NCBI GenBank assembly: GCA_035291085.1
Contig: DATDTA010000086.1
Location: 1-53,155, forward strand
Reading direction: 5' to 3'
Source of the DNA: Candidatus Nanoarchaeia archaeon
GTDB lineage: Archaea; Nanobdellota; Nanobdellia; Woesearchaeales; GW2011-AR9
DNA: 53,155 bases
In this document: positions 1-53,155 of the stretch, piece after piece
Layout of the letters: each line of letters opens with the position of its first letter
Numbering within the stretch: the stretch's first letter is position 1
The notes under the pieces: model-generated
Seen by the model: only the letters and a program-made list of their open reading frames with translations
Database searches by the model: none
What the model was told of the DNA's origin: nothing
Made by a program: the position numbers and the translations under genes

Positions 1-130
1 TTCATACCCAATCTTCCCTAACCGATAAGCTACGCTCTCTTCCAATAAACCCATTAACTCATTCTTACTGAGTTTAGCTGATAACTGCTCTAAAACTTTC
101 TTTTGCTCCTCGCTCACCTTTTTAAAATCA
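1..130. repeat. Terminal direct overlap, copy 1 (identical to 53026..53155); circularisation signature
   Basis: Base-by-base comparison: ttcatacccaatcttccc...cgctcacctttttaaaatca is present at both window ends, 130/130 identical. Confidence 0.95.
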
Positions 131-1338
131 ATCTCTTTCTCCAATCTATAAGCCTCTAAATATCGCTTAATGTTTGGACTTCTTTGCTCAATAAACTGGA
201 TAACTAAAATCTCCAGCCATTCTCCTAACTTAATTTCACCATTCTCAAATTTATTTTTATAATCATCAAATTTTTTAAGCTCTTCTGTATAAATTTTTTC
301 TTTTAGAGCTCTTATCTGCTTATTTATTTCTTCCTTCCACCTTTCTACTTCCTTATTATAAGTGAGTGTCTCCTTAAACGACCTTACTTGTTCCAAATAT
401 TTATCTTTGTCTTCTACTCCGTAATACTCTATTAAGGAACCATGACTCTTGAGACAAGCATCATGAATTTTATTTTTGCAATATAAAACAGACTCACTGG
501 AAAGTCCTGCCACTTCTACGCCAGTAAGCAGACCCTTCTCCATTAAGCAGCCTGCAATCCCCATCAATATTTTCTTATCAGAAGTTTTTCGCCACTTCTC
601 TAATCCTTCCATTCTTCCTACTGATCCCTCTACTCCTACCAACCCCACGCCCATTTCTGTGAGTTCTTTTAGTAAATGAGCTATATTCTTTTGCGCCTCA
701 TAAATACCATGCGCATCTTGAACTAAGATAACTAAAGAGTTGGGCTGGGGTTCTGAATTTAGAGCTTGAGGGCTGTTCAACTCTTGACGAATCCCAATAA
801 CTGATGGTTGAAAATCAATCTGAAGTTTTCCTTTTTCAAGCTTTATATGTTTATGGTTCTTAAGGTATACTCTCTCTATATCTCCATAACTTTCAATGCG
901 AGAAACTAATTCTAAAGGCAGGGCTAACTGTTTCTGGTTTTTTGTGCGATTGGTTTGAGGTTTCCGGTTTTGCACCTTAGTCATTACCTGCTTCATCAGC
1001 TCAGGAGAAAATTGGGTTTCAAGTCCTTGCAGCAATGACCTCTGATAGATAGGTAAACCTGCGGCAGAAACTAATTGAAGATGAGCATCTGAACTTGGAG
1101 AATAGGAGGTAGAAGACTGGTTATTAGCACCCCTTCCAGTTCCTATATTCTTTGAATACTCCCCACTTCCCCCACTCCTCCCAGAAGTTAATTCCTCTAC
1201 TGCTTTTCTCCTCTCACTCCATAGAGAAGCCTCAGCAAACGGAGCGCTCACTGTAGTAAATAAAAAGCTAAATACAATCACGGCCGCCGTGAGTTGCATC
1301 CAGCTCCTATTATTCTTACGCAGCCAAAAGTGAATCAT
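1..1338 (-). CDS. Giant protein B, 5' portion (first 446 codons). It joins 22243..53155 through the circular junction to give a 32,121-nt / 10,706-aa ORF
   Basis: The minus-strand frame from ATG (cat at 1336-1338) is stop-free down to base 1 by hand translation: [49 protein letters not shown]...KEIDFKKVSEEQKKVLEQLSAKLSKNELMGLLEESVAYRLGKIGYE. It is paralogous to the N-terminus of the 6135-aa ORF. The phase matches the 22243..53142 ORF (1338-117=1221=3x407, and 117 corresponds to 53142). Confidence 0.85.
   Translation of the reverse strand, partial: MIHFWLRKNNRSWMQLTAAVIVFSFLFTTVSAPFAEASLWSERRKAVEELTSGRSGGSGEYSKNIGTGRGANNQSSTSYSPSSDAHLQLVSAAGLPIYQRSLLQGLETQFSPELMKQVMTKVQNRKPQTNRTKNQKQLALPLELVSRIESYGDIERVYLKNHKHIKLEKGKLQIDFQPSVIGIRQELNSPQALNSEPQPNSLVILVQDAHGIYEAQKNIAHLLKELTEMGVGLVGVEGSVGRMEGLEKWRKTSDKKILMGIAGCLMEKGLLTGVEVAGLSSESVLYCKNKIHDACLKSHGSLIEYYGVEDKDKYLEQVRSFKETLTYNKEVERWKEEINKQIRALKEKIYTEELKKFDDYKNKFENGEIKLGEWLEILVIQFIEQRSPNIKRYLEAYRLEKEIDFKKVSEEQKKVLEQLSAKLSKNELMGLLEESVAYRLGKIGYE
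1228..1338 (-). other. Sec-type signal peptide / N-terminal anchor of giant protein B
   Basis: MIHFWLRKNNRSWMQLTAAVIVFSFLFTTVSAPFAEA|SLW: basic n-region, hydrophobic core, AxA-like site. Confidence 0.55.
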
Positions 1339-1360
1339 AGTTTTTGTAAAGATTACCTCT

Positions 1361-1389
1361 TTGACAACTTTGAATAATCCTGCTATACT
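1361..1389 (+). promoter_or_regulatory. Sigma70-like promoter of TA operon 1 (TTGACA-17 nt-TATACT). The -10 ends 6 nt before the ATG, implying a leaderless or near-leaderless mRNA
   Basis: TTGACA at 1361-1366, 17-nt spacer, TATACT at 1384-1389, ATG at 1396, no SD in between. Confidence 0.5.
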
Positions 1390-1395
1390 TTTTTT

Positions 1396-1617
1396 ATGAA
1401 ACAAATCCTAAAGGCTATCTATGAAAAAGGCGTTTTAAAACCTCTAAAAAAAATAAAATTTCCAGAACATAAGGAACTAATCGTAACCATTCAAGACAAC
1501 GACGATTTGCCCTCCCATCTACTTACCAAAGCTGCTGAAAAAAGTCATTCTTATCTATTTCTTAAAAAAAAAGGAGAAGACATCTACTCTTTGGATGATG
1601 GGAAACCCATCCACTAA
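1396..1617 (+). CDS. Antitoxin-like protein with an AF2212/DUF104-type N-terminus
   Basis: MKQILKAIYEKGVLKPLKKIKFPEHKELIVTIQ matches the AIYENGVLKPL..L.L.EG..V.I pattern of DUF104 antitoxins. It lies 3 nt upstream of a PemK toxin gene. Its C-terminal EDIYSLDD resembles the EDSIYD tails of the other two antitoxins. Confidence 0.7.
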   Translation: MKQILKAIYEKGVLKPLKKIKFPEHKELIVTIQDNDDLPSHLLTKAAEKSHSYLFLKKKGEDIYSLDDGKPIH

Positions 1618-1620
1618 AAA

Positions 1621-1968
1621 ATGAGGCTCCATCGAGGCGATATTGTTCTTGTTCCCTTTCCATTTACTGACCTCTCCTCAAAAAAAGTTCGACCAGCTCT
1701 AATTATCTCCTCTGATCCCCAAGAAGAGGACATTGTTCTTATTTTTATATCTTCTGTGATACCGCCTAATATCTCTCATTATGATTATCTTTTAAAATTG
1801 TCCCATCCAAACTTTTTGATCTCAGGATTAAAAACTACATCCATTTTTAAAACCCGTAAAATCTTGACTCTAAACCGTTTACAGGTCGTTCGTTACCTTG
1901 GCCATTTAACCCTAGATATCCAATCTGAAATAGATGAACGACTTGCACTATCCATGGGATTAAAATAA
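1621..1968 (+). CDS. PemK/MazF-family endoribonuclease toxin (copy 1)
   Basis: MRLHRGDIVLVPFPFTDLSSKKVRPALIISSD is the canonical GD(I/V)..V.FPF(S/T)D....KxRPAL(V/I)(I/V)S N-terminal block of PemK/MazF; 115 aa. Confidence 0.85.
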   Translation: MRLHRGDIVLVPFPFTDLSSKKVRPALIISSDPQEEDIVLIFISSVIPPNISHYDYLLKLSHPNFLISGLKTTSIFKTRKILTLNRLQVVRYLGHLTLDIQSEIDERLALSMGLK

Positions 1969-1976
1969 CCTTTTCA

Positions 1977-2201
1977 ATGAAAAATAATTTATGCGCCATC
2001 TGCGGAGGAAAACTTCAAAACAAAAAAACGACCATTGATCGAATGGTAGAAGGACACATGTATTTGTTTGAGAAGGTTTCCGTTCAAATATGCGAAAAAT
2101 GTAATGAAATTTGGATCCCATGCCGTGAAGCTGAACGAATGGATCAAGCCATTCAAGGAAAAATAAAACCCCATAAAAAAGTAAGCGTTCCAGTTTATTG
2201 A
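1977..2201 (+). CDS. YgiT/MqsA-type zinc-ribbon protein, third gene of TA operon 1
   Basis: CAICGG...(26 aa)...CEKCNE gives two CxxC pairs with the ...T.......G....VSVQIC.KC.E.W spacing typical of YgiT-type zinc fingers; 74 aa. Confidence 0.55.
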   Translation: MKNNLCAICGGKLQNKKTTIDRMVEGHMYLFEKVSVQICEKCNEIWIPCREAERMDQAIQGKIKPHKKVSVPVY

Positions 2202-2240
2202 AATTTCTCATTAAATAAGAAAAGACAGCTACAAAACTTA

Positions 2241-2298
2241 CGGCTGCCATGAGTTGCATCCAGCTCCTATTATTCTTACGCATCCAAAAGTGAATCAC
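2241..2298 (-). pseudogene. Duplicated fragment of the giant-gene B 5' end (first ~19 codons, start mutated to GTG)
   Basis: 2241-2297 (cggctgccatgagttgcatccagctcctattattcttacgcatccaaaagtgaatca) matches 1281-1337 with about 4 mismatches and encodes MIHFWMRKNNRSWMQLMAAV. The reading frame then runs antisense into the zinc-ribbon gene. Confidence 0.7.
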
Positions 2299-2308
2299 AA
2301 TATTTTCC

Positions 2309-2337
2309 TTGACACAAACAGTAAATCCTGCTATATT
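2309..2337 (+). promoter_or_regulatory. Sigma70-like promoter of TA operon 2 (TTGACA-17 nt-TATATT), again 6 nt from the ATG
   Basis: TTGACA 2309-2314, TATATT 2332-2337, ATG 2344. It shares aatcctgctata with the operon 1 promoter. Confidence 0.5.
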
Positions 2338-2343
2338 TTTTAT

Positions 2344-2526
2344 ATGACATTAAAATCCATAGAAAAAGCGGTAAAATCACTTAACCTAAAAGAACAACGC
2401 AAATTGCTTACAGATTTACCTTTACTCATTCACATATCTCAAGAGGATATTGCTCGCTTAAAGGTATCTGAGAAATCATTTCAATTTTGGGACAACCCAG
2501 AAGACTCAATCTATGACACCCTATAA
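2344..2526 (+). CDS. Small antitoxin-like protein (60 aa) upstream of PemK copy 2
   Basis: MTLKSIEKAVKSLNLKEQRKLL...SEKSFQFWDNPEDSIYDTL. The SEKSF..W...EDSIYD tail is shared with ORF 21533..21718. It overlaps the toxin start by 14 nt. The ORF-track start at 2254 lies inside the promoter and duplicated fragment, so ATG 2344 is preferred. Confidence 0.6.
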   Translation: MTLKSIEKAVKSLNLKEQRKLLTDLPLLIHISQEDIARLKVSEKSFQFWDNPEDSIYDTL

Positions 2527-2860
2527 ACAGGGTGATATCGTACTTGTTCCCTTCCCCTTTACAGACTTAACCACCACGAAGAAAAGACCTGCTGTTATTA
2601 TTTCTTCAGAACGGTTTAACAAAAAATATAATGATGTTATCGTGGTAGCGATCACTTCACAAATTCCTGAAAGCATATCAGAAGAAGAGATATTACTTTC
2701 TCCCATTGAACAAAAGGAATCTGGCTTGCCAAAGACATCTCTTATCAAGATCGGAAAAATTTCAACCATAGACCAAAGATTAATTAGAAAAAAACTAGGA
2801 ACCATTCCACGCACAACATACAAAAAACTTATAGATGCAATTGACACAATAATAGTGTAA
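2513..2860 (+). CDS. PemK/MazF-family toxin (copy 2)
   Basis: MTPYKQGDIVLVPFPFTDLTTTKKRPAVIISSE; 115 aa. Confidence 0.85.
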   Translation: MTPYKQGDIVLVPFPFTDLTTTKKRPAVIISSERFNKKYNDVIVVAITSQIPESISEEEILLSPIEQKESGLPKTSLIKIGKISTIDQRLIRKKLGTIPRTTYKKLIDAIDTIIV

Positions 2861-2870
2861 ATAACTCAAC

Positions 2871-2917
2871 ATGAAAAATAATTTATGCGCCATCTAAAGT
2901 AAGCGTTCCAGTTTATT
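2871..2917 (+). pseudogene. Internally deleted remnant of the zinc-ribbon gene
   Basis: 2871-2895 is identical to 1977-2001 (atgaaaaataatttatgcgccatct). It is fused directly to 2896-2917, which is identical to 2178-2199 (aaagtaagcgttccagtttatt). The remnant reads MKNNLCAI*. Confidence 0.75.
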
Positions 2918-2932
2918 AAAACCCGATCCTTT

Positions 2933-2973
2933 AAAGGAAAAAGGCAACTGCAGTGCAGTTGCCTTTTTCCTTT
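2933..2973. terminator. Perfect 20-bp-arm palindrome between convergent genes; likely a bidirectional intrinsic terminator
   Basis: aaaggaaaaaggcaactgca (2933-2952), g, tgcagttgcctttttccttt (2954-2973). The arms are exact reverse complements with T/A-rich flanks. It lies between the PemK2 stop (2860) and the gene A stop (3009). Confidence 0.6.
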
Positions 2974-3008
2974 GATTCTTCATGCAGACTTCTGAACAAT
3001 CACACGAA

Positions 3009-6000
3009 TTACGCTTGGATGTCAACCACGCGTTTGCCTCGGAATTTATTTTCTATGCCAATCACTAAACGGGTTACATCCCTGCCTTCCATGCCTGAAA
3101 CAAGTTCAATAATCTGAACAATAGTTTCATTAAGGTCGCCAAGAGCAAGACGACTTGCGTCATCTGTAATAATGCGGAAGTTTGGACCCAGCCACCAGCC
3201 AAAATCTTTATAAATCTTAGCTGCATTGACTTTATCTGACTCTGTCTCACCTTGGAACTTAACGCGTCCAGCTCCATATCCCTCATCCAAAATCCGATAT
3301 AGAGCTTCCCCATCTCGAACTCCCATTTTCTCTATCAGTTTGATTTTAAGTTCAGTTCGGAACGAATCCGCAGAACCTACGCGAGATAAAAGAATTCTTT
3401 CTCCTTCTCCAATTCCATTTTTGGTACGTTCGTGAAGTTGAGTAATTAGATGCTTAGCGCCAAGGGCAGACTCTGGATCGTCCAAGAATAACGCGGACAA
3501 CTCAAACATTTCTGATTCTTCTGAGAGACCAGACAATTTTACATTCTTGATAGAGGCAATTCCTTTATCTAGGAACGCTTTTCTGTAACCTTCAGTCACG
3601 ATTTGGTTGAACTTTTCTGCTTGTTCAAAAGAAAGAGCTCTCTTTTTACCAGTTTGACGGTCAAAGAGTTGCGCAATCTCAGCTAACTTTTGCACTCCTT
3701 GCGCATCCTCACCCGACACAGATGCCCTCTCATCAAATGTAGAGGTCAATTCCTTAATCACTGGGACTGACACACTAAATTCCTTATATGCAGTTCTTAA
3801 AATAGCATCTGTCCCTTGTTTTAGCGCCGCTCTATCTCCGCTTAGGCGATACTCATATCCCAACGCGTAAAGAGCTTGTTCAATTTTTTCAATCTTTTCA
3901 GGCTCGCTGGCATTTTGAATTTGATTCAATCGAGCTTTAAATGTTTGAGGGCGAACTTTAATGAAAGTTGCGGCGCGCGCCATAAATTCCTTTTCATTTA
4001 AATGTCTTGCGACCCGCACGCGCGCTTCAATATTTTCAGGAGCCCGACCCGCTGCTAGAAAATAACTCTTTGCCATCTGCGCTGACGCATAGACTGTTGC
4101 AGGCAGAAATGGAACCGTTCCTGCCAGCCAAGCCAAAGCTTGAGGCGGAATAAATCCATTGGAAGGCAGGGCATGAAGCACGCCGGGAAAAATCATTGAA
4201 AGGGTGAATCCCGCTAATGCAAGAAGAGCAGCGCCTGCAATAACAGTCATTGATTTTTCTTTCATAAAATCTCGATAGTTGAGCAAAGCTTGCAGAAAAA
4301 TAATTCTTTTATGTTCCATATTTTTAGCAGCTCTAAAAACAAGGGAATCCGCATAGTCTTTGGGAGAAACAACATCATAAGCGCCAAAGACTAAAGTTAC
4401 CTTTGAAAGAAGACCAGGATTATTCAGCAACACCCGATAGATAAAGTCCTCCTGAACAGAATTTCTAAAATTTGCTGGAGGAACAAACATAACAACGGAT
4501 TCTTTATTAGAAAAGAAGGATTTCAGATGAAAACTAAGCGAGATGGGTGCATGTGGCTTATAAGTTACATCCAGACCTGCAGCTTTTGAAAATACTTCAA
4601 ACACATCATCAGGCTTATCCGCATAACCATCATTATCATCATATAACCTTAGCGGAGAAAGACTAGCCCCGCCTTTAAAAGAATCTCGCTGGTCAATGAA
4701 TTCATAAGCAGTAAGAGCTTTCCCTCCATTTGTCTCTAATATATTTTTAATATCAGCGGGAAGCTTACTGGCTGCTATCGCATTATCAAGATCAATAGGA
4801 TTAAAGATTTCTTGACGCCCTTCTCCAAAGTTATTCAATGCAAAAAAGCGCAAGGATTCATTAAACGCTAGAATATCATTAAGCCCTTGCTGATAATCAG
4901 GAAAGTCTCTTGAATATTCCTTTTGAAGTTCATTCTGAACTTCTCGTCTGGCAAATGCAATTTCTCTAAACAGTGCCCTATTAGCTGTCCAAGGTGAGTC
5001 AAGCTCATTAATCCGTTGATCCAGAAAAGGAACCTCTCTAAAAGATTTGTAGCGATTCCTGATGATTTGATCTCCCCATGCCAGAATGTGAGCAACTCTT
5101 TGCTTACTCCACTCTTTTGTTGCTTGGTATCCTCTTAATATAAGATGACCATAATGAAAAAGTTGAAATTGTTCATGTTCTAAGCGAAATTTATATTGCT
5201 CAGGCGTTAAACCGTTTTGCATGTAAATATAATTTATTCCATCAGGCAGGATGCGCGAGCTGGGATCGCTAGCTAGATTGTATGAACCCATGATTGCTTT
5301 TTTCTTAAACAATTGACCAATACGAAGCTTACTGATCTGCTCTTGATCATCGCTATTCATCACTGCATCCCAATCCACGAAATTAGAATTTGTATAAGGA
5401 ACAAGATAATATTTTATGGTTCCTCTGCCTGGAATCTCGACTTCATAAAATTCTTTTGAAATAAAGTTGGTATAATTAATTAAATCTCTTATTTCATTAT
5501 CATCCAACTCTTTTTTATCAATAATGTCGCCAAGTGCTCCGCCCTCCCAACCTTTTTGAGGCGAGAGATAATTCTTGATGAGGGCGATAGGGTTATTAGG
5601 GTTGATAGGGTTATTGGTTTTAAAATGCTTCACCGCCCAAATGCCTCCGAATAAAGTTCCCAAACCAAGCGATAGCTCCAGAATGTTCCAACCGCTGAAT
5701 GCTCCGCCAGAGTACGCATCTACCGCGTTTGCTATAATTCCAAAAGCGATTGCCGCAGGAACTCCCACAGTTCCCAGCCAAGAAGCCACCATCAAAGAAT
5801 TTTCCGCAAACTCTTTTAAGCTTTTGTTATCCATAGGAATCGGGCGAGAAACTTTCTTTCCCCCTCCTTCATTAGTTTTAAATTGCGCCTCTGTGGATTC
5901 TTTGCCAGCAGCTCCAGTAGCATTAGAGCCGCGCATAATAACACGTTCTCCTTTGCTTACCCTTTTAGTTCCAGCCTTAGTTTGATGCTTTCCGAATCTA

Positions 6001-9000
6001 ACCCCATCTAACTGTTCTATTTGCTGAACATTAAAAACAAATCCTGCTGCGCCTAAGCGTAACATCTCCTTTGCAGTTCTAGAGATATGAAGAGCATTGG
6101 TATGATCTTGGAATATGGTGACAAACTGGAATCCAAAACCAGCTCTGCCCATGTCTATGCTAAAGTTAGCGATCGCTTCTAACATCACTAAAACATCAGC
6201 GCCATATTCTCCCCAACTATCTGGATTGTCCCACCTAAACCCTTCTAATTCTTTTGCCTTCTTTATATTCTCAATCTGTTCTTTAGTTAGAACAGCAGAC
6301 CATCCTTCAGGATCGCTCCAGTTAAAAGATGGAGAAAGATTTAGAGCAAAAATAATATTTTTTGCCTCAGGGTTGTGCGGATCGTTTACCACATTGTCAT
6401 GAAATTCTCTGGCATGCTTAATATTAGGCCTGTCTTGTTCCATCCATGCCACATCCGCAATCTTTGCATACTGTCTCATCCGAATAGAAGCATTTAATAC
6501 CCCTAATCCGCTGTCAATTTGGTAAAAACCTTCATAAACCCTTGGTTTATCCCAATCCCAGTCAATTTCAATTCCAATTGTTTTAGCAAGAGCCTTCATC
6601 TGATTAAGAGAAAGAGTATTGGTTAAAGGATTAGTGGCATCTTCCCACCATTTCTTAATATCTTCCCTACGCTGTTCAGAAGCAAACCGGGATGTTCTCA
6701 TCTCCAGAATCCTCTCCCCAACTGCTTGAGAATAGGTTTTAAGTTTAGCTTCTGCCCTCCAACTTTCAGTCAATTTCTGCAAGGCAGCTTCTTCTTTGGC
6801 AAGATGAACTGGCTGCCTTTCTAAAAGTTCTTTAACAGTGACCTCTTTGCCATTTTCATCTTCAATCAGAGTGTCGAGTTTAAGATATGGATATTCTCCA
6901 TGCTCAATCAGTTCCCGATGCTGCCAAACCGTATTGTAAGTAAAGGTATTGCCATCTTCACTTGACCGAGGATCTTTGACTTTAAGAAAATAAACATCGG
7001 TTTCTAATCTTTTTCCATTGATCCTTCCTGTAGAATTCCAAATATCGCGAATGGTTCTGCCTAGTTCAGGAAATTCTTGCTCCCACATCTCTAAAACCTG
7101 CGCAGGAGTTTTGGGAAGCAAGATATTCTCAATCTCTTGGCGATTGACCCGGGCCATTAAATCTTTAGCTCGGTCAATAAGCGCTGCGTTATCCCCGCGA
7201 TAAGCATACTCAGGCATGTCTCCTCTTGCCAAACGAATCACATCTTTTAAAGAAGGGAGATTTTTTACTGATGAGCCAAGAATAAAATAATGGTCCATTG
7301 GATCGTCATTACTCTGCAAGAGCTTTGCTGCCTGGGCGTCAGTGCGGGCAATAATCAAAAGCTCTGAATGAAGCCGATCCCTCTCTTTACCAGTTATCAG
7401 AAGTCTTTGAAAATGCTTTTGAATGGAAGTTAAAACTTTACCAGCCATGTGGCCGCACTTCTTTTCCCCATCAGCTTGATCTTCTAAATGAATGCTTGCC
7501 GCCCCGGCCCGAACAAAATATTGCACGAGCTTTTCTGGCGATAAATGTCCGGTGTCCCCATCCGCATAGAATGGAATTAAGTAATCAATCAGATAACCTT
7601 CCAAAGTTTGGAATACTGTTTCCCTCAGAGCATTTCTTTGTTCATGAGCAATTGAGCCTTGACTTACATACTGGGCAATGGCCTGCACCACAACTTCTGA
7701 AAAAAGATTGTAAAGCACGGTTTCTGAATCTTCCCTTAACTCATCCACAAAGATCGGAATATCTTCCCCTACTACATTCATAAACTTCTCTATGAACTCA
7801 TCTCTAACTTCTGTGCGCAGCACTAAATCGTCTGCTTTAGTTTTAGGAAGGGTTCGATAGAATTCCTTAAAAATATCCTCCAGCTTATCAGACATCTCTT
7901 TATAACGACCCATCTGGTCTTCGTGCTGATTGCGCAAATACCTATTAATTTCATAGATCTTATCTGGAACTGTGTTGTCCGGATACTTTGCCAAGTCTGG
8001 TTCGCCCCAGTGGTGCGACATTTGCCAGCCGCTAAAATAAAGCGCTTTCATTCCTTTTTCCGCCATTGCAGCTGCTGAAGGGCCATCCATCACTCCTCCT
8101 GTTACAATAGGGATCCCAGTTCTTTGAGCTTCTCCCATGAGGAAAAAAAGTTTTCTTGTCGTAAGATCATGAAAAGTTTTATCATCCAAAACAGAGCCGC
8201 GAATAGCATAAATTTCGCTAGCTGAATAAGGCCGATTTCTCTGGATACGGCTAAAACGATCTGACCTCATCCATTGATCAAGCGTAGAGATATTTTGTCT
8301 CATTGTCTTAATCCAAGAAGTCATGCCCGCAATTTTAACCCCGCCTGCAAAATGAGAATAGACTCTTCTAGCTATTCCTTGAACAGAACCAAATTCTCTT
8401 GCATCCGGGTTATCAAACACATAGTCAAAAGCTTCCAGTGTTTTTTTGTCCCACTCGCCTGACCTTACTTTCTCTGCCACATCTTTTCTGGAATCGCTAT
8501 AGACCGCATCCAAGATTTGGTCAATGACAGCAATATCTTTTTCTGGATCCAATTCAATAATAGAAAGAAGGATTCGGGAGCCATAAGTAACCCACTTATT
8601 CTGCATGGAATAGGTGTTATCGCCATTGTCAATGATGAGCTGGCGTTCCAAAATTTTCATAATGAGCGGAGAAAACCTGCGATCATTTTTGGAAAGCCCT
8701 TGGCTTTCAAGATAATCTATTTTCTTTTCAGCGGAAGCATAAACTTTATCCAGAACCATCTTAAGCAGTTCAGGTGTAACTTTTGTGCCTGCTTTAATTA
8801 CAGTGCCGTCCCGCATGGTTCCATCTTTGGTTAATACCACTTCATGCTTGGCAAGAGTCCACATCCAATGCCAGAATATTTCGTGAGTGGCAAAATCATT
8901 CATCATTCCGTTGTCGCTCTTGTAGTCAAAAATCTTAACAGCTTGATTCCCATTCAGCACCCCAAAACCATACTCTGCGGACATGGTAGCCGCATACTCA

Positions 9001-12000
9001 ATGCCGTCAATGGAAATATCCCCTTTGGGAACCCGGGTAAGATCATCCCACTTTGGTTCTGACCAGAGATTTTCTAGATCTTCTTTTGTGACCAGATAGT
9101 GTTTGATCTTGCCAAGCTCATCTACTAAACCCAAATTTTTTAAACGGTTCAATTCGCTCTCATTGCTGCGATCCACCAAACTCTGCAATTCATCTAAAGG
9201 TGTAACCAAAGGCTCTTCACCTGAACGCACATATTTTTCCGTAATAGTGGCTACCCAGCTCTGGCGATAGGTATCGTAAAGCTCGCCATTAATAATAATC
9301 AGTCCTGTTAAACGTTCGCGCAATTTATCAAACCATATATCTCTAACCGCTTTTTCATTTGCAGCCAACATTTTTTCTCTTGGTTCTCCTTGTTCAGGAA
9401 CATTTCTTTCCATTACAGCTGACATTCCACCAATGGGCATGCCATTCACCATCTTCCCATTTTTTACCGCTGCCAGCACAGTAAGAATCGCGTTTCTGCG
9501 GGTATATTCTGTCATGGTTTCATCAGTCATTTTTATGTCGTGCGGATTAGGCAGAACCATGTTAGGATCGTCCTTACCCATTTCTACACGGCTAGCGATA
9601 AAGTCCCACCGCCCCACGTTCGGGCCGATGAGCCAGTCTCTTAACACCCACATGATCGCCTCTTGGTTTTGTGTGAATCGAATTCTTTCATGCAGCATCT
9701 CGATTTTTATGGTTCCTCTAGGAACCCCAATCTCTTCTTCCAACGCTTTTAACAATTTAGCGATAAGCAATGCTTCTTGCGGAGTCTCAATTTTTGGAAT
9801 ATAGAAATAAATTCCTGAACCATTCTTTTTTAAGGATTCATAATTATTTAAAACATGAATCACCATGGCCGCAATGGTTGCGGGGACTCTTTCCCCGCCA
9901 ATCCACATCTGGCGGTTTCTGATGCCAAGACCAGGCACGCGGTGGAAAATAGATCCCCACTCCCCGCGTGGAAGTTTAATTGAAGATTTTTTTCCTGCTG
10001 CATCTGTGTATTCATGGCCTTCCCATTTACCAGCTAAAACTTCTTTTAAATTTTTCCAAGCAAGGTAGAGTTTATCGTTGTAATCGTCTCCCGCATCTTC
10101 CCAGTCAAACATCCAAGAAGCGGTTTTGGCGTTGATGGCGCTCATCAACATTCTTAAAGCATGGGCTGGTCCTGTTCCTTGCAATCCCGGACGCAAAACT
10201 TCTTGAGGCACAGGGGTTTTATCATTTAATCTCCAACGATTCTCACTATCAACGCCATAAAAATTATCTATTAGACCTTGGCGTATCTCTTCTACTGTTA
10301 ACTCGTTTCCATCCGCATCTTCAATAATTTGATCCGAATCCAAGAAACCATACTTTGCAGTTCCTTCAGAAACAGCTTTCAAGAAATCTCTGCGATCTTT
10401 TAAACGATCTGAAAATTCCGGACCAAGTTGAAGCGTAAATTTCCTAATAAGATCTTCTACTCCCACTGCTCTGCCATTCACAATTCTATTGCCAAAAATT
10501 TCCGGATACTTTCTCCAAATATCTTCACGGATCACTAATTTTTGCGCCCGCTCTCTAAAATTGATTAAACCAGAAGCTGCAGCAAGCACCGCCCCACCTC
10601 CCCAGCTCGCAGCCTGCGCTGCTACAGGCAAAGCACCGCCTAATCCCATAGCATTGGCAACATCTCCAAATGAAAAGCCCCAAAGAAGTGCGCTCACGGA
10701 CAGAAGCCCAAATAATCCAATGATAACAGAAGATAAGCGATCTCCCCTTTCTTTATCTATTTCTATATTAATTCTTTGCACTTCCTCTCTAGCGTCTTTT
10801 ACTTTTTCAAATGCTCTATCTCTATCAGATCTTGATATCGAATTATTGTCTTTATCATTTTCAGCTCTATCAAGTCTGCTCAATGCGTCTCTCAAATCTC
10901 TAGATAGGGAGCTTCTCCTATTATCATCACTAGACCCTCCACCTCCACTCATGCCTATCACACCAGTCACTGCAATCAGAGCATAGTTCGCCTGTTTCGC
11001 TATCTTGTTGACTGACCTTTGGAAAGCAGGAATAAAGAGGTAAGCCAGTACAAACACTCCGCCTCCTATCGCTAAGGAAATGCTAAAAGAATGCGCAAGA
11101 ATAAAAGCCTGAACTAAACTCAAATGCAGAGTCTGAGCTTGCAAAAAACTCCACGCAAAACTCCAAAGCGCTGGATGAGTCTGCAGAAAATATATGAGCA
11201 CAGGCGCAAAAACTACAGCCGTAATAAAAAGCGCGGACACAGTAACAGATTCCGTCAAAGTAAAACCGTTCCCGGGCACACTGGGTCCAGAACTACCGTA
11301 TTTTTTATCAGCTGTTGATCCGCTGCCTTCATCACCTTCGGCAGTTCCAGCGCTCATTCTCGATTCCAAATCTTCCAAATCCGATAAATATTTTACAATC
11401 GCCTGTTTATCGGGATAGATCGGGCCAGATACTAAAAGATGGTAAAATTCAAAAGTTCTCTTTCTATCGGAAAATACCAACTCTCCCGCCCTAGCAAGAA
11501 GACCATCCACCAAACTAACAACATCCTCTCCCTCTGAATCAATCAATGATTGATGCTGTTGTTTGTATGCAGAAACTGCAAAAAGCGCCTTTGCTTGCGG
11601 ACGCACGCCTGAATTGTCAATGCCAAGAAGAGCCGTTCTCATCATAAAAGGATCATTAAGAACGCCGCTCATTGCAATGTTCAGATTCGCAATAAAGAGA
11701 TCGAATGTCCTATTCTCAAACCAAAAGTCAACCACCCCTCTAACTACTTCTTCATCAACCCAAGTCATGCCATTAACAATCGCATCTTCAACGATAGACT
11801 CTACCTTTGGGACGTCGTCGTAACCTCTTTGAAGATAAACATAAAAAGGAATATTGATTTTATTCAGCCAACTTTTGTAGTGTTGATCGGAGATTCCCTC
11901 TTTACGCTCTCTGACCATTGCATGCATGAGAGAAGCCGCCTCTGCTAAACGATCAATATAATGAGGACCATCCTCGTTTAAAAGTTGCTCCATTACCGCT

Positions 12001-15000
12001 ATGAGTTCATCAGAGTTTAAGTCTCGCACTTGACTCTTCGACTTTTCGCTCCACATATCTACATCAAATCCAAAACGATCTGATTTACTTTTCTCTTGAG
12101 CTTTCAATATCCCGGAATCTAAACCATGCTGTGACAACCATGCGTACCAATTGCCTATGTCAAAATCGCTAAAGCCTGCGAACTTCTCTTTTCTAATTTG
12201 CTCAATAACCGCCAAAACTATGGGATAAGATCCTGTTTGCATCGCTGCGTGAATAGTCCTTCTAACATCCTCCAATGAAAAACCTTCGATCCCGGCTCTC
12301 ACTCCCATCATCGCGATGATAGCCGCGGCCAAAAAACGGCGATTCCCTTCAAGAGAATGATCATAGATCCTTCTTAAATCCTGAAAAGGAATTCCGACCA
12401 TGCCAACGCTTTTCGCTAATTCAATCACTTTGGACGACCCTTCAACTTCCATCCAATCCGGCCATGGAAACTCAGTCCATCTGCCTTCATTACCCATCAA
12501 ATTACGAACTAAATAGATAGTAAAGAGCAGGTTCACAAAAGCAGCTTGATCATTCGGATCCCAATCCTGGATTTGGGAGAGTAGAGCAGGCTTTCCTGCA
12601 GCGGCAATAGCAGCATGAGCGGAGAGAGGCTTATATATTCTTCTAGCAATGCCGGTTCTGCCAACTCGTGTACCTTCACCTGTTCCAGATGCGGGCGCAC
12701 TTGCGTTCGTATCTCCTGAATCACCTACTCGGGAAGGAACTTCATTAGAAGTCACATACTGAATCGCCTGATCTATCGCCTCAATCATCATTTGCGGTTT
12801 TGTTGGTCTATCTGCTTTCAGCGGGCTGGACTCAAGGCGGGCGATAAAGCGTTCCGCTTCTGCTCTCTTGCCGCGCAGATGCGCAACAAGATCTTCTGTA
12901 CCTATTGATTCCAAATCAATTCCATGCATCACCCAACGTTGGAATGGATCCTCTGGGATGTCCGCAAATCTAAAGAGTTGTAAACCCAATCTTTTCATAA
13001 AAACAAATTTTCCCCTAGAATCAACGGGTGAATCTGTTAGCTCTCTATTGGAAAATACAATTTCTGTGAGTGTTCTATGTATCTCTGCCATTCTTTCTCC
13101 ATCATAACTGTCATCCAATAGACCTCTAACGGTTTCCAATTCCTCTGATAAAATACTACTGAATGACTCTTCATTTAGTGAACTCTTTGACTTTCTGGAT
13201 GTTCCTATTTCCGTGAACCCATGAGCTACAGCCTGAAGCATCCTAATGTTCGACAGCTCAATTCTTCCTATCAAGTACCATGCAGTAAATGGATTAACTA
13301 AACCAAAACCATTCATTATATGAGCTATCGCCTCCCGAACCTCAGCTCTAAAATGGGGCATAGATATATAGGTAAGTCCAACTGGAGCCACCAAAACGTT
13401 TGGTGTCTCTTCACCTAGCCAGAGAATGTCAGTAATATTAATTGCTTTAATCTCAGGCCCAGAACGTGTATTAATTTCCATTCTCACCGACACTTCATGC
13501 AACTTGGTATTGTAAGTAATCTCAACGACCATTCCGTCAAAAGAATCATATTGATCAGTGGCTTCACCTACTCTCCGCCCACCACGTATCCGTCTTTCCG
13601 ATCCCATATATCCAGCCAAAATATCTAGAAAATAACGAGCTTCCATCGTAAGCGCTGCCTTCCTAACCTGATCTTCTGTCAAAGGGCCTGCTGTTTTTGG
13701 AAGGTCAGTTACTAACCTAACCCCAACAACAGAAGCTATTGGAATACTCTTATCCAACCCCTCAATCCTAAAAGAACCTTCTTCATCCGAATTACCAGTA
13801 ACCTCTATAATCTTAGCGCCCCATATAGGATTTACTGTGAGACTATTTGTAACAATCCTCGTAATCCATGGTGGGTCAGAAAAGTAGATATAGATAAGTT
13901 CACCTTTTTGTTGATGCGATTTAAGAGCATTTAATAAGGCGCTGTTCCCTCCAGTCGAGTCTTCCGCGCCGCTGTCGGACAAGCCTGATGCTCCCACCGC
14001 TCCCAAAGAGCCAAGTACGATCAACTTCAAAGCTATCTGTAACGCATGCATCAAGCTGGATGCCAATGCGCCTGCTCCTATTAAAAAGCTTCTAATGGGG
14101 AAATCATGATCATACACCCCTTCCGGAAATTGACGTATGCCCAGAAAACGCGTTGTAGCCTTAGCTGCCTTAACAACTTTATCTGCCACTGTAGTCTGCT
14201 CACTGGCTTGAGGTTCTCCCATGTCTTGAGTTTCCACCTGCACTTCAACTCTCATTCCTGTCTCCACTACCACAGGTTTCTCCTCAACGTTCGTTTCTCC
14301 GGCAGAGCCTTGTTTCACATCCTCACTCAATGCGCCGGTACCTTCGCGTCCCACCGCTCCTATAGCGCCAAATGCTACCAACCGAACCGCCAGCTGCCAT
14401 GTTTGAGGAGAAAAGATTGGAGCCACCTTGTTGTGAAATAAGAAAACAAACTGATTCACTGCTCTGCGGAAATTTTTGTTGAAAGCGTAAAGAAACGCTA
14501 AACTTACTCCGCCAACAATCACTGCGATAGGCGCTGCGTTTAGAACTACAAACTGCGCAACCCCAGCAACAAATGATCCTTGCGTTAATGCAAAGCGCCA
14601 GATAAGAGGCGCAAATAGTCCTGCTGCCATTAAAACTGCTAGCGCAGGAACAACTTCTGGAAGTATAAAACCACCCTCACCATTATCCCCAGTGACTAAA
14701 TGAGTGGTCTTAGATTGTTTTAATAAACTGGCAACTCTTCTCTCTGCATCTTCAAGGTCAAGCGGACCTGTAGGCGAGCTAAAAGTTAGTCCTATCATTC
14801 CTCGATCTGAAACAACCTGATTAAATTCCCTTGCAATAAAAAACAAAATATCTTCTGGCAGTCTGCCCGATCTTTTTAAGTTAGCGTAAATACCGTGCAA
14901 AACTGTCATGGTTTGATTTCCAACATGCGTGTTTCTAGAAGCAATCCTATGAATCGCTTTTGCAATCTGAAGGTAGAAAACAGGTTCCATGCTAATATTC

Positions 15001-18000
15001 CCAGATTTCATAAGTTCAACCAAAGCCGCAACAGCCTGATTACCTCTTATGATATTCTCTGGCCCAAATTCTTGACCCGCTTTAATCACAATGGATTCAA
15101 GTTCAAGGATATCCTGGTTCGCATAGGCAGCTGCGATATCTTCGGGCCAGCCTTTAGAACTTATGAATTCGCTTAAATTTCTCCCAATGGTCCGGCGGAT
15201 TTGCTCTATGGTATTTTTGTCGCCTAAAGCCACAGGAGCTTTTTGGTGATCCATTGACCTTTTTCCATCTTTAATTTGCTCTTCTTCCAATCTAAATTTT
15301 ATGTCTAATACACTTCTTACATTTAACGCGTTTGGATTTTTGTCTCCTTTACCCCAATCGTGCGTAAGACTTGCTCCGCCTGCTTCTTCCACAATAAACG
15401 CGATGGGCGCCAACTCATAACGCGCCCTAAGTTTATTTTCCAAATACGCAAATACAGCCCTGCCTCCATCTTGAATATGCTGGCTCACTCCATACATATC
15501 CGTAACCATGGCTCCGGCATAACCCTGAATCCGCCCTTGACTTTCCCATTGATCAGCCAAAGAAGGGAATCCTTGCGGCCACTTGGATCTGTAGCCGCCC
15601 AATGCAACGCGAATCGGTTTATTCTGATCTTCTGCAGAGTCAAACTTGACTTGCCCCACATATTGAAATTTCCCGCCCCTCATCACGAACTCGTGCGCTC
15701 CAAAACCTGTATATGCGAAAACAAGCCTTGTCTCCAGTCCATAGGTCACAAAAAATGATGCGACAATATCTCTTCCGCTCGCATTTTCTATGAGACCCTG
15801 TTTTCTTTTGCCCTCAGCATCCGGCGGATTTGGCAAATATAAAAACGCTCCAATGGTTCCCCCGCCTCCGTTTGATTTTACCTTTGTAGAACCGTCCAGA
15901 GGATCGCCGATGAAAGCAAAAATTTTCCCTTCTCCATCCTCATAATTGACTTTCCCTTCTTCAGAATGGTACCCCCAAACATATGGTTTTACCGCAGAAG
16001 CAAAAAGCCCGTCCGTTATATTATCTATTTCTCTTTGATCAGCATCTCCAGAATCAATCTCCCCTGTCTCTTTTCCTCCAGTTACATAAAGACCGGGAAC
16101 TTGCGCGGCAACTCGCTCCACAGCCAACATGGCATTAGTAATATCTTGCCTTTGTTTTGTGTCTCTTAAGAATGAGGCAAGACTGTTTTCTTCAAGGGAA
16201 CTTCCCATTTCAAGCAGGCTGGCGGTCTCTAATTCTTTGGGCGGAGCTCGGCTCTCTCTCAATAGATTAAGGTCAGCAGGTTCCTTAAATTTTGGATCTT
16301 CCGCTATTTTTTGCACCACACCCTTATTGCCTGCATAGAGATGCACCACTGATTCATCCATGGGAACGTCCTCTATCTTTCGAACTCCTTTTGAAGTCAA
16401 TGCAACCGCGTCGCCGCCTGCAGCCTTTACAAAAGATGCAATGAGTTTAGAAACAGACGGAGATAACCCCTCTGCCATGAACCCGTTATTAATTAAAATT
16501 TCATAGAGGTTAGCTCCAAGCCCGGGAATGCCGCTTACTCCGCTATAGCGTGTTTTTAGTGTTGAGGTATTTTCATCAGTTCCCGGTATTCCTCTCTTAT
16601 TGATTAAGTAATAATCTTGAAAAGGTTTAGGCCATTTAATGAAAGTACTGCCTAAAGCAGCTGGAGACTTAGATTCTTTTGTTGCTTTGGATAAATCCAG
16701 TTTATCTTCTCTTTCTACAAATTCTTCGCCATTGTAAGCAAAATGTTTTATCTGATCCTTGCCGTTTGTAACAAGCATGGTTGTAATCGGCCCATTAATA
16801 AATGCGATTGAACCAACCAGATTATTTTCTAAATCATAAATGGCTATAAAAGTTCCAACCGCTAAATTTGATTTTTTCACTAAATCAAACTTCTCTTGAA
16901 GCAACTCCACGCGGTAATAGCCGTAGTCCGAAAGATAACTGAATTCATAATGTCCAAGAATCTCTTTACGATCCTCATTCAAAACTTGAATAGATTTAAT
17001 CTTTCCTGTGGAAGAAAATAGTTTAGTTAAATGAAGAAGAATCTTTTCTTCTTTCTCTCCTTCTTCAACATCAATCCCTTCCAAGATAGCCCTAATTTTG
17101 GAAGAAGCCTGCTCCCTCACCATCATCACAAAACTATTAAAATCTCTATCTGGTAAAGGGCCTAACTCCACAGTGAACTCATCTTGAAAAATAAACTCTT
17201 TATGTTCTATATCTATATCAAGATCCGCAGTCTTATGTCCCATTGGCAAAAGCGCGCCCGAATCCGCCTGCAACCGATTAAAACTTTCTCTTGCAGTTTC
17301 ATCCGCAACCACGAGAGGAGTCACTCCTCTTAATTCTGCCTCCTCAATAATTTTGTTGCTGTTATCCTTAACTAACGTGTAAATCGCTTTATTCGAAATA
17401 TTGTTTCCTTTTAAATGACCGTTCGCCACAATCGCTCCGCCAGGGTTACCCGCATAATCTGGAAAAAGAATAATGTTTAGCTTCATCAAAGTTTCGGAAT
17501 CTTTTTTGCGATCTTTCACCATATTGTTCGCAGAACCAACGATAATATCTACTCCCGCAGCGGCAATTCTGGGAATTGTGTTCTCATTCACCTGCCAGCG
17601 CGCGGCAGAAGGAGAAAATATATTAATTTTGCGGATGCCTTTGTTCTCCAACTGATCCTTGATTGGGGAACCTTCTTCCAGCGGATTAAAAAGATAATTT
17701 GCCTCTTCCCCAATCAACGGAAATAAACGGTCGCCTAACAAACCTTTGTAATATGGATATTTATTTAAAAATTTATCTAACTTTTCTTGCTCAAAATCAG
17801 AAAAAATAACGATCGCGCCTTCTTTCATCAAAAAATCCACAAGGCTGCCGCCCACATCTCCCAGACCCTGCACAGCCACTACTTTACCAACCAAACTGCT
17901 GGACCCATAACGATGTTCTGCCAGAGTTTTCATGGCGCTCAAAACTCCTATGGCAGTAGGTCTAGACGGCTCTTTACCTTTTCCCTCGGCCAAATGCGCG

Positions 18001-21000
18001 CTCACATGAGGGATAATGGAAGTAGGAGCGAATTGGTGCATTTCAAGAATATCTCCGTCTGTAACACCTTCGTCTTTACCAGTTAAAAATCCGCCGTTTA
18101 GGTAAGGAACCAATGCTTCTGTTACCGCGGCAAAATTGTAGAGAGCGGCTTTGCGGGTTTCTTGATTATCCGCCACAGATTTTTTCATGCGGATCGCGGT
18201 TTTAGCCCCGCCCACTTTAAGATTAGCCATTGCGGTTTTAAAGCTCATCTCACTAGACAATTCCAAAGCATCTCCCAGAGCATCCGCGTCAGAAAGATAA
18301 ACCCCGCGTTTAATATTTGTTTCATCTAGCTCGTCAATTTTTACGCGCACCCCGCCCATGGCGCGGAAAGTTCCATCAATGGAATCGGCAAAGCTTACAA
18401 TCTTTGTAAAACGGTGCATGGAAGCATAAGCAGTGTATCCAAGCTTTTCATTTTTAATTTCAAACACCGCATAGTGTTGATCCCATCTTTCTAAAACCTG
18501 TTCACGCAATTCAGGCGACACACCCATCTTATCCAAATAGTCTTCAAAATCTTTTAACTCTCGCAACACTCTAACTTGCGCGCCTTCAAGTTCAATTGTT
18601 TTTCTCCCTTTGGTGATTCTTCTTGGATCCGCGCGAAAATATTCCTGCTCTTGCGGCGTAACCGCAGTAACAGCTTCCAGAGAACCTGTACCCGCAATAG
18701 ATAACCCTATTCCTAAAGGAAGGGTCAGGGCAAGCATAAACATTTTTGAAAGCCGTCCACGGGAAAGGTATCCACGGGATGGTTTTGCGGATTCAAATTC
18801 TGTTGAGGAACTTGAAATTTCCCCTCTAAAACTTTTGGTAAGATAAACAATGACGGCAATGGCTGCAATGGCTGCTCCAGCCACAAGCAGAACTAACCAC
18901 CAGTTTGGTTCTGGATGTTTTTGCGCATTTTCTACAGTTGCTTTAGCCAGTTCTTTAACAAACTCTTTCGTATCTCCGGGCAATGGAAACGTAATAATTC
19001 CAGCAACAATTGCAGATGCAAAAGTACCTGCAGCTAACACTGTTTTTTTGATCTGTCCTAATTTTCCTCCCACTCCTTTAACCACCACATGTTCTGGCTT
19101 TAGTTTTTCTGGTTTGCCTTGATTTTCCACAAAACTGTAATCTGTCTCTATCTCTATTGCGCCATCTTGAGCCTCTGTTTCTTGAACTTGAGACTCAGAG
19201 TCCAAAACCTTTACTTCAAATTTAGACCCATCTTCAAGACTTACCTCTCCTATAGCGCTAGCTCCCTCTTTTCTCTCATTTTCAATCTGGTTTTCTACAT
19301 CCGCCCTGCCATGCGCAAAACCCAAAACTGGAACCACAGTGCGCAATGCGCCCTCCGCGCCAATTTCGCTTATGACCGCGCCGTCCACAACTACTGTTCC
19401 CATAGCTCTTTGCGGAGCAAGCGTTACTTTCTCGCGCATGAACATTCTTTCTAAAGGAAGCAAGTCCCGTTTAAAACTATTTAATGGATGATATTCCTTT
19501 TTGATTTCACTGCTTTGCATTTTAGGACGAATGGTAATAAAAGATATGTTCTTTTTCTTTAACCTTTCCTCAATTCCGCTCGCATGATAGCCCCCTGCCA
19601 CTAAAGCTACAATCTGAGTTTTAAAATTCTCTTGGCTAGAATTCTGCTCAGCCGCTATCAGGGATTGTTTGGCGTTCACTGCGCCCAATAAATTTTTAAG
19701 GAAAATCTCGTTTCTTTCTTCAGACAGCTGATTAAATCTTTTTACATTTTCCAATGCTTGTTTCACCGCGCCTGTAAATGGACGCGCCAAAAGCGCGGAA
19801 ATTCCTGATTCAATTTCTTCCGCTCTGCTCACATACTCTTTCCATTCCTCAACATTTAGCTTAAAGTCCAATCCCTTCTTTATTAATCTGTAATCCTTAT
19901 CAGCTTGCGCAACTTGAGCCACCCAAACTCCACGATTGATTTTTTCTTCGTCGTCATTCCCGCGAAAGCGGGAATCCAGTCCGTCTGAATCGCGATTCTT
20001 GAAAGCCATTGCTTGATTGTTCTGACTTCCAATTTCCAAAGCCCAAACTTCATTTTCTAAATCTTTAGCTTCTTGAAAAAGTTTAGCTCTTTCTATTCCC
20101 TCTACTCCAACCAAATATTGAATGTACCGTTCCATGTCAGGAGTCATTTTGATCTTTGCGCTCTTGCATTTTTCTCTTATGCTTTCATAAAACTCCCCAT
20201 ACCCCATTTTGCCTAAACGATACAACAAACTATCTTCCAATAGTTCTGTTAATTCAGTTCGGTTTAATTTTTCAGCTAAACCTTGCAAAATCTTTTTCTG
20301 ATCCGCTTCAATTTTTTTAAAATCAATCTGTTTTTCTAATTTGTATGCCTGCAAATATTTCTCAATATTTGGATAATGACGGCCCAATAAAGAATGAGTC
20401 CTCCAAAGAAATTCAACCCATTCAGCCAATTTTTTGTTGCCAGCTTCATAATCGTTTTTCCACTGGTCCAACTCTTTTAGTTCTGGGGTATAATTTTTTT
20501 CTTTTAATTCAGCCAGTTTCTTCTCTAATCCTATTTGCCAATCTTTCACTTCCTGATTAAAAATTAAAGTATCTTTAAAACTCTTTACCTGCTCTAAATA
20601 AGGTTCTTTATCTTCCACTCCATAAAACTGAACAGACCTTTCTCCACTCTGAGTGGACAACCCTGCTATCTCTACCCCAGAAAGAAGCCCTTCTTTCAAC
20701 AAATAACCAGCCACACCCATTACGCTTTCTTTATCTGGATGGTTTCTCCACTTCTCAATTCCTTGCATAACACCGCGGGAACCTTCCACACCCACAATCT
20801 CCACACCCATTTTTACCGCATCCATTAAAAGATAGGCGATATTTGCCTGCACTCCATAAATGTCATGCGCTTCTTGAATCAAAATCACAAGAGGATTAGA
20901 GGAAATTGAGGAATTAGAAGTTGGAGAAAGAGCTTGCCCGGAAAGCGCAAGTTTATGATCCTCCATCTTTAAATTCAGGCCTTTGGATAAATAAACCCGT

Positions 21001-21416
21001 TCAATCTGACCATAAGTTTCTATGCGGTTCACTAATTCAGAAGGAAGCCCAAGAGAAACGCGATTGCTTTTTGTACCCTGAGAAGATCTTCTAGACTTTA
21101 CTTTATCCATCACGCGATTCATTACTTGAGATGAAAGCTTAGATTCAATCCCGCTCATTTCCAGCTTATTGCTAACGGAATTTAAGCCCAAAGCGCCAAT
21201 TTCAGCGCCAGCAAATCCAGCAGCTGAAGCGACCTGAAACCCTAAATTTTCTGAAGTGGACTTTTTATATTCCTCCACAGCTTTACGCCGCTCGCTCCAA
21301 AACGAGGCTTGCGCAAAAGGCGCGGTCACTGTGCTAAAAATAAAACTCAACACAAGCGATGCGGCTGTAAACTGCAACCAACTTTTATTTTGTTTTTTTA
21401 TCCAGAACTTAATCAT
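3009..21416 (-). CDS. Giant protein A (6,135 aa): signal peptide, TraB/GumN-like domain, multiple TM modules, and dehydrogenase + FBPase + malate synthase + isocitrate lyase cores
   Basis: 18.4-kb uninterrupted ORF. AAGGAG sits 7 nt upstream of ATG 21416, and the stop is TAA. Multiple enzyme signature motifs are listed as separate features. Confidence 0.92.
5892..8279 (-). other. Isocitrate lyase domain (long form with large insertions) inside giant protein A
   Basis: [21 protein letters not shown] (7981-8040), [24 protein letters not shown] (KKCGH = 7449-7463, the ICL K[KR]CGH signature), [15 protein letters not shown] (6301-6360), GKHQTKAG. Confidence 0.9.
8547..10499 (-). other. Malate synthase-like domain inside giant protein A; catalytic-type residues retained
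   Basis: FDWEDAG (10081-10140), [27 protein letters not shown] (Glu retained), [10 protein letters not shown] (Asp retained; about 9600-9650), [16 protein letters not shown] (compare MEDAATAEISR..WQW). Confidence 0.7.
10917..11279 (-). other. Membrane module A2: prepilin-like G|FTLTE helix (G codon 11265-11267), further TM helices and a GGGG/Ser-Asp-Arg-rich linker
   Basis: VPGNG|[40 protein letters not shown]...[14 protein letters not shown]. Confidence 0.6.
11397..12584 (-). other. Repeated unknown domain R (about 400 aa), the copy in gene A
   Basis: [20 protein letters not shown]...[11 protein letters not shown]... is colinear with three copies in gene B that start IKNWSPKDQMRFVHLL, IRKWSEDDRDLFVRLL and LKGWSPEEQERFIDLF. 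Confidence 0.6.
14367..14681 (-). other. Membrane module A1: prepilin-like G|FILPE helix (G codon 14670-14672) plus a divergent NKNFR... segment
   Basis: GDNGEGG|[26 protein letters not shown]...[18 protein letters not shown]...[22 protein letters not shown]. Confidence 0.6.
15192..16184 (-). other. Class I fructose-1,6-bisphosphatase domain inside giant protein A
   Basis: [28 protein letters not shown] (DPLDG = 15891-15905), [30 protein letters not shown] (the [KR]L.YE..P.A...E.AGG box). Confidence 0.8.
17247..18539 (-). other. Glu/Leu/Phe/Val-dehydrogenase-family domain inside giant protein A
   Basis: [28 protein letters not shown] (catalytic-Lys GG[AG]K box; KVGGAK = 18201-18218), [22 protein letters not shown] (GxGxxG Rossmann fold, about 17840-17880). 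Confidence 0.7.
19437..20900 (-). other. N-terminal conserved domain shared by A and B; TraB/GumN/Tiki (ChaN-like) superfamily resemblance, split by a long coiled-coil insert
   Basis: [12 protein letters not shown]...VGVEG (first xxxH motif), then [14 protein letters not shown] and [24 protein letters not shown] (ERN..W plus GAGHL.G..G...L-type second motif). Confidence 0.4.
19953..19979. repeat. REP/MITE-like palindromic element inserted in-frame in gene A (hairpin 19956-19975)
   Basis: gtcattcccgcgaaagcgggaatccag has an 8-bp perfect stem (attcccgc/gcgggaat) and a GAAA loop. It reads LDSRFRGND on the coding strand and VIPAKAGIQ on the other. Paralog B lacks this roughly 20-aa segment at the equivalent position. 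Confidence 0.7.
21306..21416 (-). other. Sec-type signal peptide / N-terminal anchor of giant protein A
   Basis: [37 protein letters not shown]|SFW. Confidence 0.55.
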
Positions 21417-21423
21417 TTTCTTA

Positions 21424-21429
21424 CTCCTT
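21424..21429 (-). promoter_or_regulatory. Shine-Dalgarno site of gene A
   Basis: ctcctt equals AAGGAG on the minus strand, 7 nt upstream of ATG 21416. Confidence 0.7.
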
Positions 21430-21488
21430 TAATTATTAATTTAAATCGTTTACTGATAACGTTTTCATCATTCCTAAAAATTTTTTAC

Positions 21489-21517
21489 TTGACAATACCA
21501 CCTTCTAACTATATACT
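21489..21517 (+). promoter_or_regulatory. Sigma70-like promoter of TA operon 3 (TTGACA-17 nt-TATACT)
   Basis: TTGACA 21489-21494, TATACT 21512-21517, then aaaaagggaaaaat (weak SD) and ATG 21533. Confidence 0.5.
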
Positions 21518-21532
21518 TAAAAAGGGAAAAAT

Positions 21533-21718
21533 ATGACACAAAGAACACAAACCATTTTGCAAGAAATTGCCTCTTTAACTGAAGAAGAACGGGAAGAGTT
21601 ACTTTCATATCTGGAACACGAAGAAGATATAGGATGGAGTCAACTCTCTGAAAAATCGTTCGCTGATGACTGGCTTTCCTCTGAAGACTCCATCTATGAC
21701 CGATTTCAAACCAGGTAA
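21533..21718 (+). CDS. Small antitoxin-like protein (61 aa) upstream of PemK copy 3
   Basis: MTQRTQTILQEIASLTEEEREELL...SEKSFADDWLSSEDSIYDRFQTR. It has the same SEKSF..W..EDSIYD tail as 2344..2526 and overlaps the toxin start. Confidence 0.6.
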   Translation: MTQRTQTILQEIASLTEEEREELLSYLEHEEDIGWSQLSEKSFADDWLSSEDSIYDRFQTR

Positions 21719-22061
21719 CGTAGTTCTCGTTCCTTTTCCTTTTACCGATTTATCCCAATCCAAACCGCGACCAGCGCTAATCCTTGGATCTGAAAAAATT
21801 TGCAAAGAGCTTCCGGACATAATCCTGTGCCAAATAACTTCCAGAATATTAAGATACACAAATCCTAGTTTAGGAGATGTTCCTTTAAATGAATGGAAAG
21901 AAGCTGGCTTACTTTTACCATCAACAGTGCGTTTAGTTAAGCTAGCCACACTATCAAAAGAAAAAGTTCTGGCTAAATTAGGAACGCTTACTAATAGGGA
22001 CATGGAGCGTGTTCTTTCCACCTTTTCTACAATTTTTCTAAATAACTTAACAAGAAAATAA
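21696..22061 (+). CDS. PemK/MazF-family toxin (copy 3). The likely start is ATG 21696; the ORF track starts in-frame at 21666
   Basis: MTDFKPGNVVLVPFPFTDLSQSKPRPALILGSE. ATG 21696 sits in the same ..TCTATGAC.. overlap context as the copy 2 start at 2513. Confidence 0.85.
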   Translation: MTDFKPGNVVLVPFPFTDLSQSKPRPALILGSEKICKELPDIILCQITSRILRYTNPSLGDVPLNEWKEAGLLLPSTVRLVKLATLSKEKVLAKLGTLTNRDMERVLSTFSTIFLNNLTRK

Positions 22062-22070
22062 CTTTTATTT

Positions 22071-22220
22071 ATGCAATCTCTAGAAGAAAACAGCAAAACG
22101 ATTTTTGAAAAACTTGCCACTAAAGCTGAACTTAAAGAGGTGGAGATAAGAATACTCCGCTGGATGGTGACTCTCTGGATTACACAAATGGTTGCCATGC
22201 TCGCCCTCTTTTTTAAATAA
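22071..22220 (+). CDS. Possible 49-aa coiled-coil plus C-terminal TM protein (DUF1640-like pattern). It is below the ORF-track length cutoff
   Basis: Hand translation: MQSLEENSKTIFEKLATKAELKEVEIRILRWMVTLWITQMVAMLALFFK*. There is no clear SD. Confidence 0.3.
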   Translation: MQSLEENSKTIFEKLATKAELKEVEIRILRWMVTLWITQMVAMLALFFK

Positions 22221-22242
22221 CTTTTAACCAATCTCATTTATA

Positions 22243-25200
22243 TTACGCCTGGAATTCGATAAGACGCTTCACTCTATTTTCTTCCATCAGCTCTTTCATT
22301 CCCCGCATTCTCTGAACTTCCAGCTCCGACACGATCTTATAAATCGTAACCCACATGGAATGATAAATGCTCTCTTCAATTTCTGCCTCAGGGTTTTCAC
22401 TCAAGACTTCTAGAGTGTGCGCCCAGCCGATTTCAAAGAGTCTTTCATACAACTGTGCAATGTTCACCCTGCCATTTTTACCGCTGGACTCAGGCAATAT
22501 TTTTACTTGCTTGCCATTTATTTGATTGCCTCTTGCCAAATGGGTTTCTAAAATTTTCTTTCTCTCACTATCTAAACCATCCAATAATCTTTGAATCTCC
22601 CTATTCCTGCCGGTCAGCACAACTTTTCTTTGGCTGCCAAGCTCAATTTGATCTAACTGCTGATTCAGGAAGGCTAAAGAATATCTTCCATCTTTCCCGG
22701 CTACAATTACTTTTGTGCTATTCGCATTTAATTCTGAAACTCCAATAGCCTGAGCTTCTAACTTTTGTTCCATGCTTGTTCGCGCCATTTGAACCGCGCT
22801 ATAACCCATTCTAAATTTTTCTTGATATTCTTTGTCCTTCTTTGCATCCTGTATCTGAATAATTTTTTCAGCCGCATCCTTTCTTATAATTACTTTTTTA
22901 AACCCAATATGATCTTCCGCATACGCTTGCAATACCGGCTGTACAGGCGCATTCTCATGAATGATTGATACAACACTCCCTTTATAATCTTTCTCAAATC
23001 CTTTGCTGACATCCCCGCCCATAGCATGCAATGCGCCTAAAAATAGAGCGCGCTCATTTCTTTTATTTGATTTTGCTAATCTTTTTTCCAATTTACTTTT
23101 AGCTAAAGCAACATTGTTTAACTTTGCAAGTTGTGTAATCTCCTGAATTAGTTTTTCTGCAGAAGAGGAAGGCTTTACCCATGCTTTCACTGCTAAAACC
23201 AAAGCTCCCATAAGTAAAACTCCGCTTACAATGGCCATTGGATGCGCAGCTGCCCATAAAACAAAATTCTTTACAAAGGTCACTACCTCCAACTTGATAT
23301 CTATTGGCAGTAAAGGCCATGCTAAAATTCCTCCAATTTGCGACAAAATGATAGGCCTGCTTGGATTCTTTAGCGGCTCCGACGATTCTATATTAACTTT
23401 CACTTGGGGTTCATTATGTTGAGGACGAACGCCTTGAGAAAAAACCTCTTTAAATAATTGATTCCACAAACTCAACTTTGCCGCAGCATAAAACCCTCTA
23501 ATATTGGGCTGGCTGGAAAACTCTGAAAACTGAACCATCCTCTCTAGCGCCTGATCTGGATTTGTTAAATCACTCGCCACAACCTCCACTAACTGAGATA
23601 ATGGAACAAAAACTTTAGAGTTAACCATTGCTTGCTGTAAAATCGCAAATGCTAAAGTAAGATGTTTTCGTATTTCAGGAAAATCCTTGCCTGTGGTTAA
23701 TTCCAGCCGCGCCTCCAGCTCTTTATATTTCTTAATCAAACTATCTGAAAATAGATTCAAATAGTATTTAACCTTAACCTCTTCACCTCCATGCACCGCA
23801 TTCCAAATATTAAGCTGCTGCATTTCTAACTGATCAAGTTCCTGTATTGTAAATGAATTACCGCGAACATCCCCGCCTAAATGAACATAAAGAGTCTCGA
23901 ATGCTTCTGAAATAGCCTTGCTAAGATCATCTTTATCCAGAATTGTTCCTTTTCTCATCTCATTCAGCCTATTTTCCGCATCTTGAGAATAATCCACCTC
24001 AAGTTCACTTTCTGCTGTTCTTTTAAGATAAAGATCACTGATAAAATGAATCTTTCTTTTTTCTGCAATTGTCTTAATCCTAGTGGCCGCAATAGAATTA
24101 AACATTCCCTCACCCAGAGTAATGGCTTGAGCTCGGCTTTGCAATGCCCAGAGAATCTCTTCCAATTCAAATAAAGTTCTATAATTTTTCACAAGGATAA
24201 AAACTTTTATTGCTCCTTTTTCTAAACGAAGTGATTGTTCCAACCGCGCAAGCGCTTGGTTCCAGAAAAGCGCTTCTTCAACTGTTTCAACATGTAAAGC
24301 AAGTTGAGGAGTTAAACCTAATTTTTTCAAGTTCTCTAAATTGTTGAAGAAAAACGCAACCACATCTAAAAGTCCAGAAGGGACTGGGGTATCATCTACT
24401 TCCACTTGTGTCATTAAACTGCGAGGCGTAATTGCCAAAGTTTGCAGTCTGGCATTCTCAATTCTGCCGGATTCAATCTCCTCAACTTCTAGTTCAATAG
24501 CTCTAGCAATATCGGACAAATCAGAAATAGTTTCAATATTAAAAATCCATCCTTCAAGAGCCAAATTAAGATTATTTAACACCTGAGTAGAGTCTTGAAC
24601 TGAAGATATTCCCACTTCTTTTGGAAAGGGAAGCTCTGGATTTAGAGCGCTCACTTTCCAATCTCCCTCTCGCATCTCATGAATTCTGATACGCTGTTTA
24701 TCGGGGCTGGTGTAGAACTCTTTATGGGGAGGTAAAAAGCTGAACTTAAGTTGAGGATTTTCCATCTCTTTTTCTAAATGTCCATGACGCCTCAGCGCAG
24801 CGCTAAGTTTCTGAGTAAAGGCTCTACGAATATCAAAAACTGTATGGAGAATAGGTACGGTCAACTGAGCCTCTGCAATAAAGCGGGAACGCGTCTTAAA
24901 AGCCATTACTTTTCTACTTTTTAAAAAAGCAACTGCTCTTGCTAAAGTTAATCTTTTTCCCTGATAAACGCCTTGCAAAATCTTTTGAAGATCCTCTTGA
25001 GAAAGACTCAATTCAATCGCTAAAGCTCCTGAACGCGCCCGATCATATCCTAGATCAAAATAAAGCGTTTTAAACACTTTCATCAAAGCCCTGTCATCAA
25101 AAGTGACAGTTTGAAGATGGAGACGCCTCAAAGCAGCAGTGTTAAAAATCTCAATTTTTCTTCTCTCAGATCTAGTGGGCACAAAAGCCCGGGTTAAAAA

Positions 25201-28200
25201 TCCTTTAATCACATCTTCTCTCACACCAGACTTCTGCGCTATTTGGCTTGTGCTTAATCCTCCTACATAAACTGTTAAAAGATCCATATAAAGTTCTTGA
25301 TTTTCTACTCCCAGAGCAGCAAGTGATTGAGTCCCAGAGCTTTCAGCTGATGTTGAATTAGACCCTTTTAACTTTAAAACTTGAGCGCTCTTTAAAGGAA
25401 GCTCTCCAATTTTTAAAACTTGTTTGGTTTCCAAAACATAAATATTATTTTCAGTATGAGGCAGAAAATAAGAAATTTCATAAATCTTAACTAAATTCTG
25501 ATCCAAACCAACCGCAACATTTGAATCGCGAACTCTATAATAAGGCTGGTTGTAGGCGCTAATGGCTGATCCTATCACTTGCAGAAGCTCCCAGTTTCCA
25601 TTCTCTGCTTTTCTGTAAGCAGAAACAGTTCTATTTCCTCTATCCCTTTCAATCTTTATATTTCCGTCGCGTGAAAGTTGTTCAAAGGTTTCCTGACCTT
25701 GAATCTCTCTCACAGGAACAAACGCTTTTCCAATATAATCATAGGGAAGAAGGGAACTAATATTAGTGGTTTGTTCCCATTCAAACCCAGCATCATTTTT
25801 ATTTAAAATATCCAGCATCTCTTCAACTACTTTTTCCTGTTCGTGTGGAAAGACTTCACCAAAAACTCTCTGGTATAAATTCCTTAAATTTCCTAACAAC
25901 ACATGAAGCAGCGGGGATGCTGCTATAAGAGATCCACCAATCCCTTTGCCCAAAAGCTGATCCCCTGGACCTATTGCATAACCGGCATCACCTAATCCGA
26001 ATCCAAAAATAATCGCTGCAAGCAGACCAACAATAAAGAAACTTGCCAAAATTTTCATCGCAGGAACATTTTGCTTTTCTTCCGCTTTAACTGTCTCTGC
26101 GTCCTTTAATTCAATAGCGATAGAAGGAAAACCCGGTTTAGGAATGGTCTTCATTGAAAAACGACTGAACCCTTGGCTCTTAAAAGCATCAATATTTTCT
26201 TTGGATAAACCCATTGTGAAAACTGGGGTTGTTTGCGATTCATCCAAAGTTATAATCTCCAAAGGATTTGTAGTTTGAACCTTGTAAGTTATGATTCTTT
26301 CTTTTGATTTAGAATCACCTTTCTCCCAAGTTTGCATTTCAAATTCTTTTCCATCCCAGAAAAAATATAGTCCTGTTCCACCATCCAGCCGTATTGGCAT
26401 ATCAACAGTTAAGCCGTAATCCCTATACTTACCTGAAACACGATCACTCATGACTGACAATGAACTATTCTTGGCATTATACTCAACCCGAATATAAGCT
26501 GTGACCAAACGTCCGATCCTACTGTCTCGGCTGCTTCGATGTGAAAACAATTTTGTCCATTTTTTCATCCAGACCATGCTGCCATTGGGAGACACCTCAG
26601 CGCCTAAACGCTCCAGCATCATTCGAATTTTTATGCTGCTAATTTTGGATTCAATTAAATCTAAATCTTCTTGTTGGAGTTGAATCCTCTTTGCTTTCAT
26701 TCCTTGAACAAAATATTTTAAAAAGAGAATTGGATCCTTAGGCAACCCTGTTCCAAAGTCTTTTTCATACTGATCCTTTTCCTTCCTCACCCAGGCAATG
26801 TAACCTTCCCCCATCTCTCGGATATGCATTCTGTGCTTGTTTCCAGAAATATCTGTCCAAGCACGATGAATCCAATCCGCAACTTCCTGCTTGTAATCAT
26901 GATCAAATCTCTCCATGCCATTATCTGTTTCAATCTGATATTTTCTAGTCTGCTGAGCTCTTGCTCCTCCATTCCCTGACAATCCCACTGCTCCTTTTGA
27001 TCCTTTATCTTTTCCAATCCTGCCAGCGCTTTTGCCAGCTCCACTGGTTGGTATCCCTTCACTGCCCACAACATCCCCTGCTACACCGCCACTCATAGCA
27101 AGCGTGCCCAATAATGGAACTCGAACCACATTGCCTAGAAAGGTGCCTGACCTAAACAACTCTGCTAACTTACTCACAACTCCCTCACGGAAATTTTTGT
27201 TCAGGGTAAATACGAACGCTAATCCTGCTGCGCCGGCAATCATGGCAATGGGCAACGAATAAATTTGAACGAAATTCCAAATCAAAGGAGCAAAAACTGC
27301 GGCAGCCATCAGAATCGCTATGCTTGAAACTAATTCTGTACGAGTAAATCCTGTCTCTCCTGAACCACCGCCTATTCCAGCAAGAGAAGAAGTTTGAGCA
27401 GAAGTCTCATCAGCCCTCTGGGCAGAATGTTCATTGATATCTTGCTGGACACTGGCGACAATTCCTTTAAAAAGTTCTGTGTCCAGATAATCAATAATTG
27501 AAGTTGGATCGCTGGCACTGATCATTCTTATTGCCTGACCTTGGGATTCAGCTGAAACTTTCTTAACAAGCTTATCTAAAAGAGGAACAGCTTTTTTTTC
27601 GTTTGCCCATGAAGCCTCTTTTTGGAACATTGCCATGGAAATCATTGAGGCGGTATAAGAGTCTTGCTTCCATTCAGCGCTAATCATCTTCCCTACTTTT
27701 CTTGCGGGAAGTTCCATTCCTGATTCAATCGCTTTCAAAACAATTTGGCTGGGAATGTCTGAATGAGTTTTCGGTTCAGTTGGAGAGTCCAGATATTCAT
27801 CCATAAAACTCTCCACGATTTCTGGCAAGACCCACGTCAAGCCATTTACCAAAGAAATGAAAACCAAATAAACTGGCACATAAAAAGGATTAAGGTGGTG
27901 ATGAATTTGTTCCTCATCTATAAATTCAAATTTCTGACGTGCCCGCTCTTTATAAAAGGCTTGGAAAATCTCCCTAAAGTCATTATCGTTAAGTCCCTCT
28001 TTCTTGTTGTTGATTGCGGATCTCATTAATTCAAAAGCGATGTAATAAGATTCCCCGGTTTGATCTTTGGATCGAAGATTAGCTAAAATCCTTCTTTTTA
28101 CATGATCCCCTTTTGTTTGACTGTCATTTACCCATTTTTCATATTCAGAAATGGTTAGAGCTGCGCCACCAGGGTACGGATTTTCTCCCACTACTTTAAG

Positions 28201-31200
28201 CCACTGATCCATCTCTTCTGCGGAAATTCCATTCACTGGGTTCTCTTTGAGCATATGAACCAACGTGTAGGGGGAGTACCTTGGATCATCCCGAGATTTT
28301 TCAATCAAATCTTCTATAGTAGTTCTTAAATAACTAAGCTCAGCATCGCCGAATTCTTCCAGATGAGCATGCAAAGCGCTTATAGAAACACGACTCCAGT
28401 AGAGGTAAGCATCTGGATATTTTCTGACTGCTGCATTGTAAAATCTTTTGACCAAATCACTGACCCCAACCATACCAAAATCAATCGCCTCATCTATAAA
28501 TCTACTGCCAATCTGCAAGGCAATGTCTCTTTTTTCTTGATCCTCTCCCTCTATATCCTGCACAAACTGATCTATTTTTCTACGAACAGTTGAAATGTAG
28601 TGGAAGAGATCAATAAATCTCTCTTGTTCTTCAGGCGACCAGCCTTTCAGATCAACAATTCCAATACCTTGAGAGCTATGAGTTTTCACTCCCAGAAAAT
28701 CTGCAAGATCAAGATCATCAATGTTGGAAAGTCTCTCAATAGCTTGAGCTAAAGCAGAAAATAATTTCTCTGCTTCAAGTGGATTGTATTGTAAATAAGT
28801 CACTGGATACTCAATGACTAAATCTACCTGTTCTTTCATCGTATTCATTAATGTGATAACAACTTCTTTATCATAAGAATCTAATGCTCTAAAATTAATA
28901 CGAATATAGTTCTCAAAAGTAGGTACTTCAGAAAGTTTAATTCCAATAACTTTTTCTATCGCTTCATCATCCCAAAGAATGGTATGAGCTTCACTACTGG
29001 TTGGTAACCCGCTGCCTCCTGATGCGCCCATCATCCCAAAGAGGGGCATTTGAATCGCGATTTTCATAACCGCCAGAGTACTTAACCACCACTTATTTAC
29101 ATGACTTGTGGCTGGCTTCCTCTCTGTGGATGACTCTCCCTTTAACCGCTTCAGCCTGCTCACAGCAATAGAAGCTGAACTCATCTCTACTCTCTTTCTC
29201 TTAGAGAGAACATTTTTGTTGAGAATCAACACCAACGCAAGCGCTGTGACGCCAGCAACAAGCGCAAATGGTCCATATTGAGCGAGAATGGTGAGCCACG
29301 ACAAACCTTTCCCATCATCCGCAAAAGCCGCGGATGGATCAAAACCAAAAAGCAGGGCCGCAGTTGTTGCCGCTAAACCAATAATAAAAAGTGGGACAGG
29401 GAATATCTTTGGAAGTACGAAGTGCAATGCCGTATTTTTTTTGGATTTACGGGGTGACGGTTCAGGCTCTTGAAAACTGGCGTTCCTTCTAAATTTGGAT
29501 TCCAATTGCTCTTCAGTGATTTCGCCATGCTTAAGTTGCTCCGACCAGAAACTTAATACCCCGGGAGCAAGATCACCATTCGCATCTAAAAGCCTAAAGC
29601 CGGTTTGTTGAGCAATTTTTCTAACAATATGGCGCGTTTTGAATTCGATCTCAACTTTGTCTAAAGGCATATCCTGCTGCACCCAAAAATCAATGTCCGC
29701 CATGTTATAGGTATAGGCATAAGAATTTTCAGATTGTAGAGCATACTTTTCACCTAACTTATAAATTTGACCTTCTCTACTCTGATCTTGTTCAGATTGC
29801 AAGATTTGGGAAGATTCTATCCCTGGCTCAAACTGTGAAGTATAAGGAGGTATAATATAGTACTCCCAATTAAACCAGAGAAGAGAGCCAATACCTAACA
29901 TCCCAACCCAATATGGCCACTGAGGGAGCCTTGAACGATTTCTCCTTACTCTATCCGCAATGATCAGCGTAAGAAAAAGAACTCCCATACCCACATCCAA
30001 GATTGGCACCATCAAATTGTGTAGATCAAACTTAATAAATGGAAGATGAGGGATACCGAAAACAGCAACCGCTGCTGTACCAATGAAAAGGATCGCAATC
30101 GTTCCCACGGTTTCCAGAAGGGTAAAACCAGATTTGGGCGTGTTTCTCGGATCAATCCATATTTTCCTTAAAATACCCTGTTTCACTGCTATGACTACGG
30201 CAGCCGTTAAACCCAGACCACCCAACACAAACGGCCAGAACTTTGCAAGAAAATTTAAGTTAGACTTAAGCTGAATGAACAAGAGAGAGATATATCCTCC
30301 CGTCTCTCCTTTTCTCAAAGGAATCATTTCAAAAATACCGAATGTTATTCCAAACAAGGCTAAAACAAAAATACTAGCCATGATCCAATTTTGCATACGA
30401 ATTAAGAGAGAAATATTAATACTAGAATGATTTTTAATTAATTTCATCGTTAATAGATTAGAAAAGATTCCTGCAAGCGCTATCCCTGCGATTAACATCA
30501 TCGGGATATGCAAATAATAATGTATGTTATGTAAGAGTTTAATATCTGTTTGCTTAATGTTTGCTGGTAGTGATGATGATATAAGAAATAATGCGGCATT
30601 TTTTAAAGCCAAAGGCACCGCGATCAATCCTATTAACCCCATCGGCAAGATAATAGGCCACCAAAACTTTTTTGACAATACAAACTCTTGAAATTTCTTA
30701 TTGAAGAAGAAGGTTAGTGTTATCACTATAGCAACTATCATAAGATCAACCGGTAATACCATCATAAACTTATCTAATAATCCTAAACCACCTACACTAT
30801 GAGCAGCCTGCAAAGCGCTAGAGGATGCTATAGGCAGAGGAGTAGCGGTTCCTAGAGCTAAAGCGGTAGGCGAGGCTAAAGGCGCGCCGCCGGTCATAAC
30901 TGCAGCCACAGCTGAAGGAGGAGTGCTAAGAACAAGCCACAGAGATACCACAATGGCTGATAAAGTTACAGCGAGTTTAGAAAAATATTCTAAAAATTTA
31001 TTTTCAAGAGAATTCCCTAATGCTTCCGCTTTTTGAGCAGTTAAGTTATGGAAAAGTTTAACTATTTCTCGATCCCCGGTTAAGCCCACCCATGCATCTC
31101 GCCGACCATCTCTAGCAAGTCCTAATCCCTTAAAAGCTGCCCTTAAAGTTGTAAACAAATGCTGCGCTCTTTTATGAATAACATCCGTTAATCCCCAAGA

Positions 31201-34200
31201 GCTAAAATCTTCTACTTTCTCCTTATTAAATTCTAAGGTCTCTAACTGAACTAATGCTTCTAAATCCACTTGAGCTATTTTATGATTAGAGAGAGAGTCT
31301 AAATTTTCTTCTAATGCTTTCATAAAAGCTTCATTTTCTAAACTTTCTCTAAAGCGAACAGAAAGCGCTGTTTGATGATTCCAAGCAGTTTCTATAAAAC
31401 TAGAAATTTTATCTAAAAATTCAAAACGGAATTGATTTTTTTCATTTGCTCTTGCCGGATCCAAATTAAGAGCAATGCCAAAATTCAAAAGTTGAGGAAG
31501 AGAAATTCCTCTTACATCAAACACCTCTTTTAATTTGGATAAAAATGCGGAAACTCTTTTAAATTCCCTATCAATCTCATCTTGAGATATAAACAATTCA
31601 CTTAAATCGCTAGAGTCCACATGCAAAGCAATCACAAGATTGTCTTCCTCTTCCTGAATTTCAGCAGCTTTTTTTCTGGCAAATTCAATTAAGTGAGCGA
31701 CCATCAAAATTTTATCTGAATCCCACAGCATTGAAGATCCTAATGTGTCCAGCTCCAGCTCTTTAAAACCAGCGAGTAAAGCTTTTTCTATTAAGAGTTT
31801 TACCCGCCTTATCTCTTTCTCTTGGTTTCTCTGATACTCGTCAGCATTCACTTTCACATTCAACTTTAAGAAAATAGGCGCGTCATGTTTTTCTAATACT
31901 GCTGCGGAAAGAACCTCAGAGGCAAAAGCTTGTGGGTCAACCTCTATTCCTTCCACTCCGCCAAAATCAGAAAGTTGAAACACCATGGCTTCTACATTGC
32001 CTTTCGCGCTTGCTCTAAATGCGGCTCTAGCTGCTAAAAGTCCACTGATCCCTAAACCTATGGAAGGAACAGTTCTTCCAACTATTTCTCCATTAGCCAT
32101 TTTTTTGTAATACGCTTTTAACGAAGAAGCCTCTACACCATAAATTCTGGCCAGCCATGGAATTGTGGATTGAATATAGGTTCGCAATTTACTGTCATCA
32201 TTTAAAACAGCGTCATACGCAAAATCCTCAAAATAAGAACGCAATTCTTCTTTATCCTCTCCTTCAGGAATGGCTTTATAAACCACATCCACGGTTAGGC
32301 GATCCATAACCTGTTGTTCAGAACTAAAACGATTTTGATGCAGATAGGTATTGGTATCTGGGTCTAAAGCCCGCTCAGCTTTTCCATAACCTCCAAAAGA
32401 ACCTTTATCAGGTCTGCCAAAACCTTCCCCTCCAGTTCCTTCAAACCCTGATCCGCCAGATCCACCAAAACCTGCTCCACCTCCAAAACCACCAACTGAT
32501 CCCAACGCTGTTACCATCAAAGCCATCTTTGCGACCCTCAAGAGCTTTTCTAAAATTGGAGAGCTTGCAAAAACTATTGCAATCCAACTTAAGAAAGGAG
32601 ATCCTGTCATGAACCTGCCTAACCAAGAAGAGCTTCTGGATCGAAAATTTAAAAAGTTTTCAAATTCATTTTTAATAATCTCTAAAGGTGTTCTATTGTT
32701 AAAATCCGCTTTCTTCAATAATTCAACAGTCCTTAAATAGAGTATTGAATCCACATAGCTCACCGTGTCTCTTGCATCTTTTTCTGGTTTAGTAGCTGCA
32801 ACCAAGGCGCCTGCATAAGCTAAAGATCCAGGAACATAAACCATCGGTATCCTGTCACTATGTCTTTTATGATGTTCAAATATAAAACCATTGAGCCTTT
32901 TTGAAATTTTATTCTTATCTTCAAAATCATTTTTTGGACCTAGTATGCCTCTAACTCCAGCTAAACGTAAATTAGTAAAAGCAGCTTCATCTAATTCTTG
33001 AGTCATGTCAGAAGATAAGATTGCAAGATCAATCTTCTTAAACTTCATCTCTTGCCTAACTGCTAAGGGAACCTGCCCTAATAAATCAAAACTAAAATCT
33101 GCTTCTTTAAAAATATAAAAAACATCCGTATAACTTTGATCTAAAAAGTAGTGAGAGAATCTCTTTTTAAAAGTTTCCAGCTCAAAATCATCTTTGTACG
33201 AAACCACCACTTTAGCGCCATTTCTTAAAAGTTCTGGAATTAAAAGCGCTTTTGTTTCATCCAGACCCTGAATGCGAACTACCTTTCCTTCCCAGCTTAA
33301 ACTTCTGCTGGAAAAAACTTGAGAAATAAGAGCTTCACTTGCGGACTTTAAGCCTTGAGCTGAATGTTGAGCTTGGTTAGATGAAAGAATAGAATCTTTA
33401 GCTCGAGAACTTATCACATTCATATCTTTTTTAAAGAGTCCTTCTCCGGGAAAAGTGAAAAATCCGCCGCCTAAACGACCATTAATATAATTCAATGCAA
33501 CTGCATAATGTTCTAGAATCTCTTTTCTTCTTCTCTTCCCATCTTTTGAATTTTTTGTTGCCAAACTGTCCTGTTTAACTCCAATGACTCCTTGAGCTCC
33601 AAAAATATTTAAACCTGCTGAAGCGCTAAATGCAGTAGTTTCGCTCGCGCCCTTTAATGCCTGGATAAATCCCTCTTTTTCTGGCTCTCTAAATTCACTA
33701 AAAGAGGTAGAACCAACCCCGCCCCATTTGCCATGAAGCTGACTATTTTCTGTTTCAAACTCTCTTAAACCCTGAAATGCGATGTAGGCAACATAATCCA
33801 AAAGAGGATTTTCAATTTTAAATACCACATAATGTTTATTCCAAAAAGATTGAATCTCTGGGCTTAAAGCAACAATATCTTTTTCTTGCAAAACACTGAT
33901 TTTAATTCCAAGATGAGGAGCTTGTCCGGGGACAAATAATTCCCCTTCAATCCTTTCTGGAGCAAGCCGATTCAAATGAGGTTTAAGCTCATCCAATCTT
34001 ATTGGCTGTTCAGCTTCTATTGCAGTTGAATCTGCTGTAACTGTTCCTAATCCTGAATTTCTGTACCAAGGCAGAAGTTCTGGATGCGTTCTTACATAAT
34101 CCCCAAGCCATTTTAAAAATTCATCTTGACTTCTTTGAGGCGGCTTTTCTTGATCTCTTTCTGGATGTTCCCTTGAGTATTGCGCAACAAATTGAGCCAG

Positions 34201-37200
34201 ACCTTCAGGAAGATTCCCTGTTTCTAATGGATCAAGCGCTTCAGAAAGGCCTAATGCTCTATCCACTGCGCGAGCAAGCTCTTCTTGTAATTTATTTTGT
34301 TGAACTAGATTTTTGGCTATTGAAAGGAATAGGGCGGAGATTCTTTGATTTCTGCGGATGGCTTGTTCTTCTAAAATTTTATTTATAAAACCTTCAACTG
34401 TTTTACTTAAAAAACGATTTCTGGAAGACAAAGAATCAGCCAAAATTTTCTTGATCATGGCTCCTAACTCTGCGTCTGACCAGACCGCATCAGGCAAGCG
34501 AGCTATTTTATTTAATAATTTTTCAATTTCTCTAAGCTCTGTTTCTTCTATGATAAACAGCGCTTCGGATAACGCGCTTAAAGATTCTTGTCGTTCTAAA
34601 TCTCTTTTTTCCAGAATCTCATCTAAAAGAGTAATTGGTTTTACTTTCTTTGCCTTTTGTTTCTTTACAGACCCTCCGCCTACACTTCCAACGCCTGCTG
34701 CGCCGCTCCCTGCGCTGATCGCTCCAAGACCTATAAACATGAACGCCATCTTCCATGTCTGTGGAGAGAATAGGGGCTTTAAGAATTGGCCTACAAACAT
34801 TGATGTTCCTATAATAGCTGCGATACTGCCAAAACATTGGTTCCAGTCATTGGCTTCCAGACGAGCTAAATAAGCCTGTTGCTCTTGTTCCTCTGTTGGT
34901 TTTAAATCCGCATGTAGGATTGGATCATAAAAGTTTGGTAGAATCCTATCGAGTATTCCTCTCATTGCTTGAATGTGCCAATGATGAAGACTATAAAGGT
35001 CGGCATGATTATTTACATAGACATTACTATTCAATAAACTACTGATGTGAAGAAGATATTCGGGTATTTGGCTGGCTAATGCTTTAAGCCTTGAAGGAAC
35101 AGACTTCATTATTTCTTCCATCCGATCCAAATCCACATTTTCATCGGTCATGGCCATTAAATCAGCAACGATAGAATTTCTCACATCCACTCCCAATATT
35201 TCATCAATCCTTGCGCCAATCTGCCGTTTAGCAATTTGACGATTCCTATCTTCATCTGATCTGCGAGTCATTTCCACCATAGAATCTTCCCAAGTTAAAT
35301 CAGGGCCAGCCGCCGATAAAGATTCCCTTTCCGGATCTTCGTATAGGGTTAATCCATCCACCATTGGCGGTGGCAATAACATCACACCAATAATGTTAGA
35401 AATCTCTTTTAATCTCATCTTAAAAGTAAGAGGTCCTTCAGAATTTCCATTATCCTCTTCACTCCCATCACCTCCACTTTTCACTCTACCACCTCTCCTG
35501 TCAGCAGGCACTCCTGCCCCGCCGCCCATGCCGCCATCTGCTCCACCGCCCACAGCAAGCATGCCAAATAGCGGGAGTCGAATCGCTCTTCCAAGATTCG
35601 TGTTTGCTCCCACTAAGTTTCCTAACTTCTGAACAACTCCCTCACGGAATTTTTTGTTGAGAGTCAATACCAGCGCTAGTCCTACTGCGCCGGCGATCGC
35701 GGCAAGAGGCAGGGAATAAATTTGAATGAAATTCCAAGAAGAACCCAAAAATAGTGAATGAGTTTGAATGAAATTCCACGCTGGACTCCAGAGATCTGGA
35801 TGAGCTTGTAAGTAATACGCGAGCACAGGAGCAAAAACTACAGCAGCAAAGAAAATTGACAAAGCCGGAACCAATTCTGGAAGAGCAAATCCACCCTTTA
35901 GATCAGATTTTCCTCTAGAACTTTTCCCTTTTGTATCAGTCTGTGACTTTGTTTTAAGCAGGGCGCTGATCCTAGAAACCAAATCATCCAAACTTACACC
36001 TTCAGGTAATCTCCCTTTAACACCCTCTATGTGCAATGTGCCTACAACATCTTGAAGATAGCTTCTTCCTAACTTCCTTAACCTTTGTTCAGCAGATGAT
36101 ATTTCATCTTGACCTTGATGCGCAGGATCTTTCCCGAAAATGATCCTAATATCTGCCAACGCCAGATCAAACTTTGGGCTCGGTTTTCTAACCGCCCCTC
36201 GTTCAAACTTATCAAGTATTTCCATACGGAACCAACTGTTCACCTGAGCCTGCGCAAGCGATTCTCTAAAACCCTCTTCCTTTATAAAGCGATGTCTCCA
36301 TTCAGAAGCTGCAATTGCAAGATTGGCCGCAATAAAATGTTTTTCCTGTTGACCCAATTTAACTAGCCAACGCTGAATTGTGGGATCACTGATTAATCCT
36401 TTCTTTATTGCAAGTTCAGCCGTATAATTAATATTAGTGCTTTCTGTATTCTCCGGATCAAGATAGCGATCAAACAATTTTTCTATTACACCGCCATTCA
36501 CCCAGCTCATTTCGTTTTCTAAAGCAGTGTGAACAACATTTGATATATCCAGCAATGGCACAGGAGTATCATGTCCACTGGTTGGAGAACGATGGATACC
36601 CTTAAAGAATTCTTCAAACAGCTCCCGCCAATCTTCATCGCTAAGCCCAGCCTTTTTATTCTTAACAGCTGCTTTCATCAAAGCAAGAGCTTCATAATAA
36701 CCTTTGTCCAAAAATTGAGGGCTTATCCGAAGGTTACTTAGGATTTCTTTTTTAAGATCCTGTCCGCTCAAGCTCTCAATTTTTACCCTATACTTAATCT
36801 CATATGGGTTCTCAGCAGAAATCTCTCCTTTTACAACTCTTTCTGAATAAAACGCTTTTCCCCCTGACTTTGATAAATCCGCAAGCCAAGATTCTATTTC
36901 CTCCTCGCTAATTCCCGGAACCTCCTTACCTTTAATAAAATGAACAATCAAGCTGCGCGCGCTCCAAAGATTGCCACTACTTCTAGCTTTATTGATAACT
37001 CCTCTTATATCATCAGCATTAAATTTTGGATTGCCTAATTTTATTTCAGATATTGCAATGAGACCCGCATCTTCAAATTTTTCAGCTGAAAGCAAACGCA
37101 TGTAAAAATCAAAAATCTCATTGCTTGTAATTCCTGGAACACCGACGCTTCTGGCATCTCTTGCTATCCCTGCGGTAATTTTAAGAAAGGAATGATAAGA

Positions 37201-40200
37201 ATCGTCTTCCGACAATTTCCTTAACCCATGGCTGATCCCTTGATGAACTACAGAGTAGTAATAAAGCAAACGAACAAAAAGATCTCGATCATCTTCGCTC
37301 CACTTTCTAATTCTATCCCCTATTTCTTCTGGATGTTCGGCAACCACTGCCGCCCTGTTCTCCTCTAAATCCGCTTGAGATTTAGTCTCACCTTTATCTA
37401 ATTTTTGATAAAGAATATTAAGCAGAGCAGGAACGCCTTCGGGTTTCATTAAGTCATCAATATTAGGACGTTGGAACAAATCCTCCATAGTTTTTTTCAG
37501 CAAGGGATCAATTCCCTCTACTGTCATCCATTGACTCTGTTGTTGATAAGCCTCTACGGTAAGAAGTTCTGAAAAATAATTTTCATTCCTCTTTTCCAGC
37601 CATCCAATCCAAACAGCGATCACTCCTATATCTGTAACAACCCCTTGTTGTAAAGCTGGAATCAAAACTCGTTCAATAAGATTTTGAGAAATATAACTGT
37701 TGGCAATGCTAGTTTCCATAAACCTTTCCACTATTTTTGTATTCACCCATTTCATTTCCTGTTCCGGACTTTCTTTGTCATCCCATTTTATTTTCCGCAT
37801 GCCAACAAAGAGAATTTCTTCCATATAGTTCAAAACATAATAATAACCGTCTTTTGTGGAGTTGAGTTCACCTAGATATTCATAATATTTTTCAAATAAT
37901 CTCTGATAATCTTCATCGCTGATTTCCTTTTTCATATCCATTGCAAGCGCCATTAAATTGGTTGCTATGTTTAACCGCTCAAGCGATCTTTTTCCATCTT
38001 CTGTTCTGCCATCCAACAGTTCTACTATACGCTGAACCAATGCTTGCGCATCAAGCGCTAAAACTATTTCCTTATCTTCATCCGAAAAATCCAAACGATC
38101 TTTCTCTTTACCAGCCTCACTTTTCCATGAGACCATCTCCTCATCGCTAATTCCTATAATTAAACCCGTAGTTCTAAACTGATCAATCACAGCAAGGAGT
38201 GTATGTAAATCCTTTTCCGGAGCATATTTACCGTGTTGTTTAATCAAGCCATTCACAGCTTCCTTCACATCTTCAATACTAAATCCTGCTAATCCTCCAG
38301 ACACAGCATAAAGAGAGCCCATCCCCAACTCAAAATAATCATGTCCTCTTTTAACCTCATCGTAAAGTTTTCTAACCGCTTGATCTTCTATTCCCGGAAC
38401 TTTAGCTAATCTGGCTTTAAGAGCAACCTCCGCTACTTGCGGAACCCGTCTCCAATAATCCCCAGGATTTTTAAATTGTGAAGAATGTTTGTCACCCAGG
38501 TCAATCGCGCGTTGAATCCTATAAATGTAACGCAAAAGATGAACAAAACGCATCTGATCTTTCGGACTCCAGTTTTTAATTTCAGATATTTTGAGTTCTC
38601 TTCCTTCTCCGGAAGGATCCGTTGCGAACCCGCCCGCGCCCACACCCATAACGCCCATGCTTCCAAAAACAATGAGTTGAGAGCCGCGAACCAGCGCTCT
38701 TCTAAGGAAAGGAGGAAACAAAACATCCAGTACTTTCTTTAACACATAAGCAGTCCCACGCCACAATGGCCGAATGATTTTTGGCGCCTGTGTTTGCTGG
38801 AAGCCGCCCAGGTATCCTGTATTAATTCCTGTTTCATGCATAAATAAAATACCATGAGGCGCAGGAATTTTTTTAAAGTCGCCCTTTGTAGAAATATGCC
38901 CATCCACTGAAAGCCCTTGTTGGATCAGTTGGGCAATAACCACATCCGGCAACCCAATCCCTAGCGTATTAGTTCTAGGTGTCTCGTAGAGTCCTAGTAT
39001 TGGATCATTGGTTCGAACATGAAAATGTTGGATGAGCTTATTGGAACCATCATAGATATAAACGCTAAAGATGCCGGAAGCATACTCCAATTTAAAATCA
39101 GTGGCAGCGTATGTGGTGTAACCATCCTCAGCTAAATTCCTTTTCTTTCCAAATCTTTTTCCTTCAATGCTCCATGCGCCGGTTTCATGATTATAAAGAA
39201 TCTCTAATTGGTCCCACTCAAATATTTTATGCGCTTCGTCGCCTACAATTCCAGTCTCAAGGAAAATCCCCGGGTTATAACTCTTCCATACTTTACCTTT
39301 CTTAATAAGATAACTTGGAATTCCCTCTCTTACAGGAACATGTTCTGAACTATTAGAACTCCACTCAGAGTTTTTGTTACTTGCATAAAGTTTTACGAAT
39401 CTTTCTAATGCCCCTCTCATGCCTCTTGTCCTAAACTGAGGCTGCATTTGAGGCACAAAACCGCCTCCCCCGCCAACAGCAAGCGCGCCCAATAGAGGGA
39501 CCCGAATCACATTGCCAAGAAAAGTGCCTGCTCTAAACAACTGTGATAACTTCCCGACAACCCCTTCACGGAAATTTTTGTTGAAGGCCAATACCAGCGC
39601 TATTCCCACTGCGATGGTAATCGCTGCAATAAGCAACGAATAAATTTGAATGAAATTCCACGCTGGACTCCAGAGAGCTGGATGAGCTTGTAAGTAATAC
39701 GCGAGCGCAGGAGAAAAAACTACAGCAACAGAGAAAACTGCTAAAGCCGGAACCAATTCTGGGAGAGTAAATCCGGATTTAGGGATAAATTTTGCACTCC
39801 CTCCGCCTTGCTTACTTAATCTTGTCTGCTGAGGATCTACATCATTTAAATCCGACAAAGAACCATCCGTACCATGAACTTCATATACGGTTTCAATCTG
39901 AGAAAAATTCCAGAAAGTTCTTTGGCCGTTGGCGCCTTCAACCCCAACCGTTTTATTCTCCAAATTAAAACTGAGCACATTTACGGTTTTGGCAACAGTC
40001 GTAAATGCATTTGCTCCCTGACCATACGGGAATGAAACGTTTAGTAAGATAGTAGCCGGCCAGTTCTTCCCCTCCACCTTTTTAAAGATTTCTATAAGTT
40101 TCCACTCATGCTTTGTAAGCACAGAAACAGAAACAATATTGCGGAAGGGGATGACCTCCTCATTAAAAAGTTGAAGTGTTCTTGAGAATTCATCAACTGA

Positions 40201-43200
40201 ATGAATTAACCCTGCATATAAGCGCCGCTTCGAATTAGAAATATTATGATTTACAGTAACCACTACCGCCTTCCCAAGATCTCTATTTTCGTTAAGCGCT
40301 CCCAAAAATTCAATCTGCTTTTGAGTAGAAAAACGATTTAAGCTCTGTTCGAATAATTGTGATAACAGCTTGACCTCAAAAGAAAGTTGAGCCAAAGCGA
40401 ATTTTATCGCATGCCGAACCCTTTCTACCACATCTGCTATTTCTCCCTCGCTTAACGGCAATAAATCCGCATTCTTTAAAGCAGATAAAAGCGCGCGTAC
40501 TACATTAGAAGGATAATCAGACATCTTCACACCCAAGAGCTCTTCTAACTCCTTAGCATTGACTCTATCGTCACCTTGAGATTCAGTGAAATTAGAATTC
40601 GCTGTATGCAAAGAGCGTGATAACGAAGAAGTAATCAATTTTTCAAGAGATTCACTCCTCTGTATCAACTGGCTTAAAACCGAACTTAATGTTTGTTGAA
40701 GCTGTTGAAAAATAAGGATTCTTCCAAATTCACTTGCGGACTCGAAATCGTGTTCCCCTAAAACCGTAAGAACTCCTTCCTCTATTTCCCGCGGACCTCT
40801 TAAATCCATCCCCAGCAATTCCTTTATCTTTCTATAGAGGATAGATAGAGCGCCCCCTGTTACAGTTCCTAATGCAAAGAATGATCCCGCCTCACGCCAT
40901 CCCACGAGCGGCACAGCATTGCCTACAAAATCCACCGCCTTTCCCGCAGCAAAGGCTGGATCCACAATCCCAAATCCAACAAACATAATTGCGGTAAGCG
41001 CCGCTAACATTAGAACCACGATGGTTGTAAGAGCGGTAACACCACCTCGCTCTTTTTTCTTCCAGCCTAAATAAAATAAGAGCGCAGGAACGCCAATAGC
41101 AAGAGCTATTCCCCAATATTTTGTGAAAAGATAAACTATAGAATCGAGCGTGATCCCCATACTAGGAACGTTGCTAGCCAAAACATAAAGGGCAGCCACT
41201 CCCATCGCGCCAGCCAGCGCCATAATAATAATAGGTGTTTTCCCGATCCCTCTTTCATTGGTTCGTCCGGAATTAGAAACGCTGGAACTTTGGGAGGGTT
41301 CTCCTTTAACAGCTCCCCCAGCGGCTTCTGCTTTTTCTAACTCTAAAATCTCAAAATCGCGCGGAACAGAGCTAAAATTTAAAACCTTTTTTAAAGCCAA
41401 GCCAAAAGCTGTTGAAGCGCTTAAAGGCACAAAGTAAGAATTTTCAGTAATCTGCACAAGATTTTTTCCAACCGATATGCCAAAAGGAACACCAGGCACA
41501 TTCCAATGTGATAGATCCCCACTCTGGAAAGTTGTCAACTCAATATTCCGTACAAGTTCCCAGTCGCCAAAATCTTTATTTTTACGGTAGATAGAAACAG
41601 TTCCATTCTTAGATAAATCGGGTAAAACTCTAGTAATCTTTGCAGTGCGGTCTTGAGAAATATATTCAAAAGATTCAGCATGAGTAAACTCTCTTACAGG
41701 AATATACCCTTTACCAATGACATTGAGGGGAAGCGACGATCCTCTTTTAATCTTTTTCCATTGGAATTTATGATCATTATCGGACAATATGGGCCACATC
41801 CGCTTTGCTATCGCGGTTTGTTTAGAAAAGGAACCCTCTCTTAAAAGTGATTGAGTTAATCTGTTTAAAGTCGTGAGAACTACCCCAACACTCGGACTAT
41901 TTTCCTCCAGCTTAGAGATCGCTTGACCTAAAGCGCTGTTTAACAATCTCGCTTCATTTACGTTATAGCCATGAAAATAATATTCAGAGAGATAGACCAC
42001 TAGTTCCATGCGCTCTTTCATCGCTTTTAAAAGCTTGAGCATGGACCCTCCAAACTCAGACTCTAAGTTATTAAAATTAATGCGGATATAATCCGCAAAG
42101 CTTGAAACTTGGCTTAGCTTAATGCCGATTATTTTTTCTATAGCAGCATCGTTCCGCTCCCACGCCACAGCTTTGCTTTGAGAACCAGCAGCTTTGCCCG
42201 CGCCGCCACTTGAAACAGTGCCCGAACCCATTCCACCCACACCGCCACCCACACCACTGCTCATGCCAAGCGCACCCAATAATGGAACTCGAACCGCATT
42301 GCCAAGAGGGGTGCCTGCTCTAAACAACTGTGATAACTTCCCGACAACCCCCTCACGAAAATTTTTGTTGAAAGCAGAAAGTAGAACAAGAACGGCGCCT
42401 CCGATAACAAGCGCGATCGGTAAGCTATGAGAGAGAAGTTGAACAACAGAATCTAAAGTTATGCCTGATGTTTGGATTTTGTGTGCCAAAACAGGAATCG
42501 CAGCTGCGCCAATGACCGCCGTCACCGCAATAAGAAGAACAGGGGTCGTCACAAAACCACCCTCGCTGGTCGGTTTACGATGCGTTGCAGAATCTCCAGA
42601 ACCTTTAACATCCGGTTCGGAAGGAGATTGGGCTAACTGTTCACCGGCATCCGCAGAATGACCGAGAGATCTTCGCCTGGCTTTCAATTTTTCTAGAGCG
42701 TCTTGAGCTTTTTTAATCTTGTCTGAATATTGATCATATTTCGGATTGGGCACGCTTCTCATTACAGGGCGCCATTCGTAATTATCAAAATAATCAACAA
42801 GTTCCCACATAGTTTCTCCTGTAGGTTCAGAGAAAAAACTTGGAATATATGCTAGACCCTTCACCATCTTAGAAATAGAGTATTCCAAGTAATCTATCGC
42901 TGTTTCAATTCCTAACTTAGCCAACCATTCAGACATATTACGGTCTAAGTCCTGCCTAAGAATAACTTGAAGCACAGATCCATCGGCAGTATATTTAGTT
43001 CCGCTTAATTTCTTCTCTAATGTTTTATGTGCTTCTTCTCTTACCGATTCGTCACGGTCATGTAACGATTTCAAAATCATTAAATAGATGTTTCTATCAT
43101 CCCAACCTCCAATCTTACCTAGAGCCCTCACAATAGCCTGACGAAAATCAGCATAATAACGTTCTGATCCTTGGCCATACGTTAAACTCTCACTTAACAG

Positions 43201-46200
43201 TAGATCAGATATCTCGTCTCCCATTCTCCCTAAGGCTTCTTCTGCATTTGAACGAACCTTAGGATCATAATGTCCTAAACTCTCATCTCCCATTCTCCCT
43301 AAAGCTGCTAATGCAGCTAAACGAACCTCTTTACTTTCATCGCTTAATCTCTGGACTAGAAGTGGAACAGCTCTTTTATCTCCTAAACGAACTAATAAAT
43401 CAGCAGCTCTTTGGCGAGTTACAAAATCTTTCTCGTTCAATAACCCCTTAATATGCTCAAAGACTTCCTCACCCCCTATCTTAATCAATGCTATAATAGA
43501 CCACCCATATAACCAGCCGCCCGATTGCTCAATCAACGGCTTCACTGCCCTCTTATCCTTTAGTTCACCAGCCCTCACGACAGCAGCGTGGCTCACTTCT
43601 GGTCTTCGATGATTAATATATTTGATTACCTTCTCAACATTATTTTCCCCGTGTATCTTTGCGATTAGATACCTTTGAGACCGAGTGATTCCAAGCGCCG
43701 CCAACAAACTCAAAGCTAAACCAAGAACCGCTAAAACTAAAGGATTTGAAAAAACTGTTAACCACGAATAAATGATCGCAAAATCAATTGACGGCCATCC
43801 AAAAACCAAAACCGTCGGCTGAGCCTGCAAGAAATGCAAGAGTACAGGAGCAAAAACTACAGCAACAAAGAAAATTGCCAGAGCCGGAACCAATTCCGGG
43901 AGAGAAAATCCGGATTCAGATCTATTTCCAGACCTAAGAGCATCTAGACCCGGAAGATTTTTCTCGCCATAAGCAATGGCAGTTAAACCAGCTCCGCTCT
44001 TGAATGGCGGAACATAATCTTTGGCAGGCAGACCTTGCCGATAGTATTCCTGATAATAGTTCCACTGAATCTCCATTCCATTCTTTATATATTCCTCTGG
44101 AACAAACGCCTTGTGCAAGGCAGTGAGCTCTCCGCTATAATTGCCTAAGACAATCGCATAACGGCTAAGTTCTACTTTATTGTCCCCCATGGCATAAGAC
44201 TTGGATTTTGCATCTGTGCCTGAAGGTCTGATCTCAAGAACCTTATTAGGAAATTGAAAGAAAACACCATCCCCTACAAAATAAACCTCTTTCAAATCAC
44301 TAAAATTCACACGATCTTTTTCAAATGTTTCATTTAAAATATCAATAATCTCTCTCTTCTTTGTATGTCCATCCCTATAAGATAAAGCCATGCTTAAAAA
44401 GAATAGATAATTCTTCTCTCTTTTCGCCTCACCCTCTTTTTTCTCAAGTTTTAAAAGTTCTGGATCAGTCTCATTTTGATTGTAATAAACCACATCTTCC
44501 CTAACGTCAAATTTTCCTTTAATTTGAGATTGCTCAAAAACCTGATTTAAATAATCTGACAAGAAAAGATTTTCACTCTCAAGCTTAGCGGCTAAAGCAG
44601 CTTGGATAATTAACATCTCTCCATCGCTTTTTTCCCGCATGCCAACTGCAATTCTCCCTGCTTTGCTTTGGATCAGCTCTTCAGGCCCCATCACAGCTCC
44701 GCCGGATTCTTCCCCTGCTAAAAGCATGCGCGGCTGAATTCCAAGATTTATCTCCCTGCCAAAAACATCTTTAACAATTACAGGAGCATTTGGGTCCCTC
44801 TTAATTTGAGCTTCAATTTTTCTCTGCATTGCAGCGATCTCTTTAAATCCAACTGGAACATTCAAAACATGCACCCCATTTTTCTCTGCCCATTCTCTCC
44901 ATGCAAGAGAAGATGCTGTAGTCATAATTAAAAAGCGCGGATGTTTTTCCCATAATCCAGCATCTTTTAATGCCTCTGCCTGATAAACCATGGTTAATAA
45001 GAAAGATTGGTTCGGAGTATAAAGAGCTAAGATTCGATCCTCATCTAAAACAAGAATATCAATGCCAATCTTACTTAAAAATTCCGCTCTTTCACTCGAC
45101 TCAATTTGCGCTGTGACTAACCTGTCTCCATCTGGATCCACCATCAATACCACAGTGCCAACAGCTTTCTCCTTTAATAACGTGTCATACCCCATCCGTT
45201 CCATCACAGGGATAGAGAGAACTTTTCCTGTCTCCTTATCTCGTTTAATAATAGTGGTGTCTTGAGAATAGTCAGCGACCTTTCCATCTTTTAGCTCTTT
45301 TCCAATTCCGTGAAAGAAAGAATCTTCTTGAACTCTAAACCACTCGAAAGAGCTATTAATCCCAAGTTTTTCAAAAATTTGACTTGCAGTCCTATGGAAA
45401 CCACCGCCCACATTATCTACAATAATTTTTTTCTTAACAGATTTGATTCTTTCTAAATTTATATCTGTAGCCACGCCATTTTTTAAATAAGAAATATAAA
45501 GATCAGTTCCATCTTGAAGCTGTTCCATGAATGCTTGATCAATCAAAGGATCATCTGAAGCTGCGATTTCAAAATGGTATTCACCTTGAGCTCTGGCAAT
45601 CTCAAAAATCTCCCGAATCTTGGCAACAAATCTCAATGATTCTTCTGGAAGATATTGACTTCCCTCTTCATCAAAATCTTTAGTTGCAATAAAAGAACTT
45701 ACAGCATGAGAAGAGGTGACATATTCCGCTCCTGCTAAGTCATACATAAAAGTAAGAAAAGATGCCATCCAAACTGGAATGGTTTGTCGGCCTCTGGGCA
45801 AATAAGTTTTAATGCCTTGAGCAGCTTGGATTCTAGCTATGAGATCAACATAGAGAGAAGTGTTGTACCTTACTTCTCCGCCAGCAACTTTTTCAATTTG
45901 ATGATCTGGATACCTTTCTTTTGCTACTAAAGCCTTTGCTAAAGTTGCTAAAGCAACGCCTACAAGATTAATGCGGAACCGAGTATCCCAAGGATAAAGA
46001 ACATTTTGACTGAGCCTAATTCCAGCTGTTGCAACCCTTGCCTCTTTTTCATAATCTTCCAGCCATTTATCTAGTCCAAGACCCTCTGTATTAGTTTCAC
46101 TATAAGGCTCTAAATGTTCGCGTTTTAAAGTTACTGTAATTTTACCTTTATCAGTAATATCAAAAATCTTATTTTGTTTAACATGTTCAGGCGTGCTTGC

Positions 46201-49200
46201 TTCCACCTGTTTTTTATAAAGATTTTCCAGCTCTGGATGAGTAGCTCCTAACTTTGGTGTATCTCCCCCAACAAACCCTGCTCCCGGAGCAACCGTAGGT
46301 TCCTTATATACTTTCGATGAACCAGATTCGCCATCCGAACCCTCGCCTGCACTTTCCCCACTTGCCGAGGAGTCAGACCCACCCCTAGATGAAGTGCCGC
46401 CACCCTCACCCGTGTCGCCTGTACCACCACTAACAGCAATCATGCCCAACAATGGGAGTCGAACCGCATTGCCAAGAGGGGTTCCAAACCTAAATAATTC
46501 TGCTAATTTACTGACAACTCCCTCACGGAAATTTTTGTTGAGGATCAACAGCAACGCCACGCCTCCCACAATGGCAATAACATAGAAGATGCCGCCATTC
46601 ACGAACCATGCGGATAAATAGGAAAAAATTTGATCGGATAAAGGCTGTTGAACTTCTTGAACAGCTTGAACAATATTGGATTCTAAGGGGTTAGCGCCAG
46701 CAGGTTTGGTTTTGTGTAGAAAAACATAAACAGAAGCAAGAGGAAAAATAAATAGAGGAATGACATTCAATAGATTGCGTGTAACTTCCACAGTTGAAGG
46801 AGGGGCGCGCTCCTCTGCTTTACTAGCCATTTTCACCTCTTTTACATCAGCTTGTTTTGCAAAACGCCTAACTCTAGAGATCACAGGCTCTAAAGCTCTT
46901 TTGACTTTACTCATATTTTTAACCACTGGCACTGCTTTGTTGCTTGTGTCTGCCGCAAAATATTGCTGAAATAAAACTGCTTCATCCACAGAGAAAAATT
47001 GCGCAAGTTTCATATAATCTTTAGCTCGAATATAGTTATCCGGATTATCCATGCGGATTCCAATCTCTATGTGCTGCTGAAGAGCCCAATCTCGCATCAA
47101 AGAAATTGCCTGTTTTAAATGAAGAATTAAACGCACATCCGTAAATTGAATGCCAAGACGAGGTTTAATCGCTTCTTCAATACCAGGACTTCTATATAGC
47201 TCTTCCAAAACCTCTGCTTCCCAGCGTAGAATAGGCTGATATTCTTCACTGATCATTCGCGCTAATCCGCTAAAACCTAAAGGAGGATTTGCCTCTTCCG
47301 TATCTTCATAAAGATTTCCTGCAATAAGTTCTTTAAAATCTGCGCTTGTAAAATCACTGGTTTGATAGATCACAGCTTGATCTGGAGAGCTTATTTTTTG
47401 CAATGTTTCTGCCATGATTCTAACGAGCGCTAATTTAAAATATTTTTTCCCTTTATTTTTTTTAGATTCATCAATCCCAGCTTGCTCTAAGAGCTCAGAT
47501 ATTTTTTCCAGAATTTCAGGATGACTTTTTAACCTGCCTTTGTTACCCCTGTCATAATCTAAAAGCGCAAGAGGATGAATCCCGATTTTTTTATAAAGTT
47601 CTGCTGCTTTAACAACTAACACTGTTTTTGGCCGATCCTCTAAAATCTGTTGTTCCTGCTCTTGAGCATCAGCGCCGGCCATTTGCGGCTTTTGCTTTAA
47701 TAAGGGCTCAAGTGGACTGGTTGCAACTGAAGCTGTTTCCAAAATGTCGGGAGTGACCGGCTCTTTTTTTTGAGGGACAATCTCTCCTAAAAGTATAATT
47801 CTATTTTCAAAATCAATCGTATAAATTTTCCCATCTTCTAACCTAGGCTCTAACTGTTCAGGCACATTTCCAAAAGGCTTGTGCGGAACTTCTGTAAGCA
47901 ACTTATTCAGCTGTTTAAAAAGTCCCTCTCTATCGTTACCAGCTTCAACCAAAAGTTCGCTTACAAGAACTGACCCTGCTAACTCGATAGCTGCTTTTAA
48001 TTGTTCTTCAGACAATTTTAAACCTATTGGAAAATAAAGAGTTTCGCCAATGCCAATTTTTTCCAAATCTTTCTCGCTTCTAATCACTCTTAACCGCCTG
48101 CCGGAAGAAACACCTTCTGGTCCGGTAATTAATTTGAAATCTCCAAGTTTTTTACTTTTTCTACCTGCTTCTCGAGCCGCATATTCGCCTCTAACTGCTT
48201 CTCTAATGGAGGTTTCTCTTCTACCTGATTCTTCCCCTCTAACTGCTGCTGCTATGGCGGCTTCACTTAATTCTGAATGTTCCAGTTCCGCTTCTGCGGC
48301 TAACTTTACGGCTCGTAAATATCCAAGCGCATCAGTGCCAACTGAATCCAGCATGGAAATAATCTCTTTAGCGGCTTGAGGGTTATACCCTGTTTCATCC
48401 GGGTTCGCTAATTTTACAATCGCTTGACCGCACAAACCCAAACTAAGTTTTAGATCTTTATATTTCTTTTTCGCTTTATTGATCGCATAAGCCACATGCC
48501 GAATGCTGGCAATCACGGATTCTTCAGATTCTCTAAAGAGATCCGCTACCTTTGATTCATCCCTTCCCACGCGTAAAGTGAGTTGGGTTAAGTCATTCGT
48601 GCCAAAAGAAAAGAAAAGTTCGGTTTGAGGATTTCTTTCTCCATAAAGAACAAGCTCTTTTATAAATTCCTCTGCCTGCATCACATTGGAAGGAAGCTCT
48701 ACCATCATCCCCACACTTTTTGCATGAACCTCTAAATCTTGCAGCCTTTTTAAACCCCGGCGCAGTTCATCCGGAGTTCTTACAAAAGGATAGAATACGC
48801 CAATGTTGCTGTACCCCATGGCGATCGCGCGTTTAATCGCCTCCAATTCCCAGGCAAAGGTAATGCGGTTCTCAGGGTCTAATAGATAACCTGCTCCCCG
48901 ATGGCCAATCATGGTGGCGCTTTCCTTCATTCCAAATTCTTCCCCGCCAACCATTTTGTTCAGTTCATTCTGTTTAAAATCTGTAAAACGGTAAAGCATT
49001 TTTTGATCTACACCATTAGCTGCTGCAATGGACGCGACCCCTTGAGACAATTTTTGCACATAAAAATCTTTTGCGCTTCCATACCCCTGAATGCGCTCCT
49101 GAATCACCTCAATTAATTCCGGATGTCTTTTAAGTTTTTCTACGTTTTCCATTTTAAGACCATGAATTTCTAAATCCGGATGAAACAAGGAATTAGGTTT

Positions 49201-52200
49201 TTCATATAAAAGCATTAAGTTATCATAAGCTTCCAAAGCCAAAGGATGCACTCCAATCTCCATTAAGAAAAACTCTGCTCTAGCAAGACTAACTCCATAA
49301 TGAGAATCGTAAAGAGCTACCTTAGAGACTTCTCTCATGGCATTGTCAGATGCGATAATTAATCCGGGTTTAGTGAAATGAAGAGGAGGGAGTTTTTCTA
49401 AATCAATGGTTATTGCTTCTTCTTCTATAGGGAGCTTTGCTTTAAAAACCTTGCCGCGGTTCGCATCAACGGTAACTTCACTGCCAAAATTTAAAAGATG
49501 TTTTAACTCTTGATTCCACCGTTCTGGATCCTGATATTTTAAACGATCCATATCCGCGCCTATGCCAACTACGGAAGAGATTCCCAATTCTCTGGAAACA
49601 ATCGCCGCATGGGAGGTATCTCCCCCTTCAAAAGCAATAATTCCTTTTGTTACTTTAATCGCATCATTATAATCCGGTGTGGTAAAACGAGTAACCAAAA
49701 TAAGATGTTCTCCTGTTTTACGCGCCGCTTCCGCTTGATCTTGAATCGCCTTTATCTGATGAGCAAGCGGCAGAATTGCTCCTTTTTCAAAACCCTTGCC
49801 ATTAATAGTTACCTTTTCTTTTGCAATTACTTTTCCTTCTAATCCCTGAAGAAGTTTCCCTTCAGGGTCCACAGATTTCAAAAGTTCAATTAAGCTTCCA
49901 TCCTCATCAATGATTACGATCTTGCCATAAGCGGCATTTCTTCCCTTTACACCGCTAGCCAAAAGATTCCCTTCTAACTCTGCTTTATCCACTGACTCTT
50001 GAGGAACCACTCTTTTCTTTAAATTCAAAATCTTAGGCTGGTCTGTTTCTTTTGCGGCTGTGTAGGGACGCGACTGCACAAATTCAGGTTTACCGTTTAC
50101 CAAACCGCCTTCAATATCCCTGAGATCTCCATAAAATTCTGTAGTTCCTAAAGCAGCCAAAGCAATTTGCTTAATCTCTTCATCTGTTGCAGCAAAACTT
50201 TTTCCCATGCTCTCCGGCACATAAGTCTCAACTGTTTTGGCATAGATATCATGCCGCAGTTCCCGCAAAACATCTGCTAAAAGAGCATCATCTCTTGAGC
50301 CTGTAGATGAAGGTAAATTCTGAATCTCATCTAAAGTCAAATTTAATCGTCTTAAAGCATCATCTAAACGAATGACTTGAATCTTTTTAGTGCCTAGCTC
50401 TTTATTAAGGATATTTACATGCTGCTCTCCTTTGGAATCTTTAAAAACATGCGCCAAATAAGAGTCTGGGCTAGTTTTTCCTCCCACTAAAGCTTCTCCT
50501 AAACCATGGGTAAGCTCAATACGGAAAACTCTCCCCTGATTAAGATTCTTTAAATTTTCTTTTTGGAAACTTAAACCAGACCAGCCTGTTTGGTTTTCAA
50601 CTGAAAAAATTGTAAATGCCCTGTTATTCTGCATCATGGCCTGCACTACCACTGCTAAAGAAACTTGGTTTGGATCAGTATAGACTGGGACAATCTCTTC
50701 GAGAATTTTTAACTCTTGGCTGAAAATAGGATGAGTTTCAAGCAATTTTTTTAATTTTGCATAAGGCAATCTTGAGGGAAGTTCAAAAGCTTCAGCAATC
50801 ATCTGGCCGTCTTCAACATTTTTACGAATTTTATCCAGCAATCTTTTAAATCCCTGATCCCCTAATTTTTTTACAAAAGCATTGACCAAAGTGGTATCGC
50901 GATAAGAAATAGCTCGACTTAAATAAAGCGAGGCAAAATCGTCCTTAACTCTTCTTAACACATCCTCTACACCGCGCACATTTAAATAAGTAGCCTGAAT
51001 GCCGGCAGAAGAAGCCTCTTCTAAATCTTCTCGAGTGCCAGAACTTCTAACCGCAACTGGCAAATTTTCTACGCCGTATTTCTTGCAAAGTTCGCGGTAT
51101 TCTTCCTTAATAGCTTCTTCCAGCTCTTTAGGGAATCTTGCTTTTCTGATCTGTTCTTGAATTTTTTCCGAAGCTTCTGCTAACTCTTCCGCATTTCCAA
51201 CATCCACATTTAAAGTGATCTGTTTTATAAAATCAGCTAATTTAATCCCTTCTACGTTCCTCTCTTTCCCATCCTCTGCTTCTACTCCATCATTCTCATC
51301 AATGGTCCCTTTCACTCTATTCTCTTCCAAAAATTTCACAAACGCGTGAGCTGTGGTAATAAATCCGCTGGGAACTGGGATTCCATGGCTTTCCATCTCA
51401 CCAAGATTAGCTCCTTTGCCGCCTGCAATCCCCACATCTTCTTTCCTTAAATCCTTAAATTTAAGGGTTAGAGCTTTTTCTTTCTGATCGCTCCTTACAC
51501 CCGCTTTTTCTATCTCCCTATTTGTAAATAAATCCTTAAAAAAATGAAAAATAGAATACCTATTATCAATTAAATAAAGGACTGCTAAGACTCCTATAAG
51601 AATAATACCCCTCCACTCCTCAGCTTTGAATCCAGCGCTTGCAAGATAGGCTGCTGCTCCTAACCACTTTTTCCATCTGAATTTATTTTTAGTTAAATCC
51701 TCTTTTCTATCTATAATCTCCTTAACCTGCTTTTTAAGAAACTTGCTGGAACCTACATTAATTTCTTTCGCAATTGGAATAAACAGCTCTCTTGCCTTAT
51801 GCGCTAGAGAAAGGGGTTTCTCCCCAACTGCAAAAGTTTGACCAACCTCTCCTGTAAATGGATCCTTCATCTGCCCAGACCATACATTCTTTGCCCCATC
51901 TAATATCTCTTCCGCCTCTAACTCTTCTTGAGGATCATTCAGCAATCTCTTGCTTAATTTCTCATCCTCTTTGTCTGTGCTAAAAACTTGGTATTCTCTT
52001 TCTTTATAAGACACCGCTTCTCTATATATAGCCGACTTTGGTTTGGATATTTGTGGATTTCCAATCTTTTGAGACTTTTCTTCACCCTGATTTATTCCTT
52101 GTTTGTTAGAATCCTGCTGAATGTTTTGGGATTGAAGTTTAGCTTGGATGCGGGCAATCGCCTCAGTTAATACCGAGAGAGTACCTTCTACTCCAGCTTC

Positions 52201-53155
52201 CTCTGGCGTTACCTTGTTCGGATCTACCCCCCCTGTAGCTTGAGGAAAAGCGATACTCACCTTCTCCCGATAAAACATCTTCTCTAAAGGCAATAAATCT
52301 CTTTTAAAAGCATTTAAAGGATGATAATCTTTAGCGATCTCTCCTGTGTTCAGATGCGGCCGAATCGTGATATAAGAAATATTCTTCTTCCTTAACAGCT
52401 CCTCTACTCCTCTTGAGTGATACCCGCCTGCTACTAAAATAGATAGTTTCTGGGATTGATCAGGCTTCAAAATTTTCTCAACAACTAAACCCCTCTGTAT
52501 AGTTCCCCTGCTTTCCTTAATAGCTTGATTCTTGTAGCTGCCTTGCTTTTCAGCCATCTTTGCAATTAATTTCTCTACAAAAATCTGGTTTCTCTCATGC
52601 GACAAACGATTAAAATCTGCTACGCTCTTCATCACTTTCTTTACACTTTCATTGCTAGATAAGGATTGTTCACCTCTAATAAGCGTAACTATCCTCTGCG
52701 CTATATTCTCAAGCTCTTGTTTTCTGCTGTCGTACTCCTCCCACTCCTCTGGGCTTAACTTAAAATTAATCGCTTTCTCTAATAAACCATAGTCTTTATC
52801 AATCTGTATTAGTTCAAATAATTGACCTTTAAAAGAATTCTTACTTGCAGAACCCTCTAGCCCTCCATTCCTCCAAACCTCATCCTCCAACTCCTTGACC
52901 TCTACGAATAAACGATCCCGATCAATCCCCTCCACTCCCACCACATACTTTATGTATTTGTTTAGCTCTGGAGTTATGTTAATACCTGCTTTATCACATC
53001 TTCCTTTAATTCCGCTATAGAACTCTTCATACCCAATCTTCCCTAACCGATAAGCTACGCTCTCTTCCAATAAACCCATTAACTCATTCTTACTGAGTTT
53101 AGCTGATAACTGCTCTAAAACTTTCTTTTGCTCCTCGCTCACCTTTTTAAAATCA
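22243..53155 (-). CDS. Giant protein B, main body. The frame is still open at the window end, and the true start is ATG 1338 via the circular junction (10,706 aa in total)
   Basis: 30.9-kb uninterrupted ORF with TAA stop at 22243-22245. The ORF track's 'start' at 53142 is an internal GTG preceded in-frame by ..DFKK. The sequence is continuous with 1..1338. Confidence 0.92.
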   Translation of the reverse strand, partial: DFKKVSEEQKKVLEQLSAKLSKNELMGLLEESVAYRLGKIGYEEFYSGIKGRCDKAGINITPELNKYIKYVVGVEGIDRDRLFVEVKELEDEVWRNGGLEGSASKNSFKGQLFELIQIDKDYGLLEKAINFKLSPEEWEEYDSRKQELENIAQRIVTLIRGEQSLSSNESVKKVMKSVADFNRLSHERNQIFVEKLIAKMAEKQGSYKNQAIKESRGTIQRGLVVEKILKPDQSQKLSILVAGGYHSRGVEELLRKKNISYITIRPHLNTGEIAKDYHPLNAFKRDLLPLEKMFYREKVSIAFPQATGGVDPNKVTPEEAGVEGTLSVLTEAIARIQAKLQSQNIQQDSNKQGINQGEEKSQKIGNPQISKPKSAIYREAVSYKEREYQVFSTDKEDEKLSKRLLNDPQEELEAEEILDGAKNVWSGQMKDPFTGEVGQTFAVGEKPLSLAHKARELFIPIAKEINVGSSKFLKKQVKEIIDRKEDLTKNKFRWKKWLGAAAYLASAGFKAEEWRGIILIGVLAVLYLIDNRYSIFHFFKDLFTNREIEKAGVRSDQKEKALTLKFKDLRKEDVGIAGGKGANLGEMESHGIPVPSGFITTAHAFVKFLEENRVKGTIDENDGVEAEDGKERNVEGIKLADFIKQITLNVDVGNAEELAEASEKIQEQIRKARFPKELEEAIKEEYRELCKKYGVENLPVAVRSSGTREDLEEASSAGIQATYLNVRGVEDVLRRVKDDFASLYLSRAISYRDTTLVNAFVKKLGDQGFKRLLDKIRKNVEDGQMIAEAFELPSRLPYAKLKKLLETHPIFSQELKILEEIVPVYTDPNQVSLAVVVQAMMQNNRAFTIFSVENQTGWSGLSFQKENLKNLNQGRVFRIELTHGLGEALVGGKTSPDSYLAHVFKDSKGEQHVNILNKELGTKKIQVIRLDDALRRLNLTLDEIQNLPSSTGSRDDALLADVLRELRHDIYAKTVETYVPESMGKSFAATDEEIKQIALAALGTTEFYGDLRDIEGGLVNGKPEFVQSRPYTAAKETDQPKILNLKKRVVPQESVDKAELEGNLLASGVKGRNAAYGKIVIIDEDGSLIELLKSVDPEGKLLQGLEGKVIAKEKVTINGKGFEKGAILPLAHQIKAIQDQAEAARKTGEHLILVTRFTTPDYNDAIKVTKGIIAFEGGDTSHAAIVSRELGISSVVGIGADMDRLKYQDPERWNQELKHLLNFGSEVTVDANRGKVFKAKLPIEEEAITIDLEKLPPLHFTKPGLIIASDNAMREVSKVALYDSHYGVSLARAEFFLMEIGVHPLALEAYDNLMLLYEKPNSLFHPDLEIHGLKMENVEKLKRHPELIEVIQERIQGYGSAKDFYVQKLSQGVASIAAANGVDQKMLYRFTDFKQNELNKMVGGEEFGMKESATMIGHRGAGYLLDPENRITFAWELEAIKRAIAMGYSNIGVFYPFVRTPDELRRGLKRLQDLEVHAKSVGMMVELPSNVMQAEEFIKELVLYGERNPQTELFFSFGTNDLTQLTLRVGRDESKVADLFRESEESVIASIRHVAYAINKAKKKYKDLKLSLGLCGQAIVKLANPDETGYNPQAAKEIISMLDSVGTDALGYLRAVKLAAEAELEHSELSEAAIAAAVRGEESGRRETSIREAVRGEYAAREAGRKSKKLGDFKLITGPEGVSSGRRLRVIRSEKDLEKIGIGETLYFPIGLKLSEEQLKAAIELAGSVLVSELLVEAGNDREGLFKQLNKLLTEVPHKPFGNVPEQLEPRLEDGKIYTIDFENRIILLGEIVPQKKEPVTPDILETASVATSPLEPLLKQKPQMAGADAQEQEQQILEDRPKTVLVVKAAELYKKIGIHPLALLDYDRGNKGRLKSHPEILEKISELLEQAGIDESKKNKGKKYFKLALVRIMAETLQKISSPDQAVIYQTSDFTSADFKELIAGNLYEDTEEANPPLGFSGLARMISEEYQPILRWEAEVLEELYRSPGIEEAIKPRLGIQFTDVRLILHLKQAISLMRDWALQQHIEIGIRMDNPDNYIRAKDYMKLAQFFSVDEAVLFQQYFAADTSNKAVPVVKNMSKVKRALEPVISRVRRFAKQADVKEVKMASKAEERAPPSTVEVTRNLLNVIPLFIFPLASVYVFLHKTKPAGANPLESNIVQAVQEVQQPLSDQIFSYLSAWFVNGGIFYVIAIVGGVALLLILNKNFREGVVSKLAELFRFGTPLGNAVRLPLLGMIAVSGGTGDTGEGGGTSSRGGSDSSASGESAGEGSDGESGSSKVYKEPTVAPGAGFVGGDTPKLGATHPELENLYKKQVEASTPEHVKQNKIFDITDKGKITVTLKREHLEPYSETNTEGLGLDKWLEDYEKEARVATAGIRLSQNVLYPWDTRFRINLVGVALATLAKALVAKERYPDHQIEKVAGGEVRYNTSLYVDLIARIQAAQGIKTYLPRGRQTIPVWMASFLTFMYDLAGAEYVTSSHAVSSFIATKDFDEEGSQYLPEESLRFVAKIREIFEIARAQGEYHFEIAASDDPLIDQAFMEQLQDGTDLYISYLKNGVATDINLERIKSVKKKIIVDNVGGGFHRTASQIFEKLGINSSFEWFRVQEDSFFHGIGKELKDGKVADYSQDTTIIKRDKETGKVLSIPVMERMGYDTLLKEKAVGTVVLMVDPDGDRLVTAQIESSERAEFLSKIGIDILVLDEDRILALYTPNQSFLLTMVYQAEALKDAGLWEKHPRFLIMTTASSLAWREWAEKNGVHVLNVPVGFKEIAAMQRKIEAQIKRDPNAPVIVKDVFGREINLGIQPRMLLAGEESGGAVMGPEELIQSKAGRIAVGMREKSDGEMLIIQAALAAKLESENLFLSDYLNQVFEQSQIKGKFDVREDVVYYNQNETDPELLKLEKKEGEAKREKNYLFFLSMALSYRDGHTKKREIIDILNETFEKDRVNFSDLKEVYFVGDGVFFQFPNKVLEIRPSGTDAKSKSYAMGDNKVELSRYAIVLGNYSGELTALHKAFVPEEYIKNGMEIQWNYYQEYYRQGLPAKDYVPPFKSGAGLTAIAYGEKNLPGLDALRSGNRSESGFSLPELVPALAIFFVAVVFAPVLLHFLQAQPTVLVFGWPSIDFAIIYSWLTVFSNPLVLAVLGLALSLLAALGITRSQRYLIAKIHGENNVEKVIKYINHRRPEVSHAAVVRAGELKDKRAVKPLIEQSGGWLYGWSIIALIKIGGEEVFEHIKGLLNEKDFVTRQRAADLLVRLGDKRAVPLLVQRLSDESKEVRLAALAALGRMGDESLGHYDPKVRSNAEEALGRMGDEISDLLLSESLTYGQGSERYYADFRQAIVRALGKIGGWDDRNIYLMILKSLHDRDESVREEAHKTLEKKLSGTKYTADGSVLQVILRQDLDRNMSEWLAKLGIETAIDYLEYSISKMVKGLAYIPSFFSEPTGETMWELVDYFDNYEWRPVMRSVPNPKYDQYSDKIKKAQDALEKLKARRRSLGHSADAGEQLAQSPSEPDVKGSGDSATHRKPTSEGGFVTTPVLLIAVTAVIGAAAIPVLAHKIQTSGITLDSVVQLLSHSLPIALVIGGAVLVLLSAFNKNFREGVVGKLSQLFRAGTPLGNAVRVPLLGALGMSSGVGGGVGGMGSGTVSSGGAGKAAGSQSKAVAWERNDAAIEKIIGIKLSQVSSFADYIRINFNNLESEFGGSMLKLLKAMKERMELVVYLSEYYFHGYNVNEARLLNSALGQAISKLEENSPSVGVVLTTLNRLTQSLLREGSFSKQTAIAKRMWPILSDNDHKFQWKKIKRGSSLPLNVIGKGYIPVREFTHAESFEYISQDRTAKITRVLPDLSKNGTVSIYRKNKDFGDWELVRNIELTTFQSGDLSHWNVPGVPFGISVGKNLVQITENSYFVPLSASTAFGLALKKVLNFSSVPRDFEILELEKAEAAGGAVKGEPSQSSSVSNSGRTNERGIGKTPIIIMALAGAMGVAALYVLASNVPSMGITLDSIVYLFTKYWGIALAIGVPALLFYLGWKKKERGGVTALTTIVVLMLAALTAIMFVGFGIVDPAFAAGKAVDFVGNAVPLVGWREAGSFFALGTVTGGALSILYRKIKELLGMDLRGPREIEEGVLTVLGEHDFESASEFGRILIFQQLQQTLSSVLSQLIQRSESLEKLITSSLSRSLHTANSNFTESQGDDRVNAKELEELLGVKMSDYPSNVVRALLSALKNADLLPLSEGEIADVVERVRHAIKFALAQLSFEVKLLSQLFEQSLNRFSTQKQIEFLGALNENRDLGKAVVVTVNHNISNSKRRLYAGLIHSVDEFSRTLQLFNEEVIPFRNIVSVSVLTKHEWKLIEIFKKVEGKNWPATILLNVSFPYGQGANAFTTVAKTVNVLSFNLENKTVGVEGANGQRTFWNFSQIETVYEVHGTDGSLSDLNDVDPQQTRLSKQGGGSAKFIPKSGFTLPELVPALAVFSVAVVFSPALAYYLQAHPALWSPAWNFIQIYSLLIAAITIAVGIALVLAFNKNFREGVVGKLSQLFRAGTFLGNVIRVPLLGALAVGGGGGFVPQMQPQFRTRGMRGALERFVKLYASNKNSEWSSNSSEHVPVREGIPSYLIKKGKVWKSYNPGIFLETGIVGDEAHKIFEWDQLEILYNHETGAWSIEGKRFGKKRNLAEDGYTTYAATDFKLEYASGIFSVYIYDGSNKLIQHFHVRTNDPILGLYETPRTNTLGIGLPDVVIAQLIQQGLSVDGHISTKGDFKKIPAPHGILFMHETGINTGYLGGFQQTQAPKIIRPLWRGTAYVLKKVLDVLFPPFLRRALVRGSQLIVFGSMGVMGVGAGGFATDPSGEGRELKISEIKNWSPKDQMRFVHLLRYIYRIQRAIDLGDKHSSQFKNPGDYWRRVPQVAEVALKARLAKVPGIEDQAVRKLYDEVKRGHDYFELGMGSLYAVSGGLAGFSIEDVKEAVNGLIKQHGKYAPEKDLHTLLAVIDQFRTTGLIIGISDEEMVSWKSEAGKEKDRLDFSDEDKEIVLALDAQALVQRIVELLDGRTEDGKRSLERLNIATNLMALAMDMKKEISDEDYQRLFEKYYEYLGELNSTKDGYYYVLNYMEEILFVGMRKIKWDDKESPEQEMKWVNTKIVERFMETSIANSYISQNLIERVLIPALQQGVVTDIGVIAVWIGWLEKRNENYFSELLTVEAYQQQSQWMTVEGIDPLLKKTMEDLFQRPNIDDLMKPEGVPALLNILYQKLDKGETKSQADLEENRAAVVAEHPEEIGDRIRKWSEDDRDLFVRLLYYYSVVHQGISHGLRKLSEDDSYHSFLKITAGIARDARSVGVPGITSNEIFDFYMRLLSAEKFEDAGLIAISEIKLGNPKFNADDIRGVINKARSSGNLWSARSLIVHFIKGKEVPGISEEEIESWLADLSKSGGKAFYSERVVKGEISAENPYEIKYRVKIESLSGQDLKKEILSNLRISPQFLDKGYYEALALMKAAVKNKKAGLSDEDWRELFEEFFKGIHRSPTSGHDTPVPLLDISNVVHTALENEMSWVNGGVIEKLFDRYLDPENTESTNINYTAELAIKKGLISDPTIQRWLVKLGQQEKHFIAANLAIAASEWRHRFIKEEGFRESLAQAQVNSWFRMEILDKFERGAVRKPSPKFDLALADIRIIFGKDPAHQGQDEISSAEQRLRKLGRSYLQDVVGTLHIEGVKGRLPEGVSLDDLVSRISALLKTKSQTDTKGKSSRGKSDLKGGFALPELVPALSIFFAAVVFAPVLAYYLQAHPDLWSPAWNFIQTHSLFLGSSWNFIQIYSLPLAAIAGAVGLALVLTLNKKFREGVVQKLGNLVGANTNLGRAIRLPLFGMLAVGGGADGGMGGGAGVPADRRGGRVKSGGDGSEEDNGNSEGPLTFKMRLKEISNIIGVMLLPPPMVDGLTLYEDPERESLSAAGPDLTWEDSMVEMTRRSDEDRNRQIAKRQIGARIDEILGVDVRNSIVADLMAMTDENVDLDRMEEIMKSVPSRLKALASQIPEYLLHISSLLNSNVYVNNHADLYSLHHWHIQAMRGILDRILPNFYDPILHADLKPTEEQEQQAYLARLEANDWNQCFGSIAAIIGTSMFVGQFLKPLFSPQTWKMAFMFIGLGAISAGSGAAGVGSVGGGSVKKQKAKKVKPITLLDEILEKRDLERQESLSALSEALFIIEETELREIEKLLNKIARLPDAVWSDAELGAMIKKILADSLSSRNRFLSKTVEGFINKILEEQAIRRNQRISALFLSIAKNLVQQNKLQEELARAVDRALGLSEALDPLETGNLPEGLAQFVAQYSREHPERDQEKPPQRSQDEFLKWLGDYVRTHPELLPWYRNSGLGTVTADSTAIEAEQPIRLDELKPHLNRLAPERIEGELFVPGQAPHLGIKISVLQEKDIVALSPEIQSFWNKHYVVFKIENPLLDYVAYIAFQGLREFETENSQLHGKWGGVGSTSFSEFREPEKEGFIQALKGASETTAFSASAGLNIFGAQGVIGVKQDSLATKNSKDGKRRRKEILEHYAVALNYINGRLGGGFFTFPGEGLFKKDMNVISSRAKDSILSSNQAQHSAQGLKSASEALISQVFSSRSLSWEGKVVRIQGLDETKALLIPELLRNGAKVVVSYKDDFELETFKKRFSHYFLDQSYTDVFYIFKEADFSFDLLGQVPLAVRQEMKFKKIDLAILSSDMTQELDEAAFTNLRLAGVRGILGPKNDFEDKNKISKRLNGFIFEHHKRHSDRIPMVYVPGSLAYAGALVAATKPEKDARDTVSYVDSILYLRTVELLKKADFNNRTPLEIIKNEFENFLNFRSRSSSWLGRFMTGSPFLSWIAIVFASSPILEKLLRVAKMALMVTALGSVGGFGGGAGFGGSGGSGFEGTGGEGFGRPDKGSFGGYGKAERALDPDTNTYLHQNRFSSEQQVMDRLTVDVVYKAIPEGEDKEELRSYFEDFAYDAVLNDDSKLRTYIQSTIPWLARIYGVEASSLKAYYKKMANGEIVGRTVPSIGLGISGLLAARAAFRASAKGNVEAMVFQLSDFGGVEGIEVDPQAFASEVLSAAVLEKHDAPIFLKLNVKVNADEYQRNQEKEIRRVKLLIEKALLAGFKELELDTLGSSMLWDSDKILMVAHLIEFARKKAAEIQEEEDNLVIALHVDSSDLSELFISQDEIDREFKRVSAFLSKLKEVFDVRGISLPQLLNFGIALNLDPARANEKNQFRFEFLDKISSFIETAWNHQTALSVRFRESLENEAFMKALEENLDSLSNHKIAQVDLEALVQLETLEFNKEKVEDFSSWGLTDVIHKRAQHLFTTLRAAFKGLGLARDGRRDAWVGLTGDREIVKLFHNLTAQKAEALGNSLENKFLEYFSKLAVTLSAIVVSLWLVLSTPPSAVAAVMTGGAPLASPTALALGTATPLPIASSSALQAAHSVGGLGLLDKFMMVLPVDLMIVAIVITLTFFFNKKFQEFVLSKKFWWPIILPMGLIGLIAVPLALKNAALFLISSSLPANIKQTDIKLLHNIHYYLHIPMMLIAGIALAGIFSNLLTMKLIKNHSSINISLLIRMQNWIMASIFVLALFGITFGIFEMIPLRKGETGGYISLLFIQLKSNLNFLAKFWPFVLGGLGLTAAVVIAVKQGILRKIWIDPRNTPKSGFTLLETVGTIAILFIGTAAVAVFGIPHLPFIKFDLHNLMVPILDVGMGVLFLTLIIADRVRRNRSRLPQWPYWVGMLGIGSLLWFNWEYYIIPPYTSQFEPGIESSQILQSEQDQSREGQIYKLGEKYALQSENSYAYTYNMADIDFWVQQDMPLDKVEIEFKTRHIVRKIAQQTGFRLLDANGDLAPGVLSFWSEQLKHGEITEEQLESKFRRNASFQEPEPSPRKSKKNTALHFVLPKIFPVPLFIIGLAATTAALLFGFDPSAAFADDGKGLSWLTILAQYGPFALVAGVTALALVLILNKNVLSKRKRVEMSSASIAVSRLKRLKGESSTERKPATSHVNKWWLSTLAVMKIAIQMPLFGMMGASGGSGLPTSSEAHTILWDDEAIEKVIGIKLSEVPTFENYIRINFRALDSYDKEVVITLMNTMKEQVDLVIEYPVTYLQYNPLEAEKLFSALAQAIERLSNIDDLDLADFLGVKTHSSQGIGIVDLKGWSPEEQERFIDLFHYISTVRRKIDQFVQDIEGEDQEKRDIALQIGSRFIDEAIDFGMVGVSDLVKRFYNAAVRKYPDAYLYWSRVSISALHAHLEEFGDAELSYLRTTIEDLIEKSRDDPRYSPYTLVHMLKENPVNGISAEEMDQWLKVVGENPYPGGAALTISEYEKWVNDSQTKGDHVKRRILANLRSKDQTGESYYIAFELMRSAINNKKEGLNDNDFREIFQAFYKERARQKFEFIDEEQIHHHLNPFYVPVYLVFISLVNGLTWVLPEIVESFMDEYLDSPTEPKTHSDIPSQIVLKAIESGMELPARKVGKMISAEWKQDSYTASMISMAMFQKEASWANEKKAVPLLDKLVKKVSAESQGQAIRMISASDPTSIIDYLDTELFKGIVASVQQDINEHSAQRADETSAQTSSLAGIGGGSGETGFTRTELVSSIAILMAAAVFAPLIWNFVQIYSLPIAMIAGAAGLAFVFTLNKNFREGVVSKLAELFRSGTFLGNVVRVPLLGTLAMSGGVAGDVVGSEGIPTSGAGKSAGRIGKDKGSKGAVGLSGNGGARAQQTRKYQIETDNGMERFDHDYKQEVADWIHRAWTDISGNKHRMHIREMGEGYIAWVRKEKDQYEKDFGTGLPKDPILFLKYFVQGMKAKRIQLQQEDLDLIESKISSIKIRMMLERLGAEVSPNGSMVWMKKWTKLFSHRSSRDSRIGRLVTAYIRVEYNAKNSSLSVMSDRVSGKYRDYGLTVDMPIRLDGGTGLYFFWDGKEFEMQTWEKGDSKSKERIITYKVQTTNPLEIITLDESQTTPVFTMGLSKENIDAFKSQGFSRFSMKTIPKPGFPSIAIELKDAETVKAEEKQNVPAMKILASFFIVGLLAAIIFGFGLGDAGYAIGPGDQLLGKGIGGSLIAASPLLHVLLGNLRNLYQRVFGEVFPHEQEKVVEEMLDILNKNDAGFEWEQTTNISSLLPYDYIGKAFVPVREIQGQETFEQLSRDGNIKIERDRGNRTVSAYRKAENGNWELLQVIGSAISAYNQPYYRVRDSNVAVGLDQNLVKIYEISYFLPHTENNIYVLETKQVLKIGELPLKSAQVLKLKGSNSTSAESSGTQSLAALGVENQELYMDLLTVYVGGLSTSQIAQKSGVREDVIKGFLTRAFVPTRSERRKIEIFNTAALRRLHLQTVTFDDRALMKVFKTLYFDLGYDRARSGALAIELSLSQEDLQKILQGVYQGKRLTLARAVAFLKSRKVMAFKTRSRFIAEAQLTVPILHTVFDIRRAFTQKLSAALRRHGHLEKEMENPQLKFSFLPPHKEFYTSPDKQRIRIHEMREGDWKVSALNPELPFPKEVGISSVQDSTQVLNNLNLALEGWIFNIETISDLSDIARAIELEVEEIESGRIENARLQTLAITPRSLMTQVEVDDTPVPSGLLDVVAFFFNNLENLKKLGLTPQLALHVETVEEALFWNQALARLEQSLRLEKGAIKVFILVKNYRTLFELEEILWALQSRAQAITLGEGMFNSIAATRIKTIAEKRKIHFISDLYLKRTAESELEVDYSQDAENRLNEMRKGTILDKDDLSKAISEAFETLYVHLGGDVRGNSFTIQELDQLEMQQLNIWNAVHGGEEVKVKYYLNLFSDSLIKKYKELEARLELTTGKDFPEIRKHLTLAFAILQQAMVNSKVFVPLSQLVEVVASDLTNPDQALERMVQFSEFSSQPNIRGFYAAAKLSLWNQLFKEVFSQGVRPQHNEPQVKVNIESSEPLKNPSRPIILSQIGGILAWPLLPIDIKLEVVTFVKNFVLWAAAHPMAIVSGVLLMGALVLAVKAWVKPSSSAEKLIQEITQLAKLNNVALAKSKLEKRLAKSNKRNERALFLGALHAMGGDVSKGFEKDYKGSVVSIIHENAPVQPVLQAYAEDHIGFKKVIIRKDAAEKIIQIQDAKKDKEYQEKFRMGYSAVQMARTSMEQKLEAQAIGVSELNANSTKVIVAGKDGRYSLAFLNQQLDQIELGSQRKVVLTGRNREIQRLLDGLDSERKKILETHLARGNQINGKQVKILPESSGKNGRVNIAQLYERLFEIGWAHTLEVLSENPEAEIEESIYHSMWVTIYKIVSELEVQRMRGMKELMEENRVKRLIEFQA
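23470..24760 (-). other. Degenerate malate-synthase-like domain in B (probable pseudoenzyme)
   Basis: TPRSLMTQVEVDDTPVPSGLLDVVAFFFNN..GLTPQLALHVETVEEALFWNQ..GAIKVFILVKNYRTLFELEEILWALQSRAQAITLGEGMF (24100-24400) is colinear with the RPRGW..VDG.P..G.L.DF.L.FFHN..YFYLPK.E...EA.LWN..IKATVLIET...FEM.EIL.EL..H..GLN.GRWDY core. The Glu (LIET to LVKN) and Asp (GRWD to GEGM) are replaced. Confidence 0.55.
27097..27225 (-). repeat. Dispersed intragenic repeat (NKNFREGVV...PLLG module core), copy at 27.1 kb
   Basis: Encodes TLNKNFREGVVSKLAELFRSGTFLGNVVRVPLLGTLA. About 90% nt identity to the 46.5-kb copy over cctaaa..ctccctcacggaaatttttgtt. Confidence 0.85.
27274..27351 (-). other. Prepilin-type motif plus hydrophobic helix (G codon 27349-27351)
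   Basis: GSGETG|FTRTELVSSIAILMAAAVFAPLIWNF. Confidence 0.5.
27500..28660 (-). other. Repeated unknown domain R, copy B3
   Basis: DLKGWSPEEQERFIDLFHYISTV...GISAEEMDQWL...KKEGLNDNDFREIFQAFY. Confidence 0.55.
29870..30975 (-). other. Polytopic membrane block (about 10 hydrophobic helices), including one prepilin-type site
   Basis: LSAIVVSLWLVLS..., VDLMIVAIVITLTFFF, WWPIILPMGLIGLIAVPLAL, MMLIAGIALAGIFSNLL, IMASIFVLALFGITFGIF, FWPFVLGGLGLTAAVVIAV, PKSG|FTLLETVGTIAILFIGTAAVAVFG (G codon 30127-30129), VGMGVLFLTLII, WVGMLGIGSLLWF. Confidence 0.6.
31400..32250 (-). other. Possible degenerate class II aldolase-like TIM-barrel segment in B
   Basis: APIFLKLNV (compare PV.LHLDH, with the His residues lost) followed by LIEKALLAGFKELELDT (compare A..AGF.SVM.D.S). 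The pattern match is weak. Confidence 0.2.
32650..33990 (-). other. Degenerate Glu/Leu-dehydrogenase-like domain in B (probable pseudoenzyme)
   Basis: WNKHYVVFKIENPLLDYVAYIAF (33781-33850) is colinear with A's [23 protein letters not shown]. The GGAK box is replaced by NIFGAQGVIGV and the GxGxxG by VRIQGLDETKALL (33241-33300). Confidence 0.55.
35553..35680 (-). repeat. Dispersed intragenic repeat (module core), divergent copy at 35.6 kb
   Basis: Encodes TLNKKFREGVVQKLGNLVGANTNLGRAIRLPLFGMLA. Confidence 0.75.
35815..35892 (-). other. Prepilin-type motif plus hydrophobic helix (G codon 35890-35892)
   Basis: KSDLKGG|[31 protein letters not shown]. Confidence 0.55.
36000..37320 (-). other. Repeated unknown domain R, copy B2
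   Basis: IRKWSEDDRDLFVRLLYYYSVV (37261-37320)...GISEEEIESWL...KKAGLSDEDWRELFEEFF. Confidence 0.55.
37330..38590 (-). other. Repeated unknown domain R, copy B1
   Basis: IKNWSPKDQMRFVHLLRYIY (38521-38580)...GISDEEMVSWK...KKEISDEDYQRLFEKYY. Confidence 0.55.
39477..39605 (-). repeat. Dispersed intragenic repeat (module core), copy at 39.5 kb
   Basis: Encodes AFNKNFREGVVGKLSQLFRAGTFLGNVIRVPLLGALA. 39524-39564 is identical over 41 nt to 42311-42351. Confidence 0.85.
39697..39774 (-). other. Prepilin-type motif plus hydrophobic helix (G codon 39772-39774)
   Basis: KFIPKSG|FTLPELVPALAVFSVAVVFSPALAYYLQAHP. Confidence 0.55.
42262..42392 (-). repeat. Dispersed intragenic repeat (module core), copy at 42.3 kb
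   Basis: Encodes SAFNKNFREGVVGKLSQLFRAGTPLGNAVRVPLLGALG. Confidence 0.85.
43010..43640 (-). other. HEAT-repeat (PBS-lyase-like) region in B
   Basis: AGELKDKRAVKPLIEQ..., DFVTRQRAADLLVRLGDKRAVPLLVQRLSDESKEVRLAALAALGRMGDE, DPKVRSNAEEALGRMGDE, DESVREEAHKTL. Confidence 0.7.
43834..43911 (-). other. Prepilin-type motif plus hydrophobic helix (G codon 43909-43911)
   Basis: GNRSESG|[31 protein letters not shown]. Confidence 0.55.
44110..46060 (-). other. Alpha-D-phosphohexomutase (PGM/PMM-family) domain in B
   Basis: VATAGIR, YVTSSHAV (45706-45720, the phospho-Ser loop, compare TASHN), VDPDGDRLV (45121-45138, the metal loop), AGEESGG (44701-44730), IRPSGTDAKSKSY (about 44190-44240, the phosphate loop). 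Confidence 0.8.
46438..46560 (-). repeat. Dispersed intragenic repeat (module core), copy at 46.5 kb, followed by a Gly/Ser/Asp/Glu-rich linker
   Basis: Encodes ILNKNFREGVVSKLAELFRFGTPLGNAVRLPLLGMIA, then VSGGTGDTGEGGGTSSRGGSDSSASGESAGEGSDGESGSS. Confidence 0.85.
46940..48150 (-). other. Second, degenerate PEP-utiliser unit (swivel-like plus TIM-barrel-like) lacking the catalytic His and GTNDL/CG motifs
   Basis: KLITGPEGVSSGRRLRVIRSEKDLEKIGIGETLYFP... (no TSH), then ELYKKIGIHPLALLDYD...PPLGFSGLARM...RLGIQFTDVR... Confidence 0.45.
48292..51477 (-). other. PEP synthase (pyruvate, water dikinase)-type unit in B with all three domains and inserts
   Basis: GIAGGKGANLGEM (GGKGAN = 51406-51423), PVAVRSSGTREDL, GGDTSHAAIVSRELGI (His codon 49609-49611), LARAEFFLMEIGVHPLAL, MIGHRGAG, FSFGTNDLTQL (TND = 48592-48600), LCGQA (Cys codon 48430-48432). 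Confidence 0.9.
52276..53155 (-). other. C-terminal part of the TraB/GumN/Tiki-like N-domain of B. The domain begins at about 741 on the other side of the junction
   Basis: NSLVILVQDAHGIYEAQKNI..VGVEG (661-741), then LSHERNQIFVEKLI and ILVAGGYHSRGVEELLRKKNISY (52381-52440), then DLLPLEKMF (52261-52320). Confidence 0.4.
53026..53155. repeat. Terminal direct overlap, copy 2 (identical to 1..130)
   Basis: 130/130 identical to the window start. Confidence 0.95.

Follow-up and report, generated by a model that had tools for sequence, protein, structure and literature searches.

Two very long proteins, whose genes occupy the 53,155-nucleotide stretch of DNA that was analysed (hereafter the window), carry inside their chains a motif that resembles the signals of prepilins. 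The question raised by this locus is whether the giants are polyproteins cut at these sites into pilin-like subunits with enzyme head groups, as an earlier note on the sequence had proposed, or whether a pilin-like helix has been reused as a membrane anchor, which was the more modest reading offered there.

Seven sites in two giant genes

All seven sites listed in the earlier note were located at the codons it had given, and each of them has Gly at -1, Phe at +1, Glu at +5 and a hydrophobic stretch (Table 1). The regular expression G-F-x3-E matched the giants 11 times, and exactly these seven matches were accompanied by a helix, defined as a hydrophobic 19-mer with a Kyte-Doolittle mean of at least 1.6. 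By chance, residue shuffles give 4.5 matches, and 0.04 with a helix, while 0.11 sites are expected if the helices are held fixed. G-1, F+1, E+5 and V+7 are invariant in the seven copies, and F+19 and P+21 are kept in six. Four copies have Pro at both +4 and +8, which is atypical of pilins, and acidic residues are present at -2 to -3 in three.

The reading frames of the giants are unbroken and identical across four independent assemblies, and the 6135-residue product of gene A is called identically in two NCBI assemblies. The N-terminus of gene B (about 404 residues) lies outside the window and is found in a fragment (P0008) from another assembly, giving a full length of about 10,700 residues. 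Genes A, B and C all begin with a signal-peptide-like sequence containing an A-x-A site, and have an N-domain in common. The first 2964 residues of gene C are free of motif hairpins and carry domains of 2-hydroxyacid dehydrogenase and AceK. The catalytic motifs of the isocitrate lyase in gene A (KKCGH) and of the PPDK in gene B (TSHAAI) are intact.

Table 1. Giant genes and hairpin copies in the window. Motif hairpins are named by gene and residue number of the G at -1; a slash marks the Gly-Phe junction; TM1 and TM2 are helices 1 and 2.
Feature	Coordinates	Strand	G codon	Description
Gene C, 5' end	1..1404	(-)		third giant; 8020 aa in source contig
Gene A	3009..21416	(-)		6135 aa; in order, N-terminal signal-like helix, conserved N-domain, GluDH-like, FBPase, hairpin A2249, unknown region, hairpin A3384, malate synthase, isocitrate lyase
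Hairpin A3384	10977..11267	(-)	11265-11267	PGNG/ TM1, uncharged loop, TM2, then RSVNKIAK
Hairpin A2249	14427..14672	(-)	14670-14672	GEGG/ TM1, 9-aa uncharged loop, TM2, then FNKNFRRAV
Gene B	22243..53155	(-)		ORF 22243..53142, at least 10299 aa in window, open at right end; PPDK, PGM-like, HEAT, GluDH-like, malate-synthase-like; five motif hairpins
Hairpin B8598	27082..27351	(-)	27349-27351	GETG/FTRTELVSSIAIL TM1, 7-aa loop, TM2, then NKNFREGVVSKL
B7908-7990	29173..29421	(-)		motif-less; HFVLPKIFPVPLF, then LNKNVLSKRKR
Hairpin B7672	29908..30129	(-)	30127-30129	PKSG/FTLLETVGTIAILFIG TM1, 7-aa loop, TM2, then RRNRSR
Hairpin B5751	35539..35892	(-)	35890-35892	LKGG/FALPELVPALSIF TM1, 27-aa loop, TM2, then NKKFREGVV
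Hairpin B4457	39463..39774	(-)	39772-39774	PKSG/FTLPELVPALAVF TM1, loop, TM2, then NKNFREGVVGKLSQLFRAGTFLGNVIRVPLLGALAV
B3966-4036	41035..41247	(-)		motif-less hairpin; 39% identity to B3525-3600
B ~3529-3632	42247..42560	(-)		EGG/FVTTPVLL; keeps G, F, P+21, NKNFREGVV; E+5 lost
Hairpin B3078	43648..43911	(-)	43909-43911	SESG/FSLPELVPALAIF TM1, loop, TM2, then RSQRYLIAK
B ~2124-2242	46417..46773	(-)		without G/FxxxE; TM2 then NKNFREGVVSKLAELFR

A repeated two-helix hairpin

Every site is helix 1 of a repeated two-helix hairpin module of roughly 75-120 residues, and therefore the seven sites count one conserved module family. They are paralogous copies stemming from old duplication, not seven independent events, with a nucleotide identity of 39-82% over positions -8 to +30 and a pairwise protein identity of 32-69%. 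From N- to C-terminus, the module consists of a flexible linker rich in Gly and Ser that often contains Lys or Arg, helix 1 (pattern G-F-x-L-P-E-L-V-P-A-L-A...F-A-P-V-L), which a short uncharged loop connects to helix 2, a basic tail that in most copies reads N-K-N-F-R-E-G-V-V-x-K-L, and a further Gly-rich linker. An AF2 model of the module, of low confidence (pLDDT 64), is all-helical, the helix beginning at L+3. Domains do follow each site, as the earlier note had stated in describing the sites as preceding globular blocks, but a second membrane helix intervenes in all seven cases. B7672 is a far outlier (only about 40% nucleotide identity to the other copies) and has the most pilin-like helix. 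Four further hairpin copies in gene B (B2124, B3529, B3966 and B7908) are without the full motif.

The module is patchily distributed among relatives. Among 1.84 billion representative proteins, no relatives of it were found except fragments of gene B itself. When 185,579 species genomes were scanned for NK[NK]FREGV, a signature present five times in gene B of the window, one confirmed copy was found, in a contig of the sister species (GCA_016180425.1). The enzyme blocks of this species are 82-91% identical to those of the window, and it is at the two motif hairpins compared that this similarity breaks off. Its gene B orthologue, 90.6% identical over B1179-3048, diverges 30 residues upstream of the G of B3078, is without B ~3049-3960 (two modules), and resumes at a plain hairpin that is orthologous to B3966-4036 and comes after the PGM-like block. 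In its gene A orthologue (81.6% identity over A3557-6135) a different helix, GAQIVTGIVALVGLTAVLSAGLILSS, replaces module A3384, and similarity begins only about 90 residues downstream of the module. Besides that plain hairpin, the only copy with an orthologue visible in the sister species is the one at B ~2124-2242. Three further giants with the same N-domain, L009 (4114 residues), L010 (2098) and L011 (2473), are rich in hydrophobic segments and lack any G[FMLIVY]xxxE-plus-helix site.

The loop between the two helices has 7-27 residues, of which 0-1 are charged, while 3-4 Lys/Arg lie within 15 residues after the strongly hydrophobic helix 2 in all motif hairpins; the 15 residues upstream of G contain 0-5 Lys/Arg. 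By the positive-inside rule, this charge pattern is the signature of a hairpin with in-out-in topology, which would place both flanks, and hence the G/F junction, on the cytoplasmic face. As the cutting hypothesis of the earlier note demanded, this local analysis puts the junction on the side where PilD cuts, and not on the opposite face. Cytoplasmic flanks would also match the enzymes between the hairpins (PPDK, PGM-like, GluDH-like, FBPase, malate synthase and isocitrate lyase) and the AceK of gene C. It should be noted that, for the global topology, the signals from the signal-like N-terminal peptides and from some of the flanking charges conflict.

Prepilin likeness and the proposed role of the hairpin

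Helix 1 resembles prepilin signals specifically, though weakly. Recognition by prepilin profiles, which the earlier note had proposed as a check, is partial: some sites score, but six of the seven are below the curated cutoffs. B4457 is the sole copy above one (NCBIfam TIGR02532, 22.6 bits versus 16.3), and three sites reach 16-19.3 bits with Pfam N_methyl (PF07963), sub-threshold against its cutoff of 21.2; B7672 scores 19.3 bits, and B3078 16.0 bits (14.4 with TIGR02532). As a control, nine other helices from the same proteins were compared with N_methyl, and none matched. The only family profiles recognising helix 1 are prepilin ones, namely N_methyl, TIGR02532 and, weakly, ComGD, ComGF and GspI. 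No real pilin had enough words in common with helix 1 for scoring.

On balance, we think that the repeated hairpin is probably a membrane staple, reused along the chain, whose first helix resembles that of pilins. The hairpin would dip into the inner membrane and bring the chain back out on the side from which it entered, which is most likely cytoplasmic; by stapling the chain it would hold one enzyme block after another of a single, very long polypeptide (PPDK, PGM-like, HEAT, GluDH-like, FBPase, malate synthase and isocitrate lyase among them) at the membrane surface. The modest reading of the earlier note fits these data: in every case the motif sits on the first of the two hairpin helices, hairpins recur between enzyme blocks, motif-less versions take corresponding places within these proteins and in their relatives, the four motif-less copies of gene B would fill the same role, and the inter-hairpin enzymes use cytoplasmic substrates. 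The pilin-hallmark positions (G-1, F+1, E+5 and Pro near +21/22) may reflect either ancient co-option or convergence. G-1, F+1 and E+5 could serve the hairpin itself, with G as helix N-cap after the linker, F as interfacial anchor, and E+5 at the cytoplasmic interface, facing the basic tail after helix 2. The module would be gained and lost along with the bordering segments, and would thereby mark cassette boundaries in a fast-evolving modular protein. Against the staple, G-1, F+1 and E+5 are invariant in seven old paralogues and rank with the best-conserved columns of helix 1, for which a plain anchor has no obvious need; helix 1 is recognised by prepilin profiles alone; the proposed orientation puts the junction where a prepilin peptidase would act; and the flexible upstream linkers would be protease-accessible.

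Cutting by a PilD-type (A24) peptidase, after G-1 at the cytoplasmic face and possibly with N-methylation of Phe+1, would split the giants into individual enzymes, each with a hairpin of its own as anchor, and we regard it as quite unlikely. The conserved G-1, F+1, E+5 and P+21, the TIGR02532 and N_methyl scores with their blank controls, the N-in orientation and the upstream Gly/Ser linkers are consistent with it, as is, by analogy only, the fact that Omnitrophota giant genes adjoin T2SS/T4P-like loci and small genes with class III signals (10.1101/2023.11.21.568195; 10.64898/2026.06.07.730766). However, most sites fail the cutoffs, some have the acidic residues at -2 to -3 or the Pro at +4/+8, and the motif is absent at both comparable sister-species junctions, in three other family members and in the motif-less hairpins of the same proteins. 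Because a second helix follows the short loop at every site, a cleavage product could not be pulled into a filament in the manner of a pilin. No T4P, T2SS or prepilin-peptidase (PilD) genes were found in any readable flank, and no paper linking a prepilin peptidase to polyprotein processing was found in the literature searched. The polyprotein reading weakly survives the profile and topology tests, but cleavage gains no positive support and probably does not occur; given the failed cutoffs, the Pro at +4/+8, the second helix, the motif-less relatives and the lack of pilus genes, pilin-like subunits with enzyme head groups are not supported.

It is also rather unlikely that the enzyme blocks lie outside the cytoplasm, as predicted for the Omnitrophota 'archaeovorins', with the flanks periplasmic or extracellular and the giants acting as surface machines, in which case the G/F junction would be beyond PilD's reach. 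The signal-peptide-like starts of the three genes point that way, as do unfused PFK and PPDK-PGK proteins of a distant lineage, which have N-terminal signal-anchors and adjoin a stand-alone N-domain protein, and the extracellular prediction for such domains by West-Roberts et al., who themselves doubted it (10.1101/2023.11.21.568195). Every hairpin speaks against this, as its loop is nearly devoid of Lys/Arg whereas 3-4 of them directly follow helix 2, and the enzymes require ATP, NAD(P)H, acetyl-CoA or phospho-sugars. Moreover, AceK, which is present, acts on cytoplasmic isocitrate dehydrogenase. Uncleaved helices might instead be interaction elements, associating laterally with each other, or with the membrane pool of pilins or the pilus assembly platform, and so clustering the enzyme blocks or docking the giants to a T4P/T2SS-like machine. 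E+5 and P+21, positions important for pilin-pilin contacts in type IV pilins, are indeed conserved, and the secretion-locus association reported for the Omnitrophota giants is in line with this idea, but the missing pilus genes, the lack of conservation of the motif among relatives and the failure of any real pilin to reach scoring make it very improbable. Finally, internal translation starts could yield short-leader prepilin-like proteins, so that 'giant ORF' would overstate protein size; the motif, and nothing else, speaks for this. At three of the seven sites, the 40 codons upstream contain no ATG, GTG or TTG; candidate starts exist at the remaining four, all of them lacking a Shine-Dalgarno-like sequence, and the frames are continuous and identical in the four assemblies. 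Already disfavoured, this explanation is hardly credible.

Comparison with known systems

The first helix of the hairpin resembles the class III (prepilin-type) signals of type IV pilins and T2SS pseudopilins in Gly -1, Phe +1, Glu +5, the following 20 or so hydrophobic residues and the apparent N-in orientation, with Pro at +21 where pilins have it at +22. Unlike those signals, the module sites lie within the chain, preceded by 2,000-8,600 residues, and have no usable start codon; a second membrane helix stands where a pilin has its periplasmic head domain; and there are Pro at +4/+8, some acidic 'leaders' and no pilus genes within reach.

C-terminal sorting signals (LPXTG/sortase, PEP-CTERM/exosortase, GlyGly-CTERM/rhombosortase) consist of a motif, a membrane helix and a basic cluster. 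In the module, likewise, the motif G-F-x-L-P-E abuts a membrane helix and basic residues lie on the putative cytoplasmic side, but the sorting signals are C-terminal and have one helix only. Identity with them was rejected, as no such NCBIfam model matches the helices even at E<=10.

The giants as a whole recall the giant membrane-anchored multi-enzyme proteins of Omnitrophota, known as 'archaeovorins' (West-Roberts et al., 2023; 10.1101/2023.11.21.568195) or 'class 1 multi-enzyme metabolic clusters' (10.64898/2026.06.07.730766), neither of these papers mentioning prepilin-like motifs inside them. By NCBI labels, giants A-C belong to groundwater Elusimicrobia and not to Omnitrophota; unlike in the Omnitrophota giants, no SecA_DEAD or C39 domain was detected, the N-domain is distinct and unannotated, and a glyoxylate-shunt set (isocitrate lyase, malate synthase and AceK) is present. 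Common to both are ORFs whose lengths run from several thousand to over 10,000 residues, with a signal-like N-terminus, many membrane helices at roughly regular intervals, and HEAT, FBPase, PGM and PPDK domains.

Seven motif-bearing membrane hairpins

The earlier note had listed seven sites, each a G|F-x-x-x-E motif followed by a hydrophobic helix, with Gly at -1 and Phe at +1 of a putative prepilin cleavage site. All seven were confirmed at the codons claimed for them, with a strongly hydrophobic stretch after each (mean Kyte-Doolittle hydropathy of 2.2-2.8 over 19 residues). The G-F-x3-E pattern alone occurs 11 times against 4.5 expected; 7 of these have a helix behind them, where residue shuffles predict 0.04, or 0.11 if the helices are held fixed, and therefore the seven sites are real and not due to chance. 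The sites are internal (aa 2249-8598 of the ORFs) and are named here by gene and position of the Gly (A2249, A3384, B3078, B4457, B5751, B7672 and B8598). The Gly at -1, Phe at +1 and Glu at +5 are indeed invariant in all copies, as is a Val at +7, while Phe +19 and Pro +21 are found in 6 of the 7. The sites are paralogous, however, and not independent.

The suggestion that a pilin-like helix was reused as a membrane anchor held up best, with the refinement that the unit is a two-helix hairpin (about 75-120 aa) rather than a lone helix. From N- to C-terminus, the module is composed of a Gly/Ser-rich linker, helix 1 (consensus G-F-x-L-P-E-L-V-P-A-L-A...F-A-P-V-L), a loop of 7-27 aa that is uncharged except for one Lys/Arg in one copy, helix 2, a basic tail (in most copies N-K-N-F-R-E-G-V-V-x-K-L-x-x-L-F-R-x-G-T-x-L-G-N-x-V-R-V-P-L-L-G) and a second Gly-rich linker. 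Because the copies share only 32-69% identity as protein and 39-82% as DNA, the duplications are old. Copy B7672 is an outlier whose helix is the most canonical of all (FTLLETVGTIAILFIG) and whose tail differs from the others. Pro +21 resembles Pro22 of pilins, and four of the seven copies have a Pro at both +4 and +8, which is generally unusual in pilins. An AlphaFold2 model of the module was helical but of low confidence (pLDDT 64), and uninformative on the motif. Four further hairpin copies, with an incomplete motif, are listed in the Table.

The modules are embedded in giant genes tiled with Pfam domains (ELFV_dehydrog, FBPase, MS_TIM-barrel, ICL, PPDK, PGM_PMM, HEAT, 2-Hacid_dh and AceK). 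Gene A contains GluDH-like, FBPase, malate synthase and isocitrate lyase (ICL) domains, the last with an intact KKCGH motif; gene B contains PPDK (TSHAAI intact), PGM-like, HEAT, GluDH-like and malate-synthase-like domains; gene C, the third giant, contains 2-hydroxyacid dehydrogenase and AceK domains in the first 2964 aa, which were read. Genes A and B together encode 67 hydrophobic 19-mer segments, in addition to N-terminal signal-like helices. The 404 N-terminal residues of gene B lying beyond the window were found in a fragment from another assembly (P0008), for a total of about 10,700 aa. An exact protein look-up placed the window on contig MGUW01000024.1 (386 kb; GCA_001800165.1); identical copies exist in two further assemblies and a JGI metagenome, and the loci L001-L004 are 100% identical to it; an apparently split gene (a shorter gene call) in L003 was rejected, L003 being a scaffold with N gaps. 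A cluster look-up of gene B fragments returned no named entries.

Table. Features of the window and of its giant genes
Feature	Window position	Strand	Remarks
Gene A	3009..21416	minus	6135 aa
Gene B	22243..53142	minus	at least 10,299 aa; continues past the right window edge
Gene C, 5' end	1..1404	minus	8020 aa on contig MGUW01000024.1
N-terminal domain, gene A	19047-21299	minus	A aa 40-790
Segment absent from sister species	approx. 41263-43998		B aa 3049-3960
PEP-utilising region and second copy	approx. 46858-49512		B aa 1211-1551 and 1762-2095
Repeat of about 330 aa	approx. 11637-12614		A aa 2935-3260
Repeat of about 330 aa	approx. 37549-38604		B aa 4847-5198
Repeat of about 330 aa	approx. 36307-37353		B aa 5264-5612
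Repeat of about 330 aa	approx. 27622-28659		B aa 8162-8507
Motif-incomplete hairpin			B aa ~2124-2242
Motif-incomplete hairpin			B aa ~3529-3632; GGFVTTP, E+5 lost, P+21 kept
Motif-incomplete hairpin			B aa 3966-4036
Motif-incomplete hairpin			B aa 7908-7990
Toxin and partner	1396-1968	plus	toxin 1621-1968; partner 1396-1617, AF2212-like
Toxin and partner	2254-2860	plus	toxin 2513-2860
Toxin and partner	21533-22061	plus	toxin 21666-22061
ORF of 112 aa	1960-2298	minus	start MIHFWMRKNNRSWMQLMAAVSFVAVFSYL
Gene B 5' region, similar to gene C	52666-53155		L001 7129-7618

A complete set of aceB/aceA/aceK functions is present within the tandem giants, gene A contributing ICL and malate synthase, and gene C (L001 1-8892, minus strand) AceK. 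The presence of PPDK, FBPase and a PGM-like domain alongside this glyoxylate set suggests that C2 units might be converted to sugar by a membrane-tethered route. In the PPDK block, the PEP-utilising C-terminal region is followed just downstream by a diverged second copy (22% identity). Genes A and B also contain at least four copies, at 22-28% identity, of a domain of about 330 aa with no assigned function, which is likewise found in the gene A orthologue of the sister species GCA_016180425.1.

Likeness to prepilin signals and predicted topology

The proposal that the sites resemble class III (prepilin) signals was examined on 43-aa excerpts, and stood in part. Pfam N_methyl (PF07963; cutoff 21.2 bits) gave 19.3, 17.0 and 16.0 bits at three sites and no match at four. 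With NCBIfam TIGR02532 (cutoff 16.3 bits), B4457 scored above the cutoff at 22.6 bits, two others fell below it (14.4 and 9.5 bits) and four had no match. Weak matches of the motif helices to ComGD, ComGF and GspI (NCBIfam) were also seen, while full-length pieces of the giants matched no prepilin profile at E<=0.01. Since nine other membrane helices of the same proteins gave no N_methyl match at E<=10, the likeness is prepilin-specific, but it lies below the curated cutoffs at six of the seven sites. PEP-CTERM, GlyGly-CTERM and sortase-type signals were rejected, as the helices had no such NCBIfam match at E<=10. A profile of helix 1, run against 5.8 billion proteins at E<=10, gave only four candidates, none of which scored, and therefore no real pilin is close to helix 1; likewise, a PDB sequence search with the module returned no pilin and only noise.

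The context of the motif also differs from that of class III signals, which are N-terminal behind a short basic leader, whereas the sites studied here are internal, and three of the seven have a Glu at -2 or -3 with few basic residues upstream. Internal translation starts, which would make the signals N-terminal, were ruled out, because at three sites there is no start codon within a distance of 40 codons, while the candidate starts at the other four lack a Shine-Dalgarno-like sequence. In addition, a class III signal precedes a periplasmic globular domain of a pilin or pseudopilin that can be extracted into a filament, whereas in the module a second membrane helix comes 7-27 aa later, followed by the basic tail and by enzyme or other domains.

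The number of Lys and Arg residues in the seven copies is 1, 2, 2, 3, 5, 4 and 0 in the 15 aa before the Gly, 0, 0, 0, 0, 0, 1 and 0 in the inter-helix loop, and 3, 3, 3, 3, 4, 4 and 3 in the 15 aa after helix 2. According to the positive-inside rule, this distribution predicts a translocated loop between two cytoplasmic flanks, with the G|F junction at the cytoplasmic face; it should be noted that the N-in orientation derives from these local charges and not from a dedicated predictor. The enzyme domains of the three giants are consistent with cytoplasmic flanks. The predicted position of the G|F junction does not argue against access by a PilD-type peptidase. It also implies that the chain returns to the cytoplasm after helix 2, so that pilin-like behaviour of any product would be excluded. 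The global topology is uncertain, considering that the N-termini resemble cleavable signal peptides and that some flanking charges conflict with each other; the same difficulty has been reported for other giants (10.1101/2023.11.21.568195; 10.64898/2026.06.07.730766).

Distribution and genomic surroundings

The profile of the module found only gene B fragments and one spurious repeat protein among 1.84 billion representative proteins, and no match among 5.8 billion proteins, where the candidate list was swamped by membrane-helix words; a metagenome scan with the module alignment returned nothing. The tail signature NK[NK]FREGV, present five times in gene B of the window, gave a single confirmed locus among 185,579 species genomes; this was in the sister species and corresponds to the motif-less copy B2124.

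The gene B orthologue of the sister species is 90.6% identical over B1179-3048, and the similarity stops 30 aa before the Gly of module B3078; the orthologue lacks B ~3049-3960 and resumes at a plain hairpin orthologous to B3966-4036. The segment absent from it (about 910 aa) contains two hairpin modules, HEAT repeats and a domain of no assigned function. Similarly, the gene A orthologue (6930 aa) is 81.6% identical over A3557-6135, and upstream of this region has other content, with a plain helix in place of module A3384. Three more giants sharing the N-terminal domain of genes A, B and C (L009, 4114 aa read; L010, 2098 aa; L011, 2473 aa) are rich in hydrophobic segments, and none of them contains a G[FMLIVY]xxxE-plus-helix site. 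The patterns in the sister species and in these giants indicate that the membrane hairpins are the conserved feature. The prepilin-like motif belongs to one hairpin subfamily that multiplied in this one species. The hairpin-bounded difference in gene B suggests that cassettes were gained or lost by recombination between hairpin modules, and the modules are located at the breakpoints of cassette gain or loss.

The N-terminal domain common to the three giants (about 750 aa) has no Pfam match, and its named homologues are all labelled 'MAG: Elusimicrobia bacterium', as is the only related genome locus found. Its QEAHD and AGGYHS motifs recall ChaN/Tiki/erythromycin-esterase-like proteins; a Foldseek search of the PDB with an AlphaFold2 model (pLDDT 55) gave nothing significant, erythromycin esterase EreC at E about 0.7 being in line with this likeness but no evidence for it. 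Stand-alone versions of about 520 aa with a signal peptide occur in other metagenomes (L012-L020). In L015, the neighbours of the stand-alone gene are two fusions that both start with a signal-anchor (PFK, 1177 aa; PPDK-PGK, 1880 aa) and an MFS-domain protein of 3086 aa; this locus looks like an unfused version of the theme of the giants.

Three PemK/MazF-type toxin genes, each with a small upstream partner, lie in the short gaps between the giants; in the sister species the equivalent gaps hold different toxin-antitoxin genes (BrnT, DUF4258). The start of a 112-aa ORF is nearly identical to the signal-like N-terminus of gene C (MIHFWLRKNNRSWMQLTAAVIVFSFLF), and the ORF resembles the remnant of a giant gene's 5' end that was duplicated along with the PemK cassette. 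The 5' regions of genes B and C share 96.7% identity in a stretch of 490 nt, while the proteins are otherwise about 60% identical there, which suggests a recent gene conversion between these paralogues.

Anchors or cleavage sites, and comparison with known giant proteins

The reading of the modules that has the best support is that of a reusable membrane anchor with a pilin-like helix as its basis, and we consider it reasonably probable. The hairpin would most likely staple cytoplasmic enzyme blocks to the membrane, and it forms a lineage-specific, mobile cassette boundary. The more ambitious proposal of the earlier note was that the giants are polyproteins, and in this case the G|F sites would be genuine substrates of an A24 prepilin peptidase, which would cut the giants at the cytoplasmic face into hairpin-anchored, N-methylated enzymes. 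This proposal is compatible with the outcome of both the profile and the topology computations, but no result supports it positively and several counts weigh against it, and for this reason we regard it as quite improbable. Pilus, type II secretion (T2SS) or prepilin-peptidase genes were found neither in the window, nor in the 7.5 kb to its left, in the flanks of the sister-species loci or in the 10 kb upstream of the L009 giant, where genes for NDK, DAO, a deaminase, squalene-hopene cyclase, a radical SAM protein, Lgt and an ABC-2 protein are present. A literature search found no link between prepilin peptidases and polyprotein processing.

If the sites were cut by an A24 peptidase, the class III signal would be employed in a new way, and bacterial giant proteins would have their first defined cleavage points. 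If they are not, a G-F-x-x-x-E motif with a helix can arise or persist in proteins without pilus biology, which calls for caution in motif-based annotation of pilins. The locus offers a well-defined, repeated two-helix anchor module marking cassette boundaries, and seven candidate cleavage sites that can be checked by experiment and for which the candidate protease is of a known class.

Giant membrane-threaded multi-enzyme proteins have been described only recently, chiefly from Omnitrophota, and whether they act as a single chain or as cut pieces has been posed as an open question. The Omnitrophota giants combine FBPase, PGM and PPDK domains with HEAT repeats and a large number of membrane helices, and are adjoined by T2SS/T4P-like loci and small genes with class III signals; their cleavage into smaller polypeptides is an open question, with no known cleavage points (West-Roberts et al., 10.1101/2023.11.21.568195). 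A 2026 preprint defined 'multi-enzyme metabolic' giants, in which the anchoring helices can number up to hundreds (10.64898/2026.06.07.730766). Neither work mentions prepilin-like motifs inside giants, and a paper on groundwater Elusimicrobia (10.1101/765248) does not mention pili, secretion or giant genes. SecA_DEAD or C39 peptidase domains and a flanking T2SS/T4P-like locus are features of the Omnitrophota class 1/archaeovorin-like giants; here, neither domain had a Pfam match in genes A and B or within the 2964 aa read of gene C, and the flanks that were read contain no secretion genes. In contrast, a very long ORF tiled with many metabolic Pfam domains, and a signal peptide and/or many membrane helices along the chain, are common to both. 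The present locus is an Elusimicrobia example in which the whole glyoxylate-bypass set (ICL, malate synthase and AceK) is accompanied by PPDK, FBPase and a PGM-like domain. Its giants belong to this recently recognised kind of protein, and the motif-bearing hairpin represents a new variant among them.
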